A stretch of 64,000 nucleotides of DNA, taken from sequence record NC_027399.1, one strand, 5' to 3'. The position numbers and the translations under genes are program-made. This document shows, in pieces, positions 1 to 64,000 of the stretch. How positions within the stretch are numbered: the stretch's first letter is position 1; every line of letters starts with the position of its first letter. Under the pieces are notes generated by a model. It did no database searches, was not told the origin of the DNA, and worked only from the letters and a program-made list of their open reading frames with translations.

Positions 1-18
1 TATAAAATTTGATATAAT

Positions 19-46
19 AAAAGCCTCCCTTCGTGGAGGCTTTTTT
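19..46 (+). terminator. Intrinsic terminator
   Basis: AAAAGCCTCC-CTTCGT-GGAGGC-TTTTTTT hairpin plus T-run. Confidence 0.85.
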
Positions 47-72
47 CGTTCTTTTTTAATTTAAATTGAGTC

Positions 73-101
73 TTGACAAATAATACATTTTTATGTATAA
101 T
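73..101 (+). promoter_or_regulatory. sigma70 promoter
   Basis: TTGACA-17bp-TATAAT, perfect consensus. Confidence 0.9.
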
Positions 102-136
102 AATCCTAATAATTAGAAAAGTATCAGGTGTGATTT

Positions 137-721
137 ATGTTAAGTACTTTTAAGCGAGTTTATTTAAGAAACAACAAAATGCAAGTTCGTTTACACAAAG
201 ACGAAGCTGATTCGTTTATGGCTAAAGCTATTGTTAAATCTGAATTGTACAAACGCCTTTCACCAAAAGAAAGCTCGCCATATGGATTTAATCACCCACA
301 CAGCCATTATGTTGGATTGGTGTGTGAACACGCTGCTTATGTGTTGTTCACGGAACTGGAAGAAATGACTGGCATCAAATACGATATCGATCCAGCATTC
401 CAGAATAGTAAAAGAGATGGTGAATGTGATTTAATTGTTAACAATCTACGTATAGAAGTGAAGGGTATTAAGTACAAATCATGGACTAATTATGGTCCGT
501 GTATCAGTACAAGACAATTAAAGAATATTGAGAAAAAAGCAGATATCATTCTGTGGGTTTTGTATAATGAAAAACGTCATGAATTTTCGTTTGAAGGTTT
601 TAATTATGTAAAAGATGTACATACTGTACCAGTTAAAATTACTGGTGCTAAAGGTAAACCACAAATTAAAAATCATCCAGTTATTGATATTATTAAACCA
701 TTACAGGAATTACCAATATGA
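137..721 (+). CDS. PD-(D/E)XK restriction-endonuclease-like protein
   Basis: GLVCEHA helix, then DGECDLIV...RIEVKG: E...D...ExK motif order. Confidence 0.6.
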   Translation: MLSTFKRVYLRNNKMQVRLHKDEADSFMAKAIVKSELYKRLSPKESSPYGFNHPHSHYVGLVCEHAAYVLFTELEEMTGIKYDIDPAFQNSKRDGECDLIVNNLRIEVKGIKYKSWTNYGPCISTRQLKNIEKKADIILWVLYNEKRHEFSFEGFNYVKDVHTVPVKITGAKGKPQIKNHPVIDIIKPLQELPI

Positions 722-975
722 TCAAATGTAATATCGTAGTGTATAATTATGAGATTAATTCACGCGATGGAAGTGAAGAATTAGTGAATTCATATTTAGA
801 ATATGTAGTTAATTTTCCAGTACTGCCAGCGATTGGTTCTGAATTGAAAATTTATACATACAATGAAAAAGTATATGTAGTACTGGATATTGAATACAGA
901 ACACGTATTATGGACTGTCATAATGTTGACAATCCAAGTACTATGGAAATTAATATCATTGTTAAGGAAGTATAA
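718..975 (+). CDS. Hypothetical protein
   Basis: ATGA overlap with upstream gene; LPAIGSEL motif resembles next ORF (LPRTGEL). Confidence 0.75.
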   Translation: MIKCNIVVYNYEINSRDGSEELVNSYLEYVVNFPVLPAIGSELKIYTYNEKVYVVLDIEYRTRIMDCHNVDNPSTMEINIIVKEV

Positions 976-1217
976 TGAACCAACAATACATGATTAAAGT
1001 GGTTTTGTACAAAAATGATAATCAGAGAACTAAAATCTGTTCTTCTTATGTTCAGTCATTACCAAGAACCGGAGAACTTATTACAGTACTTAATGATAAA
1101 TTCATTGTTGAACAGATTGAACACACACTGTATCCAATTAGTACAACCGATACTGTTTCGTGGAATATGAATCAACATTCTGAATCTGGTATTGCTATTA
1201 TTTGTACAAAAACATAA
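975..1217 (+). CDS. Hypothetical protein
   Basis: TAATG coupling; probable paralog of 718..975. Confidence 0.75.
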   Translation: MNQQYMIKVVLYKNDNQRTKICSSYVQSLPRTGELITVLNDKFIVEQIEHTLYPISTTDTVSWNMNQHSESGIAIICTKT

Positions 1218-1227
1218 GGTACCACAT

Positions 1228-1674
1228 ATGATGTATTTTATATTTCTGTACTTAATATGTCACCTTGTTATTGTTACTATTATGGACAGACATTCACACT
1301 TTGGATATAGTTATAAAGTTGCTAAGATTTATGGTTTTAAATCTTATTTTGTTGCACTATTTTATAGTTATATACTCGATCCAAAGTATATGATATTGTC
1401 TCTTATACTACAAAAAGAAGCAAACATTGATACTATTTCTAAAATAGAATTCGTATGTAGGCGATTTCTTAATTCAGATGATAAATGTTCAGTTAAATTT
1501 CATTCGGATAAAGTTATTTTTGTATATAACAATGTATTCACTTGTGGTATTGAATTAAATCAGGTATTAGGTATAGTTGATATTTCATGGAATCATAACG
1601 TCATTATGCATCCAAGAACTATCAAGCTAATAGAAGCATGTAAAATAAAAGTTGACAGCGACACAAAGAGATGA
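1228..1674 (+). CDS. Hypothetical membrane protein
   Basis: ATG after AAGGT; hydrophobic N-terminus. Confidence 0.7.
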   Translation: MMYFIFLYLICHLVIVTIMDRHSHFGYSYKVAKIYGFKSYFVALFYSYILDPKYMILSLILQKEANIDTISKIEFVCRRFLNSDDKCSVKFHSDKVIFVYNNVFTCGIELNQVLGIVDISWNHNVIMHPRTIKLIEACKIKVDSDTKR

Positions 1675-1710
1675 TATTATATAGAATAAACACATATTAA
1701 AGAGGTGTAT

Positions 1711-2178
1711 ATGGATGCTTTAGCTACTCTATTCAAACTGAATACTTCAGAAAAAGAAGGTTATTTGAGTATCAGTGATCTTGAAAATACAAGTGAATAT
1801 ATTTTCAAAAATACAATCAAAATTAAAGCTAATAAGGATAAAAGCAATACACATTTCACAAAATGGATTGCTTATTGGGAGGGTGTTAATTTCGCAGTTG
1901 AAATGACAGTTCTACCAAAAGTATTAAGTACCGGATTTGTTAAAGTTGTTATTATTGATAAAAATCTTCGACCAATTTCAGAAATTGGTGAATACCCGGT
2001 TAAGGGTACTAAAGTTTTTGGTACCATGATCAATAATAAGTTCATGATCGAAAAAACAAAAACTCAATACATCAATCAGGTTATTTCTGAATTCGAGAAC
2101 AAACCTAAACCAAAAACTAAAACTGAAACCAATGAAGAATATGTTAATAAAATTAAAGAAGCATGGGGATTGAAATAA
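1711..2178 (+). CDS. Hypothetical protein
   Basis: GAGGTG SD; promoter-like TTGACA..GATATT upstream. Confidence 0.8.
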   Translation: MDALATLFKLNTSEKEGYLSISDLENTSEYIFKNTIKIKANKDKSNTHFTKWIAYWEGVNFAVEMTVLPKVLSTGFVKVVIIDKNLRPISEIGEYPVKGTKVFGTMINNKFMIEKTKTQYINQVISEFENKPKPKTKTETNEEYVNKIKEAWGLK

Positions 2179-2627
2179 TGTTAACTTTAAAAAATCTAAA
2201 GTACTTAATTATGATTAGTATTATCCTATTCATCTCCAATGTACCTATGGATATTTTTAAATTTGGTGACACACGATTGGGTGCATTCATTGGTGTATAT
2301 AGTTTAATATTCTGCATCATAACATTTGTGGTTGCGTTTGTTATGTTCATTGAAGATATGTATGATGATAAAGACTTTTATTTCGAATTTCTCGGAAAAG
2401 ATAGCTATTCATTTATCTGGACATTCTCTATTTTACCAGCATTAATTTATGCATTCTTTATCGCAGAGAATGGTATCATTTATGGAGTTATGGGTATCTT
2501 CTTATTTCTCTTCTGGGAAAGAATCAGAACTATTCAAAACCGATATGCTCAAGAATATCGTGATGAAGAACTAAAAAATGAAGCAATGCGTAAGAACTAT
2601 CCACCCGAAGAGGTAGAAATTAAATGA
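2178..2627 (+). CDS. Hypothetical membrane protein
   Basis: TAATG coupling; about 4 hydrophobic segments. Confidence 0.8.
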   Translation: MLTLKNLKYLIMISIILFISNVPMDIFKFGDTRLGAFIGVYSLIFCIITFVVAFVMFIEDMYDDKDFYFEFLGKDSYSFIWTFSILPALIYAFFIAENGIIYGVMGIFLFLFWERIRTIQNRYAQEYRDEELKNEAMRKNYPPEEVEIK

Positions 2628-3052
2628 GTACTTATTTGAAAATTACACTATTTGTTTTTATTGTATTTCTTATTCAGTTATATGGTATTCTTGTACATAA
2701 CTACAATTTACCTTCATTTCTGAATGAATCTTGGTATATTGGTTCTTTTTGGGTTGCTGGAGCATTGGGTGTACTTGGGGTAATTCTGTCAATTGCAATA
2801 ATCAGTACTACCGATAACGATGCAGACAAAGAGACTACTATTAAAATGTTCGGATTTGATGAACTTAGTCCGTGGATTTATAGTAGACCATTCCTTTTAT
2901 TGGCTATCGTATTTGTACAGCTAGGTTCTCTATGGGTTGCTGTTTTCTGTTTTAGTGTGTGGTCTTACCAGACTCTTCAGATTGGTGAACACCGCGACTA
3001 TTTGATTGAAAAGCTAACAAAAGAGGCAGAAAAAGGCACCAAAAATCATTAA
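2624..3052 (+). CDS. Hypothetical membrane protein
   Basis: ATGA overlap; about 4 hydrophobic segments; probable paralog of previous gene. Confidence 0.8.
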   Translation: MSTYLKITLFVFIVFLIQLYGILVHNYNLPSFLNESWYIGSFWVAGALGVLGVILSIAIISTTDNDADKETTIKMFGFDELSPWIYSRPFLLLAIVFVQLGSLWVAVFCFSVWSYQTLQIGEHRDYLIEKLTKEAEKGTKNH

Positions 3053-3122
3053 TCATTGACAAGTGTGCTTCACATGAGGTAATATCATTACCTCATTTTA
3101 ATTCAAAAGAAGGAATGCAACC

Positions 3123-3425
3123 ATGAAAGATATTCTCATTGCAGTTGATGGTAGTGCTAAAACAATATCAAAAGGTATGCGTCTCTCCGTAGCCAAAACC
3201 CTTAGTAATGTATGCCCTGATTCTAAAATTTTATTTTGTCAAATTACAGACAAAAATATTATCGAATTAGATATTGATTTATTCTTTAAGTATGATCATC
3301 TTTTGTGTGGCACAAAAGCAAATATTGATCTGATATATTTAATTGATGATTTTGATCATAAATTCCTTATCACAGATAACAGTAATATTGAAAGTTCTGA
3401 AAACCTCAATGTAGTACTTTACTAA
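3123..3425 (+). CDS. Hypothetical protein
   Basis: AAGGA SD, promoter upstream. Confidence 0.8.
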   Translation: MKDILIAVDGSAKTISKGMRLSVAKTLSNVCPDSKILFCQITDKNIIELDIDLFFKYDHLLCGTKANIDLIYLIDDFDHKFLITDNSNIESSENLNVVLY

Positions 3426-3445
3426 TCAACTGGAGATGTATTATA

Positions 3446-3901
3446 ATGCAAAAACTCAATGCATGGGTAGAGAATACCAGGATTTATCCACCTTCTGAAA
3501 TGTTTTATCAGGCTGACTCAAAACAAGCAAAGGCCGAGAAACGCATTGTAAGCATCTGTGAAGAGCTTTATGTTTTTACCTGTACTACCCTAAGCGATAT
3601 GAGAGCGGCCTACACAGAGCTTTCTATGGCGGTTAGAATGGGTATTTCGGATATGCGTCAGGTTTATGTAGAAGAAATTTGTGGAAAGACTGCATTTCAT
3701 ATTGATAATGCAGTAAAAGCATTAGACACTATGCATAAGCGAGATCCACTTCTACAGGATTATTATAAAGAATGGTCATGTAAATCAAAGGATTTAAAAG
3801 ATGAAATTAAATCTACACTGATCAATGCTTTTCCGGGTGTTGATAAATCTGTACTTTTATCAAACCTACAGTACTGGTACGATAAAGAGAGTGAAAAATG
3901 A
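3446..3901 (+). CDS. Hypothetical protein
   Basis: GGAG SD. Confidence 0.8.
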   Translation: MQKLNAWVENTRIYPPSEMFYQADSKQAKAEKRIVSICEELYVFTCTTLSDMRAAYTELSMAVRMGISDMRQVYVEEICGKTAFHIDNAVKALDTMHKRDPLLQDYYKEWSCKSKDLKDEIKSTLINAFPGVDKSVLLSNLQYWYDKESEK

Positions 3902-4410
3902 CAACTGTTTACATCGATAAACGTTGTGGATTAGCAATGACAGATTCAAGAGTTACATCTACAATAGAACGTGCTTTTTTTGGTATCTTTCCATTGCAAT
4001 CAAAAAATCAATACAGTAAAGTACTCCAAAAATCAATGTACATCCACGACCGATTATTTTTAAGTTGTGGTACAGTATCTGAGATTAACAAGGTACTAAG
4101 GTATTTGGTTGAACAAAAACCAATAGTACCAAGTAGAAAAGATGGATGCCACTGTCTTTTACTTGATAAAGAGTATTGTATTAATTTTGTAATTCACAAT
4201 GGTGTACTGAAAAAGTTTGTACAATTCATTGATAAAAATTATGTATTCAGTATGGGTAGTGGTTCTTCTCATATGAGAAATACATTTAATGATATCGGTT
4301 CATTAAAATTAAATAATATGTCATTATCGGAATACGTTATTGATGAATTCAGTAAAGTATCAGAAAAAGATATATATACTGATAATAATATTAATTTATA
4401 CAAAATTTGA
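3898..4410 (+). CDS. HslV/proteasome-beta-like Ntn hydrolase (putative)
   Basis: N-terminal M-TT...DSR.T, later K, GSGS and D.YT pattern typical of Thr-nucleophile Ntn proteases. Confidence 0.5.
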   Translation: MTTVYIDKRCGLAMTDSRVTSTIERAFFGIFPLQSKNQYSKVLQKSMYIHDRLFLSCGTVSEINKVLRYLVEQKPIVPSRKDGCHCLLLDKEYCINFVIHNGVLKKFVQFIDKNYVFSMGSGSSHMRNTFNDIGSLKLNNMSLSEYVIDEFSKVSEKDIYTDNNINLYKI

Positions 4411-4417
4411 TTAATTT

Positions 4418-4445
4418 AAAGACCAAATTGAATTTGGTCTTTTTT
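4418..4445 (+). terminator. Intrinsic terminator
   Basis: AAAGACCAAATT-GAA-TTTGGTC-TTTTTT. Confidence 0.8.
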
Positions 4446-4473
4446 GTTTTATTACATATAAAAAGGATGAATA

Positions 4474-5373
4474 ATGAAAGAAGTTGATCTAAATGAACTA
4501 AGTGCTGAAATCATGGAAACATTATTTGATGAATCTGATATTGAGCAATCAAAAAATATTAAGAGTACAAAAGATAATAATATCAGTCTCAAACATCCAA
4601 CTGGTGTTACAAATGAAATGCTGTTAAATGAAATACATAATGGTATTAATGTAAAACAAAATCGTGAATTACTTATCCGTTATAATTATCCACTAGCAGT
4701 CAGTATTGCTAAACGTTGTAAATGTTATATTCCAGAAGAAGATAAAATTTCTTATGCAGTAGAGGGTCTTTTGAATTCAATTCATAATTTTGATGTTACA
4801 AAAGGTGTATTATTCAGTACTTATGCCAGTGCTTCCATTTACATGACAGTGATGAACATGAGTAATGAACATAATAATTTAGTTTATATCCCCCGCCATG
4901 TAAGTGTACATAATGTTAATATTCGTAAATTTGCAAATGAATACGAAAAGAAACACGGCAAAAAATGCAAACCTGAACTTATTTCAAAAGAACTCGGAAT
5001 TAATGTTGATACTGTTGAGTTGTGTTTGTCTTTCCAGGAAACCACATCTCTTGATACTCCAACTTCTGATGATAGTACTGCACTAATTGATACCATTGCC
5101 AGTGATTGTAACGTAGAACAAAATGACGTTGATAGTATTGTTCTGGAATTGATGAATGAACTAGAACCAAAAGAAAAGGAAATCCTTTCCAGAATTTATG
5201 GTTTGAATGGATATGCACCAGAAACCTATGATAGCTTGATTAGTACTGGATTTTATGATAAAAAGGGTAAACGTATTACTGTTCGCGGAACTTTACATTA
5301 CAAATTCAGTACTGCACTTGAGAAACTAAAGCGTTTGGTTCGTCTAAAAGGATTAACTGCCAAAGATGTTTAA
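4474..5373 (+). CDS. RNA polymerase sigma70-family factor (RpoD/RpoS-like regions 2-4)
   Basis: LLIRYNYPLAVSIAKR...EGLLNSIHNFD..KG..FSTYA (region 2), VYIPRHV, SLDTP (region 3), LEPKEKEILSRIYGL (region 4). Confidence 0.88.
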   Translation: MKEVDLNELSAEIMETLFDESDIEQSKNIKSTKDNNISLKHPTGVTNEMLLNEIHNGINVKQNRELLIRYNYPLAVSIAKRCKCYIPEEDKISYAVEGLLNSIHNFDVTKGVLFSTYASASIYMTVMNMSNEHNNLVYIPRHVSVHNVNIRKFANEYEKKHGKKCKPELISKELGINVDTVELCLSFQETTSLDTPTSDDSTALIDTIASDCNVEQNDVDSIVLELMNELEPKEKEILSRIYGLNGYAPETYDSLISTGFYDKKGKRITVRGTLHYKFSTALEKLKRLVRLKGLTAKDV

Positions 5374-5399
5374 ATTGATATTTTTTCTTTATTAAATAC

Positions 5400-5428
5400 T
5401 TGAACAAAATTTTTTACAGTGATATAAT
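5400..5428 (+). promoter_or_regulatory. sigma70 promoter driving a non-coding region
   Basis: TTGAAC-17bp-TATAAT. Confidence 0.75.
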
Positions 5429-5434
5429 GTTTGT

Positions 5435-6055
5435 AATACATGGATGTTGGACATTCTTTTTGAAAAGAACGTATGGATAAAAACCCGATTAGCCGAAAAT
5501 GTAACGCTACGGATGAGTATAACCAACATATACGAGATGCAGAGGATACCCGAAAGGCGAGACGGCATCTAAAAGGATAGGAAATAGCACTGCCTATCCC
5601 AAGCTTACATTAGGCTTGATAGATCGCAAATCTGGTTGAGTCCAGACAAATAAAGAGTGTAAGGGAGATTATTTTCTTTTAGATATTTTGGAAATAATCA
5701 CAGTATTGAATTGCTTGAATAGTTCGGTACTGAAGTGCAAGTATGTTTAAACTTGTGACCGTTGCATGTGACTGCGATAGGACGAAACAGGGCAACCCGC
5801 GTTCGTGTACCAAAAAGTATAATTCGCAATTCAAGGAATTTCGACAGCTACGAGCTTCAAGGCTTAGCTTTTTTATTTCTCTTCCCCTCCCTGTGGGGGG
5901 ATGAAAATATCTCGTGCAAACGCCTTCAAGTATTGAAATTCACGAAGTGAATTGAAATTACTTGTTCTGTAGTCGAACGACAGTGAGACGTGAGAACAAG
6001 TAATTTCTGCATGTATCAACGAAGTGCAAACGGAGTTGATACATAGCACTTTAAA
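5435..6055 (+). ncRNA. Long structured non-coding element of unknown family
   Basis: No credible ORF, higher GC, more than 10 hairpins (AGATGC/GCATCT, GATAGG/CCTATC, GAAATTACTTGTTCT/AGAACAAGTAATTTC, ATGTATCAAC/GTTGATACAT). Confidence 0.55.
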
Positions 6056-6119
6056 ACATTATTGAATTCAATAATTAATATTATTATGGTTATTGAAGAA
6101 ATCAAATCGGAGTACTGAA

Positions 6120-6320
6120 ATGAACACTATTATTTTTTTGATTATACTGAGTACTGGAACAACTACTACGGTAATTAAAGAAATGCCTTCTTTGGTACAA
6201 TGTAAAGTAATTATGAATTCCGTTTATACACAACAAAAAGAAAAGCAAAAAGAAACAAGTAAAACGGATTACTATTGTTTGAATTCAACAACCAACACTA
6301 AGTACTATCCAGATGAGTGA
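6120..6320 (+). CDS. Small hypothetical protein with hydrophobic N-terminus
   Basis: GGAG SD; paralog-like to 8243..8443. Confidence 0.7.
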   Translation: MNTIIFLIILSTGTTTTVIKEMPSLVQCKVIMNSVYTQQKEKQKETSKTDYYCLNSTTNTKYYPDE

Positions 6321-6519
6321 GTTCACATTTCTTTGTACTTTTTATTATTATACTTCTGCTACTTCAAAGAAGTATGTAAAAGAAGAAATAAACGTATATA
6401 CCAGTTCAGTACAAAAAGCTATTTGCGAGATACATTTGTACTTAGTTTGTTGTGAAGTAATTGATATAGAATACATACCGTACAGGAATAAATCTAATGA
6501 CTTTAAGACTAATTACTGA
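6313..6519 (+). CDS. Hypothetical protein
   Basis: Overlapping co-oriented ORF. Confidence 0.6.
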   Translation: MSEFTFLCTFYYYTSATSKKYVKEEINVYTSSVQKAICEIHLYLVCCEVIDIEYIPYRNKSNDFKTNY

Positions 6520-7387
6520 AGTAGATAAATCAGTAAGTGAATTATCAACTGAAGAATTGAATAAGTTGGACTGGAGTTCAGTCCCAAAATCACAACTTCT
6601 TTCTATTTCAGATGATCGTTTGATGAAATGTCCCATCGACATTTTAACCCAAAGTTATTCTTGTGATAACTATAGCAATGATTTGTGTTTATATATACTC
6701 ACTTCTAAAATAAAGAAGTGCAAAGATTTTCGAAATGGTTATGCATTATATCATCTATTAAGTAATTTTTTTAATCCAGATTTTATCAAGAATAATAAAA
6801 AAGAAATTCTTGAAATGTTAAAACGACATGAAGAGATTCATAGTACTGTTACGTTTCCATCAGTTATTCAATACTTGATGAAACATGGAATCATTTCATT
6901 TTTTGATTTAAATATGACATTTGAAACAATCAATGACACATGGGATGCCTTGGAATCCGATATTCCACAGGAAGATTGGATTAAATTAATCACACGTACA
7001 AATTACCTGTACTCAACACTCACTGAACACCATTCAATACAGAATAATGTAATACCATTAAGTACTGAAAACTTATGGAAATGTGGGATTAAAATTAATC
7101 CAGTTGTTGATCTGTCGTGGGTTAAAAATGGCACATATGAATGTGATGATGATTATGTAGACATTTTACTGGAAGATTTAATAGAACAATTAAATTGTAC
7201 TTCAATCACATGGGATGAAGTGCTAGAAAAATTCAATACATATAAACTTGATAGGGACAACAATCCCCCTTATGGTGTTAATTTTATCAGTACTGTATGG
7301 GAACATCACATAATTGACACAAAGTTTGAATTGAACAGAGATGATTTTTTCAAGAAAAATTTACATCTTTACAAAACTATTGGATAA
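6497..7387 (+). CDS. Hypothetical protein (296 aa)
   Basis: Long ORF with AGGA SD. Confidence 0.85.
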   Translation: MTLRLITEVDKSVSELSTEELNKLDWSSVPKSQLLSISDDRLMKCPIDILTQSYSCDNYSNDLCLYILTSKIKKCKDFRNGYALYHLLSNFFNPDFIKNNKKEILEMLKRHEEIHSTVTFPSVIQYLMKHGIISFFDLNMTFETINDTWDALESDIPQEDWIKLITRTNYLYSTLTEHHSIQNNVIPLSTENLWKCGIKINPVVDLSWVKNGTYECDDDYVDILLEDLIEQLNCTSITWDEVLEKFNTYKLDRDNNPPYGVNFISTVWEHHIIDTKFELNRDDFFKKNLHLYKTIG

Positions 7388-7453
7388 AAAGTCTTGACAT
7401 GGAGTACTATTTGAGTAATAATACTCCTATCTTAATTTAATGAGGAAACACTG

Positions 7454-7618
7454 ATGAAAACTCTATTACTTATTGTAGTCGTGGCTTTTGGTGCATGGTG
7501 GTTTTCTGAAAATTTCAGTATAACTTCAAAAAATGAACCACAACCTGTTCCACAAGAAGTACATACAGATTCTATTGGAACTAAGGTTGATAAAATAATT
7601 AAAGTAATTACGGAATAA
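7454..7618 (+). CDS. Small membrane-anchored protein (not in ORF track)
   Basis: GAGGA SD, own promoter; MKTLLLIVVVAFGAWWF... Confidence 0.7.
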   Translation: MKTLLLIVVVAFGAWWFSENFSITSKNEPQPVPQEVHTDSIGTKVDKIIKVITE

Positions 7619-7623
7619 ATGTT

Positions 7624-8016
7624 ATGGGATTAGATGTAACTGAAGCTCAAAGAATATTAGAAAACCTCAGAGAAATTAATTCAAAATTTGAACGTAATAA
7701 TCTCTGTACTGAATGGGATAAAAAACTACCCAATAGATTTAGTGAAATCACTAATGAAATTTTATTCAGTACTGGTTTAGTTTGGATTGAACATACTTCT
7801 CTATATAATGTTACGTATCGCCATGAAGGTTATGTTGTTGAATACAATGAATATCTGGATCAGGGTATGAAAGTACTCAAAATGTGGAGTACTGTTTATA
7901 ACGAGCTAGTAATTATCTGGATTAATGACAGTAATGGTGTTGACTTTGGTGATTTAGAAGAAAGCACTACTAAGGTAGCACCGATTTTCGTTGGTTTGTC
8001 TGATAATATCATGTAA
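7624..8016 (+). CDS. Hypothetical protein
   Basis: Co-oriented ORF. Confidence 0.75.
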   Translation: MGLDVTEAQRILENLREINSKFERNNLCTEWDKKLPNRFSEITNEILFSTGLVWIEHTSLYNVTYRHEGYVVEYNEYLDQGMKVLKMWSTVYNELVIIWINDSNGVDFGDLEESTTKVAPIFVGLSDNIM

Positions 8017-8033
8017 GTATTAAAAGAAAGGTT

Positions 8034-8246
8034 TTGACAATGAATGAAAAATTGGCTTTAATTTGGAAAAGTGGTTATGACTTTAAAGTAACACCAAAGG
8101 AACTTAGAGTATTTCGTACTGAATACTGTGAGTATCTTGATTTAGACCAGTATAATACCATTGTTCGTATTGAACACAATGGTGATGTTGAAGGTCATAT
8201 CAGTGAAGTACTTGATAAAGCTATTTCAATTATTGGGGTAAAATGA
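8034..8246 (+). CDS. Hypothetical protein
   Basis: Co-oriented ORF; ATG at 8040 is the likely start. Confidence 0.7.
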   Translation: MTMNEKLALIWKSGYDFKVTPKELRVFRTEYCEYLDLDQYNTIVRIEHNGDVEGHISEVLDKAISIIGVK

Positions 8247-8443
8247 TGATTAGTTTTTATTTGGCAGTGATACTTATTAATGGTAATATCGAACGAACAC
8301 TAGGAAATGGGTTTTATAAAACCCCTGAAGAATGCTATACGGCGACAAATTGGCCTCGTGATAGTGAAACTCGTGAAGAATTCAAATGCATCAAAGCTAC
8401 TGGTGATTTTGTAAATTTCAAAGTGATTGAGGTAAAAAAATGA
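8243..8443 (+). CDS. Hypothetical protein
   Basis: ATGA overlap. Confidence 0.7.
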   Translation: MMISFYLAVILINGNIERTLGNGFYKTPEECYTATNWPRDSETREEFKCIKATGDFVNFKVIEVKK

Positions 8444-8721
8444 TTCTTTCAAAAGAAGAACGTGATATTGTACTACACGCTTTATATTTCCTTGAGAATG
8501 AAAGTATGCATACAGATGCTTCTATGGCGTTGATTGAACGTCTTCAGAAAGAAGAAATGCCAAAGATTTATCGTATCCGTTATCTTGATGGGTCTGGTGG
8601 TGATCGTATTGCCATTGCTGAATCACGAGAAGAAGCAGAACAAATCTTCACTGATAATTATTTGAATCCTTTTTTGATGGAAGAAGTTTGTGAAGTGAAA
8701 AATGGTACATTTATTGGTTGA
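8440..8721 (+). CDS. Hypothetical protein (MILS.EER family)
   Basis: GAGG SD; N-terminus shared with 8891 and 49726. Confidence 0.75.
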   Translation: MILSKEERDIVLHALYFLENESMHTDASMALIERLQKEEMPKIYRIRYLDGSGGDRIAIAESREEAEQIFTDNYLNPFLMEEVCEVKNGTFIG

Positions 8722-8754
8722 CAGATAATAAAAATACGGTATAATGTTTATATC

Positions 8755-8817
8755 AAGACAAGAATGGTTCTATGTGTATCTGTGAATAAGCGGTAGTTCG
8801 ATTCCCCTTCTTGTCTT
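8755..8817 (+). ncRNA. Promoter-driven stem-loop RNA with T-arm-like motif
   Basis: TTGACA(8718)/TATAAT(8740) promoter; 10-bp closing stem AAGACAAGAA/TTCTTGTCTT; internal GGTAGTTCGATTCCCC. Confidence 0.5.
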
Positions 8818-8890
8818 GTCCTTTTTTTTAATTTAACAAAGTAACTATGTTTACTCCACATAATCAATCAGTTGTTATTGAGGTGCAGAA

Positions 8891-9133
8891 ATGATTCTTT
8901 CTAATGAAGAACGTAAAATTGTTTTGCAAGCAATGAGTCTTGTGCATTTAACTACTGAACAAGAGAGAGATTTGTTTGCTCGTCTTAAAGTCGGCAATGA
9001 TTTAATTGAACGCAAAAAAGCCAGTGCTGCTCGCCATAGTCGTTTCAAAGAGCATATGCATACATTATATGGTCCTCTGTCACATTTACATAATCATGAA
9101 TATTATGATTTTTGTAAAAAGAATGAATTTTGA
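8891..9133 (+). CDS. Hypothetical protein (MILS.EER family)
   Basis: GAGGT SD. Confidence 0.75.
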   Translation: MILSNEERKIVLQAMSLVHLTTEQERDLFARLKVGNDLIERKKASAARHSRFKEHMHTLYGPLSHLHNHEYYDFCKKNEF

Positions 9134-9169
9134 GTGATAGTACCGAATCATTGAGATAGAATCTGTATC

Positions 9170-9250
9170 AAGACGGTAGCTCAAGGGAGAGCAGCAGGTA
9201 ATAACGATAAGTTCACCTGTCAGCGTGGATTAAAACACCACCCGTCGTCA
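9170..9250 (+). ncRNA. tRNA-like RNA with 17-nt anticodon loop (pseudo-tRNA)
   Basis: Acceptor AAGACGG/CCGTCGT, D-arm GCTC-AAGGGA-GAGC, stem GCAGG/CCTGT, degenerate T-arm GTGG-ATTAAAACA-CCAC; no CCA. Confidence 0.6.
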
Positions 9251-9259
9251 TTTAATTTA

Positions 9260-9475
9260 ATGAGGTATATTATGTTTACTCCAAACACATCAAATGTAGG
9301 TAAGCGTGTAGTACTGTTAGAAGATGTATCAACACTTCGTGGGACTTTCAGTAAAGGTCACGAGATGACCATCATCGGAGAAACGTCACGTGGTTGGGAT
9401 CTCGAAGATGATGATGGTAATCGCATTTTAGAAGCTGGGATGTTTGGTCATAAAGAATTTAAACTACTTGACTAA
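9260..9475 (+). CDS. Hypothetical protein
   Basis: Co-oriented ORF; start may be ATG 9272. Confidence 0.75.
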   Translation: MRYIMFTPNTSNVGKRVVLLEDVSTLRGTFSKGHEMTIIGETSRGWDLEDDDGNRILEAGMFGHKEFKLLD

Positions 9476-9527
9476 ATTATTCAGTACTGAAGTATAATTT
9501 TGTTGTCTTAACGTGAGGAAATAAAAT

Positions 9528-9656
9528 ATGATTAAAGCTGGTGTATTTGCACTCGGTGTTATGGTTGGTGGTTTTGCTCATATGCTTTATGTTGATCATA
9601 AAGCACCTGAACCTGCACCATTTGTTGAAGTACAAAAGGGATCTGTCGGTAAATAA
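9528..9656 (+). CDS. Small membrane-anchored protein (not in track)
   Basis: GAGGA SD; MIKAGVFALGVMVGGFAH... Confidence 0.6.
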   Translation: MIKAGVFALGVMVGGFAHMLYVDHKAPEPAPFVEVQKGSVGK

Positions 9657-9723
9657 AAATTAAATCATCAAGGTAATATACATAGTGATTGACAAATAAT
9701 AGCAGTGCTGCTAATATAAGAAC

Positions 9724-9791
9724 AAGACGGGGTGATAAATTAACATTAACCTTAATCGATCAACAGGTGGCTGCGGTTATCATCCCGTCTT
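9724..9791 (+). ncRNA. Promoter-driven stem-loop RNA
   Basis: TTGACA(9689)-17-TAATAT; 15-bp closing stem AAGACGGGGTGATAA/TTATCATCCCGTCTT then T-run. Confidence 0.5.
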
Positions 9792-9815
9792 TCCTTTTTA
9801 ACAATGAGGTTTATC

Positions 9816-9956
9816 ATGAGTAAAGATGTTCACGTTCCAGTACAAAATGGTATGTCAGCATGTGGTAAACGCGTGGATTTAACTGGTTGGGTACGTTCAA
9901 TGATCACTTGCAAAAAATGCAAAAAATCTCAAGAATATCTTGAACTACCTAAGTAA
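9816..9956 (+). CDS. Small Cys-rich protein (not in track)
   Basis: GAGGT SD; H..., ACG, TCKKC. Confidence 0.6.
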   Translation: MSKDVHVPVQNGMSACGKRVDLTGWVRSMITCKKCKKSQEYLELPK

Positions 9957-9974
9957 GTGAAGTATAATGTTTAA

Positions 9975-10170
9975 CAAGTGGTGAGCTTTAGTGATACATC
10001 TATTGACGATGCGGGTGTGAGGGTGGCTACCTCAGCAGTGGCGAATTATGTAGCAACTGTGCTGAAAGATGCTAAGACAGTTCGATTCTGTCCACCCGCC
10101 GCACTAAAGGTAGGGTACTAAGTACCAGAAACTAACACGAGGCAGTCGGAATATACGCCTACACCACAAT
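9975..10170 (+). ncRNA. About 195-nt RNA containing a tRNA-like domain (10011..10103)
   Basis: TTGAAC(9940)-17-TATAAT; acceptor GCGGGTG/CACCCGC, D-arm GAGG/CCTC, stem GCAGT/ACTGT with 16-nt loop, canonical T-arm GACAG-TTCGATT-CTGTC; enclosed by CTTTAGTG/CACTAAAG and GTGGTG/CACCAC. Confidence 0.7.
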
Positions 10171-10198
10171 TACTTTTAATTTAATTGAGGAACAAAAC

Positions 10199-10546
10199 AT
10201 GTCAGAATCACTTGTAAATAAAAACTCTCAAGGATTTGTAATTGCAAATAAAAACCCTCAAGGGTTTGTAATTATTGATCTGAATCTTAACAGTGGGAGA
10301 ATGTTCCAAAGTACTGATGCATGTATGCAATTTGACTTCCTCGGTTATGAAATTAGTGTTAGTACAGGTGGTTCAGTACTACAAGGTGGTTTTCTTCAGG
10401 AAATTTTAGTTACTGATCCAGAAGAACGTCCTCACTTCATTCAGGGTTCGGTGCAAGATGCTATTATGTTTGTTATTCAGCGTGAACAAAATAGAAACTT
10501 TAATGAATTTACTAATGCAATGAGTAATAAGATTGAAGAAGTTTAA
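10199..10546 (+). CDS. Hypothetical protein
   Basis: GAGGA SD; internal duplication NKNSQGFVI/NKNPQGFVI. Confidence 0.8.
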   Translation: MSESLVNKNSQGFVIANKNPQGFVIIDLNLNSGRMFQSTDACMQFDFLGYEISVSTGGSVLQGGFLQEILVTDPEERPHFIQGSVQDAIMFVIQREQNRNFNEFTNAMSNKIEEV

Positions 10547-10778
10547 AGTTAATGTTAAGTACTTCACATTCTATAGTTTAGATCCAAATGATTGTCATCC
10601 AGGATTTTTTGAATGCACCCTAATCAGGGAGAATGAATGTGAAGTACTATACTTTATATATAAAATGTATAACAAAATAGTTGTTTATGATTATAGAAAA
10701 AGAAATCAAGAAACCTTATATTTCAATCAAACAATTATTGATTCCTACAGTATAGTTCTCACAGGAGAATATAAATGA
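10533..10778 (+). CDS. Hypothetical protein
   Basis: Co-oriented; start uncertain. Confidence 0.6.
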   Translation: MKKFKVNVKYFTFYSLDPNDCHPGFFECTLIRENECEVLYFIYKMYNKIVVYDYRKRNQETLYFNQTIIDSYSIVLTGEYK

Positions 10779-10957
10779 AGTATTATACTTTTGCATTGAA
10801 ATATATTTCAGCATATTCACCTAATGTGGAAGGTAAATGTGTTATAAAAGCACAAGGAAATAATCCAATTGAAGCCATTATGAAAATAATATCTACTAAT
10901 TCATTTCCAGATAAAAATTCAACGTTTGTACTAATTACTTCAATTGTCATTCAATGA
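10775..10957 (+). CDS. Hypothetical protein
   Basis: AGGAG SD, ATGA overlap. Confidence 0.7.
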   Translation: MKYYTFALKYISAYSPNVEGKCVIKAQGNNPIEAIMKIISTNSFPDKNSTFVLITSIVIQ

Positions 10958-10972
10958 TAATTTGGATATAGT

Positions 10973-11206
10973 ATGAATATATATACAGTAACTGGAATTC
11001 ATATGGCTCAATTTACAGGAACATTTCCATTGATTGGTGGTGTTCCTGTAAATACAATTCCTAAAAAATTTAAATTCCGAATTTCAGCAGATAATGAAGT
11101 ACATGCATATTATAAAGTTATAGAAAAATATAATTTTTATAATACCTGCAATTCTTTTTATATGATTTATGATGTTAAAGTTGACATTCATTATGCCATA
11201 GGATAG
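10973..11206 (+). CDS. Hypothetical protein
   Basis: Co-oriented ORF. Confidence 0.7.
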   Translation: MNIYTVTGIHMAQFTGTFPLIGGVPVNTIPKKFKFRISADNEVHAYYKVIEKYNFYNTCNSFYMIYDVKVDIHYAIG

Positions 11207-11245
11207 AATAACCTCATTATATCTTAATCTAAAAGAGAAAATAAA

Positions 11246-11914
11246 ATGCTTGCTAATCTGAAATACATGGTCAGTACTGAAGCACGTGATGAAAAAGGTT
11301 GCTACATTAAATCCGAAATCAAAACATTTGATGATCTTGGTATGAGTGGTGTTTTTCATGAATGTCATTTCGATCCATATCACCCATTTTGGTCTAAACA
11401 TCAGGAACCAGAGAAAGTACAAAATACTCGAATTTTTTGTGCATTACAAACAAATACACCTGGCATCATTGCGTCGTATAATGCGGATGATGTAATCGAC
11501 CACATGACGAATTATGAAGTAATCGATGAGCACCCAATGATTAGTCCAAGGGGTGAAGTTTATACACATCAAGATTTCCATTCAATGTTTAATGAAATGG
11601 AGAGGATCATTCTTCCCAGTGGTAAACAACGACCTGAATATATGAACTTGGTTGGTTCTTATGGTGTAGCAGATAACATTGAGCAAATTCTTCGTAAGTA
11701 TAAATCATTGTTAAATAGTCCAGATGAAGTTGTATTAACTATCCATCCAGTACTGAAAAAGGATCAACCAGAAAGTGGTGGTTGGCGTTGGCATAAATGG
11801 GGGTCATATATCGGCAATCACAAGATTAAGTGTGAATATTTGTATGATGAAGTTGGCATTGATAAAGTTTTGTGTTATAATTGGATCTACGTAAAACCCA
11901 AAAAAGGAATCTAA
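11246..11914 (+). CDS. Hypothetical protein, GWRWHKWG family
   Basis: C-terminal YGVADNIEQ...GGWRWHKWGSYIG shared with 23036..23623. Confidence 0.85.
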   Translation: MLANLKYMVSTEARDEKGCYIKSEIKTFDDLGMSGVFHECHFDPYHPFWSKHQEPEKVQNTRIFCALQTNTPGIIASYNADDVIDHMTNYEVIDEHPMISPRGEVYTHQDFHSMFNEMERIILPSGKQRPEYMNLVGSYGVADNIEQILRKYKSLLNSPDEVVLTIHPVLKKDQPESGGWRWHKWGSYIGNHKIKCEYLYDEVGIDKVLCYNWIYVKPKKGI

Positions 11915-11916
11915 AA

Positions 11917-12186
11917 ATGATTAATGTATTAGCATTGGTACTTATTTTGCTCTTTATTATGTTACCAACACTTATTTCTGTTACACGCAATACAGTGGAA
12001 ACTTCACTACGTGTATTTTTACTTAACTTTATGTTATTGGTTACTTCAATCATTGTTCCTTACAGTGAATCACTTATTGATGGTATCAGTAACATTTTAC
12101 TTGTTTGGTCTTATTTGATTATGTTATCTTATATTCCAGACGAATCAGATCCAAAAGATTTAAGAAATGTTGTAAGATACGTGTGA
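11917..12186 (+). CDS. Small membrane protein
   Basis: AAGGA SD; 3 hydrophobic segments. Confidence 0.75.
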   Translation: MINVLALVLILLFIMLPTLISVTRNTVETSLRVFLLNFMLLVTSIIVPYSESLIDGISNILLVWSYLIMLSYIPDESDPKDLRNVVRYV

Positions 12187-12199
12187 TTAAGGATTAATT

Positions 12200-12460
12200 G
12201 TGGCAAGTGGGTTTGTTGATGATGATGGTGTAAACAATACCATAGAAAGCACAGTACTTAATGCTATTGATTTTGCAAGAAGTAATTTATATTCAGGTGA
12301 ATCATTTAAGTACTGTACTGACTGCGGTGATGAAATACCAGAAAAACGTCGGGCAGTTCTTAATGGTGTAAAACGTTGTGTGAAATGTCAATCTAAGGTA
12401 GACAATTCATATAAAGAGTATTATAATAGACGTGGATCTAAAGATTCACAATTACGTTAA
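12200..12460 (+). CDS. DksA/TraR C4-type zinc-finger protein (YbiI-like)
   Basis: C-x2-CGDEIPEKRRAVLNGVKRC-x2-CQ signature. Confidence 0.9.
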   Translation: MASGFVDDDGVNNTIESTVLNAIDFARSNLYSGESFKYCTDCGDEIPEKRRAVLNGVKRCVKCQSKVDNSYKEYYNRRGSKDSQLR

Positions 12461-12471
12461 AAGGAAACAAA

Positions 12472-12795
12472 ATGATTGGATTAATTTCGGTTGTACTTAC
12501 TATCCCATATATTATTATTGTGTGGGCGATGGTTTGCAGTTTGTTACAGGAAAATGGTTCACTGAAGGGGAGTAGATTTAATTATAAAGAAGATTTTCTA
12601 TTAAATTCTAATACAGTGTCCTTACTATACAAAATCGTTTGGATTTGGTTAGGAGCTACAGTACTGAACTTCTTTTTCCCTGTATTTGGAATTGTACTAT
12701 ATATTATTAATATTGTTATTATTCTGGTATCATTGTATTGGTTGTACGAATGTTACAAAGCTGGAAAATTCAAAGTTTGGTTTAATAAAAAATAA
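12472..12795 (+). CDS. Membrane protein
   Basis: AAGGA SD; 3 hydrophobic segments. Confidence 0.8.
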   Translation: MIGLISVVLTIPYIIIVWAMVCSLLQENGSLKGSRFNYKEDFLLNSNTVSLLYKIVWIWLGATVLNFFFPVFGIVLYIINIVIILVSLYWLYECYKAGKFKVWFNKK

Positions 12796-12799
12796 AAAT

Positions 12800-12807
12800 T
12801 ATAAATA
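12800..12807 (+). promoter_or_regulatory. T4-type late promoter candidate
   Basis: Intergenic TATAAATA. Confidence 0.5.
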
Positions 12808-12854
12808 CCTTTGTATACTACCTACAAAGGTATTTTCTTTTTAGAGGATTTATT

Positions 12855-13190
12855 ATGCATATAATACTAAGTTTAGTACTTAGTACTATTTTGCTATCCT
12901 TTCTACCTGCCAGTGTATCAGCTAACAATGGTTCATTGTGCTTGTCTAATGATGGTGAATGGTACGAAGTACGTTCCGATCCTGATAATCCAAATAACCT
13001 CACCATTGATGGTGAAGTCTTTTACATTCTACAACAACAAACCCACCTTAATAAAAAAGTCTTGACATTTAAAAGTACCAGTGGTACACTGGCATTGTTA
13101 GTTCTGGTTGGTAATCCAGAAACTAAAAAGGTTTCAATTGACATGTTCCTCACATCTGAGATAAAATCAGTTAAAATTCAATGTAAATAA
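12855..13190 (+). CDS. Secreted hypothetical protein
   Basis: Signal peptide (ASVSA-); C.SNDGE.Y motif shared with 13568. Confidence 0.8.
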   Translation: MHIILSLVLSTILLSFLPASVSANNGSLCLSNDGEWYEVRSDPDNPNNLTIDGEVFYILQQQTHLNKKVLTFKSTSGTLALLVLVGNPETKKVSIDMFLTSEIKSVKIQCK

Positions 13191-13199
13191 GGTATAACA

Positions 13200-13571
13200 A
13201 TGCTAGACAAAATTTTTGATATTTTGTTTTTAATTCCAGTTGTATCAACTGCTATTGTAGTTTTTACAATGCTTAGTTCAGTACTGATTGGTATCCTTTG
13301 TTTGGTAATGGGTAGTGATTCTGTATTGAGATTTAGTTCTAAATATTTTGTTTGGGGAGACGTGCCAGCATTTAATGCTACATTCGTCTCCTTTTTTCTT
13401 TTTATTTGTTCTCTCATGTTACATGAATTTGAATTGCTGAGTTCGATTTATATCGTAAGCTTCTATTCAATTTTTAGTATGTGTTGTCTGTGGTACATGA
13501 TCTACAGTATTGATGTTTGGTATACAAATTATGTTGAATATAAACACAAAAAAATGAGAATAAAAATATGA
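13200..13571 (+). CDS. Membrane protein
   Basis: 3 hydrophobic segments. Confidence 0.75.
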   Translation: MLDKIFDILFLIPVVSTAIVVFTMLSSVLIGILCLVMGSDSVLRFSSKYFVWGDVPAFNATFVSFFLFICSLMLHEFELLSSIYIVSFYSIFSMCCLWYMIYSIDVWYTNYVEYKHKKMRIKI

Positions 13572-13930
13572 AAACTATTATATTCTTTGTATTAATGATG
13601 ATTTGTAGTATCAGTGCACGTGCAGAACTTATTGTTGATATGGTATGTGTTAGTAATGATGGGGAATATCATACTTATAAGGTAGACAGAGATAACTTAT
13701 TAACAATATTAATTGATAACATTCCATATGATTATGAAAAAAATACAACTATTGGTGATACTGATATTTCGAAATACACAAATACGAATAATAAATCCGA
13801 ATTGGCTTATATTTCAGTTGATGTATATGAAGATATGCGTACTAAACAACAATTTCCAGAAATTAAATTAGTACTAATGGAAAATGGTGCTAAAGTTGCT
13901 AAATTTGGAGGATTATGTCATGATAATTAA
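13568..13930 (+). CDS. Secreted hypothetical protein
   Basis: Signal peptide (SARA-); CVSNDGEY motif. Confidence 0.8.
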   Translation: MKTIIFFVLMMICSISARAELIVDMVCVSNDGEYHTYKVDRDNLLTILIDNIPYDYEKNTTIGDTDISKYTNTNNKSELAYISVDVYEDMRTKQQFPEIKLVLMENGAKVAKFGGLCHDN

Positions 13931-14195
13931 TTTATCAATTATGTATGACTCTTTTAATTTAGGAAAAAGTACTGAAAACATTTATTATTCTGGTGGTGCA
14001 CATTTATTTTTTGAAGATCATAAAATACCATATAAATTAATTGAAATTAATAATACTGATCGTATTCAATATCATGAAGATAATAGTAAAGTTTGTGTTG
14101 AAATTAATACATTAGAAGAATTAATTAAATTCATGAAAAAATATAATTGTACTATTGAATTAAAATTTGATTATGGTATAATTCATTTCATGTGA
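13920..14195 (+). CDS. Hypothetical protein
   Basis: GGAGG SD; ends like 26417 family (KKYNCTIEL). Confidence 0.7.
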   Translation: MIINLSIMYDSFNLGKSTENIYYSGGAHLFFEDHKIPYKLIEINNTDRIQYHEDNSKVCVEINTLEELIKFMKKYNCTIELKFDYGIIHFM

Positions 14196-14202
14196 GATCC
14201 AA

Positions 14203-14628
14203 ATGAAGCACTGGTCATATAAAAAAAGGTTAAAGAAGAATAAATGGTATCCAAGATATGAATATATACCGTGGGTATTGAGTTTTGCTAGATTATCTGC
14301 TTTATCTAAAAAATGTACTATTAATAAATTTCAAGTAAGTGATATAAGTACTAAAGGCGTATATAAAGTAAAAGTTAATCCAAATGATGAAATTGGTATT
14401 TGTTTATTGAATTATAATGAATTTAGTATTAACTATATATCTTCTGCGGTGAAATATTTAAATATACTAAGTACTAATTATGAATTTTCAGATTTTTTTA
14501 CTGGAGGCCGCCGACGTATAATTTGTACTAAATCTTACGAAAAGATTTCTAATGATATAGATTTTTCAAATTTAACTGAAGAGGAATATTTTCAGTACAG
14601 TACGTATATGATAATCTTGATGATTTAG
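14203..14628 (+). CDS. Hypothetical protein, FQLST-motif family
   Basis: C-terminal NLTEEEYFQYST. Confidence 0.7.
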   Translation: MKHWSYKKRLKKNKWYPRYEYIPWVLSFARLSALSKKCTINKFQVSDISTKGVYKVKVNPNDEIGICLLNYNEFSINYISSAVKYLNILSTNYEFSDFFTGGRRRIICTKSYEKISNDIDFSNLTEEEYFQYSTYMIILMI

Positions 14629-14728
14629 TTAAACTTAATACATTGTTTAAATGTATTGAAGAAAAAACCAAAGACAAATTTACATTAATGAATTTTCTAC
14701 GTGGAATTCAGAAATTTGAGGCTGAACA

Positions 14729-15136
14729 ATGAAAACGGTACTCGTTTATCGAGTTGAACTGTGTTTTACTGCTATCAGTATTAGTGGTATGAATTATGCT
14801 CAACAAGGACCATATACTACATATGATGCATGGATGAGCAAAGACAATGGATATAAACCGTGTTTAGTTTCATACGATCCAATTAATCAGCCTGAACCTG
14901 AAAATGATGGATTAGAACATACATTTGCAGTAATTTATGGATTTCGTGATAAAAACCAAATGTTTGATTGGTTTTGTTGTGATATCGTCTCTTTACATTA
15001 TGCTGGATTTGTGTTAAGCGTATATGAAGTACCAATTGAAGATGTAAATTATGGTAGAAAACAGTTGAATTTTTATCCAAATGAGAGTAGACTTATCTCT
15101 GTAGAATCGTTGTTGGACATTGCAGAGGATTATTAA
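14729..15136 (+). CDS. Hypothetical protein
   Basis: GAGG SD. Confidence 0.8.
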   Translation: MKTVLVYRVELCFTAISISGMNYAQQGPYTTYDAWMSKDNGYKPCLVSYDPINQPEPENDGLEHTFAVIYGFRDKNQMFDWFCCDIVSLHYAGFVLSVYEVPIEDVNYGRKQLNFYPNESRLISVESLLDIAEDY

Positions 15137-15420
15137 TGAAAACTGTGACAATCAAAGAAATCCAAAATAATTGGCAAGATTTAATTGAATTTAAATATAA
15201 TTTTGAAGAATACAAGAAAGATACAGCGGCAAGAAATGCTTTAAATTCTGCATTTGGTTGTAAGTTAAAAGCAGCATTCTGTACTGTATATCCTGCTGTG
15301 ACAGTTGATAAAACAGGCATCGATTTTGGTGCAGCACGTATTATTTTCATTACAGAGAAAGGTGATGTAAGAATGATCTCTTCTTCTGAATGGGGTGGTA
15401 TCAGTACTAAATTAAATTAA
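15136..15420 (+). CDS. Hypothetical protein
   Basis: GAGGA SD, TAATG coupling. Confidence 0.8.
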   Translation: MKTVTIKEIQNNWQDLIEFKYNFEEYKKDTAARNALNSAFGCKLKAAFCTVYPAVTVDKTGIDFGAARIIFITEKGDVRMISSSEWGGISTKLN

Positions 15421-15432
15421 AGGTATATTCCC

Positions 15433-15921
15433 ATGAAACCAAATAATGTTATTGTTAATGTTCCTGAATTCCATAATGTCGTTGTGCAAGGAAAGGATTA
15501 TATGACATTGGGATGTTGTGGATATGAATTGTTTACAGTACTAAAAGACCATGAACAAGATGACCGTCATCATGTTATTGTACAAAATAATGGATATCTT
15601 TGTACCATTGATAATAGTACAAATATGCTTGCAGAGAATCCAACAACAATTCAAAAATACTTAATTGAAAATCACGGTAATGACGCTGGTTTATTCTCTT
15701 TCAGTGACATGACAGAAGAAGAAGCAAATAGTTTTATTCCCATTGATCAAAATAAAAATGCACCTGTAGTATTTTTATACGAAGATGATGCATTCATTTA
15801 TCGTGACAAACTTTGTATTCTCATCAATGGAGAAGAAAAGTCTTTTCATGAAATCAGTGCGGATAAGAAATATATTTTTACTGTAGTACTAAATCGCATT
15901 AATGAAGTACTGATGGATTGA
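15433..15921 (+). CDS. Hypothetical protein
   Basis: AAGGT SD. Confidence 0.8.
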   Translation: MKPNNVIVNVPEFHNVVVQGKDYMTLGCCGYELFTVLKDHEQDDRHHVIVQNNGYLCTIDNSTNMLAENPTTIQKYLIENHGNDAGLFSFSDMTEEEANSFIPIDQNKNAPVVFLYEDDAFIYRDKLCILINGEEKSFHEISADKKYIFTVVLNRINEVLMD

Positions 15922-15996
15922 TATTAAAAATGGTTGACTTTATGTCAACCATTTTGTTATTATACGCATATATTAAGTCAATAAGGATTTATTTTA

Positions 15997-16299
15997 ATGA
16001 AAAATAAATTAGTGCTTACTATCATTTTTTTAATTCCATCAATCCCTTCATATGCAGGTAAATTGAGTGAGCCAGTTTGTGAAGTACGAGTATGTAATAA
16101 AATTTCTCGTTTTTCTTTAGATATTATGTCACATATTAAAGATGAAATGGGTGAGAAATGTGATACGGTATTATTACCTAAATCAGAATCATATGTTGGT
16201 AATGTATTATCATCAGAAAGTCGTTGGTATCAAGGTAGTTCAATCAATCCAACAAAGAAATCAGTGACGAAAGTTGTAGAAGTACTTGAATGTCAATGA
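15997..16299 (+). CDS. Secreted Cys-containing hypothetical protein
   Basis: Signal peptide (PSYA-); 4 Cys. Confidence 0.8.
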   Translation: MKNKLVLTIIFLIPSIPSYAGKLSEPVCEVRVCNKISRFSLDIMSHIKDEMGEKCDTVLLPKSESYVGNVLSSESRWYQGSSINPTKKSVTKVVEVLECQ

Positions 16300-16354
16300 T
16301 TAATAATTAAAGCCATTAAAAAAAGGTTGACTTCGGTCAGCCTTTTTGCTATTG

Positions 16355-16362
16355 TATAAATA
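16355..16362 (+). promoter_or_regulatory. T4-type late promoter
   Basis: TATAAATA 38 bp before the 564-aa ORF. Confidence 0.6.
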
Positions 16363-16399
16363 TACTCATAGGAATAGAATACTATAGAGGAATAATACA

Positions 16400-18094
16400 A
16401 TGCCTGGTCAATTCACTGACAAAAATGGCGGTAACATGGCAGGTCACAGCGACAAGTGGTCTGATAAGAACCGCCGCCCAAATTCATATCAAGCAGGTCA
16501 AGGTTCAAGAGGTTCACGAAATCAAGGTACTGGCCTGGCTGGTAAAGCAAATACTGTATCAAGCGATGAAGTAGATACTTCTAAAATGAATCCAGAAGAA
16601 AAGTTGCGTTATTTTAATAAACTTGGACTTCTTAATCCAACACAAAAACAGCAACTTGCTGATATTGATGCTAAAAAAGCAAAATCAAGTACTGCAAATG
16701 TTGAACCAGTACATAAACCTAGTACTGAACAACCTAAACCAGATGTTAATCCAGTAAAAGAATTATCTGATAAATTAGGTAAAATTTTCGCTAATAAACC
16801 ACAATTAATTCAAGGTATCGTGAAAGCATTACAATCTGTGCCGAAAGAACAATTAAAAGATAAAGCACAAGCTGTACTGAAAGCTATGAATAACAATACC
16901 AGTACTGAACCAACTGAAGTATTCAGTACTGTAATGCAAGCAATTGAAGGTTCTCCTGAAAAGGATGAAGATGATATTGATTTCGATGAAAAAGAACCAG
17001 TTAAATCTGAACCAGAAGAAGGTTCTATTGACTGGATTCGTAAAATACATAAGTTTGTTTTTGATAAGTATTTTAATCAAGATTTTGATAGTTATAAATC
17101 TTATAGGGATTTACTAAAAAATAAACACGATGCTAATATTTTTCAGGATTATCTTGAAAAAATGGAAAAAAATCCAAAAATAAAACCATTGTATGATCTA
17201 GCTATGAATAAATTAAATGACTTCGATCCAGAAGAAGGTGAAGATTCTAAATTCATTAACATTGGTGACGCAGTATTCAGTATCATCAAAGATGGTGAAA
17301 ATGTACAGCAAAGTGCCGGTACTGAAGAAAGTGATAAGTACGCTCAAGACTATGAAAGAGAAGAAGAAAAAAGTCGTGATCTAGAACGTCAGTACAGTAC
17401 TATGTCAGAGAATGATTTTAGAAAAGATTTTCATTTCTTAGATAGTAAAGATGTAGAAGCATTAATTAAACAAGCTAAGCAATTCAAAAATTATCAATCA
17501 GCACTATCAGCTATTGCTTCTGGTGTTGATAATAGTACAGATGGTGATAACAATGAAATTCTTTCTTCCATGTATGCTATCGCTGATGATTTAGGTAGTA
17601 TGGGATTTGAATTGAAAGATAACGATAACAGTACTTCAGATAATAATGAATATGGTTTTGTTATGTCTCCAGAAGAATTATCATCTACTGGAAAACATAG
17701 TTATAATAATGATCCAGAAGTATATCAACAGCCAACATTGGATGATGCCTTAGTACTTGCACGTAAACATGCAGCGGCTGCACGTAAAGAAGATTTTGAT
17801 AAATTCTTGAAATATGTAGCTGATGGTATGAAAGAACAGGGTACTAAACCAGCAATTATTAACAGAACTCTTAGTCATTATATGCATGAACTAAAAAATA
17901 ATGGTTTTAAATTTCAATCTGCACTAAATTCTATGGTAGATAATGCCGAGGCTTATGATCCAGATGATGATTATGGTACTGAATTTGACCACAACATAGC
18001 TTCATTTGAAGGTGGGATGGAAAACTATGATAAAGATCAATCAAAATATGAAGATCAAATAATTCACGTTTACAATCAATTACACGGAAAATAA
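16400..18094 (+). CDS. Large acidic hypothetical protein (564 aa), possibly virion-internal
   Basis: GAGGA SD; disordered G/S/N-rich N-terminus, D/E-rich body. Confidence 0.9.
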   Translation: MPGQFTDKNGGNMAGHSDKWSDKNRRPNSYQAGQGSRGSRNQGTGLAGKANTVSSDEVDTSKMNPEEKLRYFNKLGLLNPTQKQQLADIDAKKAKSSTANVEPVHKPSTEQPKPDVNPVKELSDKLGKIFANKPQLIQGIVKALQSVPKEQLKDKAQAVLKAMNNNTSTEPTEVFSTVMQAIEGSPEKDEDDIDFDEKEPVKSEPEEGSIDWIRKIHKFVFDKYFNQDFDSYKSYRDLLKNKHDANIFQDYLEKMEKNPKIKPLYDLAMNKLNDFDPEEGEDSKFINIGDAVFSIIKDGENVQQSAGTEESDKYAQDYEREEEKSRDLERQYSTMSENDFRKDFHFLDSKDVEALIKQAKQFKNYQSALSAIASGVDNSTDGDNNEILSSMYAIADDLGSMGFELKDNDNSTSDNNEYGFVMSPEELSSTGKHSYNNDPEVYQQPTLDDALVLARKHAAAARKEDFDKFLKYVADGMKEQGTKPAIINRTLSHYMHELKNNGFKFQSALNSMVDNAEAYDPDDDYGTEFDHNIASFEGGMENYDKDQSKYEDQIIHVYNQLHGK

Positions 18095-18165
18095 TAAAAA
18101 AGGGGTTGACTTAGGTCAGCCCTTTTGTTATTATATATACATCCAAACAAAATAGGAATACTACA

Positions 18166-18558
18166 ATGTCTTTAATTAAATTGGAAACTCATATCGCTGC
18201 TATCGAATCCATGATGAAACAACTGGATGTTCTTGAACTGACAACTGATAGTCCAGTACTGAATCATTGTCTCAGTCTTGAAGATATGGGTGAATTGGGT
18301 AATGGTATTGAAGCAATTCGCCGTAATTTGAATAATGCTAAAGCATGGGCTGTTGAGCAATATAATACACAAGTGTTGCAATTATCGTACACTACCAACA
18401 AAGGTGATTTTGCTCGTTTCCACGGTACTAAAGATGAACTTCGTAAATTCTGGAATTCATCAAAAGATAATATGAAGTACGTTGAAATCTATTACAATTA
18501 TTCTCGTGCTCCAATATGTGGTGATAAAGCCGTTGGAATATTTTTATCCACAAATTAA
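18166..18558 (+). CDS. Hypothetical protein
   Basis: Promoter and AGGA SD. Confidence 0.8.
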   Translation: MSLIKLETHIAAIESMMKQLDVLELTTDSPVLNHCLSLEDMGELGNGIEAIRRNLNNAKAWAVEQYNTQVLQLSYTTNKGDFARFHGTKDELRKFWNSSKDNMKYVEIYYNYSRAPICGDKAVGIFLSTN

Positions 18559-18636
18559 TTAAAAAAAGGTTGACTTAGGTCAGCCTTTTTATTATTATAT
18601 AAGTACTGAATAGTTAATTTAAAAGGATATCACATC

Positions 18637-19165
18637 ATGATCGTATCTGTACAGCCATTTGTGAATGGAACTTTTGTTCTTAAAATTGAAAGTGGATACA
18701 AAATGGGTCAATTCGTTAGTAAACCAAAGGTTAAAGATACTGATATCGAATTTCCAGAAACATTCGGCACTGAAGCGTCTGCATTAAAATGGGCAATTGA
18801 AACTGGATATCAAATTTTCAAATACCATGATGAAGTTCTTCCTGCTGNATGATTATAAAATCTTACACGCTGCCTTACAAAAAATCATGGAAGGCGAACG
18901 TAATGAAGATTATGGCATTTGTTATAATCTACAATCTAAAGTACTAAACTATATTGAAAAACGATTCATTTATCAATTCCTTCAAGAATCACTAAAAAGT
19001 ATTCTTGGTGGTAAATGTGGTCAATATCCAATTGAAGGGTCGTATGAAGATTTCAAACGAAACAATGAAAAATGGAATACATTTACTGAATTCGGATTTA
19101 AGCGTTTAAATCTACTTAAATCAATGATTGAGCGTACTGAAAAACTTTCTTTGGGAGAAAAATAA
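18637..19165 (+). CDS. Hypothetical protein, probably one gene split at the N (18848)
   Basis: 18637 frame ends at the ambiguous base and 18797 frame continues with DYKILHAALQK, paralogous to 24247 ORF. Confidence 0.55.
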
Positions 19166-19587
19166 TGTCCAACTGTCCACATTGTAATAAAGAATTAAAA
19201 ATTGACTACTGTGTATATATGAACGTAGAGACTTATGGTAAATCCACATTAGCAACATCTAAATGTTGTGGGCGTGCTGTGGTGGTTTCTCGTGTAGTCA
19301 ACTTTGGTATCAGTGCTTATAATGGTGAACGAACTGAAGATGATTGGGGTAACAGTATTCTTCAAACAATTCCAGTATCACAAAGTTGTATCAATGATGA
19401 ATTGGCTATTAATGTTACTGAACTCTTAAAAGCAGATAGACTATATGAAGCATTGGAAATTATTCGTGGTATTAAAAATCCACTGACTGCTGGTTGGTTA
19501 GTACAAGAAGTATTAAATGAATTAAATGTTCCAAGTCGTACACAAACAAAAAACTGGCTAATTAATGCTCTTTATAATGGTAAATGA
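19165..19587 (+). CDS. Hypothetical protein with N-terminal Zn ribbon
   Basis: CPHC...KCC; TAATG coupling. Confidence 0.8.
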   Translation: MSNCPHCNKELKIDYCVYMNVETYGKSTLATSKCCGRAVVVSRVVNFGISAYNGERTEDDWGNSILQTIPVSQSCINDELAINVTELLKADRLYEALEIIRGIKNPLTAGWLVQEVLNELNVPSRTQTKNWLINALYNGK

Positions 19588-19907
19588 TTATGTTTGAATT
19601 ATACAGATTCGCTGGAATTGCTATTGTTTTATCTGGATTTGTGTATATTTTAATTTGTGGAATGCTTTTATTCTTTAAGCACAGTACATTATTAAATAAA
19701 ATAACTCCAGAAATAGAAGATGAAGCATTTAAAGATACCTTTATTATCTTCTTTGTTGTTTTTGGAATTGGTGTATTAATACTTGATATTGGTATACCAA
19801 CCGCATGTGCTAGTGCATTATTTTCTTCTATTATACTAGCCGCCGTAATTATGTGCAAAATAATTGATATACTAATTAAAATTCGTAATAAATTACCACA
19901 GAGGTAA
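19584..19907 (+). CDS. Membrane protein, NKLP family
   Basis: 3 hydrophobic segments; C-terminal KIRNKLPQR. Confidence 0.75.
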   Translation: MIMFELYRFAGIAIVLSGFVYILICGMLLFFKHSTLLNKITPEIEDEAFKDTFIIFFVVFGIGVLILDIGIPTACASALFSSIILAAVIMCKIIDILIKIRNKLPQR

Positions 19908-19963
19908 TATTTGACCAAATAGAACCTAAAAGTTCTATTTTTTATAAAAAGGACTATAATTTT

Positions 19964-20338
19964 ATGCTTATTAAAGAAACTGGTAGTAAAATTAATTTTA
20001 TTGATGTAAACGATGTATACGTAGGATATGATATTAGTCAGTCTTGTTGTGAACACGCTGATTGGTTTATCCACCCAATGCAATGTGAATCACCATATAT
20101 TGAGGAATATGGTGATTCATACAGTGGTATTGTTAATAAAGAATTTGATTTAAATGGATTTGTATTTGATACTAAGTTTGTTGAATACTCAACCAAAGAT
20201 ACAGATTCTGGTGCAATGGTTATTTTCCGCATGGTGAAAGGTAATAATCAATTGTTTTTGCATCTATTCAATGTCCACAACGGTTACTATGGTCATGGTT
20301 TTGATACCAATCTTCCATGTGGTAATGGTTGTCTATGA
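19964..20338 (+). CDS. Conserved-looking phage hypothetical protein
   Basis: SQSCCEHA...HNGYYGHG motifs; AAGGA SD. Confidence 0.8.
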   Translation: MLIKETGSKINFIDVNDVYVGYDISQSCCEHADWFIHPMQCESPYIEEYGDSYSGIVNKEFDLNGFVFDTKFVEYSTKDTDSGAMVIFRMVKGNNQLFLHLFNVHNGYYGHGFDTNLPCGNGCL

Positions 20339-20611
20339 AAAATAACAGCAATTTGTGAATTATCCGATCAAGATTGTGGTATTAAAGATGCACGCATCAT
20401 TGATAATAGTACTGAATCAATGCAAACATATGAAGATGGGTGGGAATATAAAATGTGGGGATTTGGATATCGTATATACTTTTATGACGCCATCTATCCT
20501 CGTCAAGATGAATATGAAGACAAACGTTATGCATATGATTGGATGAATTATAATAGAGATAAAGAAATTGATTATTTTGTCAACCTTTTTACTATGATAT
20601 ATGTAATTTAA
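20335..20611 (+). pseudogene. Hypothetical gene with +1 frameshift in an A-run (likely sequencing error)
   Basis: Removing one A from ATGAAAAATA gives MKITAICELS... in frame with the 20420 ORF. Confidence 0.55.
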
Positions 20612-20678
20612 TAGTACCTAAGATTGATGGATATGGGATTTCAAATTATCTAAATTAATTAATTGGAGTGGGTATAAA

Positions 20679-21116
20679 ATGAAATTAACATTAGCAGTAT
20701 TGAAACATGTTGGGGCTTGTAAAAGTGGTATTGATTTTTTTGTTCGTAATAATTTGGAAGGTTTTCCAATTGATAAAATACATGAAGTTAAAGGTTCATA
20801 TAGCAATTATCTCACTTGGATTAATGAAAAAATTGATGATATTATTTCTTCACAAAATGTAGAAAGTAATATTCAATATACACTTCTTCCACATAAGAAA
20901 AATTCAAAGAATTGTATCCGTGTATATGATTCACATGGGAACTGCACTAAATTTTCTTATACTGTCCCAGAAGAAAAAGAAGATGAACATGGGAATATTA
21001 CGATTGTTGAACGTACTTATATTGAAGAACGTGAATATACATATATCAATAATGTTCTCAGTACTATTAAAGATGCAGAAACAAACGAAATACTTCTTAG
21101 CATTCCACAATTTTAA
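20679..21116 (+). CDS. Hypothetical protein
   Basis: MKLTLAVLKHVGACKSGI N-terminus. Confidence 0.8.
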   Translation: MKLTLAVLKHVGACKSGIDFFVRNNLEGFPIDKIHEVKGSYSNYLTWINEKIDDIISSQNVESNIQYTLLPHKKNSKNCIRVYDSHGNCTKFSYTVPEEKEDEHGNITIVERTYIEEREYTYINNVLSTIKDAETNEILLSIPQF

Positions 21117-21189
21117 TAAAAATAAGGGTTGACTTCGGTCAACCTTTTTGCTATTATGTAATTACAATTGTATACCGAGGTTATTTAAT

Positions 21190-21444
21190 ATGTTCGCATT
21201 GCAAAATAAAAATACTAAACAGATAATGAAAGTATCTTATTATTTCACGAATAGTGATGCAGGGGTGGAATTTGATTCACATGGTGATTATTTTTATTTA
21301 GAAAATGATCGTGAAGAACTGGAAAAACTACTTGAATTCTATCGTGAAGAAGGTAAAATAACACAGTTTGATGATTATCCAGAATGTGGGGTAGGAGAGT
21401 TGGATGGTTACGAAATAGTTGAAATTGAATTGGTAGTTAAATGA
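21190..21444 (+). CDS. Hypothetical protein
   Basis: GAGG SD after promoter cassette. Confidence 0.8.
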   Translation: MFALQNKNTKQIMKVSYYFTNSDAGVEFDSHGDYFYLENDREELEKLLEFYREEGKITQFDDYPECGVGELDGYEIVEIELVVK

Positions 21445-21465
21445 AAACACATTAGGAATTATATC

Positions 21466-21648
21466 ATGAAAAACATCATCAAAAAAGATTCAGGCGGTTA
21501 TTCTGTAGTATTGAATGGTATCGGTATTGGCGACGCAACAACTATGAAAGAAGCACGTAATATGATTGCTCAATACAAACGCAATCTTAAACACTCAAAT
21601 TTAGTTCATAAGTATACTAAATTTTCTAATGATTTTAAGTCGAAATAA
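21466..21648 (+). CDS. Hypothetical protein
   Basis: AGGA SD. Confidence 0.7.
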   Translation: MKNIIKKDSGGYSVVLNGIGIGDATTMKEARNMIAQYKRNLKHSNLVHKYTKFSNDFKSK

Positions 21649-21652
21649 AAAT

Positions 21653-22036
21653 ATGAAAATTCAATTAAGTACTACACTACAAGACACAGAAAACAAAGAT
21701 GATGTTGAGGTACAGGTTTCTGTTGATGTTACAAAACCAGATTCAGTACTGATTAATATTGATGGTAAAACTTTTAAGTTAACAGATATTGAACGTATCA
21801 TTGATTGTGCTGATAAATTAGTCAATTTAAGTACTGAATTCAATGAAGAAAACAGTGAAGAAGTATCTGATTTAAAATATTTTGATATTGATTTCTTTAA
21901 TCAACAGGGTGAACACAATAAAGTAACACTTTTAGCAAAAGATCCAGCACAAGCTGTGATATCTTTCTATGGTTCTGCTCATGCGGAACTCCACCCAAAC
22001 TCTACAATCGTCAGTGTAATGCTGAAAAAATATTGA
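21653..22036 (+). CDS. Hypothetical protein
   Basis: Co-oriented ORF. Confidence 0.8.
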   Translation: MKIQLSTTLQDTENKDDVEVQVSVDVTKPDSVLINIDGKTFKLTDIERIIDCADKLVNLSTEFNEENSEEVSDLKYFDIDFFNQQGEHNKVTLLAKDPAQAVISFYGSAHAELHPNSTIVSVMLKKY

Positions 22037-22093
22037 CAGTGTGGTTTTCTTTTGATATTATGTATACATGTTGAGTGTACAGAGGATTTAATC

Positions 22094-22366
22094 ATGCATG
22101 GCGTATTGACTTCACAAAGTATGAAAGTTGTATTCAAAGGTGAAGATGAAATCAGTTTAGAATCTGAGATTGTTCAAGAATGTCGCAGCTTTTCTGAGTT
22201 TAAAGACTTAGACATTCATACACACGGTGATTATTTTCATCACTATACAATTCAGTACAGTACTAATAGTATTGAACCGAAAAACTTTGCACCACAAATT
22301 ATGAAAGCAGCACTGTTATTGATTTCAATTGCAACAAAACGTGGATTGGTACTAGTTAATTTATAA
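22094..22366 (+). CDS. Hypothetical protein
   Basis: GAGGA SD. Confidence 0.8.
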   Translation: MHGVLTSQSMKVVFKGEDEISLESEIVQECRSFSEFKDLDIHTHGDYFHHYTIQYSTNSIEPKNFAPQIMKAALLLISIATKRGLVLVNL

Positions 22367-22446
22367 TAGTGTTTGACAAATCTTAATGACTGCGGTACTA
22401 TATCTATGTACCGCAAAACAACAAATTTTAATCTAAGGATATAAAC

Positions 22447-23034
22447 ATGAACGTTGCTTTCCATAAAACTGCTAACCACAAACATGAAATCCACATCAAT
22501 GGTTTTAAAGCTGGTCTTATTCAACTTCTATCACATCATCCTGATCATAAAGTTAATGATGAACAGCGTATGGATTGGCGTGTATTCTTTTGGGGAAAAT
22601 ATCAACAATTCCAAATGAATTATCGTGCAGTAGGTATCTGGCCTCAGACTCGCGGTTGCAATAGTGATATCTCTCTAAATCAAATGAAAAAAGATTTGGA
22701 ATTTCTTTTGCAAAATAATATCGACATTGTGCTTCCTAAAAAGTATTTTGAAGATAAAGGATATGTATTCGCCCATTTCAATGATGGTGATATCTATACT
22801 ATTGATACTGAATATCAAGATAAATGGACAGAATATTTCCATATCGGAGGAAAACATCATTTGTTTGCATCTGAACAAGAACTGACTGAACGCGTACAAA
22901 AACTGTTTGATTATGAAAAACGTAATTACGCTGGTAAAACCCACTTATTGAGTGAAAATAAAATCCTGGATATTGAATATCGTATGGTAAATGCAATGTT
23001 CGATACTTCTTATTATAATAGCATTAAGGATTAA
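22447..23034 (+). CDS. Hypothetical protein
   Basis: Promoter plus AAGGA SD. Confidence 0.85.
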   Translation: MNVAFHKTANHKHEIHINGFKAGLIQLLSHHPDHKVNDEQRMDWRVFFWGKYQQFQMNYRAVGIWPQTRGCNSDISLNQMKKDLEFLLQNNIDIVLPKKYFEDKGYVFAHFNDGDIYTIDTEYQDKWTEYFHIGGKHHLFASEQELTERVQKLFDYEKRNYAGKTHLLSENKILDIEYRMVNAMFDTSYYNSIKD

Positions 23035-23035
23035 C

Positions 23036-23623
23036 ATGTTAGTTAAACTACATTTTGATTTAGAAAAAATGAATGCTGAAGGTGTCAGAAATGGCACCTC
23101 TTATGAAGTAATCGATCACGATGGAAAGTATGCACATATTGTGAAAGTAGATTATTCTCATTCATTGTGGGATGGTTTCGATGCAGAAGGTGTACAGGAT
23201 GTTGATTTCTTAATTGAACATCAACCTGGTGTATATGAAACTCTAAGTGCAAACTTTCATTTAGAGATCGAAGAAACACAAATGAAAATTTGTGATAAGG
23301 ATAACATTACCACAAACGGTGAAGTACTTGGATACGATGAATATGAACCGTATAGTACTGAATTCTTACCAAGTTATGGTGTATGTGATAACATCGAACA
23401 AGTATTAGAACTCTATAAACCTTGTATTGACCATAGTACTAATAAATTTGTTATTTCATTAACACCAATATATAAAAATACACAACCAGAATTACATGGC
23501 TGGCGTTGGCATAAATGGGGTGAGTATATTGGTACTCAAGAAATTACAACCGAATACATTGCTGATGAACCACTAATTGAAATGGTATATTGCTTCCATA
23601 TCTATTGTGTAGAAGAAAAATAA
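23036..23623 (+). CDS. Hypothetical protein, GWRWHKWG family
   Basis: YGVCDNIEQ...HGWRWHKWGEYIG. Confidence 0.85.
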   Translation: MLVKLHFDLEKMNAEGVRNGTSYEVIDHDGKYAHIVKVDYSHSLWDGFDAEGVQDVDFLIEHQPGVYETLSANFHLEIEETQMKICDKDNITTNGEVLGYDEYEPYSTEFLPSYGVCDNIEQVLELYKPCIDHSTNKFVISLTPIYKNTQPELHGWRWHKWGEYIGTQEITTEYIADEPLIEMVYCFHIYCVEEK

Positions 23624-23694
23624 TAAAAAGGGTTGACATAAGTCAACCCTTTTTATTATAATAAAATCACATTAATTAAAAGTGATAATCAATT

Positions 23695-24093
23695 ATGTCA
23701 AAATATCGTTCAGTACTTAAAGTAAAGAAAGAAGAAATTAAACCAGAAATGTTTGAAAATAAGAAAAGTTATGAATACTTTATGACTTTGTATTATGAAT
23801 TTCGTTGGTTGGAATTATTACGTAAACAAGGTGCAATCATCTTTATGGATGGTGAACCTATGGATAAAAAAGAATTTTTCTCTTTCGGTATTGATGATGA
23901 TGGAACTATGCCACGTCTTGGAACCAGTACTACTAATAATAGTATGACTGTGTATTGTGGTTTTACTTATGGTAACAAACCAAATACAGTATTCGTTTAT
24001 AAGAAAGAGATCAATGAAGCATTGAAAAATATCACTTACGTAGAAAAGAAAGATATTAAAAAATTCACTACACAAAAATATTCATTTCAATAA
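23695..24093 (+). CDS. Hypothetical protein
   Basis: Follows promoter cassette. Confidence 0.8.
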   Translation: MSKYRSVLKVKKEEIKPEMFENKKSYEYFMTLYYEFRWLELLRKQGAIIFMDGEPMDKKEFFSFGIDDDGTMPRLGTSTTNNSMTVYCGFTYGNKPNTVFVYKKEINEALKNITYVEKKDIKKFTTQKYSFQ

Positions 24094-24106
24094 AGGAATA
24101 GAAAAT

Positions 24107-24537
24107 ATGTTCCAAAAAGAAACAGTACTTAAAAAATTAGATGAATGTATTGATACTCTTCAATATCATATTTCTGAATCGAACAGTAGTACTGAAATTT
24201 TAGATCATACTTCAATACTTAATAAAAAAAGAAAAAGAATTATAAATTGATTCTTTCTGCTCTTGAAGAAATTAAAAGTGGGAACAGAAATGAACTTCAT
24301 GGTATTTGTAACAACTTGTACTTTAAAGTGGACAATACCGATATGGTAGAGGAATTTATTAAGTATTCTTTTAATAGCATTTATGGAAGTAATCATGATT
24401 ATCCAATTGAGGGTTCTCGATTTCACTATCAAATGAATAAAAACAAATGGGACGAATCAACAGTACACGGTAAAAATCGATTAAATCTTTTGGACTCGAT
24501 GATTCAGTACTGTAAATGTCGATTGCTTTCTATTTAA
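24107..24537 (+). CDS. Hypothetical protein, probably one gene broken in an A7 run
   Basis: AAGGA SD at 24107; one extra A at about 24224-30 joins it to the 24247 frame, paralog of the 18797 frame. Confidence 0.5.
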
Positions 24538-24598
24538 AAATATTAAAATATATGTATCCTCTTTAAATTCTAAATATATTAAAAAGGGGATACATTAA

Positions 24599-25279
24599 AT
24601 GGTTAAATTATTAAAAACATTAGTTCTTATTACAATATTTTATATTCCATTTGCATTTGGTGATATTAATTGCAGTGATAAGTTTCTTAATTCAACTATA
24701 CCTGATGTTAAATACGATCAACAAGTTTGTTATACTAAATTTGCAGTACTATACAATTACAATTATAAAATCCCAATGGTGAGTGCTGAATACTTAACGC
24801 CAGATGATATCAACGCATCAAGTAAATTGAAGAGAAAAGATGCATTCCATTCAGATAAATCCATTCCACCAGAATTTAATCAAACCGTGGCTATGTATAA
24901 AGGCACTGGATATGATAAAGGTCACATGACACCAGCAGGTGATATGGATAATGCTTTTGATCAATCAGAAAGTTTTAGCTTAGCAAATATGACTCCACAG
25001 ACTAAAAAGTTAAATGAAATAGTATGGAGAGGAATTGAAGAAAAAGTACGAAATTCTATATTATCTGATGGTGCCGCCTATGTTATTACTGGTAGTATAG
25101 TTCAGAATGGTTCAAATAGACTTAATACTATTGTCATACCAGATTATATCTATAAAGCAGTATACTTTGTTAATACAAAAAAATCCATTGTATATGTAGC
25201 AAAAAATGATAATTCAGGTGCAGAAGAGGAATTATCAGAAAAGGATTTTGAAGTGAAATATAAAATTAAACTTTTTTAA
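24599..25279 (+). CDS. Secreted DNA/RNA non-specific endonuclease (NucA/EndA, beta-beta-alpha-Me)
   Basis: Signal peptide; YDKGHMTPAGD, FSLANMTPQ, LN..VW..IE motifs. Confidence 0.93.
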   Translation: MVKLLKTLVLITIFYIPFAFGDINCSDKFLNSTIPDVKYDQQVCYTKFAVLYNYNYKIPMVSAEYLTPDDINASSKLKRKDAFHSDKSIPPEFNQTVAMYKGTGYDKGHMTPAGDMDNAFDQSESFSLANMTPQTKKLNEIVWRGIEEKVRNSILSDGAAYVITGSIVQNGSNRLNTIVIPDYIYKAVYFVNTKKSIVYVAKNDNSGAEEELSEKDFEVKYKIKLF

Positions 25280-25345
25280 TAAAATGGGTTGACTTCGGTC
25301 AGCCCTTTTTGCTATAATCAATGAATCAATTAAAGGAGATACACA

Positions 25346-25789
25346 ATGACTCGTATTAATTTAGTACATGTTAAAGAACTCGCTGATCAACATTTGATGG
25401 CTGAATACAGAGAACTTCCTCGTGTGTTTGGTGCAGTTCGTAAACATGTACAAGATGGCAAACGTGTTTCTGATTTCAAAATCAACCGTACTTACATCTT
25501 AGGTACAGGACATGTGACATTCTTCTATAACAAATTATTGTACTTGCAGAAGCGTCACATTGATATTGTAAATGAATGTTTACGCCGTGGAATGAAGATT
25601 CAAAACACCGACATAAACGACCTCAGTGGTATTCCTACAGCTTTCTGTAATGATTATAACCCATTACCTCATGAGATCGATGTATCTCGTTCCAGATTGA
25701 TTGAGAAGATTCAGATGAAGCCTACCTGGTATAAGTTTACCAATGTGGAGTTTCCATCTTATTATATTACTATGTTGGATAAGTACTAA
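25346..25789 (+). CDS. denV: Pyrimidine-dimer DNA glycosylase / endonuclease V
   Basis: MTRINL...[24 protein letters not shown]...GHVTFFY, near-identical to T4 DenV. Confidence 0.97.
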
Positions 25790-25829
25790 TATAGTGTTTG
25801 AATAAAATAAATTAGGTGGTTTTTATACT

Positions 25830-26063
25830 ATGAAATTTAAAAAATTTAATGGTACTGTCTATTCGTGTGACGATATATACTGTAATCCGTCTTATCATGA
25901 TGGATTTTTCATCAAAACAAAAGATCATGAAGTACTGAAAGTTTCCTTACAGTGGGAAGAGGGTAGAACAAATAACTATAGATTTGTTCGCGGTGATAAA
26001 TTTTCATACACACCAAAGGATATAATTTGGCCGGATAGTGTAGTTGAAATAGAAATTAAATAA
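25830..26063 (+). CDS. Hypothetical protein
   Basis: AGGTG SD. Confidence 0.75.
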   Translation: MKFKKFNGTVYSCDDIYCNPSYHDGFFIKTKDHEVLKVSLQWEEGRTNNYRFVRGDKFSYTPKDIIWPDSVVEIEIK

Positions 26064-26064
26064 G

Positions 26065-26346
26065 GTGGAAATTATTATGCCATTTCTCTTTATGATACTG
26101 TACTATTTGATTGTTGTTCCATCTTATAAGATTGGTGATTTAGTAGAATCCAGATTTGGTAATAAAGTTGGTACCGAGATTAAATGGATAGTAGTACATC
26201 TTATTGTTCATTTAATAATCTTTTCGTTATTCATCGCATTACCATTATGGTTGTTTGGTGTAAAAATATTAATAATTGCAATTATTTTTTTAGTTCTGGA
26301 AGTAATATGTTTCTATCTTATTCATAAACATAATTCAAAAAAATGA
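26065..26346 (+). CDS. Small membrane protein
   Basis: 3 hydrophobic segments. Confidence 0.7.
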   Translation: MEIIMPFLFMILYYLIVVPSYKIGDLVESRFGNKVGTEIKWIVVHLIVHLIIFSLFIALPLWLFGVKILIIAIIFLVLEVICFYLIHKHNSKK

Positions 26347-26416
26347 AAAAAGGGTTGACGAAAGTCAGCCCTTTTGCTATTATATATACATCCAAACGAA
26401 ACAGGAATTTAATTTA

Positions 26417-26863
26417 ATGAAACTTCAATTCGACGCAATCAGTGCTGGTTCTAAAACAATCACAATCAACTGTGGTTCTATGACTCGTGAGTTTCTTGAA
26501 GAACATAATATCCCATATAAGATGCATTATGACGATATCAAACTTGATATCAATACAGAAGTAGAAGTTGATATTCGTTCTTTTGAAGATATCAAGCACT
26601 TCTGTAAAAAGTATTGTGCAAACATTACATTCGGTAATGGTACTCCTGATATCACATTCTATTCTTTACACGAAGAAGATCTACCAGTGCATTGTGCATG
26701 GGATTATAAAGATATACCAGTTCAGCAATTACGTTCAATGTATGCTGCTTTTATTCAGGAATGCAGTGAAATCAATGGAAGTACCGAAATGAATGAAGAT
26801 GAAAAAGAACAAATGAAACTCTTCGAAGAAACCATTGAATGGGTAAAAGGTCGAAATAAATGA
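26417..26863 (+). CDS. Hypothetical protein
   Basis: Promoter cassette plus AGGA SD. Confidence 0.85.
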   Translation: MKLQFDAISAGSKTITINCGSMTREFLEEHNIPYKMHYDDIKLDINTEVEVDIRSFEDIKHFCKKYCANITFGNGTPDITFYSLHEEDLPVHCAWDYKDIPVQQLRSMYAAFIQECSEINGSTEMNEDEKEQMKLFEETIEWVKGRNK

Positions 26864-27054
26864 AAGATTCAGTACTGAAATGTTCAGAAGGTGCTGATTG
26901 GTTAGTTGACAGAATACCAAATGCAGAGTATAATGCAATGAAATCTGAGATTGAATTGTGCGTTCATGCTATCTTCCAGAAATATGGATATGGTAAAGAA
27001 TTGCAAGATGCATTCAATGAATCTATTCCAGTTAAATTAGAAAGAAGGAAATGA
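26860..27054 (+). CDS. Hypothetical protein
   Basis: ATGA overlap. Confidence 0.75.
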   Translation: MKDSVLKCSEGADWLVDRIPNAEYNAMKSEIELCVHAIFQKYGYGKELQDAFNESIPVKLERRK

Positions 27055-27239
27055 CAATGAATAAGGCACAAGAACTGAAACTCTGTATTCAACAACTTTG
27101 TACACTTCGTTGTGAAAACCTTCGTGCTATCTATGAAGGGGTGAATACAATTGAATTGTCACGTTGTGAAACTGCAATCAAAGCAAAAGAATTTGAAGTC
27201 AACCGCTTAATTGATGAACTTTGTGGAGAAAAGAAATGA
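27051..27239 (+). CDS. Hypothetical protein
   Basis: ATGA overlap, AAGGA SD. Confidence 0.75.
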   Translation: MTMNKAQELKLCIQQLCTLRCENLRAIYEGVNTIELSRCETAIKAKEFEVNRLIDELCGEKK

Positions 27240-27529
27240 ACGTATTTAAGTTAAAATTTTATGCAAATGATACCCGCCCATTAGGAAAGAAAGTAGATTA
27301 CGATCTGTACTTTAATAGTACTGAACTGGCATTAGAATACCTCAATACTAAGATGCCAGGACACAAAGAAATCACAGAAGAAGTTGTTAAGCCGTGGTTC
27401 ACTAATTACAATACTCGTACTTTTACATGGGAAGGTAAGCGTTATGATGAAAACGGTGAATGGGATTATCCAGTAGAATTCACGGTTGAACTCGACAAAA
27501 TTGAAGTAATTCAAACATTAGAGGAATAG
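27236..27529 (+). CDS. Hypothetical protein
   Basis: GGAG SD, ATGA overlap. Confidence 0.8.
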   Translation: MNVFKLKFYANDTRPLGKKVDYDLYFNSTELALEYLNTKMPGHKEITEEVVKPWFTNYNTRTFTWEGKRYDENGEWDYPVEFTVELDKIEVIQTLEE

Positions 27530-27530
27530 T

Positions 27531-27773
27531 ATGTGGTTGCTAATTTTTCCTGTACTGACTGTTTTACTGACACTTTATTATTTTGTTCCACAATTAGCAG
27601 CAACGATATTTGTATTCGTTTTTTGTGGAACTATCTATAATATGTTGTTGGTACTATTATGGTTAATTGGTATTCATATTATACCACAAAAATATGAAAA
27701 CCATTTTGCTGTTGCAATAATTGCTTTATTTGTAGTACTGAATGGTGTATGGATCTGGGCTATCTGGTTTTAG
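27531..27773 (+). CDS. Small membrane protein
   Basis: GAGGA SD; 3 hydrophobic segments. Confidence 0.75.
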   Translation: MWLLIFPVLTVLLTLYYFVPQLAATIFVFVFCGTIYNMLLVLLWLIGIHIIPQKYENHFAVAIIALFVVLNGVWIWAIWF

Positions 27774-27872
27774 TAAAAAAGTTCAGTTAAGAAATTACTT
27801 ATCAAAGATAAGAAGAATATTTCTATCCAGATGTGTAATTTTTTTACTATATGACATAGGATAATATATAAA

Positions 27873-28067
27873 ATGTATGTTACTGTTCAAACTAATGATA
27901 GAACTCAAGTGTATACTAAAGAGTTTTTAAATAAAGTGGGGATTGTTGAACTAACTCGTATAGCTTTTGAGCATTATAATGCACAAGAACAATATGATAA
28001 TGTTCCACAAAATTATAAGAAAAAAATCAACCTCTTTACTGGTCTTGTAGTAGGTGAAATAGTATGA
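27873..28067 (+). CDS. Hypothetical protein
   Basis: Co-oriented ORF. Confidence 0.7.
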   Translation: MYVTVQTNDRTQVYTKEFLNKVGIVELTRIAFEHYNAQEQYDNVPQNYKKKINLFTGLVVGEIV

Positions 28068-28279
28068 AAGGAATCAAAGCTAAAAATAGTGTCTTATTTT
28101 CTTTGATCGATGGAAAATATACATATGAAGTAATGTATGGAACTACTAGATCTGTAGTATTATATATTGATGATGTATTATCATTATCAATGAATAAAAC
28201 TACTATGAATTGTATGACAAATCGTGCTGTTCCATTTTCAGTACTGGAACGTATGCAATCATTTGTCAATAACGTATAG
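28064..28279 (+). CDS. Hypothetical protein
   Basis: AGGTG SD, ATGA overlap. Confidence 0.7.
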   Translation: MKGIKAKNSVLFSLIDGKYTYEVMYGTTRSVVLYIDDVLSLSMNKTTMNCMTNRAVPFSVLERMQSFVNNV

Positions 28280-28426
28280 TCTATTCTATTACATTAATAT
28301 TTCTATTATGGAATTATAAATGTGGTGGTTACACCAGAAAAAGAACTGAAAAAAGGGTTGACGAAAGTCAGCCTTTTTGCTAATATAATAATCATCTAAA
28401 AAAACCATTTTAATTTGAGGTATATT

Positions 28427-28585
28427 ATGTCACGTAAAGTTCTTATCAATCGTTTAGCTGAAGCCCTGAATTGCAAACCGCATGAGATTCCTCATGTTAA
28501 TGAACTGACCAGTAATCAAATATACTGGATGATTCAACATGAACGTATGCATAAACGCTATGGTGATTTATATCGTTCAAAATGA
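28427..28585 (+). CDS. Small hypothetical protein (not in track)
   Basis: Promoter cassette plus GAGGT SD; MSRKVLINRLAEAL... Confidence 0.65.
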   Translation: MSRKVLINRLAEALNCKPHEIPHVNELTSNQIYWMIQHERMHKRYGDLYRSK

Positions 28586-28760
28586 TCATATAAAAGATAT
28601 AATAATTAATCCAGTACTGACTATTGTGTTATAATATTTGTAGTATTCGAATTGATATATTTTGTGATAAACTCCGTTAAAAAATAAATTATATAAAAGG
28701 GTTGACTTATGTCGGCCCTTTTGTTATTATGGTTGTACAACAAATTATTTGGATACTGTT

Positions 28761-29348
28761 ATGAAAGTTATTAAATTAAAGAAACGAAAATTCATTAAAC
28801 AATATAAACGTGATTCGGTTGTATTTCATGTATACTTGTCTGATGGTGTTCCTGGTAGTTTATTGACAAAACAGTATTTTACCGCAGTACACAATGCTGA
28901 TGTACGTTATATGGATATAGACAAAAATATTCTCAAATTAAGAGATGATATCAATAACAGTACTGATAAAAAAGTACAAAGAATTGAAGTAACGATTAAC
29001 AATAATTTAGGTTACTTCCGTTTGTATCATTTGATTGGTGATAAATTTATTCCTCACCGAGAACTAATGATTCACTGGAATTCAAAAGGTTTCAATTGTA
29101 AATCTCATATGATACAGTACAGGGATAATTGTATTCATCCTATATCTGGAAAACCATATTGTGTATTGTGGTATAAAGATATTATTGCATATGATTATTA
29201 TCGTATTTCTGAATCAAGGAGAACCATCGATAATAGTATCCATAAATTTGAATTATTATTGAATGACATTGAATCAGGTAAGTTTAATAAACCAACAAAG
29301 AACATTAGTTATACTGCACATTGTTTAGATGTTTTTCTTAAAGATTAA
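28761..29348 (+). CDS. Hypothetical basic protein
   Basis: Follows promoter cassette. Confidence 0.75.
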   Translation: MKVIKLKKRKFIKQYKRDSVVFHVYLSDGVPGSLLTKQYFTAVHNADVRYMDIDKNILKLRDDINNSTDKKVQRIEVTINNNLGYFRLYHLIGDKFIPHRELMIHWNSKGFNCKSHMIQYRDNCIHPISGKPYCVLWYKDIIAYDYYRISESRRTIDNSIHKFELLLNDIESGKFNKPTKNISYTAHCLDVFLKD

Positions 29349-29421
29349 CAAAGAAGGGGGTTGACTTTGGTCAGCCCTTTTGTTATTATATTTGTATATT
29401 AAGTCAATGAGGCGTTGTATT

Positions 29422-29694
29422 ATGATTCGTTATGCTCTGCGTCATAGAACTTCCAAACAGTACGTTGGATTTCGTACTGTGCAATGGGAATTCGGTACTG
29501 ATATTCATTTGGATTTCGATGATGATTATATTTGGTTGAAAGAAGATCGCACATTAATGGATACACTTATTGAAAATAGAAAGTCAAGTGATGCATCGTT
29601 ACAATTGAGTGATTCAGTACTGAAGGCGTTAAAAGATTATAAATTAGAAGTGATGGAAATTAATTTCCCAGATACTGATTGGTGGGATGATTAA
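29422..29694 (+). CDS. Hypothetical protein
   Basis: GAGG SD. Confidence 0.75.
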   Translation: MIRYALRHRTSKQYVGFRTVQWEFGTDIHLDFDDDYIWLKEDRTLMDTLIENRKSSDASLQLSDSVLKALKDYKLEVMEINFPDTDWWDD

Positions 29695-29748
29695 TGATTG
29701 TGAAATACAATTTTAATTTCATAAACTAAATTATCTAAAGGTGAAATA

Positions 29749-29895
29749 ATGCAATACTCTATCTATGCTCGTATGGGAGTTGATTATGAATGGAACAGAC
29801 TTCGTACAGTGTACAATGAAGAGAAAGCAATTGAATTGAAAGAGTATTACGAACAAACATGGCGTATCGTTGAAATTCGTAATGAAAGCAAATAA
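29749..29895 (+). CDS. Small hypothetical protein (not in track)
   Basis: AAGGTG SD. Confidence 0.6.
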   Translation: MQYSIYARMGVDYEWNRLRTVYNEEKAIELKEYYEQTWRIVEIRNESK

Positions 29896-29960
29896 GCGTT
29901 GACAACATACATCAGTACTGTATAATATATACAATCTTAATCGAAAAGGTAAAAACATAA

Positions 29961-30302
29961 ATGAAAGTTACTCTGACTGGTAGTACAATCAATGTAGCAA
30001 CAATCAAATCAGTACTGGAAAACAATAGCCGAGTATATATTTCACTTCCAATTAATGATGTTTGTGAAATTTTAGTAACTCGTTTGGAATCGCATTTTAA
30101 CGGGTATATTAAACAAGATAGTATTGAAGTTAAATACGCCGAACGAGATTGTGGTGAAATCCAGTGTATGGCAACAGAATACTTCAACATCAATATGATG
30201 GAAAAAGCCGCAATGGCTGCCGTTGAGCGATATAATTCAGAAGATCCATGTGAATTTTCTAATTATTCAGTGGCATTTGAAAATACATTTATTAAAGAAT
30301 AA
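29961..30302 (+). CDS. Hypothetical protein
   Basis: TTGACA/TATAAT promoter, AAGGT SD. Confidence 0.8.
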   Translation: MKVTLTGSTINVATIKSVLENNSRVYISLPINDVCEILVTRLESHFNGYIKQDSIEVKYAERDCGEIQCMATEYFNINMMEKAAMAAVERYNSEDPCEFSNYSVAFENTFIKE

Positions 30303-30359
30303 CAAAATGAAGTCATACCTTTTCCTATAATATAGTATTACTAAAATAGAGAATATTGT

Positions 30360-30710
30360 ATGAAACTTGATTATGCATTAATAAGCAAAACGTTTAAATT
30401 AATATATTTTATTTTTGGTTATAGTAAAAATTCTAATTTTTTTCCAATATTATTTGACCTTGATGAAAATGATATTCACCAAGAATACAAGAAAATATTG
30501 AATAGAGAGTTACATTTATCAATTAAAGAATTAGTAATTAATAAGTATATTCATTATAAAAATAAAAATTTTGATGGATATTTGCGAATTATTGGATATG
30601 ATTTTGATACATCGAACTTAATAGTAAATGCACCTAATAATACAGGAATTTTCCAAATAACTTGGGTGAATTTAAAAATTTTTGACAGTATACCATCAAA
30701 AAAGGGTTGA
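30360..30710 (+). CDS. Hypothetical protein
   Basis: Co-oriented AT-rich ORF. Confidence 0.65.
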   Translation: MKLDYALISKTFKLIYFIFGYSKNSNFFPILFDLDENDIHQEYKKILNRELHLSIKELVINKYIHYKNKNFDGYLRIIGYDFDTSNLIVNAPNNTGIFQITWVNLKIFDSIPSKKG

Positions 30711-30763
30711 CGAAAGTCAGCCTTTTTTGTTATAATGTGTTTATTAAGAAAGGAGAAATAAAA

Positions 30764-31534
30764 ATGCATCCTCGTTTAGTTAGAAGTCAGAAAATCCAGA
30801 AAAACTTCGATTCAATGCTCGCAGTACTGGAAAGTATGCTTAAACCAAATAGCCCTATTAATAGCATGATTGTAAGTGGTGCTCCGGGTATTGGTAAAAC
30901 ATACTCACTCTCTAACCGACTCAATAAAGCACATTCTAATGCTGAATGTAATGTAACTACCGTTAGCGGTAAAATGACTACCCTAGCACTCTTCGAAGTA
31001 CTGTACAAAAACCGGTTCAGTACTAATATCATTGTACTTGATGATATGGACAGTATTTTTGATTCAGAAGATGGTATGAATCTGCTCAAAGCAGTACTTG
31101 ATACGTCAAAACGTACAGTATCATATATGTCATCTTCTAAGTACTTAAAAGATAATGGCATCCCAAGTACTTTTGATTTTTTTGGTAAAATTGTATTCAT
31201 TACAAATAAAGATTTAACTCGTATTGCTGCATCCAAAAGCAAACAAGCACCACATTGTCAAGCTTTGATTTCTCGTTCAGTGTATATTGATCTTGAAATT
31301 CAAAGCAAAGAAGATATCATGATTCATATCGAAAATGTTATGCTCAGTACTAATATTCTTGAAAAATATAATGTTAATCAAAATGGTAGTAACATGATTC
31401 TTAATTGGATGCTGAAACACCAGGAACGTCTACAGTCTCCATCATTACGTACACCTGTGCTTATTAGTGCTCTGTATAATTCCAATCCATATGATTGGGA
31501 AGAAATTTGCGAAAATGTTTATCTGGAGAAGTAA
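30764..31534 (+). CDS. AAA+ ATPase
   Basis: Walker A GAPGIGKT, Walker B IIVLDDMD, sensor FITN, ALISRS; AGGAG SD. Confidence 0.9.
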   Translation: MHPRLVRSQKIQKNFDSMLAVLESMLKPNSPINSMIVSGAPGIGKTYSLSNRLNKAHSNAECNVTTVSGKMTTLALFEVLYKNRFSTNIIVLDDMDSIFDSEDGMNLLKAVLDTSKRTVSYMSSSKYLKDNGIPSTFDFFGKIVFITNKDLTRIAASKSKQAPHCQALISRSVYIDLEIQSKEDIMIHIENVMLSTNILEKYNVNQNGSNMILNWMLKHQERLQSPSLRTPVLISALYNSNPYDWEEICENVYLEK

Positions 31535-31848
31535 TGAAATACAAATGTACAGTATACAAAGAAGGAATTGTATTCATTGAAGTCTATGTAGATGATGATA
31601 TTTGGTTTGAAGTTGATGAATGTTTTGATACAAATGTATACGTATCAAAAAATGGATATATCTATGAATATAATTTAAATAACGATTTTGGTTCAATGCA
31701 AGATGATGAATTATTTCAATTGAGTACTGTAAGTCCGATTCCTTTTGACTTAAAAATCATTAGAGAAGCCCATAAACAATTCAGTACTATTATAAAAGAA
31801 AATTCATCATTATTGTATCATTATATATTAGTAACAGAGGACGAATAA
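31534..31848 (+). CDS. Hypothetical protein, FQLST-motif family
   Basis: DDELFQLSTV. Confidence 0.75.
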   Translation: MKYKCTVYKEGIVFIEVYVDDDIWFEVDECFDTNVYVSKNGYIYEYNLNNDFGSMQDDELFQLSTVSPIPFDLKIIREAHKQFSTIIKENSSLLYHYILVTEDE

Positions 31849-31978
31849 TGAAACCAGAACAATGGATCATCGATGATATGCGTGCTATGCGTAAGATTGA
31901 AAATAAATCATACGAAGAACAAGCATACTTAGATCTTCTTCAATGGTATGTTAAAGTAATCCAATCAAAGGAATAATT

Positions 31979-32326
31979 ATGTTAGACTTTATGCTAAAAA
32001 GTGAACTATCTCATACTATTGGATATAGTATTGCAGTACTGATCGTATTCAGCTTTCTGTTTGAAAAAATCAATTGGCTATTCAAAACCAATATCTATAA
32101 AAAGTATTATAAAGTTAAAAGTTTTGACAGACAATTCTTTTTGGGTGTAATGTATACATTAACATTATATTGTAGTGTATTTGAAATTGGATTTGTACTG
32201 GCTGATTCACCATTAACATTATATCTTTCATTGTATACACTTTTTGTTATACCATTTTCTTTGTATATTTTTTGTACTAAAGTGTTCGATAAAATTATTG
32301 AATTCCGAAATAAACTACCAGACTGA
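31979..32326 (+). CDS. Membrane protein, NKLP family
   Basis: 3 TM segments; ends IIEFRNKLPD. Confidence 0.8.
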   Translation: MLDFMLKSELSHTIGYSIAVLIVFSFLFEKINWLFKTNIYKKYYKVKSFDRQFFLGVMYTLTLYCSVFEIGFVLADSPLTLYLSLYTLFVIPFSLYIFCTKVFDKIIEFRNKLPD

Positions 32327-32341
32327 TATGGAGTAATATAA

Positions 32342-32689
32342 ATGATTGAGTTTATATTCAAAAGTGATTTCGCATATAGTGTTGGGTATTGTATCTTTAT
32401 TGCTATTATTTTTAATTACTTATTTGAGAAAATTAATTATTTTTTTAAGACTAATATTCACAAAAAGTATTATACAAACAAGAGCAGTAAAAGAAAAAAC
32501 ATTGAATTCACTCTGTATATTAGTACTATATATCTGATAACAATTGAACTTCCTTCAGTACTAACTGATAAAAATGTAACAATGCTATTTTGTGTATATA
32601 GTGCAGTGATTATCTTCTTTTGGGTATATTATACAATCAAAGCATTGAATCAAAAATTAACTGAATTCCATAATAAACTACCGGATTAA
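32342..32689 (+). CDS. Membrane protein, NKLP family
   Basis: Clear paralog of previous gene; ends LTEFHNKLPD. Confidence 0.8.
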   Translation: MIEFIFKSDFAYSVGYCIFIAIIFNYLFEKINYFFKTNIHKKYYTNKSSKRKNIEFTLYISTIYLITIELPSVLTDKNVTMLFCVYSAVIIFFWVYYTIKALNQKLTEFHNKLPD

Positions 32690-32695
32690 TTAAAA

Positions 32696-33040
32696 ATGAA
32701 TGAATTTCTACGAAGTGAACTATTGTGTTCAGTACTACAATGCTTTTTGTTGTTATTCATTGTGTACCATTTGTATATTTTAGTACTATGGTACTTTAAA
32801 CGTAAATCGTATTTGACATTATGGCAAAACAATAAGTTAGCAGTTCCATTTCTTACTACTACAACAATAGCTTATGCTCTTTCCGGGATTTTCCTGTTTC
32901 CGGTAGATGATCCTGTAATGCAAGAAAGTGGGATAGCAATTGCTAATCTTATTAGATCATTGTTCATTAGTGCATGGTTTTTCTTTGTATTAATCAGGTA
33001 CTTAGTGCGTTTACGTACTAAAATCGAAGGGGCATTCTAA
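32696..33040 (+). CDS. Membrane protein
   Basis: 3 TM segments in tandem array. Confidence 0.8.
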   Translation: MNEFLRSELLCSVLQCFLLLFIVYHLYILVLWYFKRKSYLTLWQNNKLAVPFLTTTTIAYALSGIFLFPVDDPVMQESGIAIANLIRSLFISAWFFFVLIRYLVRLRTKIEGAF

Positions 33041-33041
33041 A

Positions 33042-33377
33042 ATGATGGAGTACATTAATCTGTTTGATACATCATTCATTATAGTTAGTACTTATTATAT
33101 TTGTAGTACTATTTTTTACTTTCTGATGTGGTTCTTTAAACGTAAACTGGATAACTTCATTAAGCAATATTCGTTACAACTGGTATTACAATTGTATTAC
33201 TGGATTGGATTTGGTTTAATGTATTTGCATTACTATTTTGTATTATATAATATCCGTGAAAATAATACATTTATGCTTTATATGCTACAAATTATCGGTA
33301 CTGCAATCTATGTAGGTTATCTAATGTCGATTGTACTGTCAAAATTAAGAAACAAAATCCCTGATATGAGGAATTAA
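33042..33377 (+). CDS. Membrane protein, NKLP family
   Basis: Ends KLRNKIPD. Confidence 0.8.
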   Translation: MMEYINLFDTSFIIVSTYYICSTIFYFLMWFFKRKLDNFIKQYSLQLVLQLYYWIGFGLMYLHYYFVLYNIRENNTFMLYMLQIIGTAIYVGYLMSIVLSKLRNKIPDMRN

Positions 33378-33380
33378 AAA

Positions 33381-33686
33381 ATGACATATATTTTTATTGC
33401 ATTAGCAATGTATTACTGGATTTCGTGGACTGGATATCTCTTTGCATTAAAATCTTTTGATTATTTCAGTACTTCCTGTAAAGAAAGTTGGGGATGGCAT
33501 GTAATGGCAACTTCGTCAGTAACATACTGTGCTTATGAAAGCATCACTGATAAGACATTCAATGATATTGTATTGAGTACAGTACTGATGTATTTGTGGG
33601 GTTTTGCATTTATTGTTCATATTTCACCTTTAATTAGAGATAAAATTGTAAAATTTCATAATAAACAAAAGGAAAAACGTACATGA
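33381..33686 (+). CDS. Membrane protein, NKLP family
   Basis: Ends IVKFHNKQK. Confidence 0.8.
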   Translation: MTYIFIALAMYYWISWTGYLFALKSFDYFSTSCKESWGWHVMATSSVTYCAYESITDKTFNDIVLSTVLMYLWGFAFIVHISPLIRDKIVKFHNKQKEKRT

Positions 33687-34036
33687 TCCTTACATTAAAT
33701 TTACTGACATTTTTTAGTGTATTAACGTGTTTAATCTTTATTGGAAAATTCTTTTGTGTTAAAATAGCAGAAAAGATTTATGATTCATGGGAAAACGAAA
33801 TGTCTTTATGGGTTCCTATATTCTGGACTGTTAGTAATGTATTTTTAATTCCAGCCTGGATTGGTGCAACAAAGGAAATCTTCCCACTTTTTTTATTCAG
33901 TGCAATGTTCAGTGCTGGTTTTTGTTTTATGTATATGGCATTTGAATTGATTGTTGTACTAAATGCTGTATTAGTACCTGCATTAAAGAATGTGCATGTA
34001 AAAATTAAACTCAAGAAATCACAGGGCAAATTATGA
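33683..34036 (+). CDS. Membrane protein
   Basis: 3 TM segments. Confidence 0.8.
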   Translation: MILTLNLLTFFSVLTCLIFIGKFFCVKIAEKIYDSWENEMSLWVPIFWTVSNVFLIPAWIGATKEIFPLFLFSAMFSAGFCFMYMAFELIVVLNAVLVPALKNVHVKIKLKKSQGKL

Positions 34037-34422
34037 CTTACAGAGATTATTTTTGTATATTCGAAGTACTGGTTTTCACTTCAGGTAGTTTAGTATTGTT
34101 ATTGCATTATTTTTGTGTTGAGCCTTTTTACAAATTATTAAAACCAAAAACCGAAATGGGTGTATTTTGTTTATTTCAGTTTTTGTATTACTATTTTCTG
34201 TCTATTCTTTCTGTTGTTGTAGAAGTAATTTTCGGAGGATTTGTTAATGCAGACAAAATGCCGTCATACGAGTTGTTTACAATCTTCAATGTACTTATGA
34301 TTGCGTTAATAGTGTTCGTTTCAATTCTTGCTGGAATTTACAAATTTTTCGTATTCCTTGGTAACAAACACAATGATATAGTACTAAAACGAAAAGGAAC
34401 CCTGACAAATGAGCGTAATTGA
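34033..34422 (+). CDS. Membrane protein
   Basis: 3 TM segments. Confidence 0.8.
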   Translation: MTYRDYFCIFEVLVFTSGSLVLLLHYFCVEPFYKLLKPKTEMGVFCLFQFLYYYFLSILSVVVEVIFGGFVNADKMPSYELFTIFNVLMIALIVFVSILAGIYKFFVFLGNKHNDIVLKRKGTLTNERN

Positions 34423-34768
34423 AATAATTGTAATTGCATACCACATTTTAGCAGTACTCCTTATTTTATCTGTTCTTGTGGATTATGCATTAGGATTTGA
34501 TAAACTTAAATTTATCTATCAGTACTTTGATGATAATTTCGATAGTGATAATCCAGTACACGTATTTCTTGGATTAGAATTTATGTGCTTAATTCTTGTA
34601 CTGTTTATTCCCATTATCGGTACTGGAACATCTCTTTTCTTCATTACTGCAATTACATTATTGTACTTCGTAGTAATAGTTCTTATTTTAGTACTATATT
34701 CTGTTGCATATGGAATAGAAAAAATTAGAAATAAACGCCTAACAAAAAAAATAAAAAATAGTTCCTGA
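34409..34768 (+). CDS. Membrane protein
   Basis: 3 TM segments; ends EKIRNKR. Confidence 0.8.
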   Translation: MSVIEIIVIAYHILAVLLILSVLVDYALGFDKLKFIYQYFDDNFDSDNPVHVFLGLEFMCLILVLFIPIIGTGTSLFFITAITLLYFVVIVLILVLYSVAYGIEKIRNKRLTKKIKNSS

Positions 34769-34825
34769 ACTTGACAATGCGGGATTTTTATATATAATAA
34801 CACAATAAAATAATAGAGGCACAAA

Positions 34826-35413
34826 ATGAAACGCATAACTCGCAGCAAAAATGTGATCAGGGATAGATTTCGCAAGGTAAACATTATTAAGTACAGTACT
34901 ATTGCATTAGCATTAAGTACTACATTTGTACTCACTGCATGTGATGAACCAACAAATGTAGACGTATACAAATCATTAGAACAATGCAAAACTTCTGGAA
35001 AAAATCCAGCACAATGTGAAGAAGATTACAAAAATGCACTAAAGCAAAGTGTCAGTACTGCACCGCATTATAAATCACAAAGCGAATGCTACGCAGACTT
35101 TGATACAGTATGTCAGGAAGGACATTACAGTACTGGTGGTATGTTCTTCTATCCTATGATGACAGGATTCCATAGTTCAGGACAAGGATATCATTCACAA
35201 CCTTTATATAGTCATAAAGGTAATTACGTTGATGCTGGTGGAAATAATTACGGATCAACTTACAGTACCACTACTAACAGAACTGTACCAAGATCCGGTC
35301 TGACACAAAAAGCACCAACCAGTACTATAACCAGAAGTGGATTTGGTAGTACTGTTTCAAGTCGTAGTTTTTCAAGTTCTCATAGTTCATCAAGCCATTC
35401 ATTTGGTGGTTAA
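34826..35413 (+). CDS. DUF1190 (YgiB/YjfM-like) lipoprotein
   Basis: Lipobox LTAC; Y.S...C...C..APHY.S...C..DF; FYPMMTGF; SQPLY; TITRSGFG; Ser/Gly tail. Confidence 0.88.
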   Translation: MKRITRSKNVIRDRFRKVNIIKYSTIALALSTTFVLTACDEPTNVDVYKSLEQCKTSGKNPAQCEEDYKNALKQSVSTAPHYKSQSECYADFDTVCQEGHYSTGGMFFYPMMTGFHSSGQGYHSQPLYSHKGNYVDAGGNNYGSTYSTTTNRTVPRSGLTQKAPTSTITRSGFGSTVSSRSFSSSHSSSSHSFGG

Positions 35414-35430
35414 ACAACAAAGGAAAATAA

Positions 35431-36063
35431 ATGAAATATTCTAGCCTGAATCTTTATAATAATCCAGCAGTCGCTACTCATGCAATCACTGGTAGTATCA
35501 ATGATTCTTCTTATAAAGAATTCCGTGAGTTCATCAAAGCAGTACTGGAAAATAATCAGAAAATCTCCGACGAAGAACGTATCCATAAAGAGAAAGAAGA
35601 ATTCAATAAAATTCATAACCCAGAAGCTAAACCAGAATTCTTTAGCCCTAAAACTAAAGTACAACGTATTAACCTTATCGTAGATTCATATGGCGGTCAA
35701 TGTTCTTCTATGACCAGTATTGTTGCACTAATGAATAGTTCTCCTATTCCTATTGATACATATTGCTTCGGTGCTGCTATGTCAGCAGGATTTATGATTT
35801 TTATTCATGGAAAAAATCGTTATGTAGGTAATGCAGCAGACCTTATGATGCATAGTTTAAGTACTGGTGTATATGATCACGCACCTGGTATTAAATCAAA
35901 AGCCGAACACCTGCTGAAAATTAATACAGTCTATCAACAAATGGTAGCAAATAAAACTGGTCTTACAATGGAATGGCTTAAAGAGCACGAAGAAAAGGAT
36001 ATGCACTTCCTTGCAGATGATTGTATTGAATACAAAATTGCAGATGCAATCATTGAGGAATAA
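35431..36063 (+). CDS. ClpP-like serine protease subunit
   Basis: INLIVDSYGG, TYCFGAAMSAG (catalytic Ser), LMMH (His), EKDMHFLA..C..Y.IAD. Confidence 0.9.
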   Translation: MKYSSLNLYNNPAVATHAITGSINDSSYKEFREFIKAVLENNQKISDEERIHKEKEEFNKIHNPEAKPEFFSPKTKVQRINLIVDSYGGQCSSMTSIVALMNSSPIPIDTYCFGAAMSAGFMIFIHGKNRYVGNAADLMMHSLSTGVYDHAPGIKSKAEHLLKINTVYQQMVANKTGLTMEWLKEHEEKDMHFLADDCIEYKIADAIIEE

Positions 36064-36066
36064 TAT

Positions 36067-36306
36067 ATGACAATATTATTCAGTACTAAAGATCCGGTAG
36101 GCGATTCTAGTAATGTAATTAGTAACTTCTACAATCATGTTCGTCGTAAGACACATCATGGTTCATGGGGTGCTGATAAACATACACGTAAGCTATTCCC
36201 GAGGGGAAAGGCGTATGATCGTCTGTTTGAATTACAATTGGATTGTTGGAAAAAACCGCTACGATTATTTCTAAGAGAACACTATGACTCCAGACCAATC
36301 ACGTGA
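36067..36306 (+). CDS. Hypothetical protein
   Basis: GAGGA SD. Confidence 0.7.
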   Translation: MTILFSTKDPVGDSSNVISNFYNHVRRKTHHGSWGADKHTRKLFPRGKAYDRLFELQLDCWKKPLRLFLREHYDSRPIT

Positions 36307-36727
36307 GGTGGAAGAAGCCAGTACATTGTTTAGTCAATCCAGTAGTGATATCACATCACCATATACTGGCCTCGCCAAACATTATATGCGAGGTTTAGAA
36401 TCTATTCATCGCATTTATAATGAACGGGACTGGTTTGATTCTGCTTCAATTGATGATGTTGAATACATTAAAAACATGTGCAAGTACTATGAAGATAACA
36501 AAGAGTTTTATGATAATATTGGTTATCACGACCACGATTATAATACAGTATTTGAGATTGTAGATATTCATAACTTAGCACATAAAAACGCAATTAAAAG
36601 TATGATGAACGTTTACAAAATGGCATACAATGAGTTTCATCGCACACACTATCCAAACGAACCCGATGTGATATACGCCGGAACCGTTCTCAAGAAAATG
36701 GAAGAAATATTCCCAGAACTATTCTAA
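36284..36727 (+). CDS. Hypothetical protein
   Basis: Co-oriented ORF. Confidence 0.8.
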   Translation: MTPDQSREVEEASTLFSQSSSDITSPYTGLAKHYMRGLESIHRIYNERDWFDSASIDDVEYIKNMCKYYEDNKEFYDNIGYHDHDYNTVFEIVDIHNLAHKNAIKSMMNVYKMAYNEFHRTHYPNEPDVIYAGTVLKKMEEIFPELF

Positions 36728-36796
36728 GATAAAAGGTTGACTTCGGTCAGCCTTTTTTGTTATTATAACAGTACTATATCAAAGAGGTAATTAATA

Positions 36797-37396
36797 ATGA
36801 AAAAAGTCAAAAAATTATACAAAGATTGGTACAACAAAATTAAACAACAACATTTAAAAGAAAAACGCAACCCGCAATCTACTTATGTGTTTAGATGGAC
36901 TTTCAAATCTTCAGATAGTATGAAAAAGATTAAACCGGGTGCTACATTTAAAATTGCTAAAGTACTAAAAATATTTCTCAGAGCTAATAATATCCATCTC
37001 AATGAAGTAGGGTGGAATAATAGAGGGAAAATTACTTGTACTAATAAAATTAAATCAGCAACCTTTGATGTATATATCAAAAATATTCCATGCTCAATTA
37101 TGATATCCGCCACAGGAGCATTTATACTCACCAATTATCATAAACATAAAAAAAATAATACATTAGAAAATTGCATTGTATATAATTCACATAATGATCT
37201 CTTTCTTCAGGGTCGTCAAATACTTGAAGAATTAAACATTGATTATAATAACTTAACAGAAGAAGAAATGTTTCAACTAAGTACTATATTCGATGTGTAT
37301 TTCTATAAAACCGTCAAAAATATAGGAATAGAATTACATAGAACAAAAAACCTAAATTGTAATAAACTCGTAGCAGTACTAAACAAATACAAATAA
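36797..37396 (+). CDS. Hypothetical basic protein, FQLST-motif family
   Basis: NLTEEEMFQLSTI; GAGGT SD. Confidence 0.8.
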   Translation: MKKVKKLYKDWYNKIKQQHLKEKRNPQSTYVFRWTFKSSDSMKKIKPGATFKIAKVLKIFLRANNIHLNEVGWNNRGKITCTNKIKSATFDVYIKNIPCSIMISATGAFILTNYHKHKKNNTLENCIVYNSHNDLFLQGRQILEELNIDYNNLTEEEMFQLSTIFDVYFYKTVKNIGIELHRTKNLNCNKLVAVLNKYK

Positions 37397-37418
37397 AACC
37401 AATGAAGGATTTAAGTAA

Positions 37419-37976
37419 ATGATCATCCAAATCAATAGCTATAAAACAAAAGAAGAACTGACCACCCTTATCATTAAAGCTATTCAAAAAGGGGAAAGTT
37501 ATATCAAAATTCCATTGGATAAAACAAGCAATCGTAATATGGTTATTTCCCAAATTGATAAAGATTTTGATATCAATATATGCTATATGGAAGAAACCAG
37601 TACTGATATCATTTACTCAGGTACTGAATCATTTAAACCAGACCAAATCATTACAGCAGTGTATAATTGCGTCCAACGTTATTTCAGTACTGAACCCAAT
37701 AAAACAATCAGAGAACAACAAAAATATAATACACGAAATATACAAGAAGTAGAAAAACATAGCAAAAACTTCCCCGGTGGTATGACCGTCAAAGAATTAA
37801 AAGAATTAATTAAAGATTGGCCTGAAACCAATCAGTACGGAGAAGATACTTTAGTATATATCAGTACTGAGTCAGATACGGATTGTACTGTACATTCTTC
37901 GTGGTGTTCATCAGTAAGAACTAATGATAATGGTACACTTGTATATGACTTGACTCTTGATACAGAACAAAGATAA
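37419..37976 (+). CDS. Hypothetical protein
   Basis: AAGGA SD; GMTVKELKELIKDWPE domain. Confidence 0.8.
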   Translation: MIIQINSYKTKEELTTLIIKAIQKGESYIKIPLDKTSNRNMVISQIDKDFDINICYMEETSTDIIYSGTESFKPDQIITAVYNCVQRYFSTEPNKTIREQQKYNTRNIQEVEKHSKNFPGGMTVKELKELIKDWPETNQYGEDTLVYISTESDTDCTVHSSWCSSVRTNDNGTLVYDLTLDTEQR

Positions 37977-37980
37977 TTAA

Positions 37981-38026
37981 AAAGACTCCCCGTAAAACTC
38001 GATCAAACGGATTCTACGGGGAGTAT
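37981..38026 (+). terminator. Hairpin closing the left gene block
   Basis: ACTCCCCGTA / TACGGGGAGT inverted repeat; no T-run. Confidence 0.55.
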
Positions 38027-38454
38027 ACTATATTGGACGATATGGTCATTATAGTAGACAATTTAATGGATATAGGTGATTCAGTACTGATAATAATGAA
38101 TATAAATGAATAAGAATGATTCTGAATGATTAAGTACTATTAAGAATGATTAAGTACTATTCAGTACTGATATGCCACTAAGTCCGTTTATAAAGTCGCA
38201 CCCAGTGGGCTACATTTGTAACTATTCAGTACTGAATAGTTCAATTCATCAACTATTTCAAATCTAATTACCCCATTAACTAAATCCCCAAATTATATAT
38301 TAACAAAAATCTGAATAGCATGTCAAGAAAAATCTGGATTACCAACGAGAAAAAATCTGGATTTTAAAAATTTTGAAATGTCGTTTATAGTTCAGGAAAA
38401 AAATGAAATTATAACAAGAAAATTGTTGACACGTATATGATGCCATTATATAAT

Positions 38455-38945
38455 GTAATCCTCAAGACGAGAGAATGTTCTCTCACAGAAAATGCGAAGA
38501 AGCCGAGTTTATCTGTCCCTGCGTGAGTGGGCTAACATTTGAATAGGACAATACGTGGATGAATGAAAAAGGTTCAAAGGGAAGTATTTGATTCCCTGTA
38601 GTATAGTTAATGAGTTAGTACTGATATAGTTTTAATCATTGAGTAGTACTACTGTCGCAAAGGGAAACCTTTGGCTTCCATGGGGAGTGATGACAGAAGG
38701 GCATTATCCTCCATATAGAGTTACTGCGAATAACTCCGTAAGTTGGGTTGTGGCAAACCTCCTAAAATAGTGAATCTACAGTACTACTGATTGGTAGTAC
38801 TGCTTTTAATTCAAAGTGTTTCTTTCCATAGAGAAAAGGTGCATGTAACTTGAACATGTGAACTACGGGAACAGTACTGAACAATTCCAGTACTGATTCC
38901 TCTCCAAATTTTGGATACAATAATGCTAGGCTTCAGTTAGTACTG
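38455..38945 (+). ncRNA. Long structured non-coding transcript of unknown family
   Basis: TTGACA(38426) promoter with TATAAT; no ORF; many hairpins (GAGAGAA/TTCTCTC, CTGTC..GACAG, GAGTTA/TAACTC, CAGTACTAC/GTAGTACTG). Confidence 0.55.
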
Positions 38946-38947
38946 AG

Positions 38948-39066
38948 TGAGAATGATAATGATTCTCATTTGAATTGGATGAGAACGATTCTCATTTACT
39001 ATTGCAAATGATAATAGATTGCATTTACGAATGGTTCTCATTCGCAGATGATAATGATTCTTATTC
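38948..39066. promoter_or_regulatory. Tandem array of five Fur-box-like sites
   Basis: 7-1-7 inverted repeats TGATAAT-G-ATTCTCA, TGAGAAC-G-ATTCTCA, TGATAATAGATTGCA, TACGAAT-G-GTTCTCA, TGATAAT-G-ATTCTTA. Confidence 0.8.
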
Positions 39067-39198
39067 AAAATTGATTTTTCCGATTTTTTCCATTAGTCCC
39101 CCTTCAGCGTAGGGTTAATTTTTCCCCTGCCGAATCAGTTATATATTTTCAAAATCTGGATTAATCATATCAGTACTAACCCAGATAAACAATACCCT

Positions 39199-39213
39199 TT
39201 TACAAATCTTTAC
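39199..39213 (-). promoter_or_regulatory. CpxR-type box
   Basis: TTTACAAATCTTTAC = GTAAA-N5-GTAAA on minus strand. Confidence 0.55.
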
Positions 39214-39227
39214 AAAAAGATTCTAAA

Positions 39228-39257
39228 TGCGAATACAAATGATAATGATTCTCATTT
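39228..39257. promoter_or_regulatory. Extended Fur box
   Basis: TGCGAATACAAATGATAATGATTCTCATTT. Confidence 0.8.
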
Positions 39258-39345
39258 ACAGTACTGAATACTTTTTCCCACGCCCTGGCGTCTCCGGTTA
39301 CTCCCGTCTATATAAACATTATACAGTACTGAAATATTAAGTCAA
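39240..39345 (-). ncRNA. Gene-less promoter element, divergent member of the CCC..GGGTG family
   Basis: TTGACT-16-TATAAT on minus strand; GACGCCAGGGCGTGGG core; runs into Fur box. Confidence 0.5.
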
Positions 39346-39377
39346 TACTATTTTTCAAAAAGATTAAAATAAAATAC

Positions 39378-39484
39378 TTGCAATCATTGTATTATTATAT
39401 TATAATGTTTACAGTACTGAGAAAGTTCTTTTGCCCGCTAGGGTGCGGGGGAGTATGCGTTAAATGAGAATGATAATCATTTAC
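39378..39484 (+). ncRNA. Gene-less promoter element (CCC..GGGTG family) ending in Fur box
   Basis: TTGCAA-17-TATAAT; GCCCGCTAGGGTGCGGGGGAGTAT; GAGAATGATAATCATTTAC (16/19 to Fur consensus). Confidence 0.6.
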
Positions 39485-39489
39485 AGTAC

Positions 39490-39584
39490 TGGACGGATTT
39501 TCCCACCCTCGGGGGTCTCTTTTTGTCTATGTAGTAATTATACAGTACTGGAATACTATATCAAGTCTCTTTACAAATCTTTAC
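39490..39584 (-). ncRNA. Gene-less promoter element convergent on the same Fur box
   Basis: CpxR-type box 39570..39584, TTGATA-16-TATAAT, CCCCCGAGGGTGGGA. Confidence 0.55.
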
Positions 39585-39678
39585 AATTCACCCGGGTAGA
39601 TTTATCTTTACTGTAAAAGTACTTGCATAATTCTTTCAGTACTGCTATTATATATTCATACCAAACAGGAGAACTACC

Positions 39679-39831
39679 ATGAAATACGCGTACTCTTATT
39701 TTATTGTAAACGGTGAACGTTTGACCATCGGCCAGGCTGCTGTAAAACATGAAATCATTTGCGATGATCTGGCAAAGATGCTACCAGGTGAAACGCAAGA
39801 GTTTTACAAAGGCTTCAGAAAGTCATTGTAA
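39679..39831 (+). CDS. Small early hypothetical protein (not in track)
   Basis: Own promoter, AGGAG SD. Confidence 0.7.
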   Translation: MKYAYSYFIVNGERLTIGQAAVKHEIICDDLAKMLPGETQEFYKGFRKSL

Positions 39832-39913
39832 CACGTTGTGAAGATTGATCCAGTATTAGGGGTAGGAATACCCCTAAAACGTCCTATAACGCATTATAAG
39901 AGGTTTTTATAAT

Positions 39914-40141
39914 ATGGCTATAGAAGTTAACGCTGGGGATATAAAGGCGGCTGTACTGCGTACCCTGAAAGCATACGGCAGAAAGCTGAATGATCGAAAC
40001 GTTCCCTATTATTTCCTTGCTGCTACTCATAAAATGGCAATCGCTGAGGCTCGCGGGTGGCTGAATGATCGCAGTACTGTAAAGAGTACCAGAACAAGAA
40101 ACGCAATTGAGCGATGGATAAAAGAATTAAATCATTTCTAA
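39914..40141 (+). CDS. Hypothetical protein
   Basis: GAGG SD, host-like codons. Confidence 0.75.
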   Translation: MAIEVNAGDIKAAVLRTLKAYGRKLNDRNVPYYFLAATHKMAIAEARGWLNDRSTVKSTRTRNAIERWIKELNHF

Positions 40142-40214
40142 TAGTTCAGTAAAGGGAATCAGTACTGATTCCCTGTTTAGTACTGAAATTATAAGGGGAG
40201 TTAATTAATTCCCC

Positions 40215-40345
40215 TTTACAAATCTTTACAAAAGAATTGTTGACATAGTATCCCAGTACTGGTATTATGTATTCATAGACAGAACAAGTCTTTGGCCCAC
40301 AGGGTGCGGAGGAGTATCTATTAAATGAGAATGATAATCATTTAC
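40215..40345 (+). ncRNA. Gene-less promoter element (CCC..GGGTG family) ending in Fur box
   Basis: CpxR-type box 40215..40229; TTGACA-17-TATTAT; AGAC-AGAACAA-GTCT hairpin; GCCCACAGGGTGCGGAGGAGTATCTAT; Fur box 40327..40345. Confidence 0.65.
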
Positions 40346-40349
40346 AGTA

Positions 40350-40452
40350 CTGAATATATTTCCGCACCCTTTTGGGCTTTTCGATTCCTCTCTACTTGCT
40401 AATAAGTATATCATAATCATTACTGAATGCAATGGTCTTTACAAATCTTTAC
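40350..40452 (-). ncRNA. Convergent gene-less promoter element
   Basis: CpxR-type box 40438..40452; TTGCAT-16-TATACT; GCCCAAAAGGGTGCGGA. Confidence 0.55.
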
Positions 40453-40549
40453 AAAAGAAAATAATTATAAAAAGTACTGAAAAAGTACTTGACGTAATAA
40501 TGTAGTACTGGCATAATGAGTACATACCAAACAGAACGGAGTAACTAAA

Positions 40550-40837
40550 ATGTTTAATGAAAATGATCATATTGTTAAAGAGTTTTCTTTCAGTAAGCCG
40601 ATCCATTTAGAAAACGGTGAAACACTGGACAATAAATTTTATGGTAGTATTATTAAGCGTTATACATCGCGGAGTAGTACTGGAATTTTATGGGAAGTGA
40701 ATAAACAGTACAATGGTAATTCGCTGGTTGTCAATGAGTGGGAAAGTTATGCAGTAGCGGAAATGGATTTTTCTAACTTCATTACTGAATCTTTGAACGA
40801 TGATATCTTTTACAAGTTCACAGCGGAAAGGGTTTAA
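40550..40837 (+). CDS. Early hypothetical protein
   Basis: Promoter plus GGAG SD. Confidence 0.8.
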   Translation: MFNENDHIVKEFSFSKPIHLENGETLDNKFYGSIIKRYTSRSSTGILWEVNKQYNGNSLVVNEWESYAVAEMDFSNFITESLNDDIFYKFTAERV

Positions 40838-40956
40838 AAAGTTTTAAAGAGTACTTGACAACATAATTCAGTACTGTATAATGTATTGCATAGAAAGGAG
40901 ATTCCAGAATAATGGAATCTCCGATAAAACAAACTATCAGTGAAGGAGTAATTGCC

Positions 40957-41568
40957 ATGAATGTTATCGATACCATCTATTCTAAATCTTTTATCGAACT
41001 GAATGAAGAGCAGAAAGAAAAAGCAATCGATGTTATGCGGGAACTGGATCGCCATGATTCAGATCCATTCTGGGCACAATTAATTAATGAAGATAAACAA
41101 GAATTAATGAATAATGAATATGGTTTTACTGATGCTGTAATTCATTATAGCGGCTTTTGCTCACAAGGTGACGGGGCGTCAATTAGTACTGAATCAATCG
41201 ACGCTGAGACGTTTTTACGCAAAATTAAAGCATGGTCGAAATTCCGTGTATTGCATAAACATTTCAATGATGGTACTATTACATTAAAGATCGAACGCAA
41301 CGATCATCGTTATTCGCATGAAAATACTGTTTCTGGTGTGGTGGATTTGGATTATTATACTGAATTCACTGCTAAACAAGAAGAGAAAGCGGAAGAGCTG
41401 GAGACGCTTTTGACTGAAACTATCCGTGATCTTTCACGTCAACATTACCAGGAGTTAAGCGACGAAAACGATTATCAAAATAGTGATGAAGCATTGATTG
41501 AATCGATTAATGCAAATGATTATAATTTCAAAGTTAACAGTACTGGTAACGTATTGGGGTTAGCGTAA
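40957..41568 (+). CDS. Early hypothetical protein
   Basis: AAGGAG SD; YSGFCSQGDGASI motif. Confidence 0.85.
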   Translation: MNVIDTIYSKSFIELNEEQKEKAIDVMRELDRHDSDPFWAQLINEDKQELMNNEYGFTDAVIHYSGFCSQGDGASISTESIDAETFLRKIKAWSKFRVLHKHFNDGTITLKIERNDHRYSHENTVSGVVDLDYYTEFTAKQEEKAEELETLLTETIRDLSRQHYQELSDENDYQNSDEALIESINANDYNFKVNSTGNVLGLA

Positions 41569-41666
41569 TGACTAAATTATATATTCGTTTCTGTTTTGCC
41601 TGGTATTTGTATAATCTACAAAATGGTTATACAACGAAATAATATATCTTTTTACTGATATACTGT

Positions 41667-41698
41667 AAAACGTCCTGTAAACGATTATGGGACGTTTT
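41667..41698. repeat. 32-bp imperfect palindrome, copy at 49893..49924
   Basis: AAAACGTCCTGTAA(A/T)CGATTATGGGACGTTTT; relatives at 39876, 41734, 44918, 54579. Confidence 0.8.
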
Positions 41699-41769
41699 AA
41701 GGAATATTAGTACAATGTTAGTACTGAATGATTTAAACGCCTTACAGTGGCTTACAGGAGATTATATCA

Positions 41770-41982
41770 ATGGCTAAATGTACTATTTGTAATAAAGAAA
41801 TTATTCTTTCCCCTAGTGCAGAGGATCGAGCTAAAAAGTACGGTGGTAAAGCCAGCGACTACACGAAACTTTTTACTACTCATGCGTCTTGTGTTGTTAA
41901 TAAACGTTCAAATGTCAACATTGAATTAATGCGTAAAATCAATAATGATTTTATTAATTCCTGTAAAAAAGTACTTGCATAA
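41770..41982 (+). CDS. Small Zn-binding hypothetical protein
   Basis: CTIC...H..C; AGGAG SD. Confidence 0.8.
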   Translation: MAKCTICNKEIILSPSAEDRAKKYGGKASDYTKLFTTHASCVVNKRSNVNIELMRKINNDFINSCKKVLA

Positions 41983-42061
41983 AGTTTTCAGTACTGGCAT
42001 AATACATCTATACCAAACAAAAAGGGAATCAGTACTGATTCCAAGATAAGGAGTAACTGAA

Positions 42062-42376
42062 ATGAGTACTAAAGAACTGAATGTAACTACCAACACTTAT
42101 AAGACGTTATGCGGTCGGTTGTTACGTGATTATTACACTGTAGAGATTGAAGAACGCGAATTACCCGAAGATAAACACTATTGGGAAAGTGGTGTGAGTC
42201 CTCTGTTACGGGTAACAACGTCTAAGCATGTTTTCTTTACTTCTCGCATTCATGTTAATAAGCGTGTCGAATTGACTTTCTCGTTTAGTGGAAGCTATAA
42301 AGATTATGAGATATTAAATGATCATATCGTTATCAGCAAATTTATTCAAATGTATGGTGCGGATTCTTTACTTTAA
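42062..42376 (+). CDS. Early hypothetical protein
   Basis: Promoter-stem-loop-AAGGAG cassette. Confidence 0.8.
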   Translation: MSTKELNVTTNTYKTLCGRLLRDYYTVEIEERELPEDKHYWESGVSPLLRVTTSKHVFFTSRIHVNKRVELTFSFSGSYKDYEILNDHIVISKFIQMYGADSLL

Positions 42377-42462
42377 GTATTTGACAATTCGATCCAGTAC
42401 TGTATAATGTATTACACCAAAGGGGATACATAGTGTATCCCTGATATAAAGGAGTAGCGACT

Positions 42463-42822
42463 ATGCGAGCTTTTAACGTTTATAAGAATGACAAAAAAAT
42501 TGACGTTGTTTATTATTCCGAAGTAATGACGGCAAAAGAAGTAACCGATTTGCTGAATAGCCGTGGTGAATACAACGGCGAAGTAAAAGCATTTCGGTCA
42601 TTGAATAGTGCGAATATTCGCACAGTACTGAAAAATGCTAAAACTGTTTTATTCAATGATGACGAATATTTTAATAAAGATGTTACGGGTATTAAAAACC
42701 TGGAAGATCTGAAAAGCCTTATTGGTATTAAAGGCAACGTATACAAAGTGGGGGAAGTCGGATCTCGCCATGAATATAAATTAGCCAATAGTGATTATAA
42801 ATTTTCAATCCTGGTAATGTAA
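42463..42822 (+). CDS. Early hypothetical protein
   Basis: Promoter-stem-loop-AAGGAG cassette. Confidence 0.8.
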   Translation: MRAFNVYKNDKKIDVVYYSEVMTAKEVTDLLNSRGEYNGEVKAFRSLNSANIRTVLKNAKTVLFNDDEYFNKDVTGIKNLEDLKSLIGIKGNVYKVGEVGSRHEYKLANSDYKFSILVM

Positions 42823-42823
42823 T

Positions 42824-43027
42824 ATGAAAGTTTATATTTTGGAAGTGGAAGAATGTAATTCATATTCTTACAGTGGTACACTATCACGCGTGGAGGCTGT
42901 ATTTGCAAGCGAGCAAGAAGCCCACGCCGCCGGGATTCAAAAAGTAAAAGAAGGCTATGAAGGTTATAGCGTCGATGCTTATGATATTCAGGGCGATCTT
43001 TCAGTACTGTTAAAGGAATTAAAATAA
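42824..43027 (+). CDS. Early hypothetical protein
   Basis: Coupled to upstream gene. Confidence 0.75.
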   Translation: MKVYILEVEECNSYSYSGTLSRVEAVFASEQEAHAAGIQKVKEGYEGYSVDAYDIQGDLSVLLKELK

Positions 43028-43242
43028 TGGAATATGAATTAATATATCACACTCGGTTATATGTTATTTTCTTTGAAATAACGTTATGGGGAGTAAAGGC
43101 AACGATTTATAATAAAGACGTTGCCGACGATCAAGAATGGATCGTTGTTGCAGAAGATAAAACGCCTCATGATTCGTTAAGTACTGATTTTAAATTATGC
43201 CGTGAATTATTAAAGAGAATAAGAAAAGATAATAATATATAA
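43027..43242 (+). CDS. Early hypothetical protein
   Basis: AAGGA SD, TAATG coupling. Confidence 0.75.
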   Translation: MEYELIYHTRLYVIFFEITLWGVKATIYNKDVADDQEWIVVAEDKTPHDSLSTDFKLCRELLKRIRKDNNI

Positions 43243-43245
43243 AAC

Positions 43246-43272
43246 AAAGGGGATCAATCGATCCCCTTTTTG
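43246..43272. terminator. Bidirectional intrinsic terminator
   Basis: AAAGGGGATC-AATC-GATCCCCTTTT. Confidence 0.85.
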
Positions 43273-43289
43273 TTTCAGTACTGAATTAA

Positions 43290-43400
43290 TAATAGATACA
43301 CTACGGCACCCTATGGGTCAGTGCCTTGTGTCCGGCTTATGTGGTTATTATGCCAGTACTGCGAACATAAGTCAATAGATGATTTGTAAAGAAGTGTAAA
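43290..43400 (-). ncRNA. Gene-less promoter element (CCC..GGGTG family)
   Basis: GTAAA-N5-GTAAA 43386..43400; TTGACT-17-CATAAT; GCC-GGACACAA-GGC; GACCCATAGGGTGCCGTAGTGTATCTAT. Confidence 0.65.
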
Positions 43401-43567
43401 TGCACAGGAAGCGTTTTAAGGCGTTAATCTGTTGCTGGTGGCTGATAGTACAGAGAAGTGTTTTAGATTGATTGTAGGCCGTTGTAGGCGTTTATAGATA
43501 GTAAAGTACTGATAATGTTTAATGATCCTGGTATGTGCAAATTATTTTAATTTTTTTCGTATTGGGT

Positions 43568-43950
43568 ATTGACGGATTATGTCAGTACTGGCATAATGTA
43601 TCACATAGAGCGACGGGCAAGACAAGTAGTCAACCTGTAAGACATACGAAAACCAGGTGACGTTGCACTGATTCAGTACTGAATAATACATAACATCTAA
43701 ATGTTGACAGTACTGAAAAATGTAGTATAATGATTCACAGAAAGAAGCAATCCAGTAAGCATGGATTAGTGATAAACGTAGGCCGGAATCACGAAAAACT
43801 TTCAAGGAAATACCCTTGTATAAAAAGGGAAGCGTTAAGCGTAGAACGTAAACGCGAAAATCCTAGCCTTGAACTGAAAAAGTAAACAAGGCAATTACAG
43901 AAAAAAGATTTAAAAAAGTAGTTGACAAGTACTAACGAGAATGAGATAAT
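43568..43950 (+). promoter_or_regulatory. Tandem strong promoters upstream of the H-NS-like gene
   Basis: TTGACG/CATAAT, TTGCAC/AATAAT, TTGACA/TATAAT, TTGACA/GATAAT, each containing AGTACT. Confidence 0.7.
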
Positions 43951-44003
43951 CTCTCTCGTTGAAACAAACAAACAATCTTAATCAAAACTTAAAGGTGAAT
44001 AAA

Positions 44004-44504
44004 ATGGCTAAACTGAATTCTGTTGTTGTTGCTCTGATCGCTGGTGATATCGCTGCTCTGAATGCTTCTTTCGCGTCGGTATCGATGGAAGATATGAAAA
44101 CTGTTCGTAACAACTTTAACGATTTTTACTCTAAATTCAAAGCTGCAAATGAAGCGGCGGAAGCGGCTGCAAAAGAGCGTAAAGCACAGATCGAAACCGA
44201 AACGAAAGAACTGGTAGACGCCCTGGTAACTGCTGGCCTGGATCTGGAAATGGCCGCCGAAGTCGCCAGCCAGAAAATGGCGGTGAAATATCCCGAACTG
44301 GCTCCGAAGTCGGGAACTGGTAAAACCTGGTCGTTTGAAACCGTATTCGTTAACGTTGACGGTGAAAAACTGGAAATTGGCACCAAAGGCAACAAAGGCA
44401 GTATGAAAGCACTGGCGGCGGCACGCGAAGCAATTGCCGCTGGCAAATACAAAGATCGTGCTGAATGGATCGCCGCTCACGCCTGGACTGAAACCGAAGC
44501 GTAA
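44004..44504 (+). CDS. H-NS/MvaT-like nucleoid-associated protein (putative)
   Basis: Ala/Glu-rich coiled coil ending ALVTAGLD (H-NS MLIADGID); KY...GTGKTWS (H-NS KY...GETKTWTG); GEKLEIGTKGN (MvaT GEVIETKGGN); highly expressed codon bias; AAGGTG SD. Confidence 0.55.
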   Translation: MAKLNSVVVALIAGDIAALNASFASVSMEDMKTVRNNFNDFYSKFKAANEAAEAAAKERKAQIETETKELVDALVTAGLDLEMAAEVASQKMAVKYPELAPKSGTGKTWSFETVFVNVDGEKLEIGTKGNKGSMKALAAAREAIAAGKYKDRAEWIAAHAWTETEA

Positions 44505-44525
44505 TAATTCAGTACTGTAATAATT

Positions 44526-44550
44526 AGCCTCCTGTAATTAGGAGGCTTTT
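44526..44550 (+). terminator. Intrinsic terminator
   Basis: AGCCTCCT-GTAATT-AGGAGGCT-TTT. Confidence 0.85.
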
Positions 44551-44583
44551 TATTTTGTTCAAAAAAATATTTTAATTTATTTT

Positions 44584-44740
44584 TTGAACGGACTTAAAAA
44601 ATCGGATATAATAATAAAGGGTGTTAATTACAGAGACCCCCATAGTGTTCGCTACGCTCACATAATGATCTTACTCGTTGCACTCGTAAGATCATTATCC
44701 AATCGGCCTTCGGCGATTTCTTTTTGATTTCCTACGGAAA
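44584..44740. other. Promoter followed by cluster of GNA-triloop hairpins
   Basis: TTGAAC-17-TATAAT; 13-bp perfect stem ATAATGATCTTAC/GTAAGATCATTAT; minus-strand GCGTAGC, GCCGAAGGC, TCCGTAGGA. Confidence 0.6.
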
Positions 44741-45111
44741 CCAAACGAAACCACCAGCAAAGGCAGATCCCATTATTTGATTTAGTTAGTACTGCAATGA
44801 ATTAGTTTAATCGCACTACAAAGCAATCAATCCCTTTTGTAATAGCTCATAGAACGCAATAAGACGCGTTTAAATGACTTCCCTATGTAATGCCATTCCT
44901 TTTTAATAAGTCCTCTTAAAACGCGTTACAGTTCGTTATACGGCGTTTAATAATACTCATCATTTCTTTTTCAAAAAGTACTTGCATTAATGATCCAGTA
45001 CTGCAATAATGTACTCACTGAAACGCAGTAAGTAAATGCAAATAAGTACTTGACAAAGTGTTGTAGTACTGGCATAATGAATACATCAAAACGATTAAGG
45101 AGAAACACCAA

Positions 45112-45585
45112 ATGTTAAAACTTCATAAAGTACTTGATAACGCAGTTGTAACCGACTTTTTCCTGTCTCTTAACAACGAACCTAAAACAGCAAAAGAAAT
45201 TGTTTTGAGTGGTTACATTGCCAGCAAGTCAGAGATCGCACATTTGGAAAGTGCTTTCAAGTCCGGCGATGCATTGTACCGAAAAATGCAAAATACCATC
45301 GAAGATTTGCAATATATCAATTTACGTGATATTGTAGACAATAAATTGGATATTTCAGAAGAAGCACGCGAAAACCTGGTAAGTAAATTATGTTACCGCT
45401 GCCGAACTGCAAAATGGAATCGCATTCGTAGTATTATTACTTACGATTTAAGTAAGATCGATTCTAAATCAATTCTTGAACGTATGTTATTAAATTTGCA
45501 AAGCAATGAATGGTTTTATACTGCTGCCCAATCTCATAGCGAAGAAATTGCATATATTCGTGATTATGTAATTTACAGCAAGTAA
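45112..45585 (+). CDS. Early hypothetical protein
   Basis: Two tandem promoters, AAGGAG SD. Confidence 0.85.
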   Translation: MLKLHKVLDNAVVTDFFLSLNNEPKTAKEIVLSGYIASKSEIAHLESAFKSGDALYRKMQNTIEDLQYINLRDIVDNKLDISEEARENLVSKLCYRCRTAKWNRIRSIITYDLSKIDSKSILERMLLNLQSNEWFYTAAQSHSEEIAYIRDYVIYSK

Positions 45586-45658
45586 TTAATAATTGATTAG
45601 CCATCATTAAAGCTGGTGGCTAATAGAATATTAATAACCTGTTAGGAGAATAATCTTT

Positions 45659-45928
45659 ATGAAAGGTATTAGTACTTTAATTGATAAAAACACTCATGTA
45701 AGACGTTCAATGATTGCCGTATCACTGGCTAAAGTTGTTGCAAGTGGTTATCTGGTTTTTGTTGTAGATGGTAAATTGCAAGAGCGTTCAATTGCATTTA
45801 GTACTAAAGAAAATTGCCGTTATATTGTATACAAGAAAGAAGCATACAAGATAGATTTACCAGCGAAACCGATCTCAGGCGGTTACAATGTTGAAAGCCT
45901 TTATGAAAGGCCACCGTATACTGCGTAG
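45659..45928 (+). CDS. Early hypothetical protein
   Basis: AGGAG SD. Confidence 0.75.
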   Translation: MKGISTLIDKNTHVRRSMIAVSLAKVVASGYLVFVVDGKLQERSIAFSTKENCRYIVYKKEAYKIDLPAKPISGGYNVESLYERPPYTA

Positions 45929-46182
45929 AATCGATTTTGAGCGGCTTTAATGAAATATAGGGTATCAGTACTGATACCCGTTTAAAACAGTGTAGGAGTG
46001 ATTCTGTGAAGCGTGAACAAGCTTTATTGACGCCTGAAGAGGCAAGACGCTATGAAATGTTTTCAAACCAGGAAACGATCAAAGCGGCACAATATAACCC
46101 GGTTGCTTGTACAGTACAAAGAAAGAATTTTGTACTAAATGAAGTAGAAAGTATTATCAAATCAAATAAGGAGTAAAACGCT

Positions 46183-46455
46183 ATGCAAAATAACCGTCCA
46201 ATGATCCGCAACATGCTTTTCGTATTCCAGAAAAAAGTTAATGTAACTTCGGTAAATGGTGAACGTAAATTAAATGCAGCTTTCGCCAAATATACCCAAA
46301 GTAAAAACATCCATTACTTTTATCTTACTCTGAATGAGTTTAATGATCTGGTAAAAGAAATGTTTGTCAGTACTGAAATTGTTGCACCTGTAAGCACTGA
46401 TATCATTCTAAAAGAATGGGAAAGTTTTTACAAAAGTTCTGTTGTAATCGCTTGA
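46183..46455 (+). CDS. Early hypothetical protein
   Basis: AAGGAG SD. Confidence 0.8.
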   Translation: MQNNRPMIRNMLFVFQKKVNVTSVNGERKLNAAFAKYTQSKNIHYFYLTLNEFNDLVKEMFVSTEIVAPVSTDIILKEWESFYKSSVVIA

Positions 46456-46509
46456 CAACATAATCCAGTACTGGCATAATAACTACATAGACCACAAAGG
46501 AGAAACATA

Positions 46510-46689
46510 ATGGAAACTGTAATTGCTACTACCAAAATCAATGGACTGGATAATGAAGTTTCATTGATCCATGACGGTAACGAATATGTTGTGTCATATG
46601 GTATCTATAAAACCTATCATGACACTATCAATGAAGCTTTTGAGGATTATATGAAAGCAATTGAAATTGCTTATGATGATTATCGTTAA
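46510..46689 (+). CDS. Small early protein (not in track)
   Basis: Promoter plus AAGGAG SD; METVIATTKING... Confidence 0.7.
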   Translation: METVIATTKINGLDNEVSLIHDGNEYVVSYGIYKTYHDTINEAFEDYMKAIEIAYDDYR

Positions 46690-46772
46690 AAGTACTTGCT
46701 TTAATCATTCAGTACTGTATAATGTATTACATCAAAGGGAATGAATGATTCATTCCCACATAACCAGGAGTA

Positions 46773-47132
46773 ATGACTATGTTTGATAAAGTTTTATTTT
46801 CTGATAACACTTCTGAAACCGAGATCCCGGAAGCGGTAAAAGCTTTTGCTCAATTAGTTGCCCAGCGTCAATCTGATAATTACGACGGGCCTTATTCTTT
46901 CCTTACTGAGATTAGTAAAGGCAAAAAGTTTATTAAACTTATTCGCCGCGAGAAGTGGAAAGATAACGGACAATTAACAGGCGGATCGGTATTTACCTTT
47001 ATTGATCCCGATGGTAACATTTACAAATCAGCGACGGCTAAAGCACCAGCTAAAGGTATTCGCGGAAATGTTAACATCAACGGCGGCAATGATGCAATCG
47101 GACGTGATGGTTATATTCGTTACTTTCGTTAA
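46773..47132 (+). CDS. Early hypothetical protein
   Basis: Cassette with AGGAG; FID.DGNIYKSA..KAPAKGIRGN motif. Confidence 0.85.
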   Translation: MTMFDKVLFSDNTSETEIPEAVKAFAQLVAQRQSDNYDGPYSFLTEISKGKKFIKLIRREKWKDNGQLTGGSVFTFIDPDGNIYKSATAKAPAKGIRGNVNINGGNDAIGRDGYIRYFR

Positions 47133-47246
47133 TTGACAAATCTTTACAAATCGGGGTTGACTTCGGTCGCCCCTTTTGTTATTATATATTCATACCACAG
47201 AGCAAGTGGTTTAGCCCACAGGGTGCCGAGATGTATCTATAGTTTA
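47133..47246 (+). ncRNA. Gene-less promoter element (CCC..GGGTG family)
   Basis: TTGACAAATCTTTAC; TTGACT-17-TATTAT; ACCAC-AGAGCAA-GTGGT; GCCCACAGGGTGCCGAGATGTATCTATAGTTTA. Confidence 0.7.
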
Positions 47247-47342
47247 ATAATTTGAAGTACTGAAAAATAATTATAAAAAGTACTTGTATTTGTGATTCAG
47301 TACTGCTATTATATATTCATACCAATTAAGGAGATTATCCAA

Positions 47343-47501
47343 ATGAATACACAATATGTGCCGGTGATGAATATCACTATAGGAAATGGAAAAGGTATGC
47401 ATCGATTCAGTACTACAAAGAGTTATACTCAGCGTACATTAGAATCGTGTGCAATTACTAAATGGCAAATCAAACATTACTTCACTACGGACAAGAAATA
47501 A
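47343..47501 (+). CDS. Small early protein
   Basis: AAGGAG SD. Confidence 0.65.
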   Translation: MNTQYVPVMNITIGNGKGMHRFSTTKSYTQRTLESCAITKWQIKHYFTTDKK

Positions 47502-47613
47502 TGATTGTAAAAGTATTGACAACGATAATTCAGTACTGTATCATAACTGGTGTAGCGTTCGTGTTAGCAGTTGCTATAGTGTTTAGTACTGTAATTGTAT
47601 TGGGGAATATATT

Positions 47614-47919
47614 ATGATTAAAAATATTGAATCATTTGATAAAGCATATCTTTATACCAGTACTTTTCGGAATAGCGATGGCGTACCGGTTGAATTTAAA
47701 AGCGTAGTATTGATCCGCCCAGGGTTCGATATTATTCACATCTGGAATTCATGGAATCAGGCCGCCGGCAATCGCTATACTATTGATAAAGAAATTTCAA
47801 TAGAAGAAGCGTTAAAACTTCCAACATTGCCGGAACGTTTATCCCTGGCTAGTCGCGTGGAACTGGTAGGCGATACCGCACAATATATCACGCATGAGTA
47901 TGAATTTAAGTACTTATAA
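47614..47919 (+). CDS. Early hypothetical protein
   Basis: GGGG SD. Confidence 0.75.
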   Translation: MIKNIESFDKAYLYTSTFRNSDGVPVEFKSVVLIRPGFDIIHIWNSWNQAAGNRYTIDKEISIEEALKLPTLPERLSLASRVELVGDTAQYITHEYEFKYL

Positions 47920-48004
47920 GTGTTGACAACATAATTCAGTACTGTATAATGTATTACATCAAAGGGGTACATAGTGTATCCCTGAATTAACAGGAGTAAC
48001 CCAT

Positions 48005-48253
48005 ATGTCTAGTATCGTTATCAATGAAACCTTATTATCTGTTACTTATGACAATGACAGTGTTTTTCCGGGTAAAGATTATGGGGACGAAATTCCCGTA
48101 AAAGTTGAACTCGATCAGAGTGTCGGTAATTCCGATGATATTAAACGCACTATGGTAGTTAAAATCGGTCATATTACTTTATTGCCCGGTGATATTGATT
48201 ATATCAAAAGCATGATTGATCGTGCAAATATCATCGCCAATACTTTTAAATAA
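48005..48253 (+). CDS. Early hypothetical protein
   Basis: Promoter-stem-loop-AGGAG. Confidence 0.8.
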   Translation: MSSIVINETLLSVTYDNDSVFPGKDYGDEIPVKVELDQSVGNSDDIKRTMVVKIGHITLLPGDIDYIKSMIDRANIIANTFK

Positions 48254-48346
48254 GTACTTGACAACTGATTTCAGTACTGTATAATGTATTACATAGAAAA
48301 GAGATTCCAGTACTGGAATCTCTAAGATAACCCCAGGAGATTAAAA

Positions 48347-48535
48347 ATGGCAGTAGTATACGGTTATATCAGCAAATATGATTTGACTTTCCGGGAAGTC
48401 GGCACTGAATTAGGTGCAAAGAATGCAGCAACGCGAAACGGCTCGACCCGTGTGGGATATCGCAGTAATATTAATAACATGTATATTGAAACGCATATCC
48501 GCAACGATAAAAAGGGTAAATGGGAAAAAGTGTAA
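48347..48535 (+). CDS. Early hypothetical protein
   Basis: Promoter-stem-loop-AGGAG. Confidence 0.8.
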   Translation: MAVVYGYISKYDLTFREVGTELGAKNAATRNGSTRVGYRSNINNMYIETHIRNDKKGKWEKV

Positions 48536-48545
48536 TCTAATTTCA

Positions 48546-48658
48546 TTTACAAATCTTTACAAAACCAGTACTTGATTTAATTATTGAGTACTGGTATTAT
48601 ATATTCATTGGCAGATAAGCCGCAGCCCACAGGGTGGGGAAGTGTATCTATATGATTT
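48546..48658 (+). ncRNA. Gene-less promoter element (CCC..GGGTG family)
   Basis: CpxR-type box 48546..48560; TTGATT-17-TATTAT; GGC-AGATAA-GCC; GCCCACAGGGTGGGGAAGTGTATCTAT. Confidence 0.7.
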
Positions 48659-48775
48659 AAGTACTGATTTGTTTTTTTTATTTCAAAATAACGCTTGCAT
48701 TACTTTTGGGTTAGTGTATAATGTTTTATATCGAGAGGGGAATTGTTTTCCCCTCCACATTAAGGAAATGAAATT

Positions 48776-48958
48776 ATGTCTATCATCTTAACTGTTCGTC
48801 AATCAAACGCCCTGGCAGCACTTAACAAATCTCTGCAAGAAGCGAGCGATTGCGGGATGTTTGATGTAGTTGATGCTACACCGTCGATCATTAACGCTTT
48901 CTGTGATGAAATGGCTTACTGTCAGGAGCAGGATGATAAGACAAAAGAAATAAAATAA
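48776..48958 (+). CDS. Early hypothetical protein
   Basis: Promoter-stem-loop-AAGGA. Confidence 0.75.
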   Translation: MSIILTVRQSNALAALNKSLQEASDCGMFDVVDATPSIINAFCDEMAYCQEQDDKTKEIK

Positions 48959-48984
48959 GTACTGAAAAGTTTTCAAATAAGGGG

Positions 48985-49070
48985 TTGACTTCGGTCGGCC
49001 CTTTTGCTATTATATATTCATTGGCAGATAAGCCGCAGCCCACAGGGTGCCGAGGTGTATCTATAGTTTA
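48985..49070 (+). ncRNA. Gene-less promoter element (CCC..GGGTG family)
   Basis: TTGACT-17-TATTAT; same 5' hairpin as 48.6 kb copy; GCCCACAGGGTGCCGAGGTGTATCTATAGTTTA. Confidence 0.7.
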
Positions 49071-49338
49071 TTGAATTGAAGTACAGAAAAATATTTCTTG
49101 CATAATTCATTTCTTATGATATAATAGTAATCACATAAATTAATTGGAGTGAACAAAAATGTTATTAGATTGGCTCAATACTTTATCCCCTGCTGCTGGC
49201 CGTCGCTGGGCTATCGGTTCGTCGGTTGCCATCGTTGTAGGCGTCATTGTACTTTTAGTGATGATTTTCTAAAAAGTACTTGCTTTAATGATCCAGTACT
49301 GTATAATGTACTTATACCAAATAACAGGAGTAAAACCG

Positions 49339-49695
49339 ATGAAAGATGTAACTTTACCAGTAGTTCAAACTAACTTTGAAAACCAATTCCTGGCCGAAGT
49401 GTTCAAGATTGATAATGGCGTTGTATCAATCAATTACGGTTTCAATAGCGGCGGTTATGAAAAATTCATTTATTTCGTTACTGCCGATGGTGGATGCCTG
49501 GCAATTGATACGGTACTGAATGAATTCAGTAAAGTAGATTTTAATGATGATAATGATCCTCAGTGGTATATCGTCGGTTATGACGTGAACTATGAAGATG
49601 AAGATCTTTATGATGATCATACTAATCAAAAAATTGAATCAGCTTGGGGTGATATTGAGGACGATTATCAGTCAGTCCCCGAGGATTTTGAATAA
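49339..49695 (+). CDS. Acidic early hypothetical protein
   Basis: AGGAG SD. Confidence 0.85.
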   Translation: MKDVTLPVVQTNFENQFLAEVFKIDNGVVSINYGFNSGGYEKFIYFVTADGGCLAIDTVLNEFSKVDFNDDNDPQWYIVGYDVNYEDEDLYDDHTNQKIESAWGDIEDDYQSVPEDFE

Positions 49696-49725
49696 AAAAA
49701 CACTGGCATATACAGGGGAATAAAA

Positions 49726-49881
49726 ATGATCATCGTACTATCAGAGAAAGAAAAGAAATTAGTTCTTTCAGTACTGAAAGAATATCCCAGAAATATGCGG
49801 GAGCCGTTTGAAACAAATAGTGAATTCGAAGAGCATTTAAACGATATCGATTTATTGATATCCAAGATCGAATCACAATAG
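49726..49881 (+). CDS. Small protein, MILS.EER family (not in track)
   Basis: AGGGG SD; MIIVLSEKEKKLVLSVL. Confidence 0.65.
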   Translation: MIIVLSEKEKKLVLSVLKEYPRNMREPFETNSEFEEHLNDIDLLISKIESQ

Positions 49882-50041
49882 TGATGTACTGTAAAACGTC
49901 CTGTAATCGATTATGGGACGTTTTAAGGAATAGCACTATGATTTATTCAGTACAGTGGAAAAAACGCTTGTAAATTGATTCCAGTACTGTATAATGCTTT
50001 ACATGGAAAAATTATTCTCCACATTATTAGGAATAAAGAAT

Positions 50042-50269
50042 ATGTTTTATCTTGGAACTGTTAAAGAAAATTCGAATGTAATTGAGGCGTCATTGATTTG
50101 TACTAATAATGAAGTCGCTGGCTATGATTTTGCAAAAGAGCGATTCATGAAATATTACACTGGTGATAATTCAGTGTCATTCGATTTTGAACGTATCGGT
50201 GATGGTGTTACAATTATGAAATTTGAAGATCTCCCTGAAATCGATTTTGATTTTGTCGTTACACTGTAA
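50042..50269 (+). CDS. Early hypothetical protein
   Basis: AGGA SD. Confidence 0.75.
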   Translation: MFYLGTVKENSNVIEASLICTNNEVAGYDFAKERFMKYYTGDNSVSFDFERIGDGVTIMKFEDLPEIDFDFVVTL

Positions 50270-50367
50270 AAAAGTACTTGCATAATTCTTTCAGTACTGT
50301 ATACTGTACTTATACCAAACAAAAGCAAATGGAATCAGTACTGATTCCCTGTAAAGGAGATAGACCA

Positions 50368-50619
50368 ATGTCAGATCGTATCACTCGCAAAATGGTAGCA
50401 GATAAAGTTGCTGGGCTGAATCTTGCTATTGACCGTCGTGGATTACCTGAAAAATATCAGGTAGTACTGGAAGATGGTAAATTCAATATTGAATTACAGC
50501 CGTCTCATGTTTATACTAATCCAAAAGTGATACAAAAGAATTTGAGTACACGAGAAGCATATTTTTATCTGAAAGGTATGTTTCAAATTCTTCTCGACAA
50601 TGTACCACATAAAGATTAA
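50368..50619 (+). CDS. Early hypothetical protein
   Basis: AAGGAG SD; MSDRITRKMV... Confidence 0.8.
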   Translation: MSDRITRKMVADKVAGLNLAIDRRGLPEKYQVVLEDGKFNIELQPSHVYTNPKVIQKNLSTREAYFYLKGMFQILLDNVPHKD

Positions 50620-50621
50620 AG

Positions 50622-50653
50622 AAAAAGGGGAGACAACAAGTCTCCCTTTTTTT
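50622..50653. terminator. Bidirectional intrinsic terminator
   Basis: AAAAAGGGGAGAC-AACAA-GTCTCCC-TTTTTTT. Confidence 0.85.
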
Positions 50654-50669
50654 GTATTCAGTACTAAAT

Positions 50670-50755
50670 TATATAGATACATTTATGCACCCTGTGGGTT
50701 AGTAGCTTGTTCTGCTTTATGTAGTAATTATATGATAAAGCTGGTGGCTTGTCAA
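50670..50755 (-). ncRNA. Gene-less promoter element (CCC..GGGTG family)
   Basis: TTGACA-17-TATAAT on minus; AGC-AGAACAA-GCT; AACCCACAGGGTGCATAAATGTATCTAT. Confidence 0.7.
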
Positions 50756-50848
50756 CACTTATTTTAAAATAAAAAAAATACTGAATAGTACTTGCAAAAA
50801 GTATTCAGTACTGTATAATGTTTGTATTGAGATTAAGGAGTACTTACT

Positions 50849-51388
50849 ATGTTAATCAAAATGTATCACGGTTCTAATAATTTTGATCACCGCCGGGGAT
50901 ATCTGGGCGGAAAGCCAGGTAATTTTCATATGGGCTTTGGACTCTATCTAACTAACTCTTATCGCTGGGCTGATAATTATGGGCGACGTCATTATGAGTT
51001 AGATTTAGATATTTGTAGTACTGGTGCCGCACATAATGTATGGATTCCTACTAAACACTTTATGGAATTCATAAGAGTATATTGCACCAAAAAGTTTTAT
51101 ACAATGTGCTGTAAAGAATTTAAAGACCGTGAATCGTTGAATGTAGAACGCGTTGAATTGCTTATTATCAATATGGAAAGGCACGTTACGAAAATCGCTA
51201 AACCATTTGCTGAATTCGTCGCTGCCTGGGGTTGCACGCATAGCATTGAAATATCCGGTAACTATGGTGGTGTTTGCGTGCGGCTTTATGATTTCAGTAC
51301 TATAAAGAATTGTATCATAAGCCAGGAAACGCAGGATTTTTATTATCCAGATGAATTGACAAGATATCCTCAAAAAAACTTGTATTAA
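50849..51388 (+). CDS. ADP-ribosyltransferase-fold protein (putative, H-Y class)
   Basis: MYHGS...GFGLYLT.S...A..YG signature. Confidence 0.55.
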   Translation: MLIKMYHGSNNFDHRRGYLGGKPGNFHMGFGLYLTNSYRWADNYGRRHYELDLDICSTGAAHNVWIPTKHFMEFIRVYCTKKFYTMCCKEFKDRESLNVERVELLIINMERHVTKIAKPFAEFVAAWGCTHSIEISGNYGGVCVRLYDFSTIKNCIISQETQDFYYPDELTRYPQKNLY

Positions 51389-51651
51389 TGATTCAGTACT
51401 GATATAATGTATTAAATTAACAGGAGGAATTATCTTAAATGAATAAACGTCAATTGATGATTGATGCATCTCGTTTCCGTTCAAAAGAAGAAAAGAAAAG
51501 TTGCATTAAATGGGTTTTGTCAACTTTCATTATTGGATTACTTATTGTTGCTTTTGTTTATAGTTAGTACTTGACAATATAATCCAGTACTGTATAATGT
51601 TTATCAAAGGGAATGAATTATTCATTCCCGATTAATCAAAGGAGTTTTGCC

Positions 51652-51876
51652 ATGATCTATATTATCAAAGTATCCCCGACCGTAGGAAAATCAGAAGTTG
51701 TAGCTGTTATCACTTCCCTGGAAGCGAAAGATCTTCATACCCCGTTTAATGTATGGGTGGAGGATAATTTCGGACAATTCAGTACTGCTGAATATATCGA
51801 ACAATTCGCCGTCCCGGATACTGGTAAAATCAAAGTGGATCGTATCCTGGATTTTGATAACAGTAATTACTTTTAA
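51652..51876 (+). CDS. Early hypothetical protein
   Basis: Promoter-stem-loop-AAGGAG. Confidence 0.75.
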   Translation: MIYIIKVSPTVGKSEVVAVITSLEAKDLHTPFNVWVEDNFGQFSTAEYIEQFAVPDTGKIKVDRILDFDNSNYF

Positions 51877-52174
51877 AAACGTTTGACAACTGATTTCAGT
51901 ACTGTATAATGTTTATCAAAGGGAATGAATTATTCATTCCCGATTAATCAAAGGGGTTTATCATGAAAGAGTATATCTTTGAAGTAACTTTCACCTTTGG
52001 CCCGCACCAACTGATCCGGTCTTCTGGCTACAACCGCGAACAAGCATTCAGCAACCTTCGCCGTATGTACCCCAATGTCGTGACCTGGGTCAAGTGTGAA
52101 GAAGCATAAAATAATTAGTCAGTACTATTGACAACGCGTGATAGTACTGCTATAATTATTTTAACTTATACGGA

Positions 52175-52426
52175 ATGGAGTTAAAACAAATGTTCAGTGT
52201 CAGCAAACAAGGCGACAAATTTCTGGTTCAATACCATCATTTTGATCTGGTATACACTCAGCCAGATTGTGTATTCAGTACTCAGGAAGGTGCTGAAAAG
52301 CACAAAAAAGCCTTGATCGAAAATAGCAACAGTGGTACATTAGATTTCATCCAACAGTACTGGAATGAATCTAAGCTGGTGGACGGTTATTCCAACACAG
52401 TTTATTATGTAGGTATCACTGATTAA
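52175..52426 (+). CDS. Early hypothetical protein
   Basis: Follows promoter; start may be ATG 52190. Confidence 0.75.
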   Translation: MELKQMFSVSKQGDKFLVQYHHFDLVYTQPDCVFSTQEGAEKHKKALIENSNSGTLDFIQQYWNESKLVDGYSNTVYYVGITD

Positions 52427-52713
52427 TCGGGAGTACTGTTAATGTATATGCCAATTATCATACCGTTAGCAGTACTGTTAATCGCCGCCGTTATCTGCGA
52501 ACAATATCATTTGTTAGGAATGTAAACTATGATTCAATGTGAATTGTCAGTACTGATCACGCTGTTCTATATGTTGGGGCAAAAGAAACAAGATATTTCT
52601 GGTGATAATGCATTATTGTATCAATCATTAGACCAATGGCAACGATCTGAATTAAGCAATGCATGGGCGAAAGGTTACAACGATAGTACTGCAAAATAAT
52701 TTAAAAAAAGGGG

Positions 52714-52801
52714 TTGACTTACGCCAGCCCTTTTGTTATCATTAGTACATAGCAAGAACAATGCTCAAGCCCACAGGGTGCCGAAGTGTATCTATAGTTT
52801 A
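52714..52801 (+). ncRNA. Gene-less promoter element (CCC..GGGTG family)
   Basis: TTGACT-17-TATCAT; AGCA-AGAACAA-TGCT; GCCCACAGGGTGCCGAAGTGTATCTATAGTTTA. Confidence 0.7.
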
Positions 52802-52886
52802 TGTTGGTCTGAATCATTAATTTTTCTTGACAATTGGTTTAGTACTGGATATAATAGCCGCCATTGAATACAGGAGGATTTTAAAA

Positions 52887-53153
52887 ATGGCCTATCATAC
52901 ACCACATAGACACTTCATTGATAAACGCGGTATGGCTTTTAAAGCAATGAGTGACAATCGTAACACACAAATGTACTTTAAAGATATGACATTAGAAGAA
53001 GCAATTGAAGCCGTAAGGAATGATCGTAAGCTTTCCAAGAAAGTTGCATCAGTACTTAATGCTTTTTGGTTTGAACGTACTACCAACAAAGAATACAAAG
53101 AAAAGATGATTGCACTTGGTAAAGTAGTAAGAGAAGAAAAATTATATCTTTAA
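52887..53153 (+). CDS. Early hypothetical protein
   Basis: AGGAGG SD. Confidence 0.8.
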   Translation: MAYHTPHRHFIDKRGMAFKAMSDNRNTQMYFKDMTLEEAIEAVRNDRKLSKKVASVLNAFWFERTTNKEYKEKMIALGKVVREEKLYL

Positions 53154-53435
53154 GTACTTGACTATGTGATTCAGTACTGTATACTGTACTTATACCAAAC
53201 AAAAGCAAAGGGAATCAGTACTGATTCCCTGTAAAGGAGATAGACCAAATGAAACAAGCAAAATTTAATTCAGAAATTAAAGCAGCAAAAGCACACAAAG
53301 TACAGTTAGCAGTACTGGCTATCGTATCAATCTTTTTGCTGTGCAACATCGGCTAAAATAATTATCACAGTACTATTGACAACCAACGATAGTACTGGTA
53401 TAATTAGTTTACCAAATCAAAAAGGAGTAACTAAA

Positions 53436-53711
53436 ATGCGGATTAAACTTACCAGTGATGAAATTCATTCAGTACTTACTACCAATATGCAGGACTGGAA
53501 AAAGTACGCTGATATCGAAGAAGTCCAGGAACTCAATGATGATTTGAGTGTAGATGAAATTATTACTATTTGCTCATCTCAATTCTTTGATGATATCAAT
53601 GATGAAGAGCAAGATGTATTTGATATCATGGAAAAACATTTTATTGCGTATGATGTTTTCCCGTATACTCGCCAGGCTTATATTCTTATTCACAACATTT
53701 ATAACAAATAA
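53436..53711 (+). CDS. Acidic early hypothetical protein
   Basis: AAGGAG SD. Confidence 0.8.
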   Translation: MRIKLTSDEIHSVLTTNMQDWKKYADIEEVQELNDDLSVDEIITICSSQFFDDINDEEQDVFDIMEKHFIAYDVFPYTRQAYILIHNIYNK

Positions 53712-53723
53712 GGAATAATAATC

Positions 53724-54089
53724 ATGGAAAAAGAATTTAAAATCAAATACAATATCAGTACTGATTGCGGTTTCGAAGTACCAGAAGAAGATCAAGAACG
53801 TCTTAATGATGTTATTATGATTGACATTTCAAATAAAATCATTCAAGGCTACCGTGAAGGCGAATTGTGTGAATCGTTGATGGATCAATTCAATGAAGTG
53901 GAAACGTTTTATCGTGGCTGGTGGAGTATCGAAGAAGTTCACAAAGTACACGAATACCGTGTATTCTGGATTAACGGCGTTAATGATATCGAAGATATCA
54001 TTGTAAAAGAAAGTAGTGAATCCGCCGCCATTCAGTACTTTAAAGATCACTACCCCAACAAACGTTATCACCATTTAGAAAAAATTTAA
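53724..54089 (+). CDS. Early hypothetical protein
   Basis: AAGGA SD. Confidence 0.8.
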   Translation: MEKEFKIKYNISTDCGFEVPEEDQERLNDVIMIDISNKIIQGYREGELCESLMDQFNEVETFYRGWWSIEEVHKVHEYRVFWINGVNDIEDIIVKESSESAAIQYFKDHYPNKRYHHLEKI

Positions 54090-54176
54090 AAAGTACTTGA
54101 CACCTAATACCAGTACTGATATATTAATACGCATAGGGGCAAACAACTTGCCCCACTAAACAAAAGGAACTACCAA

Positions 54177-54533
54177 ATGATTACTAAATTCTATTCTTCC
54201 CGCGAAAAAGCTCGGATCGTAGCACGTGAAGAAGGCGAAACCTTCAAAGATATGGGTAAAGATTCCCCTGCTGGTCAACGCTGGGCAGTACTGTTCCGCG
54301 AGGTCAAAGACCTGGTAGAAAACGCTAAAGCGGTTGAAATGAACGTACCCACCAAAGAAGATAAAGATCTGACTGATGCCCTCGCCGCTGCATTCTCCGC
54401 GATGGATAAAGCCGCAGCGGTAGTACTGAAAGTACCGGAATTTGTAACCCGCAAAGTGCATTCAGTACTGCAAAATAAATTCAACGGTAAACAGGTTCAA
54501 GTGTTTACTAAACGTAAAATTCCGGTCATGTAA
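54177..54533 (+). CDS. Highly expressed early hypothetical protein
   Basis: Cassette with AAGGA; strong host-like codon bias; YSSREKAR...GQRWAV. Confidence 0.85.
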   Translation: MITKFYSSREKARIVAREEGETFKDMGKDSPAGQRWAVLFREVKDLVENAKAVEMNVPTKEDKDLTDALAAAFSAMDKAAAVVLKVPEFVTRKVHSVLQNKFNGKQVQVFTKRKIPVM

Positions 54534-54641
54534 GACCTGATTATTACAGTACTAACAAAGGGGCTTCAAAGCCCCTTTAAACGTCCTGTAAGCCATTCTA
54601 AGAGGTTTTACATGAAAAAGGTACAACTACACAAAGGAGTA

Positions 54642-54860
54642 ATGAAAGTTCATTATAATGCCCCGCAACGCATTATAGATAGAGCCATTGAACTAGCCAA
54701 TCAATATCTAGCTGGTGGATTAACTCCCAGGAAGTTAAGCAACGGGAAGTTATATGTAATCAACGTTGATACTAATAATCGTATAGTAATCAAAGGTGAA
54801 AGCATATCACTGTATGAACATCAACAGTATAACAAGAAAGTAAAAAATATTAGTAGATAA
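54642..54860 (+). CDS. Small basic protein, possibly RelE/ParE-like fold
   Basis: AAGGAG SD; RKL...I.V..NNRIV...HQQYN pattern. Confidence 0.45.
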   Translation: MKVHYNAPQRIIDRAIELANQYLAGGLTPRKLSNGKLYVINVDTNNRIVIKGESISLYEHQQYNKKVKNISR

Positions 54861-54939
54861 GTGTTGACAACTGATTTCAGTACTACCATAATGTATACAT
54901 ACAAGGCAATACCGCCTAATAACATAGGAGTAACTGAAA

Positions 54940-55362
54940 ATGAAAAAATCAACTAAAATTGTCTTAGGTGTATTTGTTGTTCCGGCAGTCGCCTTTTTTT
55001 CTTGTGCTATGATTTTTGGTGATGCTTCTCGGGTTGCCGCAAAAATCGAAAAAGAAAAACAAGTCCAGGAACAAGTTAAGAAAGAAGAAAAACCAAATTA
55101 TAACACTGTATGGGAAGCAATTTGCCATACCAGTACAGGTAAACGAATTTCCATCCTTACAGCAATGAATAATGGAAAATCAATCGTCGGAAACGAATAC
55201 ATGGAAGTGACTTCCAGTACTGGTAAAGAATTTGTAATGACGAACTATAATAACAATAACGTTGCAATTGTTACACAGGATTTTAAAGGTAATGCAGTAC
55301 TTGAATATCATATGCAATATGAAGTAATTTTTGCAAAATGCACATTTGAATGGGGTGCATAA
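54940..55362 (+). CDS. Membrane-anchored early hypothetical protein
   Basis: N-terminal hydrophobic helix; AGGAG SD. Confidence 0.8.
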   Translation: MKKSTKIVLGVFVVPAVAFFSCAMIFGDASRVAAKIEKEKQVQEQVKKEEKPNYNTVWEAICHTSTGKRISILTAMNNGKSIVGNEYMEVTSSTGKEFVMTNYNNNNVAIVTQDFKGNAVLEYHMQYEVIFAKCTFEWGA

Positions 55363-55389
55363 AAATAAACATAATAAACAAAAAAGGGG

Positions 55390-55472
55390 TTGACACAGGT
55401 CAGCCCTTTTGCTATTATTAATATCAAGAAAACAAGCTAACCCACAGGGTGCATAAATGTATCTATAGTTTA
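55390..55472 (+). ncRNA. Gene-less promoter element (CCC..GGGTG family)
   Basis: TTGACA-17-TATTAT; AACCCACAGGGTGCATAAATGTATCTATAGTTTA. Confidence 0.7.
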
Positions 55473-55543
55473 TTAAAGAATTTTAGTACTTGACAACGTA
55501 GTACAGCAGTACTAAAATATCTACATACAAAGGAGATTACCAA

Positions 55544-56128
55544 ATGAACAAACATCTTAAAGTACTGAATAAATGTAAATCCAATACCGAAATGTTACTG
55601 TACTGTTACAAAAATTTAATTAAACTCGGGAGAGGTTCATCAAGAACAGTATTTTTGTTAACAAAAAATAAAGTACTGAAAGTTGCTCATAACCATATTG
55701 GCAACCAACAGAATACAGCAGAAATCACTGCATGGTTGTATATTGATTATGACCGCTATTATAATAAACGCTTTTTCGCTAAAGTGTTCCCTGATATGTC
55801 ACATTTCAAAGATGTATACATAGTACAGGAGTACTGCGACAATATCAGTACTAAAGAAGCGAAGCCATACATCGAACATTACTTGACACCTCGCACTATT
55901 GAAAATGAGCGTGCTAAACGCTTCCACACGGCGTTAAGAGATGTAGACAATACCCTTAACTATAAAACGCTGGTGGACTTAAACATGGGCAATATAGGCC
56001 GTTCTGTAAGGGGTGCAATCAAAATCCGTGATTATGGATTATCTGAGCATATTGCTAAACAGTACCGAGAAGCCCGCTTCCAATACCAGCAACTCAAAAG
56101 TATTAGTAACATAAGTATTGATTTATAA
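55544..56128 (+). CDS. Ser/Thr protein kinase-like protein
   Basis: Gly loop LGRGSSRTV, VLKVA (Lys), NTAE (alphaC Glu), IVQEYC hinge, DLNMGN catalytic loop, DYG. Confidence 0.8.
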   Translation: MNKHLKVLNKCKSNTEMLLYCYKNLIKLGRGSSRTVFLLTKNKVLKVAHNHIGNQQNTAEITAWLYIDYDRYYNKRFFAKVFPDMSHFKDVYIVQEYCDNISTKEAKPYIEHYLTPRTIENERAKRFHTALRDVDNTLNYKTLVDLNMGNIGRSVRGAIKIRDYGLSEHIAKQYREARFQYQQLKSISNISIDL

Positions 56129-56193
56129 TTTCAGTACTGCTATAGTACTTTCACAGGGGAGATAATCTCCCCAATCACAGAGGAGATTTTACC

Positions 56194-56556
56194 ATGAGTA
56201 CTAAACCATTCGTTACTACCCGTTCAAATCTGACCGAAATCTATGTACACGGCGGATACGAGGAAACGTATGTCACTGGTATTATGGTAGAATTCCATCA
56301 GGGTTATCGGTTTATGTTGGTAGATTCAGAAATCTATCATACCCAACAAGATAAACATGGTTATGTCAATAAGTACTCCACCGATGAAGTACTGAAACGC
56401 CTGGATAACAAAATTAAACAAATTCAAAAACATCTTGACAACGGCGGAAAACTTAATCATTTACTTTGGGATAGCTTAGATCCCTGCTACGGTTCGGATG
56501 CATATGGTAAAAGCCGTGACACTGCAATGAAAGTACTTAAAGATTATTTCTTTTAA
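56194..56556 (+). CDS. Early hypothetical protein
   Basis: GAGGAG SD. Confidence 0.8.
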   Translation: MSTKPFVTTRSNLTEIYVHGGYEETYVTGIMVEFHQGYRFMLVDSEIYHTQQDKHGYVNKYSTDEVLKRLDNKIKQIQKHLDNGGKLNHLLWDSLDPCYGSDAYGKSRDTAMKVLKDYFF

Positions 56557-56630
56557 GTATTGACAAGCAATTCCAGTACTGGCATAATGTATTTCAAGGA
56601 GGTAATAACACCTCCTACCTTCAAGGAGTA

Positions 56631-56879
56631 GTGACTATGAATACTAAAGAAATGCTTTGTGAGTTCGCCAGTAACAATCTTGGTAACGCCGCTTTCATTG
56701 ATGGTTTTAATTATGTAGCAACTCGTGATCAAGAAGGTAAAGTATTCGTTAAAGATCGTATGGGCTTTTCTATCCAGGTTCAATCTGGTACTGCAAGCCA
56801 TATNGATNGTNNGAANGNNTGGNNNNGNTNCTATCCCCGGNGATGGAACATATCATTTCCGTATCGTAAAATAATTTAA
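56631..56879 (+). CDS. Early hypothetical protein (3' end unreliable, many Ns)
   Basis: AAGGAG SD. Confidence 0.6.
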   Translation: MTMNTKEMLCEFASNNLGNAAFIDGFNYVATRDQEGKVFVKDRMGFSIQVQSGTASHXDXXXXWXXXYPRXWNISFPYRKII

Positions 56880-56973
56880 AAAGTNCTGGACAATACAATC
56901 CAGTACTGTATAATGTTTTGCATACACAAGAGATTCCAGTNCTGGAATCTNTAATNTAAAGGAGAATACCAAA

Positions 56974-57255
56974 ATGATTAACGGCACTCTGATTAANTAT
57001 GCAAAACGCCGCGATGTAGAAATAGAAGTACTGAAAGCAGGCGAAGTTGACGATGACGCTCAGGTATGGTTCTACACCGCAGACAATGACTGTGAACCAG
57101 TACTGATGTACCTGATTAATAATGATGGTTCTCTTACTTATCGTAGCAAACTGATGAAGTCACTGGAAGATATGCCAGCACATATCAATAATAAAGAAGT
57201 ACTGAAACGCGTAATCTGCTACATCTCAGACCAGCACAAAGCGGATATGATGTAA
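56974..57255 (+). CDS. Early hypothetical protein
   Basis: AAGGAG SD. Confidence 0.8.
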   Translation: MINGTLIXYAKRRDVEIEVLKAGEVDDDAQVWFYTADNDCEPVLMYLINNDGSLTYRSKLMKSLEDMPAHINNKEVLKRVICYISDQHKADMM

Positions 57256-57274
57256 TCTTTACAAATATGGGGGG

Positions 57275-57362
57275 TTGACTAATGTCAGCCCTTTTGGTAT
57301 TATATATTCAATCCAGCGAAATGGTCTAACCCTCAAGGGTGCCGAGATGTATCTATAATTTA
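57275..57362 (+). ncRNA. Gene-less promoter element (CCC..GGGTG family)
   Basis: CTTTACAAAT upstream; TTGACT-17-TATTAT; AACCCTCAAGGGTGCCGAGATGTATCTATAATTTA. Confidence 0.7.
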
Positions 57363-57506
57363 ATGATTTGAAGTACTGAAAAATAATTATAAAAAGTACT
57401 TGTATTTGTGATTCAGTACTGCCATAATATATCCATACAAGGGAAACATAGTGTTTCCCGATAATCCACAGCAATAGTGCTGGTGGATGAACCAGGAGTA
57501 ATAACC

Positions 57507-57803
57507 ATGCAAGACAAATCAATTCACGTTCAAGTAGTTTCAAGCCGTGGCTATGACGATGTAGTACTGGATATCATGGTTAAAGATCTGCGGGACTATG
57601 CAATCATTGCACGTCATATCATGGTTAACTCCATTTGTATCAGTACTGGTGCTGATATGGAAGAAAACCGCTTACATATAGAGGAACATCTATACAAAGC
57701 ACGCATGAATGACAGCAGTGTATTCATCATTGAAGGTGCTGAGGGTAAAGAGTATACCGTATACCTTCGCCAGTACCTGGAAGTAGAAAAAGAAGAAGAT
57801 TAA
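57507..57803 (+). CDS. Early hypothetical protein
   Basis: AGGAG SD. Confidence 0.8.
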   Translation: MQDKSIHVQVVSSRGYDDVVLDIMVKDLRDYAIIARHIMVNSICISTGADMEENRLHIEEHLYKARMNDSSVFIIEGAEGKEYTVYLRQYLEVEKEED

Positions 57804-57894
57804 TTTATAAAAAGTACTTGCTTTAATAGTTCAGTACTGTATACTGTTTATCAAGGGGAAGCAATAGTGCCTCCCCACTCATAGGAGATACACC

Positions 57895-58293
57895 ATGTTT
57901 ACCATCACTTCTCGCCAGGATGTTCTGTACGTTGCTAAAACTTTTGGTCTGGAAGCACTGGATCATATCATCCGCAACAGTACTTTAACCCCTGAAGCCA
58001 ATCAGACTATCACTGAATGTCAGCGGTGGGCTGCATCAGAAGTGGTCAACATTGATTCATTCAATGATGGCAATACTGTATGGGAACTGGATGCATCTTT
58101 CAACGCTGTTAAAGTAGCAGGGATGTATATCACTGGCATTGATGATATTACTATCATCCGTTCGGGTATGGGTAACTTCTCCATGCCTTTACGTTCAGCA
58201 ATGGAAAGTAAAGAGATCAGTACAGAACAATGTGCAAATTTAATCAATGAGATTACCGCACGTAATGAAGCTGCTGCTATCCTTTACCCGTAG
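57895..58293 (+). CDS. Early hypothetical protein
   Basis: Promoter-stem-loop-AGGAG. Confidence 0.85.
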   Translation: MFTITSRQDVLYVAKTFGLEALDHIIRNSTLTPEANQTITECQRWAASEVVNIDSFNDGNTVWELDASFNAVKVAGMYITGIDDITIIRSGMGNFSMPLRSAMESKEISTEQCANLINEITARNEAAAILYP

Positions 58294-58312
58294 TAGTTCA
58301 GTACAGTACTGT

Positions 58313-58343
58313 AAGCCCATAGGATAAACCCTGTGGGCTTTTT
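58313..58343 (+). terminator. Intrinsic terminator closing the early island
   Basis: AAGCCCATAGG-ATAAAC-CCTGTGGGC-TTTTT. Confidence 0.85.
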
Positions 58344-58757
58344 CTTTATGGGTAATATGATTGGGTAGGTTATGGTGTAAGTACTGTCAGAATTGATTAC
58401 AGGAGGATAGCGTAAAAATTGATTAATTGATTTCAGTACTGAACTGTTATTGAGAAAAAATATTAGTCAAAAAATAATTGACTTAGAAAATATTTAAACC
58501 AATACCTTATACTGTATGAAATAGTTTCGGACTGTGATTATATATTTGACTAAGTAAAGTGGTATTAGGCTTAGCACTTTTATATAGTATTACAGTACTG
58601 GAACAATTTATGCTATTCTGTACTGAATCCTGAACATCATCCTAATCTGAATTCTATACATCTACAATGAGGGCTATTCTATGCCCCTCAAAAAAGTTTG
58701 ACACACAATAAGATTTATTTTAAATTACATTCTAGACGGCGACGCTGGAACTTATAA

Positions 58758-58946
58758 ATGAAAATATTTACAGAAGATGAAAGAATTCTATTGGAAGCAC
58801 TAATATATTCAACATTAAAGAAACAATATGTAGCCAAAGATTTGATGTTTGGATTTTTGGGTACTAACTATCAGGAAATATATGTTTTGAATTATATAGA
58901 TGCATTGAAAAGAAAGTTAAAAATACAAGTACAGAGTAACACATAG
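58758..58946 (+). CDS. Small hypothetical protein (right-end paralog family)
   Basis: QEIYVLNYIDALKRK. Confidence 0.7.
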   Translation: MKIFTEDERILLEALIYSTLKKQYVAKDLMFGFLGTNYQEIYVLNYIDALKRKLKIQVQSNT

Positions 58947-59087
58947 TACTGAACAATTTATACTATTCTGTACATCATTCTGTACTACACTAATTGAAAT
59001 TCATGGATATAAAACCCTTGTCACCCCAATAAAACTGTGATATGATGCAATTGACATGTTTTTTATAATTAAATCAGGGGACACAAA

Positions 59088-59288
59088 ATGAAAACCAGAC
59101 CATATTATGATGAAATAGAAGAAGCTTTTTCTGATGGTAATACATTAAGAAGCATTGAATTATTTTTGCTTCGTAGTTTAGGTACAGCACTTCAAGAAGA
59201 GTATGTACAAGAATACATAAATCATTTGATAACTAAGTCAATACTAAGACATATTCAAAACAAAGAGATAGTGTTAGATGATATTTAA
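59088..59288 (+). CDS. Small hypothetical protein (right-end paralog family)
   Basis: QEEYVQEYINHLITK; AGGGG SD. Confidence 0.7.
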   Translation: MKTRPYYDEIEEAFSDGNTLRSIELFLLRSLGTALQEEYVQEYINHLITKSILRHIQNKEIVLDDI

Positions 59289-59320
59289 TGATGTAACCAA
59301 TGTCTTGAACAGGAATAGTA

Positions 59321-59686
59321 ATGCAACCTAAATTAATAAATTTTAAAAAATTCGATTCAAGAGTTAGTAAATCATGTCAAGAGCATACAAAAAGATATTC
59401 AATTCAACCTAATACTGTTAGGGTAAAAGAAATCTATCTACTTCATGCACTGGATACTAATGTACAATACGGGTACTCATTGCAGTACATTGATGCATTA
59501 ATGCAAGAAATAAAAAGAAAGTGTATATGCGTGTACATTACTGGTATGAATTATGAGAAGTTCAGATTTGCAGTAAAAGACTGGAACGATCCTGCTGTGG
59601 TACTGAAAGAATGTGAAACGATGGAAGAAGCCTTGGTGTTTATCAAGACCAACAATTATCTTTGTGTAGAAAATTTATCAATTTGA
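59321..59686 (+). CDS. Hypothetical protein (right-end paralog family)
   Basis: C-terminus resembles 62666. Confidence 0.75.
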   Translation: MQPKLINFKKFDSRVSKSCQEHTKRYSIQPNTVRVKEIYLLHALDTNVQYGYSLQYIDALMQEIKRKCICVYITGMNYEKFRFAVKDWNDPAVVLKECETMEEALVFIKTNNYLCVENLSI

Positions 59687-59783
59687 CTAACCTTTGTTTG
59701 CATTAAAAGTAGACAAAGGTTTTTCTTTTTGATATGATATCAGTACTACATAATTGTATCAACTCATTGGTGAGGAATCAAAA

Positions 59784-60182
59784 ATGGCAAAGAAAAAGAA
59801 AAAGATTGACAGAACATTACGGCATCCTAAGTACAGAGTTCAATATCATGATAGTGAACAGATAGAAGTAGATTTGGGAGGTGGAAGTAGGTTAAAATAT
59901 GCTAACAATGCATATGTGAATAATAAATTTGTATTAACATTGTATAAAAATTTCAAGTATCATTCAAGTAATGATCTTCTTGATTATACATTTATTAGTA
60001 CTGAAGAAGAATTATTTCAGCATTCTTTGCTGTGTACTGTTGATATTGATTTTTCTGTACTGGTACAGTTACAGAAAGCTTTAAAGCATCAAATGTATCA
60101 ATATATTTTTCCAAATAAACTGGAAATGATTAATATGAAGAATAGATATGTTTTGGATATTACTGGTACTGAAATTGTTTAA
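59784..60182 (+). CDS. Hypothetical protein, FQLST-motif family
   Basis: GAGGA SD; STEEELFQHS. Confidence 0.75.
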   Translation: MAKKKKKIDRTLRHPKYRVQYHDSEQIEVDLGGGSRLKYANNAYVNNKFVLTLYKNFKYHSSNDLLDYTFISTEEELFQHSLLCTVDIDFSVLVQLQKALKHQMYQYIFPNKLEMINMKNRYVLDITGTEIV

Positions 60183-60206
60183 TAACAATATAACTAATGA
60201 GCCAAA

Positions 60207-60734
60207 ATGAAAATTAATATCAAAGATGATAGTGGATTAAGTACATTAGTACAAGATATATGTACTGTATACAATAAGATGAAATCCGTAACTAAAGATA
60301 AAGGAAGGATAGATGTATTACGCGGCGAATACAGATTTAATCATATATTGAGTAAAAATTTATCTGTACTGCAAACTTGTATTAGTAATGTTCAATACAA
60401 TATCATTGAATACGGTTCTTTCTTTTCTGATTATTGTTATGATAATATGATAAAGATTGACAGTACTGGTAATATTTTGGATGTTTATTTAGCACCGAGT
60501 AGTCCAGTATTAGAAATTATTAAAATTGATAATATTAATAACACATTGGAACACATTGAATTACCTCCAAGGTCCACAGAGATGACAGAGGAATATGTAT
60601 TCCAGTTAAGTACAGTACATGAATATTTTTCTGCTATTATAATGATCACAGAGTTAAAGAAAAGAATTAATCGCAAGATGCGTGTTCATGTACCTGATTT
60701 CAGTACTGAATTGATCAAGTACATTGAGATATAA
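60207..60734 (+). CDS. Hypothetical protein, FQLST-motif family
   Basis: MTEEYVFQLSTV...PDFSTEL. Confidence 0.8.
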   Translation: MKINIKDDSGLSTLVQDICTVYNKMKSVTKDKGRIDVLRGEYRFNHILSKNLSVLQTCISNVQYNIIEYGSFFSDYCYDNMIKIDSTGNILDVYLAPSSPVLEIIKIDNINNTLEHIELPPRSTEMTEEYVFQLSTVHEYFSAIIMITELKKRINRKMRVHVPDFSTELIKYIEI

Positions 60735-60807
60735 AATGTCTTGACATTGGCTTTTATTTTTGTTATTATAAACCATCATTATCATTTACAAAGAGTAAGA
60801 AAATAAA

Positions 60808-61452
60808 ATGACTACAAGTGAATTATCTGAACTGTTTGGAATTTTATCAGTACTGATGCCTAAGATTGAAAGTAATCCACATCATTTATTGAGTCCAAAA
60901 GCACAATCTATTTTCAGTATTGAAGAACTCGTGGATATGGAATATAATGTATATCGTGCTTATTTCAAAGCTATTGAAAATGGTGAGATCATTCCAAAAG
61001 AATATCTTGTTAGTATTAATGAATTGAGTTCTTACACTCGTTGTGAAATCACTCGTCGTAAAAGTTATTATAATGCTACTTGTACTTGTGAGCGAGTATT
61101 AACAGTGAAAGAAAATTCACATGATTTTAATGTAATTAATCTTACTGATGATGGTAAAGTGAAAGAAGTTATGTATCATCCTACATCAGAAGAAATTATG
61201 ATCAACAAAGGTGGTATTTGGGGAAGTCGACATAAAATTAAAATTCCTAATTACAAAGACTATGATGATGTTGATGCTTACATGTTTCAGTTAAGTACTG
61301 TAAAGGATATTAGTACTGAAGAAGAAAATATTATGAAGTTCTTTATGTTCTTACAGAAGTTTAAAAGTTCACGAAAGCGTTTGCCTAAATTTAGTACAAA
61401 CATTGAACTGATTTCATTATCTAAACTGCTAGAGTTATATGACCAAAATTGA
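60808..61452 (+). CDS. Hypothetical protein, FQLST-motif family
   Basis: AYMFQLSTV...PKFSTNI; paralog of 60207. Confidence 0.8.
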   Translation: MTTSELSELFGILSVLMPKIESNPHHLLSPKAQSIFSIEELVDMEYNVYRAYFKAIENGEIIPKEYLVSINELSSYTRCEITRRKSYYNATCTCERVLTVKENSHDFNVINLTDDGKVKEVMYHPTSEEIMINKGGIWGSRHKIKIPNYKDYDDVDAYMFQLSTVKDISTEEENIMKFFMFLQKFKSSRKRLPKFSTNIELISLSKLLELYDQN

Positions 61453-61726
61453 ATACTATTCAGTACTGAATATACAGGAAGTATGCAACGAATTATACTT
61501 CACTCCTTATACAGAAGTATTGCGTTCTGTACTACAATCACTACAGAAGGAATTCAATGCAAAGTACAAAGGAACGCCAGTGCGAACAAAAAACAATGAA
61601 TTTGTCTATGAGACTGTAATTGATCATTATATTATATCGTTCATTGATTGTGTGTTCAAAACTGATGATATTGGATGGAACAGATATTTTGATGAAACTG
61701 TTATGATCATTGGGGATAAAAAATGA
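61439..61726 (+). CDS. Hypothetical protein (MTK.EY family)
   Basis: Paralog of 61723 and 63737. Confidence 0.8.
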   Translation: MTKIEYYSVLNIQEVCNELYFTPYTEVLRSVLQSLQKEFNAKYKGTPVRTKNNEFVYETVIDHYIISFIDCVFKTDDIGWNRYFDETVMIIGDKK

Positions 61727-62004
61727 CTAAAGATGAATATAAATCTGTTTCTATTATTAGAAAAATGTGTGATTCTTTTTACAGAAATACAGAATACGGT
61801 ACTGCTATGCGTTCAGTACTGAATACGTTATCAAAAGATTTTACTCATAAGTATCATGGCCGAAAGATAAAAATTAATACTATTAATGCAGAATATTACA
61901 CAAAAATTAAAAAGTACAAGATTACATTAGGTGAATGTGATTTTCGTACTAACACTGGAATTAATGGTTCATTTTTTGGTGATTATGTGACGCTATGTGA
62001 TTAA
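61723..62004 (+). CDS. Hypothetical protein (MTK.EY family)
   Basis: ATGA overlap. Confidence 0.8.
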   Translation: MTKDEYKSVSIIRKMCDSFYRNTEYGTAMRSVLNTLSKDFTHKYHGRKIKINTINAEYYTKIKKYKITLGECDFRTNTGINGSFFGDYVTLCD

Positions 62005-62074
62005 AAATGTTTTTTTACTTACCATGTTAGTACATCGATAAAACAACCATGATATTTAATATAAAGGAAACGTT

Positions 62075-62329
62075 ATGAAACAAATTTTTAAAACCATCTG
62101 GAATTCACTGTTTAGTAAAAATACCAGTAATGTCGTTGATACTGTTGATAGTACTGTTACTACAAATACACAAAGTACATACATTCCGGTATATAGCGAT
62201 GAAAATCCATTCTATACAGAAGAAGAGAAGAAACAATGGATTGAGGATGAGATTCGTTTACGCAAAGAAGAAGCAGAGCGTATGAAACTTGAAAAAAGTA
62301 ATAAGAAATGCAACCAATGCAACAAATAA
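62075..62329 (+). CDS. Hypothetical protein
   Basis: AAGGA SD. Confidence 0.75.
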   Translation: MKQIFKTIWNSLFSKNTSNVVDTVDSTVTTNTQSTYIPVYSDENPFYTEEEKKQWIEDEIRLRKEEAERMKLEKSNKKCNQCNK

Positions 62330-62490
62330 ATTCTGACTATTATTACAGTACTGTACAGTACAATATGTATTTAAGTTCTTTTATGAATTTAAAAACGAGT
62401 TCAATAGACAAAGACGTATATGAAAGTATATTGGGTTGTTTGAATCATAGTATTCATAAATTATATAAATTAAAAGGTACGTTGGGATGA
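62308..62490 (+). CDS. Small hypothetical protein (right-end family)
   Basis: Ends IHKLYKLKGTL. Confidence 0.6.
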   Translation: MQPMQQINSDYYYSTVQYNMYLSSFMNLKTSSIDKDVYESILGCLNHSIHKLYKLKGTLG

Positions 62491-62669
62491 TTGATAATTA
62501 CCAACAAATAAAAATACTATCTGAGTATTATAAAATTGATACTAATTATATAGTACGGATGCCTGTAGAGTTGGATGAATCTTTACATAAGTGGAGATAT
62601 TTTTCAGTATTAAATAATTTGAATTTTGTCATTAATAGTTTATATGAATTACAAGGTAAATTACCATGA
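62487..62669 (+). CDS. Small hypothetical protein (right-end family)
   Basis: Ends INSLYELQGKLP. Confidence 0.7.
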   Translation: MIDNYQQIKILSEYYKIDTNYIVRMPVELDESLHKWRYFSVLNNLNFVINSLYELQGKLP

Positions 62670-63013
62670 AATATAAACGATGTGATGATGGATATCTGGC
62701 TGCCAGGTATTACAGTAAATTTGTATCTACAACTAACAAAGATGATTTGTTATTGCTTATGTTAGTAGGTACAATTAAACAAGAAATGGCGGTGGAAAGA
62801 TATATCAACACGTTAATACATAAAATGGTACTGAAACACAGGCTGGTTAAGATCAGGACTATTGGTGGTTATGAACCTTATAAATTTGGTGTATTTTATC
62901 TTGACAATACTAAATTAGCTGCTGCTGATTCTATTATAATTTGTGAGTCCATTGAAAAAGCAGTTCAGTACTGTAAAAATAATAATTATAGATTGATTGG
63001 TACAGAGGTATGA
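62666..63013 (+). CDS. Hypothetical protein (right-end family)
   Basis: QEMAVERYINTLIHK. Confidence 0.75.
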   Translation: MKYKRCDDGYLAARYYSKFVSTTNKDDLLLLMLVGTIKQEMAVERYINTLIHKMVLKHRLVKIRTIGGYEPYKFGVFYLDNTKLAAADSIIICESIEKAVQYCKNNNYRLIGTEV

Positions 63014-63016
63014 ATT

Positions 63017-63259
63017 ATGATGAGTTTAAAATTTTATGACCATTTACCAAAAAGTATTAAATTCAGTAATATACAATATTATACATTAGAAGATTGGGAA
63101 ATGCATTATCGAAAGATACTCGGTTTTTCTTTGGGATTTGAAGAAACTGAGTACCAGGAAATACATTATAATTATTATATTGAAATATTAAAATGTATGA
63201 TACATAAAGATTATGAAATTTTAATTTCCAGATATATAGTGACGAGTAAAAATGGATAA
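63017..63259 (+). CDS. Hypothetical protein (right-end family)
   Basis: QEIHYNYYIEILK. Confidence 0.7.
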   Translation: MMSLKFYDHLPKSIKFSNIQYYTLEDWEMHYRKILGFSLGFEETEYQEIHYNYYIEILKCMIHKDYEILISRYIVTSKNG

Positions 63260-63415
63260 AGAAACAAAGAAGAAATTAACTGAACTTATTGAAGCATCTA
63301 TTAATGCTGAGGGTGCTTTCTTTGAACACTACGATAAGTATGATAAAAAAGGACGAGTATTGTGGGAGAAGCGTAATAGTACCAGGAAGGAGTTGGATGA
63401 ATTTATTTCTAAATT

Positions 63416-63634
63416 GTGAGGAAATTAGTGAATAGTCCAAATGGTCGTGCATCTATATCCCAACTATATTTGTATAATCTTAAATTATCTTATATTATAA
63501 AATCAATAAAAACTCAAAATAACTTCATTGGTTTGCCTAATTATGTAAGAGAAATGGAGATAGATTCATTTGTTAAGGATATGATAGAAATATATAAAAT
63601 TCAAGGTAAGTTACCACCGTTTGATGCGTTGTAA
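63416..63634 (+). CDS. Small hypothetical protein (right-end family)
   Basis: Ends IEIYKIQGKLP; start uncertain. Confidence 0.6.
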   Translation: MRKLVNSPNGRASISQLYLYNLKLSYIIKSIKTQNNFIGLPNYVREMEIDSFVKDMIEIYKIQGKLPPFDAL

Positions 63635-63736
63635 TACTATTCACTTCATCCCCACCGTGTGTCTTTTTTAAACACTTGACTTCCAGTCAAATCTGTGTTA
63701 TTGTTATCATTGTAATAATAAAAATGGTACAATATA

Positions 63737-64000
63737 ATGACCAAAAGTGAATACTATTCTGTACTGAATATTCAGGAAGCGTGCAAAGGTTTATACTTTA
63801 CTCCTTATACTGAAGTTATGCGTTCTGTGTTACACTCATTACAGATGGAATTTAATGCAAAGTACAAAGGGACACCCATTTCCATAAAATGTTATAATGA
63901 AGATTTTGGTGTTTTAATTAATAGTTATAGTATAACATTTATTGTTTGTTATTTTGAAACATCGGGTTCTATAGCAGTGACAAGAAAATATTTTGATTCT
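63737..64000 (+). CDS. Partial hypothetical protein (MTK.EY family), runs off window
   Basis: MTKSEYYSVLNIQEACKGLYFTPYTEV, close paralog of 61439. Confidence 0.8.
   Translation, partial: MTKSEYYSVLNIQEACKGLYFTPYTEVMRSVLHSLQMEFNAKYKGTPISIKCYNEDFGVLINSYSITFIVCYFETSGSIAVTRKYFDS

Follow-up and report, generated by a model that had tools for sequence, protein, structure and literature searches.

The 64,000-nucleotide stretch analysed here (the window) raises the question of why a phage should carry the palindrome AGTACT so often, and what might read it. The window is identical to positions 186001-250000 of the record of the Klebsiella jumbo phage K64-1 (NC_027399.1). We counted 293 copies of AGTACT across positions 1..64000, against 15-21 expected; the base-composition expectation was 21.5, and dinucleotide-preserving shuffles gave 15.2 ± 3.7 (maximum 24). 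The 8-mer CAGTACTG accounted for 107 of these copies, where 0.55 were expected. Across the whole 346.6-kb genome there were 940 copies of AGTACT against about 65-79 expected (~14-fold), and 242 of the 8-mer against 3. A first-pass annotation had reported an over-representation of about an order of magnitude; its direction was right and its size slightly low, since enrichment is 14-19-fold for the 6-mer and 80-200-fold for the 8-mer. Its figure of at least 12 copies in the first 5 kb corresponds to exactly 12. No other 6-bp palindrome exceeded twice its expectation in the window and many were missing from it, with low counts for CTTAAG (0), ACTAGT (1) and TCTAGA (2), for example. High-order Markov models (orders 3-4) do reproduce 399-853 of the 940 copies in the genome, but only because the 5-mers AGTAC and GTACT are almost wholly products of the motif, so that the signal is built into these models and not accounted for by them.

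All 10-kb bins of the genome were enriched. Outside the terminal repeat described below, density was 2.4/kb in coding and 3.0/kb in non-coding DNA and flat along genes, and spacing was slightly over-even (CV 0.90 against 1.00 ± 0.04 at random). Positions 1 to 38180 of the window represent this bulk regime, with free-standing single sites lying mostly within + strand genes, in all three frames, and with neither phasing nor an extended repeat around them. A role like that of matS or parS, which involve few clustered sites, had been suggested by analogy and does not fit 940 evenly dispersed ones.

The genic copies in the window fall in all reading frames, as the annotation had it, with 90 read as AGT-ACT (Ser-Thr), 75 as xxA-GTA-CTx (Val-Leu) and 15 as xAG-TAC-Txx (Lys/Gln/Glu-Tyr). 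Synonymous-codon shuffling left 42 ± 6 (maximum 59) of the 180 genic copies and codon-order shuffling of the window genes 21 ± 4, and every frame stood 3-7-fold above the synonymous shuffles. Because the shuffled counts are so low, the excess persists after correction for amino-acid and dinucleotide composition, and it is not a codon artefact. Selection on AGTACT is strong enough to distort protein sequence: K64-1 encodes 865 Ser-Thr dipeptides against 488 expected and 800 Val-Leu dipeptides against 507, with both reversed dipeptides at expectation.

With its flanks the site reads H-AGTACT-D, often TTCAGTACTGAA, and the flank preferences are symmetric. C at -1 and G at +1 are preferred (50-56%) in each of the three frames and likewise in non-coding DNA, T-rich positions -2/-3 are mirrored by A-rich +2/+3, and the left and right flanks vary independently of each other. 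The core hexamer is sharply delimited: words that differ at positions 2-5 are only 0.5-1.9-fold enriched, and it is invariant across genera as the flanks drift. Words with one AGTAC half were enriched 2.3-4.4-fold, those with both halves 14.5-fold and those with neither 1.1-1.9-fold. Such additive half-sites are expected of a dimer, each half adding binding energy, and less so of an all-or-none enzyme site. The excess is thus a symmetric signal at the level of DNA.

Selection acts on the sites themselves, as had been implied earlier. Divergence between K64-1 and RaK2 was 1.5% inside sites and 3.1% elsewhere (p = 6e-4). Different genera had 3 of 36 and 2 of 30 site positions in common, where 0.09 and 0.07 were expected, so that sharing is 30-40-fold over chance; the remaining positions turn over between genera, and density is maintained at about 2.3-3/kb. 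This near-complete turnover at constant density, together with balanced gains and losses between K64-1 and RaK2 (14 and 11), is also what would be seen if the motif had no function and a lineage-specific mutation or repair bias (very-short-patch-like or methyl-directed) kept creating AGTACT, the promoter copies described below being inherited from duplicated cassettes. A repair-drive model of this kind has been proposed for the cyanobacterial palindrome HIP1 (PMC4390886), for which comparable evidence was nevertheless read as favouring selection (PMC5861425). We regard such a neutral drive as quite unlikely here. Only the transversion neighbours AGGACT/AGTCCT are depleted (0.53-fold) and transition neighbours are enriched 1.4-3.9-fold, which is not the depletion of near-cognate words that directional repair would cause. 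Neither would neutral drive explain sites conserved above background and shared between genera, the altered amino-acid sequences, the over-even spacing, or a motif that stays invariant at one promoter position in two genera as neighbouring spacer bases vary.

We found AGTACT 9-18-fold enriched in four genera, namely Alcyoneusvirus, Asteriusvirus, Mimasvirus and Eneladusvirus. Enrichment was absent, or the site avoided, in PA5oct (1 copy against 7.8 expected), Atu_ph07, 49 environmental relatives from IMG/VR, T2, an rV5-like coliphage (0 against 8.1) and E. coli DNA. A trait confined to one clade points to a phage-encoded determinant. The hosts of these phages encode SlmA, a nucleoid-occlusion factor, and AGTACT could instead bind this or another host nucleoid protein, replicating phage DNA titrating or activating SlmA and so blocking host division, or could recruit some other Enterobacterales-specific factor. 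The SlmA site GTGAGTACTCAC is a 12-bp palindrome with an AGTACT core (PMC3020112), identical to the central hexamer of the phage site, and T at half-site position 2 is common to both. Nearly all motif-rich phages infect Enterobacterales, and relatives from Pseudomonas and Agrobacterium lack the motif. However, SlmA requires G1 and a purine at position 3 (PMC3020112), whereas the phage half-site has T/A at position 1, and at position 3 it prefers C (46%; A 24%, T 23%) and disfavours G (only 7%); the 346 kb hold merely 2 perfect and 9 one-mismatch SlmA-type sites. Mimasvirus XbC2, whose deposited host is Xanthomonas, is equally enriched, among unrelated phages of enterobacteria T2 shows no enrichment and alia avoids the site, and a repressor-type host protein sitting in early-promoter spacers at time zero would harm the phage. 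A host protein as reader therefore seems very unlikely.

The density of sites rises sharply at 38181..58574 (+), an early region of small ORFs with 150 sites (7.4/kb; about 12.5/kb in its non-coding DNA) as against 143 (3.3/kb) in the rest of the window, which bears out the earlier impression of more copies at 38-58 kb. By homology the region corresponds to a direct terminal repeat of 20,030 bp that PhageTerm predicted in phage Muenster, and it is the first-injected early region. A tight triple cluster at 38133..38168 (copies at 38133, 38153 and 38163, within the direct repeat GAATGATTAAGTACTATT) stops 12 nt short of position 38181, which aligns to nucleotide 1 of the Muenster genome. Just inside this predicted genome end lies a motif-centred perfect palindrome of 22 bp, AACTATTCAGTACTGAATAGTT (38220..38241).

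Within the terminal repeat of K64-1, AGTACT adjoins the -10 element at the same spacer position in 19 of 22 strong sigma-70 promoters. The same placement was seen in 16 of 26 strong early promoters of the E. coli phage G17, although the spacer sequence around it, like the two regions overall, has otherwise diverged. AGTACT thus has a fixed placement in the early promoters of two genera. The spacer copy overlaps the extended -10 element, a second copy often abuts the -35, and another lies in a 5'-UTR hairpin. At 39618..39655 (+), a sigma-70-type promoter has two copies 20 bp apart, abutting the -35 and the -10. Both copies are also present, with a 12/12 consensus, at 40850..40882 (+; AGTACtTGACA-N9-CAGTACTG-TATAAT) and 51566..51598 (+), and again at 45045..45078 (+; TTGACA / TGG-CATAAT), near a second two-copy promoter at 44977. 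The promoter at 52121..52156 (+; AGTACTATTGACA … AGTACTGC-TATAAT) carries them 22 bp apart, a layout repeated at 53369-53404. Only the spacer copy is found at 42381..42408 (+; …CCAGTACTG-TATAAT, 12/12 consensus), and similar promoters start at 40240, 43922, 46452, 47516, 47923, 51883, 52827, 54864, 56560 and 56887. In the complete cassette at 48253..48332 (+), a promoter with both copies (12/12 consensus) is followed by a stem-loop and then by an RBS; the stem-loop is the 24-bp palindrome AGAGATTCCAGTACTGGAATCTCT (48300-48323), centred on a third copy. The motif-centred stem-loop AGGGAATCAGTACTGATTCCCT (53209..53230) lies downstream of a promoter at 53153, and analogous hairpins are centred at 40161, 42031, 45967, 49770 and 50337.

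This placement bears on a further explanation, in which AGTACT is a preferred cutting, nicking or loading site of a phage enzyme and its density speeds replication, recombination or decatenation of the 346-kb genome. Candidates would include a site-specific endonuclease seeding recombination-dependent replication, a Chi-like signal for a Mre11/Rad50-type recombination nuclease, or the site of a primase or a type II topoisomerase. The sites are indeed uniform to slightly over-even genome-wide, independent of transcription units, with a cluster 12 nt from the predicted terminus, and the gene products of K64-1 include topoisomerase II, T4-type proteins of replication and recombination, and many HNH/homing endonucleases. 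A recent study reportedly ties HIP1 to the efficiency of recombination (bioRxiv 10.1101/2024.09.10.611283). This reading leaves the constant placement in the spacers of early promoters unexplained, however, and PA5oct, Atu_ph07 and the environmental contigs share the replication, recombination and topoisomerase core but lack the motif. Nicking at a palindrome would moreover yield double-strand breaks, and no candidate enzyme is tied to AGTACT. We consider this explanation unlikely.

AGTACT could alternatively be the target of an orphan DNA methyltransferase or other base-modifying enzyme of the phage, the modified site itself being the mark of self. Such a mark might shield the DNA from a nuclease of phage or host, or allow strands, or DNA of different age, to be told apart, and the promoter copies would allow early promoters to sense the modification state of parental and newly replicated DNA. 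Every HIP palindrome of cyanobacteria is accompanied by a methylase recognising its core, and one-nucleotide deviants concentrate at outer positions (PMC4390886), a pattern also found for AGTACT. The sharply defined hexamer, invariant over four genera despite flank drift, would suit such an enzyme. Avoidance of AGTACT by the rV5-like phage and PA5oct suggests that AGTACT-specific restriction is a real pressure, against which 940 sites in one phage would have to be protected, and RaK2 DNA is reportedly resistant to many restriction enzymes (PMC3622015). The motif-rich genera possess a C5-methylase ortholog (59-66% identity).

This enzyme, however, appears from its sequence to be of the DNMT3 (CpG) type: its full-length match is to the DNMT3A/B catalytic domain (E = 2e-22), and its matches to bacterial type II enzymes are far weaker (1e-8 or worse). 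CpG methylation was reported for RaK2 (PMC3622015), yet AGTACT contains no CpG, and the nearest homolog outside the clade (46% identity) sits in a phage with zero AGTACT. The Mom-family enzyme is restricted to Alcyoneusvirus. The Dam-like enzyme belongs to a family usually annotated as GATC-specific. No signature of 5mC deamination was seen at AGTACT, since AGTATT/AATACT (1.37-fold) were neither depleted nor specially enriched and C>T changes did not dominate among site losses between K64-1 and RaK2. An all-or-none enzyme site also predicts neither the 2-4-fold half-site enrichment nor the 12-bp symmetric flanks. A modification mark is possible but doubtful in our judgement, and neither the annotated methylases and the Mom enzyme nor SlmA of the host makes a good fit as reader.

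Taken together, we tentatively propose, with a probability of roughly 35%, that H-AGTACT-D is a clade-specific genome signature on double-stranded DNA, read by a two-fold symmetric, sequence-specific protein encoded by these jumbo phages. We infer that this reader is a dimer that binds DNA without modifying it, and not an enzyme. Selection maintains about one AGTACT per 350-430 bp along the entire chromosome, so that the site is 40-120 times as frequent in phage as in host DNA. At early-promoter spacers the reader would bind an operator and time or shut off early transcription; binding genome-wide, the same protein might mark, coat or organise phage DNA as 'self'. Among the functions suggested in the first-pass annotation, that of a repressor or operator gains support from the operator-like placement in the promoters of two genera, and a methyltransferase mark loses it. 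Several points count against a dimeric reader. A classical repressor would be soaked up by roughly 800 dispersed sites, and the sharp, genus-invariant core is also what the recognition site of an enzyme would show. Shared ancestry of duplicated cassettes could account for some of the promoter copies, and the cyanobacterial HIP palindromes are each paired with a cognate methylase.

A weak candidate for the reader, or for a counter-silencer, is the H-NS/StpA-like early protein gp430 (44004..44504, +), which lies inside the motif-dense terminal repeat; no homolog was detected in Mimasvirus, and H-NS-type domains are not known to recognise palindromes. No recognisable DNA-binding domain was present in the ~21 terminal-repeat proteins common to K64-1 and G17 or in the sigma-factor neighbours, and no K64-1 homolog of the Cro/Xre-type HTH protein of CBB was found. 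The NucA-type DNA/RNA non-specific endonuclease gp363 (24599..25279, +) would be relevant solely to a self-protection version of the model. As context for the motif rather than as a demonstrated reader, the window also encodes a phage sigma-70-family factor, gp304 (4474..5373, +), with homologs only in the motif-rich genera with enterobacterial hosts.

AGTACT is a phage counterpart of HIP1, and the earlier comparison was apt. HIP1 and the alternate HIPs (GCGATCGC) are likewise short perfect palindromes, hugely over-represented (15-300-fold for HIP1), found in all coding frames and in non-coding DNA, lineage-specific, conserved above background with selection inferred, and with one-nucleotide deviants mainly at outer positions (PMC5861425; PMC4390886). 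HIP1, however, lies in a cellular chromosome, and AGTACT is an AT-rich word with a 6-bp core in a lytic phage genome; HIPs have a cognate methylase, whereas the conserved C5 enzyme of the phage looks CpG-type. Precise early-promoter placement and a three-fold denser terminal repeat are peculiar to AGTACT. SlmA sites (SBS) of E. coli, Klebsiella and Vibrio share its 12-bp two-fold symmetry and chromosome-wide dispersal, but number about 50 per 4.6 Mb against 940 per 0.35 Mb.

The stoperators of Cluster A mycobacteriophages are asymmetric, orientation-dependent 13-mers present in about 24-36 copies in temperate phages and bound by a known repressor. Like AGTACT they are many short sites scattered within and between genes and tied to promoter control; AGTACT differs in being palindromic and in numbering about 940 copies in a virulent jumbo phage. 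The PeSL cassettes of T4-type phages are reportedly promoter-early/stem-loop modules (Arbiol et al. 2010). The terminal repeat has a similar layout, in which a stem-loop and RBS lie between early sigma-70 promoters and the small ORFs of a hyperplastic region. PeSL cassettes, however, include no genome-wide iterated palindrome, whereas AGTACT lies within the promoter spacer and frequently makes up the stem-loop centre. TF1 of phage SPO1 is an abundant phage DNA-binding protein that favours sites at the early promoters of the terminal redundancy. Its logic, speculatively, would be that of the proposed reader, with phage and host DNA told apart and the strongest sites at terminal-repeat early promoters, although TF1 recognises hydroxymethyluracil-containing DNA and our model a short palindrome. 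Finally, Chi, DNA uptake sequences and KOPS are asymmetric and strand-oriented, unlike the palindromic AGTACT, which has no orientation; in these systems as in AGTACT, density survives positional turnover, and frequency separates self from foreign DNA.

The window is 100% identical to positions 186001-250000 of the Klebsiella phage K64-1 record (NC_027399.1/AB897757.1), a 346,602-bp RaK2-like jumbo myovirus of the genus Alcyoneusvirus; its GC content is 32.4%, and its genes are nearly all small and on the + strand. The palindrome AGTACT occurs here 293 times, compared with 15.2 ± 3.7 (maximum 24) in dinucleotide-preserving shuffles and 21.5 predicted from base composition. Across the K64-1 genome we counted 940 copies against 78.8 expected under a dinucleotide model, or 64.8 when the motif was masked in the same model. 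The roughly tenfold excess estimated by eye in the first-pass annotation thus survived a model-corrected count on the full genome, and its figure of at least 12 copies in the first 5 kb was borne out by a count of exactly 12. The count can be 'explained' by high-order Markov models, but only because the motif itself generates the 5-mers AGTAC and GTACT. The extended 8-mer CAGTACTG was present 242 times genome-wide versus 3.0 expected (107 versus 0.55 in the window), and the window held 12 copies of TTCAGTACTGAA versus 0.01. Each 10-kb bin contained 13-36 copies of AGTACT versus 2-3 expected, structural genes on either strand included, with a peak of 52-71 per 10-kb bin at record 220-250 kb. 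AGTACT therefore shows what marks a highly iterated palindrome, namely a genome-wide excess of at least an order of magnitude of a short perfect palindrome.

Phages are textbook avoiders of short palindromes, and K64-1 otherwise shows this usual avoidance, since many other 6-bp palindromes are missing. In the window, CTTAAG was found 0 times versus 15-21 expected, ACTAGT once, TCTAGA twice and TAGCTA four times, while CTGCAG, CAGCTG, GAGCTC, GGATCC, GCATGC and TGGCCA each had a count of 0; genome-wide, CGTACG was absent versus 11.5 expected. No other 6-bp palindrome in the window exceeded twice its expectation. Restriction-site avoidance predicts under-representation, which is the opposite of what was seen for AGTACT.

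The genes of the window contain 180 copies, versus 42 ± 6 after shuffling of synonymous codons and 21 ± 4 after shuffling of codon order, and use all reading frames, as had been noticed by eye (genome-wide by frame, observed/synonymous shuffle: 421/131, 85/12.6 and 255/59.5). Outside the terminal repeat described below, the density was 2.4 sites/kb in coding and 3.0/kb in non-coding DNA, and was flat along genes. A codon or dipeptide artefact is ruled out by the two codon shuffles and the equal non-coding density, and the first-pass annotation was right to dismiss one, as the excess persists after correction for amino-acid and synonymous-codon usage and for dinucleotide composition. The K64-1 proteome itself is bent by the motif: Ser-Thr occurs 865 times versus 488 expected (reversed, Thr-Ser, 498), and Val-Leu 800 times versus 507 (reversed, Leu-Val, 461).

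Flanking bases were symmetric: position -1 favoured C and position +1 favoured G, at 50-56% in each of the three frames and in non-coding DNA alike, whereas G(-1) and C(+1) were nearly excluded. Left and right flanks varied independently, and composition beyond ±3 was that of the background. Dinucleotide bias or CpG deamination was rejected as the source of the CA/TG flanks, since the expected share of C before A is 17% compared with 46-53% observed. Among words of the form NGTACN, those with A and T on both sides were enriched 14.5-fold, those with a single AGTAC half 2.3-4.4-fold, and those with neither 1.1-1.9-fold. The enrichment of half-sites is near-multiplicative, and is therefore as expected of two independently contributing half-sites and a symmetric dimer. 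No orientation of the kind seen in Chi or KOPS exists, since AGTACT reads the same on both strands and has symmetric flanks. That the word could be a site for a nuclease, for recombination or for a topoisomerase we consider improbable.

Of the 940 sites, 589 lacked any palindromic extension, just 12 had arms of at least 5 nt (that is, were centres of palindromes of at least 16 bp), and only 20 site pairs in the genome were spaced by exactly 20 bp. Given so few such pairs and long palindromes, more than 90% of the sites are free-standing singles. No similarity extended well past the core word, arguing against a repeat family, a MITE, a REP-like sequence or a mobile element. Helical phasing or cooperative arrays were not found outside the repeat, where 3-bp codon periodicity alone was detected. 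Spacing was slightly over-even, with a CV of 0.90 compared with 1.00 ± 0.04 for random placement and a largest gap of 2.3 kb versus 2.9 kb expected. A LexA box, CTG-N10-CAG, can arise from two AGTACT-type sites 18 bp apart; this explanation was discarded, as only three such spacings occur in the window.

Enrichment was also seen in RaK2 (Alcyoneusvirus; 200 observed, 11 expected), in the E. coli phage G17 (Asteriusvirus; 143 versus 16 at 30-80 kb, and 161 versus 8.8 in the terminal 26 kb), in the Mimasviruses GAP32 (64 versus 7.2), CBB (57 versus 6.5) and XbC2 (72 versus 6.8; deposited host Xanthomonas), and in Serratia phage BF (Eneladusvirus; 71 versus 5.6). Counts were at or below expectation in Pseudomonas phage PA5oct (Wroclawvirus, positions 100001-125000; 1 versus 7.8), Agrobacterium phage Atu_ph07 (Polybotosvirus; 3 versus 3.4), the unrelated coliphage T2 (3 versus 4.6), the rV5-like coliphage alia (NC_052655.1, 91478-116452; 0 versus 8.1) and E. 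coli K-12 host DNA (3 versus 4.8). For 49 pooled IMG/VR environmental relatives with capsid proteins 60-65% identical, 224 copies were observed and 204 expected, and none of the 49 carried a hyper-iterated palindrome of any kind. This distribution makes the trait a derived character of a subclade with enterobacterial hosts; the DNA of these phages is 40-120 times richer in AGTACT than host DNA. The hexamer is invariant across these genera whereas its flanks drift: Alcyoneusvirus and Asteriusvirus favour C/G, and in Mimasvirus the -1 base is A or C and the +1 base G or T. G(-1) and C(+1) are disfavoured in all motif-rich genera. Avoidance of AGTACT in alia and PA5oct suggests that their hosts do exert pressure through ScaI-type restriction, and against this background the 940 copies of K64-1 stand out all the more.

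Comparison of K64-1 with RaK2, which is about 97% identical, showed an in-site divergence of 1.5% (17/1134) versus 3.06% elsewhere (p = 6e-4). Of 189 aligned sites, 175 were intact in RaK2, and losses (14) and gains (11) were balanced. We also compared orthologous structural genes encoding proteins of 40-70% identity between K64-1 and either GAP32 or CBB. Site numbers were similar (36 versus 35 for K64-1/GAP32; 30 versus 33 for K64-1/CBB), but only 3 and 2 positions coincided, respectively, although this is 30-40 times the 0.09 and 0.07 expected by chance. Equal density with few coinciding positions means that density is maintained through turnover, which, by analogy, points to a distributed genomic signal like Chi or HIP1, and not to individual regulatory sites. 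A neutral drive that creates AGTACT is very improbable. The substitutions in lost and gained sites were spread over all positions, C>T changes at the cytosine were not dominant, and deamination neighbours were not depleted, which speaks against a very-short-patch-type repair drive and against decay of 5mC. AGTACT is thus a clade-specific, symmetric, double-strand word kept at high, even density by selection.

A 20,030-bp direct terminal repeat has been predicted by PhageTerm in phage Muenster, which is 93-96% identical to K64-1 in this region. Nucleotide 1 of Muenster aligns with window 38181 and the end of its repeat with ~58574; by this homology, window 38181-58574 is probably a direct terminal repeat of ~20 kb, which would place the physical left end close to window 38181 (record ~224,181). 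The K64-1 record is deposited as circular, and such terminal repeats are also annotated in the G17, CBB and fENko-Kae01 records. The homologous stretch is exactly the one that the first-pass annotation had singled out, at 38-58 kb, as denser in AGTACT, and its density of ~7.3-7.4 sites/kb (12.5/kb in its non-coding part) indeed contrasts with 3.3/kb in the rest of the window. The predicted genome end lies 12 nt past a three-site cluster and 40 nt before a motif-centred 22-bp palindrome. The record has 20 ambiguous bases (N), at window 18848 and 56804-56997, of which 19 fall within ~200 bp near the right part of this zone. Two of them break probable further copies (AGTNCT at ~56940 and AAGTNC at ~56880), so that the true count is slightly higher.

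Promoters were predicted from sequence as a TTGACA and a TATAAT hexamer separated by 16-18 bp and followed by an ORF that has an RBS. Twelve with a perfect 12/12 sigma-70 consensus (11 on the coding strand) and 11 at 11/12 were found at 38.3-58.3 kb. The spacer carried AGTACT in the same fixed place in 19 of the 22 strongest + strand predictions, namely at its 3' end, where it abuts the -10 and provides the TG of an extended -10, giving the layout TTGACA-N9-CAGTACTG-TATAAT. In eight or nine of them a second copy overlapped the first T of the -35 (AGTACtTGACA), and several were followed 40-60 bp downstream by a stem-loop, again centred on CAGTACTG, and then by an RBS. This promoter/stem-loop/RBS order resembles the PeSL of T4-type phages, a promoter/stem-loop cassette reportedly described by Arbiol and colleagues in 2010. 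The terminal 26 kb of G17 has no DNA-level alignment to K64-1, and AGTACT sits at the identical spacer position in 16 of its 26 strong predicted promoters. In at least two genera, then, the word appears to form part of the core of the predicted early promoters in the terminal repeat that is injected first. Hidden promoters do not account for the sites genome-wide, since only ~4 outside the repeat resemble full promoters.

The main strong promoters without AGTACT are those overlapped by a terminator-like hairpin, at window 52707-52734 and 55383-55410, in which the -35 hexamer of the following promoter forms part of the stem (AAAGGGGTTGAC…GCCCTTTT); four examples of this design (GGGATTGACTCCGGTCAGTCCCTTT) are found in the G17 terminal region. 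Two further products of the repeat, at window 40912-41568 and 54612-54860, are a YeeU-like antitoxin homolog and a protein with a ParE/YafQ-like toxin domain (for the latter, Pfam PF24732, E = 2e-10); both are conserved in G17.

This pattern implies that a sequence-specific reader or writer works across the whole phage chromosome as well as at the early promoters. We infer, with a probability of roughly one in three, that AGTACT is read by a phage-encoded, two-fold symmetric DNA-binding protein, which would use the word as a genome-wide self mark and its spacer copies as an early-promoter operator. That the word is instead a modification mark is possible but doubtful. The sharply defined, invariant hexamer would suit such a mark, and in cyanobacteria each HIP is accompanied by a cognate methylase (PMC4390886), whereas the additive half-sites, the symmetry of the flanks over 12 bp and the poor fit of the annotated methylases all favour a DNA-binding protein over a modifying enzyme.

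Among these enzymes, gp237 (record 166664-167557, outside the window) is a C5-cytosine methylase with orthologs of 59-66% identity in all motif-rich genera. Among solved structures its closest relatives, by a wide margin, are the DNMT3A/B catalytic domains (full length, E = 2e-22), compared with 2.5e-8 for M.HaeIII and 4e-6 for M.HhaI among bacterial type II enzymes. CpG is depleted in the K64-1 genome (rho 0.74), and CpG methylation in RaK2 was reported by its authors from bisulfite analysis (PMC3622015). Close homologs are also present in rV5/phi92-like coliphages and in ICP1, and the nearest one outside the clade (46%) belongs to a phage with zero AGTACT sites. Its DNMT3-like nature, the reported CpG methylation and this zero-site homolog make gp237 an unlikely writer of AGTACT. 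The Mom-family protein gp190 was likewise rejected, as within the clade it is confined to Alcyoneusvirus and the Mu-type context, S-A-S-N-Y, does not fit. A further enzyme, gp580, is Dam-like, a family that we take to be usually GATC-specific.

A host protein such as SlmA is hardly likely to be the reader, judging from its site. SlmA binds GTGAGTACTCAC and requires G1, T2, a purine at 3, A4 and G5 (PMC3020112). The phage sites do form a 12-bp palindrome with a central AGTACT (A4 G5 Y6), but share only T2 and this core, and lack the essential G1 and purine 3 in each half-site. Position 3 is C in 46%, A in 24%, T in 23% and G in 7% of sites, so that C is preferred and G disfavoured; the commonest 3-nt flank is TTC, and the perfect SlmA-type GTRAGYRCTYAC occurs only twice in 346 kb.

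Turning to phage-encoded candidates, the sigma-70-family factor gp304 tracks the motif-rich clade; sigma factors are not known to recognise palindromes scattered over a genome. Homologs of gp430, an H-NS/StpA-like early protein encoded within the repeat (window 44004-44504), occur in the terminal repeats of Alcyoneusvirus, Asteriusvirus and Eneladusvirus, and none was detected in Mimasvirus. Its N-terminal oligomerisation domain is of the H-NS type (Pfam PF22470, E = 4e-6), and its C-terminal segment resembles the H-NS DNA-binding loop, with GTKGNKG in place of TGQGRTP; the protein may counteract silencing of a phage genome of 32% GC in a host of 57% GC. K64-1 and G17 have about 21 repeat-encoded proteins in common; neither these, nor the neighbours of the sigma factor, nor gp344 had a DNA-binding domain detectable with Pfam or PHROGs. 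A Cro/Xre-type HTH protein adjoining the sigma factor in CBB has no K64-1 homolog. Named 'chromosome segregation protein' in one record, gp344 (16400-18094) includes window 16316-16991, which encodes part of a virion protein without a Pfam domain and is the only stretch of window 16-24 kb conserved at the DNA level (73-77%) with E. coli Asteriusviruses. A NucA-type DNA/RNA non-specific endonuclease (window 24599-25279; Pfam PF01223, E = 1e-36) is encoded next to a DenV-like pyrimidine-dimer glycosylase (25346-25789). Outside the window, at record 263.5-275 kb, ~20 adjacent genes of similar size (160-200 aa), all annotated as hypothetical, look like a large tandem paralog family.

A more speculative and rather unlikely extension is that virulent jumbo phages may code 'self' in the density of one palindrome (~1 per 400 bp), with no modified base involved. 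A dedicated reader made by the phage would nucleate on AGTACT, from where it would protect or organise phage DNA; the phage's own NucA-type nuclease and silencing by host H-NS are examples of what it might guard against. As it accumulated, it would shut off early transcription through the promoter copies in the first-injected terminal repeat, and selection for the code would reshape dipeptide usage over ~680 proteins.

Palindrome avoidance is thus reversed for one restriction-type site throughout a clade of 350-kb phages with Klebsiella, E. coli, Salmonella, Cronobacter, Pectobacterium, Serratia and Erwinia as hosts, and altered protein sequences are the price. Full-text searches of the accessible library retrieved no literature report of AGTACT or CAGTACTG enrichment, of the promoter-embedded copy or of ScaI digestion of these phages, and the RaK2 (PMC3622015) and CBB genome papers do not mention the excess. 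Identification of the reader or writer could reveal a new form of viral self-versus-host DNA discrimination or of giant-genome organisation, and discovery of a reader would explain early-gene timing in therapeutically relevant Klebsiella and E. coli jumbo phages. AGTACT density also offers a simple diagnostic signature of the clade in metagenomes.

The closest known system is HIP of cyanobacteria, whose function is unresolved even there (PMC5861425). K64-1 likewise shows an excess in all frames and in non-coding DNA, with sites conserved above their surroundings; the lytic E. coli K-12 phages 121Q and G17 are experimentally convenient and offer a tractable model for the 30-year-old HIP1 puzzle. 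HIP is defined in cyanobacterial chromosomes, whereas the genome here is that of a Klebsiella phage; the K64-1 motif is most aptly classed as a variant of HIP that occurs in phages.

Follow-up and report, generated by a model that had tools for sequence, protein, structure and literature searches.

Are the small tRNA-like elements found in a jumbo phage remnants of decaying tRNA genes, or stable RNAs retained by selection for a role other than decoding? Phage tRNA clusters harbouring stable RNAs of unassigned role (T4 species 1 and 2) have been known for about fifty years. The question is posed again by a locus of the Klebsiella jumbo phage K64-1 (Alcyoneusvirus), the source, with a 100% match, of the window analysed in this study, i.e. 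a stretch of 64,000 nucleotides from record NC_027399.1. An initial annotation made from the letters alone had described there four tRNA-like or stem-loop RNAs with aberrant anticodon arms, and had offered two readings of them: that their retained pairing speaks against simple decay, and that they serve as decoys for tRNA-targeting enzymes. In this study we assess both readings on the four elements, E1 to E4, and on their homologues in other phages.

Four small RNA elements in K64-1

Sequence inspection placed all four elements where they had first been described (Table 1). Their shared start AAGAC in E1, E2 and E3 (at 8755, 9170 and 9724, respectively) was borne out, as were clear promoters for E1, E3 and E4, that of E2 being weak. 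The -35 hexamer of the E1 promoter shares bases with the stop codon of the gene before it (8440-8721), and in phage RaK2 this promoter precedes a different tRNA-like element, A'.

Table 1. Positions of the four elements, their promoters and selected parts of E4, in window coordinates
Feature	Coordinates	Strand	Description
E1 promoter	8718..8745	+	TTGACA-16-TATAAT, sigma-70-type consensus, 12/12 positions
E1	8755..8817	+	11-bp closing stem, enlarged loop region, T-loop remnant GUUCGAUUCC (8796-8805)
E2 upstream promoter-like site	9134..9162	+	GTGATA-17-TAGAAT, 9/12 positions, weak
E2	9170..9250	+	cloverleaf-like RNA, four helices
E3 promoter	9689..9717	+	TTGACA-17-TAATAT, with TG, 10/12 positions
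E3	9724..9791	+	15-bp closing stem AAGACGGGGUGAUAA / UUAUCAUCCCGUCUU, then U-rich tract
E4 promoter	9940..9968	+	TTGAAC-17-TATAAT, 10/12 positions
E4	9976..10170	+	about 195 nt, frame and tRNA-like insert
E4 inner tRNA-like domain	10011..10100	+	acceptor-like stem, D arm, arm with 16-nt loop, T arm
E4 tertiary-pair bases	10100..10101	+	just 3' of inner acceptor-like stem; C10100-G10148, G10101-C10147 (Hp3 loop)

The detectors proposed for verification recognised none of the elements: ARAGORN reported neither tRNA nor tmRNA in the window and no tRNA at the orthologous loci, E1-E4 were unmatched in Rfam 15 both at the gathering score and at E <= 10, and RF00005 gave no match at 8000-11000 even at E <= 10. 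The anticodon-position loops measure 16 nt in E4, 17 nt in E2 and 11 nt in the RaK2 element B', versus 7 nt in canonical tRNAs; E1 and E3 have no anticodon-type arm. That E1-E4 lack CCA carries little weight because several genuine K64-1 tRNAs also have no encoded CCA.

K64-1 has seven tRNA genes, none of them listed in the RefSeq stretch examined; genuine tRNA genes lie 15-18 kb upstream of the cluster, and the window holds no canonical tRNA. The cluster is best explained as the far end of the tRNA region of K64-1, as part of an overall explanation in which we place moderate confidence. The orthologous loci of RaK2 are annotated as pseudo 'tRNA-OTHER', A' and B' having been called tRNA pseudogenes by the annotators of that genome, and comparison with the individual K64-1 tRNAs as possible sources gave no more than a weak resemblance of tRNA-Arg(UCU) to both B' and E2 (z about 3). 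The view that E1-E4 are tRNA-derived non-decoding RNAs, and not random stem-loops, is supported; they do not constitute a single family.

Small K64-1 genes (gp317, gp321 and gp323) overlie E1, E3 and E4, respectively, and a Pfam search of eight flanking small proteins gave nothing above the cut-off. The gp323 gene call is probably spurious, since the covariation and the non-triplet gaps among E4 homologues fit an RNA and not a protein. As to expression, the only runs containing the sequence were wastewater 'RNA' libraries, which probably contain phage DNA and which yielded low-depth contigs with no enrichment over the elements. PA5oct, a related jumbo phage that relies on the RNA polymerase of its host, expresses non-coding RNAs in abundance (PMC7318152).

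E4 as a member of a widespread RNA family absent from Rfam

The description of E4 as an RNA of about 195 nt, with a perfect acceptor stem and T arm, a 16-nt loop, no CCA and two extra helices, held in every part. The two extra helices, P0 (9978-9983 with 10162-10167) and P1 (9986-9993 with 10103-10110), both enclose the inner domain, and E4 further comprises the AGC at 9984-9986, the hairpins Hp1 (9997-10011), Hp2 (10114-10126) and Hp3 (10140-10160), and an invariant single-stranded stretch at 10127-10139 (AGAAACUAACACG). Within the inner domain, a 7-bp acceptor-like stem (GCGGGUG, 10011-10017, with CACCCGC, 10093-10099) is followed by no CCA, the D arm reads GAGG...CCUC, and the anticodon-position stem GCAGU/ACUGU (5 bp) carries the enlarged loop. 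The T arm GACAG-UUCGAUU-CUGUC (10076-10092) has the UUCRANY loop on a 5-bp stem and covaries in the family. A block at the variable-arm position, GCUGAAAGAUGCUAA, is kept in the inner domains of K64-1, fHe-Yen9-04, L034 (one base off), phi1_175008 and Tr1. The base equivalent to the discriminator is paired with a loop of the frame, so that E4 would have no free acceptor end.

A search with the covariance model R1 retrieved 48 full-length members of the family from many phage lineages (E from 1e-39 to 7e-9), and E4 itself scored 146.5 bits (E = 2.5e-33) over all 190 model positions. Homologues were located in the tRNA clusters of Yersinia phage fHe-Yen9-04, Pectobacterium phage CBB, phi92-like Klebsiella and Citrobacter phages and Serratia phage ChuuTotoro; the family is also present in Felix-O1-like phages and several jumbo phage groups. 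Further groups include named phages that carry it, in every case without annotation. A scan for the motif matched 50 IMG/VR viral contigs. Three bacterial genome records (an Acidobacteriaceae MAG, Limoniibacter and Bosea) also harbour the family, the scan of the genome collection having given 59 matches with the full motif in 3 and a remainder that looks like chance. Neither the genome search nor R1 found a second copy in K64-1. The family has no Rfam 15 entry: searches that included its minimal members returned only tRNAs and chance matches at E <= 5, and we found no published description of the motif sequence or of such RNAs in phage tRNA arrays in the open-access literature. The presumed 8-nt complementarity of AACACGAG to 16S rRNA is a match that, by a rough estimate, has about an even chance of arising at random.

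The family is defined by a frame of about 94 nt with four helices (P0, P1, Hp2 and Hp3) and about 25 invariant bases. E4 has these helices in order together with AGC, GG(U/G)AG, UAACACGAGGCG and CGCCUAC, deviating in GGUAGG for GGUAGC and in one bulged A in Hp3. The insert at the apex of P1 ranges from 8 to 185 nt; it is a near-complete tRNA body in enterobacterial phages, the anticodon arm being free to vary, and minimal members of 94-130 nt lack a tRNA-like insert. What stays invariant is the non-tRNA frame, the T arm and the acceptor-like stem.

Covariation across homologues, one of the checks that the initial annotation had proposed, was strong. Seven homologues folded independently gave the same architecture. 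In a 14-sequence MAFFT alignment, 96% of the cells were paired and 20 of 36 pairs showed compensatory changes, a figure reached by 0 of 500 shuffles, slid controls giving at most 9 pairs. A 49-sequence alignment yielded 94.5% paired cells and compensatory changes in 28 of 36 pairs; being fitted to the model it favours the model structure, and the MAFFT alignment agrees with it. A new tertiary pair between loop and junction also covaries, with three Watson-Crick pair types; it joins the two bases 3' of the inner stem to bases 2-3 of the Hp3 loop and so ties Hp3 to the top of P1 (column pair 276/356, C10100-G10148 in E4: UA 19, CG 12, AU 7, UG 2, GU 2, CU 1; column pair 277/355, G10101-C10147 in E4: GC 41, UA 2). 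Because this covariation runs family-wide, the pairing of E4 appears to be under selection, and on these comparisons we reject simple tRNA decay for this element. An excess of E4 conservation within Alcyoneusvirus was considered and withdrawn, since the downstream gene gp324 is near-identical too (99.1% between K64-1 and RaK2).

The same alignments bear on the proposal that the elements are decoys for anticodon nucleases or tRNA-modifying toxins (PrrC, PARIS, retron effectors, CapRel). Phage tRNAs do counter tRNA-targeting defences, as T5 and T6 tRNA-Tyr do against Retron-Eco7 and Septu, both of which cut tRNA-Tyr in the variable arm (PMC13096335), the very position at which the conserved block of E4 lies; B', moreover, keeps an AUCUAA like the 3' half of the tRNA-Arg(UCU) anticodon loop. 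In the E4 family, however, conservation is lowest in the arm at the anticodon position: this arm is a UUCG hairpin in phi1_175008, has unrelated loops of 10-16 nt in other members and is absent from minimal ones. Loops of 10-17 nt resemble no anticodon loop, and toxins acting on the acceptor end would meet a discriminator equivalent that is paired and would find no free CCA at a 3' end. Nor was a gene for defence or counter-defence found linked to the elements, and no cluster of conserved protein neighbours recurred in more than two loci within 4 kb of 37 E4-family loci. The decoy proposal thus fared poorly, and we regard it as very unlikely.

Invariant multi-helix junctions with a tertiary pair are typical of ribozymes and riboswitches, and the frame of the E4 family, with its invariant bases and covarying tertiary pair, has both. 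A specific version of this idea is that the frame is a catalytic or ligand-binding RNA acting in the maturation of tRNA arrays, for instance by self-cleaving beside a tRNA in the manner of HDV-like theta ribozymes. A canonical same-strand tRNA lies within 13 nt in 21 of the 37 loci, neighbouring tRNAs being 2-13 nt away, and a suppressor-type tRNA with a CUA anticodon stands before the RNA in fHe-Yen9-04, CBB and L034. Yet the spacing to the neighbouring tRNA varies, 13 of the 37 loci (K64-1 included) have no adjacent canonical tRNA, no Rfam ribozyme family matches, and the fold of E4 is not a nested double pseudoknot; this version strikes us as highly improbable. That the frame represents, more generally, a new class of functional RNA with a complex fold, acting as ribozyme, ligand sensor or protein scaffold, is a speculative reading to which we would give a small chance. 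On that reading the frame would be carried within their tRNA arrays by phages of many bacterial phyla, would aid or control the maturation of phage tRNAs or a tRNA-centred conflict with the host, and would have the tRNA-like insert as an add-on recruiting tRNA-handling enzymes.

A second family and two lineage-specific elements

The cloverleaf with a 17-nt loop described for E2 was reproduced by unaided folding, which gave four helices (z = -3.5). The acceptor-like stem is GACGG/CCGUC, the D arm looks canonical (UAGCUCAAGGGAGAGCA), the stem GCAGG/CCUGU carries the conserved loop UAAUAACGAUAAGUUCA, and the T-position arm is non-canonical (GUGG-AUUAAAACA-CCAC, with a 9-nt loop). The E2 interior, this 17-nt loop included, is 92-94% identical in the Salmonella phages Munch and 7t3 and in Klebsiella phage fENko-Kae01; the closing stem of these phages (GUUGAG/CUCAAC) has a different sequence and is still paired, and across these genera the flanks are unalignable. 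Because the interior is conserved and the closing stem re-paired in another phage genus, we take the pairing of E2 to be kept by selection and likewise reject simple decay. E2 is thus a member of a second family, common to K64-1 and Munch-like jumbo phages, of which the conserved loop would be the likely working surface. Matches of that loop to possible antisense targets in the K64-1 genome were no more numerous than those of a reversed-pattern control.

E1 and E3 would be lineage-specific derivatives, the closing helix being the part that both have kept. E1 is a D-arm-less paralogue of B', which is annotated as tRNA-OTHER; a compensatory change from U-A to A-U distinguishes their closing stems (about 8754-8764 with 8807-8817 in E1). 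B', itself weakly similar to tRNA-Arg(UCU), lies 6 nt upstream of E4 in RaK2 and KP13-7: in these two phages and in OU509535, E4 stands directly behind B' and its promoter, and in Muenster B' adjoins E4. The closing stem and T-loop remnant claimed for E1 are present; of its five T-stem pairs two are mismatched, and among five phages sharing 97-99% identity over this stretch the 5' strand of that stem reads UAG, CAG, UGG or UGC; the T stem is in decay. Because of this hypervariability among near-identical phages, tRNA decay is still plausible for E1; the claim that retained pairing argues against decay holds for E4 and E2. The long stem claimed for E3 was recovered by folding (z = -4.3), around a poorly paired interior of 38 nt. 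E3 shows no recognizable tRNA feature, was restricted to Alcyoneusvirus in the homologue search, and matches RaK2 at 68 of 68 nt, whereas its flanking genes show 90-95% identity between the two phages; in KP13-7 one of its G-U pairs is replaced by A-U.

Could the cluster as a whole nevertheless consist of functionless, decayed tRNA genes with residual pairing? The pseudogene annotation of A' and B', the lost D arm and variable T stem of E1, the non-canonical T loop of E2, the featureless E3 and the genuine tRNA genes further upstream all accord with such a history. Against it stand the covariation of E4 over members from unrelated phages, combined with an invariant core that is not of tRNA type, the re-paired stem of E2 amid unalignable flanks, and the identity of E3 between less conserved genes. 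The closing helices of E1 and E3 are perfect and, at 11-15 bp, exceed a tRNA acceptor stem, and all changes in them preserve pairing, on both sides in the swap between E1 and B' and on one side in E3. We consider general decay unlikely.

Promoters, leaders and reading frames

Each element of K64-1 lies between a promoter and an ORF, 20-75 nt upstream of the latter, which leaves room for a role in cis. The elements could then be 5' leaders of early mRNAs, in which a helix at the first bases blocks 5'-end-dependent decay, or could hold a processing site (for RNase P, III or E) or an attenuator. Consistent with this, the closing helices begin at, or no more than 3 nt from, the likely transcription start, and a U-rich run, AAUGAGG or a close variant, and an AUG, the last some 20-30 nt from the end of the element, follow E2, E3, E4, A' of RaK2 and a hairpin of PBECO4. 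There are also U-rich tracts 3' of E1 and E3, that of E1 accompanied by a 15-codon mini-ORF. The terminator scan listed no intrinsic terminator at the ends of E1 (8817) and E3 (9791), a scan that covers compact hairpins. The closing helices of E1 and E3 enclose interiors of about 38-41 nt and are separated from the U run by a spacer, unlike a compact GC-rich terminator hairpin (loop of 3-8 nt, U tract directly after).

A leader function is at odds with the context in other phages, where the E4-family RNA sits within tRNA arrays and has tRNAs, not ORFs, as neighbours, and where, in Munch, the E2 copy is followed by a gene for tRNA-Leu. Upstream of the homologues of gp319, the gene that comes after E2, there is another element in RaK2 and none at all in PBECO4, and the leaders of other strong promoters in the vicinity are short and unstructured. 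A cis-acting leader thus seems rather unlikely to be the general explanation.

Proposed role and significance

The explanation that we favour, and think somewhat probable, is that tRNA-derived genes have been turned into non-decoding stable RNAs that engage the tRNA-handling machinery. Just upstream of each element stands a promoter of the type that the RNA polymerase of the host recognises, and each would give an RNA whose 5' and 3' ends are locked in a helix. The E4 RNA fills a tRNA slot within the arrays of other phages, and would therefore probably be freed by the ordinary tRNA-processing enzymes, its paired ends being protective. Such RNAs, ranging in K64-1 from E1 as the D-arm-less copy of a RaK2 tRNA-like gene to E3 as a long hairpin, would have no role in amino acid delivery and would instead expose a surface, tRNA-shaped or formed by a loop, to some tRNA-handling factor of the host or the phage; candidate partners are RNase P, modification enzymes, the CCA-adding enzyme and a tRNA-targeting nuclease or toxin. 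The comparisons establish the structures and families, their covariation and genomic context, and their absence from the catalogues; transcription, processing, stability and any binding partner are inferred.

The E4 family shows that one RNA type of the kind long known from phage tRNA clusters occurs well beyond a single phage. Both the invariant junction of this family and its tertiary pair indicate a precise fold in three dimensions, so that its function can be tested directly in tractable laboratory phages. The K64-1 genome may, in addition, display side by side the stages from tRNA gene to non-decoding RNA, from a near-complete cloverleaf to a bare hairpin.

Comparison with known systems

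The T4 RNAs rnaC (species 1) and rnaD (species 2) are stable non-decoding RNAs, as is proposed for E1-E4; the T4 pair is encoded within the tRNA cluster and shares the strand of the tRNAs. A feature of rnaC itself is a canonical T arm (CCGGG-UUCGAAU-CCCGG) near its 3' end. There is no similarity to E4 in sequence or model: T4 lacks the frame motifs AGC, GGUAGC and UAACACGAGGCG, and the only match of R1 in T4 is tRNA-Leu (E = 2e-4), through the inner-domain part of the model, which weakly matches true tRNAs. Homology of E4 with rnaC or rnaD was consequently rejected, as no motif is shared and R1 matches neither.

Theta ribozymes, HDV-like RNAs reportedly found by Kienbeck et al. in 2024 beside phage tRNAs, often suppressor tRNAs, measure about 50-70 nt, fold as nested double pseudoknots and cleave at their own 5' end. 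E4 resembles them as a small structured RNA beside phage tRNAs, whereas its frame combines a four-way junction with one loop-junction pair and has no match to the HDV family in Rfam.

Y RNAs of the YrlA type, found in bacteria and phages, combine a conserved protein-binding module with a tRNA-like one that has both a T and a D arm. The order of parts in YrlA is a circular permutation (T arm, acceptor-like stem-loop, D arm); YrlA lies next to Ro60 and carries a GNCGAAN0-1G motif (Chen et al. 2014, PMC4201824). E4 is likewise modular, non-decoding and present in phages, but its order is the normal one: acceptor, D arm, anticodon-position arm, variable region, T arm, acceptor. Its loop in K64-1 contains GGCGAAUU without the G that must follow in the YrlA motif, in a stretch unconserved among homologues. 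A Y-RNA identity of E4 was dropped, the TROVE domain (PF05731) being absent from five carrier phages (K64-1, fHe-Yen9-04, CBB, phi1_175008 and ChuuTotoro) while control genomes were positive, and Rfam giving no YrlA match.

Like E4, tmRNA is a large RNA with a tRNA-like domain of acceptor stem and T arm; that domain, however, is formed from the two ends of the RNA, with CCA and an internal tag reading frame, whereas in E4 it is internal and closed by P1 and P0. The canonical phage tRNAs (RF00005) share their cloverleaf topology with the inner domain of E4, with E2 and with B' of RaK2, and their GUUCGAUUC T loop with E4 and B', all within the extended tRNA region of the phage. What sets the elements apart from canonical tRNAs is their anticodon loops of 11-17 nt and their closing helices, which either extend to 11-15 bp or are nested in further helices.

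Structured elements at the far end of the tRNA region

The window, a 100% match to the Klebsiella jumbo phage K64-1 (Alcyoneusvirus; window coordinate = record coordinate - 186000), contains four real structured elements of tRNA ancestry or tRNA shape, E1 to E4. All the features reported in the initial annotation were recovered in their places, in sequence and in fold, and each element folded better than its shuffles, with z = -3.6 (E1), -3.5 (E2), -4.3 (E3) and -2.0 (E4). The promoters claimed for three elements were also found, as promoter-like sites matching at 12/12 (E1), 10/12 (E3) and 10/12 (E4) positions, the site before E2 reaching 9/12 only. No element was recognised as a tRNA: ARAGORN called neither a tRNA nor a tmRNA in the 64 kb of the window, and Rfam 15 gave no match on it at the gathering score, a chance snoRNA match being the sole return in 8000-11000 at E <= 10.

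Because the genuine tRNA genes of K64-1 (Leu, Gly, Arg, two Ser, Met and Asn by ARAGORN; record 177.1-180.4 kb) lie 15-18 kb upstream, the elements stand at the far end of an extended tRNA region. The RefSeq record has zero tRNA features over these genes, and many ORFs of 20-35 codons are called there, several overlapping them. The sister phage RaK2 has these and a Thr gene as well, and at its counterpart loci two elements are annotated as pseudo 'tRNA-OTHER'. The lack of CCA, noted initially, is real but carries little weight, since the true Arg (Arg-UCU), Asn, Ser(GCU) and Thr tRNAs of K64-1/RaK2 also lack an encoded CCA, and therefore depend on a CCA-adding enzyme.

Features of the K64-1 window and of related phage sequences (window positions unless a record or a sequence stretch, L, is named)
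Feature	Location	Strand	Remark
E1	8755-8817
E2	9170-9250
E3	9724-9791
E4	9976-10170
gp317	8748-8861	minus	K64-1 RefSeq small ORF over E1
gp321	9689-9823		K64-1 RefSeq small ORF over E3
gp323	9978-10121		K64-1 RefSeq small ORF over E4
Seven canonical tRNA genes	K64-1 record 177141-180428 (L136:5142-8429)		Upstream of window; ARAGORN
Paralogous 80-93-aa genes	8440-8721, 8891-9133; L001:3041-3322, 3956-4201; L007:2326-2604		Each followed by promoter, then tRNA-like/hairpin RNA
Mini-ORF	8848-8895		15 codons
Stretch replaced in X3 contig	9481-9705		2 nt in place of 223 nt
Tertiary pair of E4	C10100-G10148, G10101-C10147		Mutual-information scan
E4 homologue, Yersinia phage fHe-Yen9-04			tRNA cluster; BLAST
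E4 homologue, Pectobacterium phage CBB			tRNA cluster; BLAST
E4 homologues, phi92-like Klebsiella and Citrobacter phages			tRNA clusters; BLAST
E4 homologue, Serratia phage ChuuTotoro			tRNA cluster, inner part previously called tRNA-Phe; BLAST
E4 homologue, Yersinia phage P778			tRNA cluster; BLAST
E4-family member with tRNA-Val(UAC) call	L036:8367-8547	minus	ARAGORN
E2 homologue, Munch	L127:1186-1290		Inside further outer helix
RaK2 A'	L001:3356-3446		Cloverleaf-like scaffold
PBECO4 hairpin	L007:2643-2694		Plain 12-bp hairpin

E4 represents a widespread RNA family

The family to which E4 belongs is large, compactly folded and uncatalogued. BLAST identified homologues at ~77% identity in tRNA clusters of unrelated phages, and seven of them, each folded independently, reached one architecture: the 5' strand of an outer helix (P0), unpaired AGC, a second helix (P1), a small hairpin, the tRNA-like body, the 3' strand of P1, GG(U/G)AGC, hairpin Hp2, the invariant single-stranded stretch GAGnAAnUAACACG, hairpin Hp3 and the 3' strand of P0. 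Scanning IMG/VR with the pattern TAACACGAGGC-N6-20-GCCTAC matched 50 contigs (4.5-381 kb), in which ~40 distinct instances fit this architecture, while of 59 matches in bacterial genomes only three proved genuine (an Acidobacteriaceae MAG, Limoniibacter and Bosea). A covariance model derived from 14 sequences detected 48 full-length members among the loci examined (E 1e-39 to 7e-9), with exactly one copy in K64-1 and none in PBECO4, Munch or T4. Further carriers were Felix-O1-like phages (phiEa21-4, phiEa104, SE5), Erwinia ChrisDB-like jumbo phages and the Serratia phages 2050HW and Moabite, in whose records the site is almost always unannotated and in a few cases called a 'hypothetical protein'. 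No Rfam family corresponded to this RNA at E <= 5, minimal members included, and no description turned up in full-text searches. A canonical tRNA lies at most 13 nt away on the same strand in 21/37 loci, and no protein family recurs near them. In fHe-Yen9-04 (L011:1417-1489), CBB (L012:1316-1388) and an IMG/VR relative (L034), the RNA follows, at 3-10 nt, a tRNA whose CUA anticodon would read amber stops.

Covariation among the homologues, one of the checks recommended initially, was strong. In the MAFFT alignment 96% of cells were paired and 20/36 pairs showed two-sided changes, a value equalled by none of 500 shuffles, with at most nine such pairs in slid controls; in a 49-row model alignment the figures were 94.5% and 28/36 compensatory pairs, including all eight of P1, where as many as five pair types occur at a single position. 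E4 is identical within Alcyoneusvirus save for its first base, which says little because the downstream gene gp324 is likewise 99.1% identical. A mutual-information scan revealed an extra pair outside the model, between the base directly 3' of the inner acceptor-like stem and base 3 of the Hp3 loop (UA 19, CG 12, AU 7, UG 2, GU 2, CU 1), the following G pairing with the C at loop base 2 (GC 41, UA 2); the tRNA 'discriminator' position is therefore taken by a tertiary contact. Since covariation and non-triplet gaps in these alignments suit RNA and not protein, the gp323 call is probably spurious.

The insert atop P1 measures 8-185 nt, and members of 94-130 nt lack the tRNA-like part; therefore, the frame (P0, P1, Hp2 and Hp3) constitutes the conserved unit and the tRNA body an accessory. 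The most variable piece of that body is the arm at the anticodon position, a UUCG tetraloop hairpin in phi1_175008 and Tr1 and elsewhere unrelated loops of 10-16 nt. The model first advanced, in which the elements are decoys for anticodon nucleases, conflicts with this location of conservation and found no specific support; we consider it improbable. ARAGORN called one inner domain a regular tRNA-Val(UAC), so in some members the frame may surround an insert that is still a near-canonical tRNA.

Conservation of E2

The interior of E2 (D arm, a stem with the 17-nt loop UAAUAACGAUAAG(U/A)UCA, and T-position arm) is 92-94% identical in the Salmonella phages Munch, 7t3, SE_PL and PHA46 and in the Klebsiella phage fENko-Kae01, and in Munch and 7t3 an annotated tRNA-Leu gene is located downstream of the homologue. 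K64-1 has GACGG/CCGUC as closing stem and the Munch group GUUGAG/CUCAAC, fully paired in both, and the D stem shows a one-sided change from C-G to U-G. These patterns fit a functional RNA in which the loop would be the conserved surface. No antisense target of the loop was found in the phage genome above control level. An additional outer helix (AUUCUGG... / ...UAGAAUCC) surrounds the Munch homologue; a tRNA-like core framed by paired leader and trailer therefore recurs, as in E4 and in B', a RaK2 element.

Across phage genera, E4 and E2 are thus subject to both purifying and compensatory selection. The argument that retained pairing speaks against simple decay of tRNA genes holds for these two, but not for the T stem of E1.

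E1, E3 and a shuffled set of cassettes

E1 can be aligned to B', which makes a fuller cloverleaf: its D arm and T loop are canonical, one loop has 11 nt, and the closing helix has 13 bp. KP13-7 and Muenster possess both elements. E1 has no D arm, and a two-sided U-A to A-U swap distinguishes the closing helices of the two. The 5' strand of its T stem reads UAG, CAG, UGG or UGC among five phages 97-99% identical over the stretch, and the stem is therefore not maintained. The D arm and UCUAA stretch of B' bear a weak likeness to tRNA-Arg(UCU). E3 is confined to Alcyoneusvirus, with 68/68 nt identical between K64-1 and RaK2 (flanking genes, 90-95%), its sole variant, in KP13-7, converting a G-U pair to A-U.

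The promoter driving E1 in K64-1 precedes a different element, A', in RaK2, and an enlarged 20-nt loop, ACAGCAUAAU(G/C)GUACUCGUC, is carried by A' and by a hairpin of Escherichia phage PBECO4, the loop being kept across genera and the scaffold not. At this locus, then, promoter-plus-RNA cassettes have been shuffled. That a gene duplicates along with its cassette is explained by the overlap between the -35 hexamer and the stop codon of the paralogous upstream gene (gp316, gp318, RaK2 ORF253 and ORF256), an arrangement seen each time the gene-promoter-RNA cassette recurs. The paralogues start MILS(K/N)EER... in Klebsiella phages and MSFSKEER... in PBECO4, and no Pfam family was found for the two of K64-1. 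A mini-ORF (MFTPHNQSVVIEVQK) whose start resembles gp319 (MFTPNTSNVGK...) overlaps the gp318 start, and looks like what remains of a gp319-like gene severed by insertion of the gp318 cassette. A wastewater contig from a relative (run X3) lacks the 42-aa membrane ORF gp320 and part of the E3 promoter, and cassettes therefore turn over in natural populations.

Interpretation and comparison with known systems

In K64-1, E1, E2 and E3 each lie 20-75 nt upstream of an ORF start, which makes a role as cis-acting leaders viable for these three, although it does not suit the tRNA-array setting of E4 and E2 in other phages. The elements are best read as stable, non-decoding RNAs with locked ends, which would offer a tRNA-like or loop surface to the tRNA-handling machinery. 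Public runs with the sequence were wastewater libraries only, in low-depth contigs where RNA and phage DNA are inseparable. In the related jumbo phage PA5oct, which needs the host RNA polymerase, non-coding RNAs are made in abundance (PMC7318152).

Among known RNAs, the YrlA-type Y RNAs resemble E4 in combining a module with a tRNA mimic, but are permuted and linked to Ro60 (PMC4201824), which is absent here. Both tmRNA and the HDV-like theta ribozymes differ from the elements in topology. By context, the nearest analogues, though not homologues, are rnaC and rnaD of T4.

Follow-up and report, generated by a model that had tools for sequence, protein, structure and literature searches.

Clustered predicted Fur boxes in the terminal-repeat leader of the Klebsiella jumbo phage K64-1

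The DNA examined here originates from Klebsiella phage K64-1, a RaK2-like jumbo phage with a genome of 346.6 kb, of which a window of 64 kb (the whole stretch of sequence that was analysed) was studied. The region of interest, at 38948-40345, is part of a ~20-kb direct terminal repeat and lies 0.8-2.2 kb from its left end, as judged from homology: the K64-1 terminal repeat and its left end (window ~38181) were inferred via homology to phage Muenster. A location at the genome end had been proposed in a preliminary description of this DNA, and it is backed by homology to phages with determined termini. As the boxes described below lie in the gene-poor leader of the repeat, two sets of them per virion DNA would be expected. 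The leader is AT-rich, and the terminal repeat encodes an H-NS-N-domain protein.

The same description presented the 1.4 kb as non-coding. This is correct for most of its length, the exceptions being two small ORFs (39679-39831 and 39914-40141), each ~97% identical in Muenster. A weak homologue of the first was found in another lineage (fENko-Kae01, E 6e-5), and none was detected for the second, the counterpart of which is noted as sigma-factor-like by HHpred in the Muenster record. That record also describes the homologue of 42463-42822 as "flavodoxin-like", which was not reproduced by Pfam at E <=0.01. Among the ten neighbouring ORFs searched with Pfam and PHROGs there was indeed no iron-related gene. 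The features of the region are listed here with their window coordinates and, where one applies, their strand; the promoters are predictions, and the bit scores are those of the Fur matrix introduced below.

38946..39071, no strand: tandem array of five Fur-box units, found by matrix scan, starting ~765 bp from the inferred left end
38952-38970 and 39047-39065, no strand: strong units of the array (19.8 and 13.2 bits, respectively, by the matrix)
38978, 39007 and 39030, no strand: degenerate units of the array (7.3, 6.4 and 4.5 bits, respectively, by the matrix)
39232..39262, no strand: extended Fur box, with 19.8 bits at 39238-39256 and overlapping matches of 13.9 bits (-6) and 12.2 bits (+6)
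39318..39345, minus strand: P_L1, a sigma-70-type promoter (11/12 match, spacer 16) with a homologue kept in Muenster
39378..39406, plus strand: P_R2, promoter of the short hairpin transcript of cassette 2 (10/12 match, spacer 17)
39430..39525, plus strand: cassette 2, a long inverted repeat with GC-rich arms and a Fur box in its apical ~50 nt
39463..39487, no strand: cassette 2 Fur box, with a 19.5-bit match at 39463-39481 and a 14.1-bit match shifted by +6
39537..39564, minus strand: P_L2, convergent with P_R2 (11/12 match, spacer 16)
40240..40268, plus strand: P_R3 (11/12 match, TG-extended)
40291..40385, plus strand: cassette 3, in which a long inverted repeat with the Fur box at its apex precedes a T run (RNA fold z = -4.6)
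40324..40348, no strand: cassette 3 Fur box, with a 19.5-bit match at 40324-40342 and a 14.1-bit match shifted by +6
40405..40432, minus strand: P_L3, a possible promoter recognised by eye (-35 hexamer 3/6, spacer 16), below the scan rule and weaker than P_L1 and P_L2

A matrix for a 19-nt palindromic Fur motif was derived de novo from nine Fur-regulated promoters of E. coli, and its best nine matches in the whole window were all inside the box region. Four phage boxes scored 19.5-19.8 bits, compared with 10.3-16.5 bits for the training sites (leave-one-out). When the 19-bp Fur consensus from PMC3145626 was used, matches of 16/19 were present at 38949, 39241, 39466 and 40327 and at no other position of the 64-kb window, in agreement with the 16/19 boxes first reported at 39466 and 40327, and further boxes in the region matched at 14-15/19. 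Functional boxes with 11/19 and 13/19 consensus matches bind Fur (PMC3145626), and the phage boxes score within or above three K. pneumoniae boxes confirmed in FURTA and EMSA experiments, which match at 13-16/19. In the reverse test, a matrix built from the phage boxes only placed 12 of its 15 top matches in three Fur-footprinted ent/fep intergenic regions of the single 26-kb E. coli locus that was searched. Overlapping sites with a 6-bp offset occur at 38946/38952/38958, 39232/39238/39244, 39463/39469 and 40324/40330; these overlaps reproduce the rule for Fur-site clusters, in which overlapping sites are 6 (or 3) bases apart (Chen et al. 2007, PMC2189734), and were counted in favour of Fur-box identity. 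Every box claimed in the preliminary description was recovered where it had been placed. All five tandem units were present, at a spacing of 17-29 bp, two of them being strong and three degenerate, and the "extended box" proved to be three overlapping matches 6 bp apart at 39232-39262.

At >=18 bits, four matches were found in the 1.4-kb region and one in the other 345 kb of the genome, the latter within a tail-fibre gene. Similar sites are thus not equally frequent elsewhere, since 4/5 of the genome matches at this threshold are within 1.4 kb. Dinucleotide shuffling of the region (1000 shuffles) gave an expectation of 0.001 matches of >=18 bits against the 4 observed; these are not four independent events, since two of the strong boxes are duplicates that form part of an 80-nt repeat. 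The observed count was reached in none of the shuffles (0/1000) at any threshold, and a chance origin was ruled out by the shuffles together with the genome-wide scan. The forward and reverse matrix searches, the validated K. pneumoniae boxes, the genome skew and the cross-genus conservation presented below give strong in silico support to the original identification of the motif as a Fur box, and it is very probable (approximately 0.85) that host Fe(II)-Fur binds these boxes.

Strong boxes were present at syntenic places in phages Muenster, fENko-Kae01, Munch, Hallingskeid and XaC1, the flanks having diverged. Conservation in related phages had been proposed as a check, and boxes were found at matching positions in three other lineages, the hosts of which are Klebsiella/Salmonella, Erwinia and Xanthomonas. 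Homologous arrays are carried by Muenster, fENko-Kae01, Munch and Hallingskeid, and a 31-nt stretch of the extended box is almost identical in XaC1. Box alleles differ from each other by hexamer swaps or one added hexamer, and most stay at 17-21 bits; for the cassette 3 box, four alleles occur among six Alcyoneusvirus genomes, each of them Fur-like. Unrelated phage-like contigs, at least four of them, carry similar clusters, and this points to a common host factor. Megablast of these unrelated box-bearing contigs returned no relatives, with adapter-like end matches only.

The palindromes might instead be operators of a phage-encoded or another host protein, the likeness to Fur boxes being coincidental. 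The boxes are situated among small early genes, including the one noted as sigma-factor-like (39914-40141), and a different repeat, of the CTRRAYGG type, occupies the same three positions in the sister genus Asteriusvirus (E. coli phages), a swap of the kind expected of a co-evolving phage protein and its site. However, the phage boxes fit the host Fur matrix better than real host sites do, Fur promoters are recovered in the reverse test, the allelic changes obey the hexamer logic and the same motif is found in unrelated phages, all of which make such a binder improbable. A tblastn search with E. coli Fur in 50,697 phage records gave no homologue in any RaK2-like phage, by which a phage-encoded Fur was ruled out. 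For a 75-aa neighbouring ORF, no homologue could be detected in the repeat segments fetched from four lineages with boxes, and no DNA-binding or iron family was assigned to it by Pfam or PHROGs; its product was ruled out as the box binder as it did not co-occur with the boxes. Iterons or pac sites for a phage protein were also rejected, because the motif is the host Fur motif and is present in unrelated phages (neighbouring genes were checked).

The relation of the boxes to promoters was assessed in K64-1, Muenster, fENko-Kae01 and Hallingskeid, and no box of >=15 bits was on a promoter-like site of >=10/12. The boxes do occupy a promoter-dense leader, but at ~+60 and off the promoter cores. 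The preliminary interpretation is supported as regards the Fur-box identity and the genome-end location. Gating of the early transcripts by classical promoter occlusion was ruled out by the box-promoter geometry, with no strong box on a -35/-10. The preliminary description had overlooked the inverted repeats with apical boxes between convergent promoters, the leftward promoters ahead of the boxes and the exchange of the repeat in Asteriusvirus. Box centres are at +58 to +67 from the flanking promoters in four lineages, and these promoters are convergent in the complete cassettes. In K64-1, the extended box, which sits in a 5'-truncated copy of the hairpin cassette, is centred ~+64 from P_L1, the cassette 2 box +59 from P_R2 and +58 from P_L2, and the cassette 3 box +58 from P_R3. 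P_L2 is kept in fEgEco12, fENko-Kae01 and Hallingskeid despite differing spacer sequences. In relatives the array is 100-260 nt downstream of a leftward promoter; in fENko-Kae01 and fEgEco12 the array has such a promoter to its right, the K64-1 counterpart of which is weak.

K64-1 has two complete cassettes and one truncated cassette, and its relatives have two per repeat. The single boxes of the two complete cassettes form the apex of an inverted repeat that is conserved (with two compensatory pairs) between convergent promoters, and the 3' part of cassette 2 contains a terminator-like hairpin at 39500-39515 followed by a T run. Fold z-scores were -3.7 to -6.5 in 4/5 elements. Alternatively, the box could act in RNA, as the apical hairpin of a small early transcript (or as a single strand), in which case its likeness to a Fur site would be irrelevant. 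It lies within a short promoter-to-terminator unit, a 6-bp stem with a 9-nt loop is possible, and the long stem around it is conserved with some covariation. Nevertheless, the five-unit array and a box over an ORF start in Hallingskeid are outside any such hairpin, the hairpin of fEgEco12 is kept without the box (its apical loops hold unrelated filler sequence), and the fifth element (z = -1.2) folded no better than shuffles. Rfam gave zero matches in the whole window at gathering thresholds, and only two sub-threshold chance matches in 38100-40950 at relaxed E-values. A known RNA family, RyhB included, was ruled out by these scans as an explanation of the cassettes, and a role of the box at the RNA level is very improbable.

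A box ~60 nt downstream of leftward promoters, off their cores and in convergent cassettes, makes a barrier to transcription the most likely role. The boxes would be high-affinity operators for the host Fe(II)-Fur repressor in the terminal-repeat leader, on which Fur dimers are predicted to load cooperatively because of the 6-bp-offset overlaps and the five-unit array. Fur on the boxes would then act as an iron-dependent roadblock or insulator, stopping leftward antisense transcription before it reached the rightward early units and the genome end, and the output of the early region would follow the iron state of the host. We infer, at a probability of about 0.4, that bound Fur would block RNA polymerase here as an iron-dependent barrier to leftward early transcription, with a consequence for infection physiology. 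Several observations count against such a barrier. Host Fur clusters between a promoter and a start codon repress only weakly (Chen et al. 2007, PMC2189734), and one cluster may therefore make an inefficient roadblock. A symmetric block would meet rightward polymerases too, and the constant distance of ~+60 could just reflect the presence of the box in a tolerant apical loop. The products of P_R2 and P_R3 are merely short non-coding transcripts, the leftward promoter proximal to the array is weak in K64-1 with P_L3 being sub-threshold, and the Asteriusvirus phages do without boxes though E. coli Fur is the same.

The number of boxes might also indicate that they soak up host Fur as the phage genomes multiply. 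The host Fur regulon (iron uptake and other functions) would thereby be derepressed and feed the iron-dependent ribonucleotide reductases of the phage, of which K64-1 encodes both aerobic and anaerobic enzymes. Position relative to promoters would be unimportant for such a sink, and the boxes would sit where insertions are tolerated; this is concordant with the lack of overlap with any promoter core, with the unrelated filler in the same apical loops of fEgEco12, and with a box copy number that varies by hexamers among close relatives. Each copy of the repeat holds approximately eight boxes, a virion DNA has two such copies, and a cell contains many genomes; four of the sites beat all nine host sites, with at least four weaker sites besides, and multicopy Fur boxes titrate Fur in vivo, as in FURTA. 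On the other hand, one early genome copy cannot titrate an abundant protein, and the benefit requires ongoing host transcription and iron import during infection. The position of the array is moreover kept to within ~100 bp of the terminus in several lineages, and Asteriusvirus keeps the array place with a different motif, so the place itself appears to matter. Titration is considered unlikely as the main function.

Fur might also serve as a structural DNA-binding protein in a nucleoprotein complex near the genome end, iron dependence being secondary. Such a complex could take part in packaging or recognition of the terminus, in starting replication, or in shielding the entering end; it could also prevent H-NS-type silencers from covering the AT-rich leader, leaving the early promoters free to fire. 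The AT-richness of the leader and the H-NS-N-domain protein encoded in the repeat count in favour of an architectural use. The distance of the array from the left end is 0.7-0.9 kb in both Alcyoneusvirus and the fENko-Kae01/Munch group, and the array is at the matching place in Hallingskeid; fEgEco12 has another motif at the same place. The multi-unit arrangement and its spacing would also suit a complex of this kind, the host regulator Spo0A at the phi29 and Nf origins provides a precedent, and in several of the unrelated phage contigs the clusters are within ~1.5 kb of the contig end. These contig ends may, however, merely be assembly breaks at repeats, and boxes are also found up to 7.3 kb from the end in fENko-Kae01 and Munch, as well as over the Hallingskeid ORF start. 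Nothing ties Fur to packaging or replication, and there was no switch in GC skew at the box region. An architectural function is quite unlikely.

With the iron-dependent barrier as the preferred reading, the boxes suggest that the virus uses the iron sensor of its host on its own early control region. More broadly, and on a rather doubtful footing, Fur-box clusters might have been acquired repeatedly and convergently by virulent Enterobacterales phages as a means of reading or rewiring the host iron state, an iron analogue of the "lytic deferment" described for CtrA. Fur on the duplicated leading end would tune the early programme and replicating genomes would drain Fur from the host regulon, the clusters in unrelated contigs being further instances. 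Iron is the nutrient most tightly withheld in infected tissue. If Fur does occupy these sites, a family of Klebsiella jumbo phages that are therapeutic candidates would be wired to iron, and the phages could perform differently in iron-rich laboratory media than at iron-poor body sites. Fur would also join Spo0A and CtrA on the short list of host master regulators exploited via clustered sites by lytic phages, and the cassettes would show that operators lying between convergent promoters occur in nature.

The RaK2-like phage K64-1 is a distant relative of T4. T4-type phages reportedly carry promoter-early stem-loop (PeSL) units, in which an early sigma-70 promoter and a stem-loop/terminator are repeated between small variable early genes. 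The K64-1 cassettes are alike in organisation (promoter plus stem-loop, among small early genes), and the likeness is by organisation alone; they differ from PeSL units in having a convergent leftward promoter and a predicted host-regulator operator at the stem apex. Fur boxes are also known in front of temperate-phage cargo, such as sitABCD in lambdoid coliphages (PMC6969025), but each of those is a lone operator at an iron/manganese transporter promoter, whereas K64-1 is a virulent jumbo phage with a cluster and no iron gene. A literature search found no paper linking Fur boxes to jumbo or virulent phages.

The closest resemblance in the motif is to the Fur boxes and clusters of the Enterobacterales themselves (PMC2189734), which share the 19-bp palindrome and the 6-bp overlaps, and the footprinted or validated sites of which are equalled or exceeded by the phage scores. 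The de novo search also recovered the ryhB and feoA sites of E. coli, the half-sites of which are of the same type as those of the phage boxes. In contrast to the host clusters, the phage boxes are predicted sites on a virulent phage rather than on the host chromosome, with no iron gene near. In E. coli 303/363 clusters overlap a strong promoter (PMC2189734), whereas the phage boxes overlap no core; they are located in apical loops flanked by convergent promoters, or form the five-unit array.

Lytic phages of Alphaproteobacteria carry clusters of CtrA sites ("lytic deferment"; Mascolo et al. 2022, PMC9437464), in which high-scoring sites for a master regulator of the host are likewise crowded into one intergenic region, with a strongly skewed genomic distribution and an occurrence in several phage lineages. 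CtrA is concerned with the cell cycle and Fur with iron. The CtrA sites are at promoters and both binding and regulation have been demonstrated, whereas the predicted Fur boxes avoid promoter cores. In the Bacillus phages phi29 and Nf (PMC2731898), sites for the host global regulator Spo0A are also found in a lytic phage, both near the genome ends and at early promoters, and they couple phage development to host physiology. The Spo0A sites overlap and repress promoters and origins, a demonstrated function, and they belong to small protein-primed phages of a Gram-positive host, in contrast to the predicted Fur operators in the leader of the K64-1 terminal repeat.

Fur-type boxes had been reported in the preliminary description as packed into 38948-40345, and the repeat finder, the consensus matches and the unit count all agreed with this. 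A 21-nt unit was detected by the repeat finder in six copies (38953, 38979, 39048, 39239, 39464 and 40325), and the published 19-bp Fur consensus (PMC3145626) was matched at 16 of 19 positions at 38949, 39241, 39466 and 40327, and nowhere else in the 64 kb. Of the five units that make up the tandem stretch, spaced 17-29 bp apart, two were strong and the other three degenerate. The four strong boxes include two that belong to copies of an 80-nt repeat, so that conservation weighs more than the raw box count. In the RefSeq record, a dozen or more tiny ORFs (20-55 aa) cover the gene-poor leader at window 38033-40958 (record 224033-226958), several of them overlying Fur boxes, hairpins and promoters; they look like over-annotation, as they are absent from the Muenster and RaK2 annotations.

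From nine promoter regions under Fur control in E. coli, a Gibbs sampler recovered a palindrome of 19 nt, equivalent to the model that Chen et al. (PMC2189734) give for a single dimer. The nine training sites scored 10.3-16.5 bits (leave-one-out, against the phage base composition); among the phage boxes, the scores were 19.8 bits for 38952 and 39238 and 19.5 bits for 39463 and 40324. The nine top matches of the window all fell inside 38948-40345. Strong matches had neighbours at exactly 6 bp, and overlapping sites 6 bp apart are a known cluster signature for Fur. Three boxes of K. pneumoniae have been validated by FURTA and EMSA; with a partial matrix of 16 positions, these scored 12.6-19.9, and six phage boxes 12.9-18.7. 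In the reverse test, a matrix from the six phage units only was applied to 26 kb of ent/fep sequence from E. coli K-12; 12 of the 15 top matches lay between fepA and fes, fepD and entS, or fepB and entC, in intergenic regions that are footprinted Fur targets and make up about 3% of that locus. The scan against shuffled sequence proposed in the preliminary description gave four matches of at least 18 bits against 0.001 expected (1000 dinucleotide shuffles of the region), and none of the 1000 shuffles was as rich as the region at any threshold. The excess held over the rest of the K64-1 genome, where a piecewise scan found a single further match of at least 18 bits (in a tail-fibre gene) besides the four inside 1.4 kb. 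By all sequence criteria tried, promoter overlap excepted, the motif belongs to the Fur-box class. The box cluster is real, highly non-random and conserved.

Cassette 2, the hairpin unit with the box at 39463, was found by distant BLASTN in Alcyoneusvirus, E. coli Asteriusvirus, the fENko-Kae01/Munch group, Hallingskeid and XaC1. Conservation in related phages, another check suggested at the outset, was seen as boxes of 18-21 bits at syntenic positions in five relatives (Muenster, fENko-Kae01, Munch, Hallingskeid and XaC1). The Muenster cassette 2 box had its two hexamers exchanged and scored 20.2 bits. For cassette 3 (box at 40324), four alleles were present among six Alcyoneusvirus genomes, differing by a swap of hexamer type or one added hexamer, with a best site of 17-21 bits in each. 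No match of at least 12 bits was found across the 22-kb repeat of the E. coli Asteriusvirus fEgEco12 (L003), the layout being otherwise alike; there, a CTRRAYGG-type repeat replaces the array, with ten copies in the initial 2 kb and one in the 20 kb beyond. The two hairpin cassettes of fEgEco12 carry unrelated sequences in their loops. A single copy of the CTRRAYGG-type repeat adjoins a Fur box in K64-1 (39489), and likewise in Hallingskeid. An exact scan for the 20-nt box in IMG/VR returned 13 loci, RaK2-like genomes among them. Other contigs with the box were unrelated to RaK2-like phages, encoded terminase, portal, DNA polymerase or DnaB-type helicase, and had local clusters of matches of at least 15 bits, often within about 1.5 kb of the contig end.

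Motif clusters in other phages
L003 (fEgEco12) 721-900, 1046-1053 and 1300-1310: CTRRAYGG-type repeat at places homologous to the Fur boxes of other lineages
L020, L022, L024, L028, L030 and L032 (IMG/VR): unrelated phage-like contigs with strong Fur-matrix clusters, several near the contig end

Relatives of these six contigs were not found in the phage collection. L020 had three Fur-matrix matches 27-29 bp apart, and L022 had three copies of a 9-10-nt repeat with a Fur box directly after; this repeat resembles DnaA boxes.

The K64-1 leader is crowded with sigma-70-type promoters. A complete cassette consists, in order, of a rightward promoter, a leader of about 45 nt, a GC-rich inverted repeat, a T run and a conserved leftward promoter, with the Fur box in the apical 50 nt or so of the inverted repeat.

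Features of the K64-1 leader
38426-38454, plus strand: perfect 12/12 promoter, driving a non-coding stretch of about 350 nt within 38426-38810
38779-38802: terminator-like hairpin at the end of this stretch
39345-39318 and 39564-39537, minus strand: leftward promoters

The stretch at 38426-38810 corresponds to the structured ncRNA of the preliminary description; its layout is kept in fEgEco12, fENko-Kae01 and Hallingskeid, and it had no Rfam match. The counterpart leftward promoters in these three phages differ in spacer sequence. A third cassette copy (39228-39345) has no left arm. An additional leftward promoter lies just right of the array in fENko-Kae01 and fEgEco12, the K64-1 counterpart being weak. 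In K64-1, Muenster, fENko-Kae01 and Hallingskeid, box centres were at +58 to +67 as counted from the nominal start of a flanking promoter, a distance that holds for both convergent promoters of complete cassettes, and no box of at least 15 bits overlapped a promoter-like site of at least 10/12. Classical promoter occlusion by Fur is unsupported by this geometry, the boxes being off the promoter cores. In Hallingskeid (L011), a 15.6-bit box at 8700-8718 is placed between a promoter and the start of a small early ORF, the homologue of K64-1 39679-39831, and covers its annotated start codon; no other box examined is so placed that it could act on the translation or the initiation of a protein gene.

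The reading that we favour, with a probability of roughly 40%, is that the boxes form an iron-dependent barrier, in which Fur on a box would be a roadblock to leftward transcription. It is favoured because each well-supported leftward promoter has a top-grade box within about 60 nt downstream, because the array is downstream of a leftward promoter in relatives, and because a roadblock calls for multiple very strong sites, as here. The presence of another repeat at the same three places in the sister genus suggests a generic bound-protein function, with the protein swappable. A purely RNA-level role of the boxes seems highly improbable. The long stem itself is supported by RNA folding, with z between -3.7 and -6.5 for four out of five elements, and by two compensatory pairs out of 13 predicted. 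Each repeat has the two-arm pattern two times, where chance would give zero, and Rfam gave nothing at the leader cassettes.

No Fur homologue was detectable by tblastn in RaK2-like phages. Cassettes 2 and 3 are separated by a small sigma-like ORF, and the segments retrieved for four other lineages with boxes had no homologue of it. Given these results and the motif in unrelated phages, host Fur is the economical binder, and it very probably binds the K64-1 boxes. Binding by a phage-encoded protein is improbable; this and the RNA-level role are less likely than the barrier or the two readings that follow. As initially described, no iron-related gene is adjacent: ten neighbouring ORFs had no iron-related family. 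The early ORF at 44004-44504 (plus strand; 166 aa), inside the terminal repeat and with homologues in fEgEco12 and Hallingskeid, carries the N-terminal (oligomerisation) domain of H-NS (PF22470 in Pfam; 27.1 bits, cut-off 24.5), and its product is possibly a phage-made H-NS mimic or antagonist.

By megablast, the window belongs to K64-1, a Klebsiella phage in Alcyoneusvirus; this RaK2-like jumbo myovirus has 346,602 bp, and subtracting 186,000 from a record position gives the window position. Window 38181 aligned with Muenster position 1, and from this homology we infer the left end of the K64-1 terminal repeat there, so that the boxes would lie about 0.77-2.17 kb inside it. Long repeats of roughly 20 kb are known in relatives, with 20,993 bp in fEgEco12 (confirmed by restriction digests) and 22,456 bp in CBB (backed by read depth and PFGE), and homology to such phages supports the earlier placement of the boxes near a genome end. 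G+C is 0.34-0.41 at about 35000-58000 against about 0.28-0.31 on both sides, a domain roughly matching the putative repeat (38181 to about 58200). An architectural role near the genome end, anti-silencing included, would be in keeping with an unvarying distance to the terminus; we consider this role quite unlikely. That the boxes are a sink for Fur is somewhat unlikely; it would fit the number and strength of the sites, their insertion-tolerant positions, their duplication through the terminal repeat and the iron-dependent ribonucleotide reductases of the phage. A sink effect would be a physical consequence of Fur binding, and the readings, the iron-dependent barrier included, are compatible with one another.

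Other motifs were enriched across the window, most densely at 36000-60000: the palindrome CAGTACTG had 107 occurrences where base composition predicts 0.6, and AGTACT had 293 where 21.5 are predicted. In many early promoters the palindrome directly precedes the -10 hexamer; it also lies beside -35 hexamers, behind Fur boxes and within terminator stems. It may be an additional motif, for protein binding or for promoter specificity. The 17-nt element TTTACAAATCTTTACAA (39199, 39570, 40215, 40438, 47133 and 48546) lies shortly 5' of rightward early promoters, also preceding a cassette promoter in fEgEco12 (L003, about 3118), and could act like an UP element or be bound by a regulator.

Temperate phages are known to have single Fur boxes in front of cargo genes (PMC6969025); for virulent or jumbo phages, a literature search of incomplete coverage turned up no account of Fur-box clusters. 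The function of the K64-1 boxes is open to direct test by occupancy and transcript-end mapping. Compared with host Fur boxes, the K64-1 motif, a predicted Fur target, is of the same class but lacks the usual promoter overlap. Closest in kind to the K64-1 cluster are the CtrA-site clusters of Alphaproteobacteria phages (PMC9437464) and the Spo0A boxes of phi29 and Nf (PMC2731898), and the cassettes are alike in organisation to the PeSL promoter/stem-loop units of T4-type phages.
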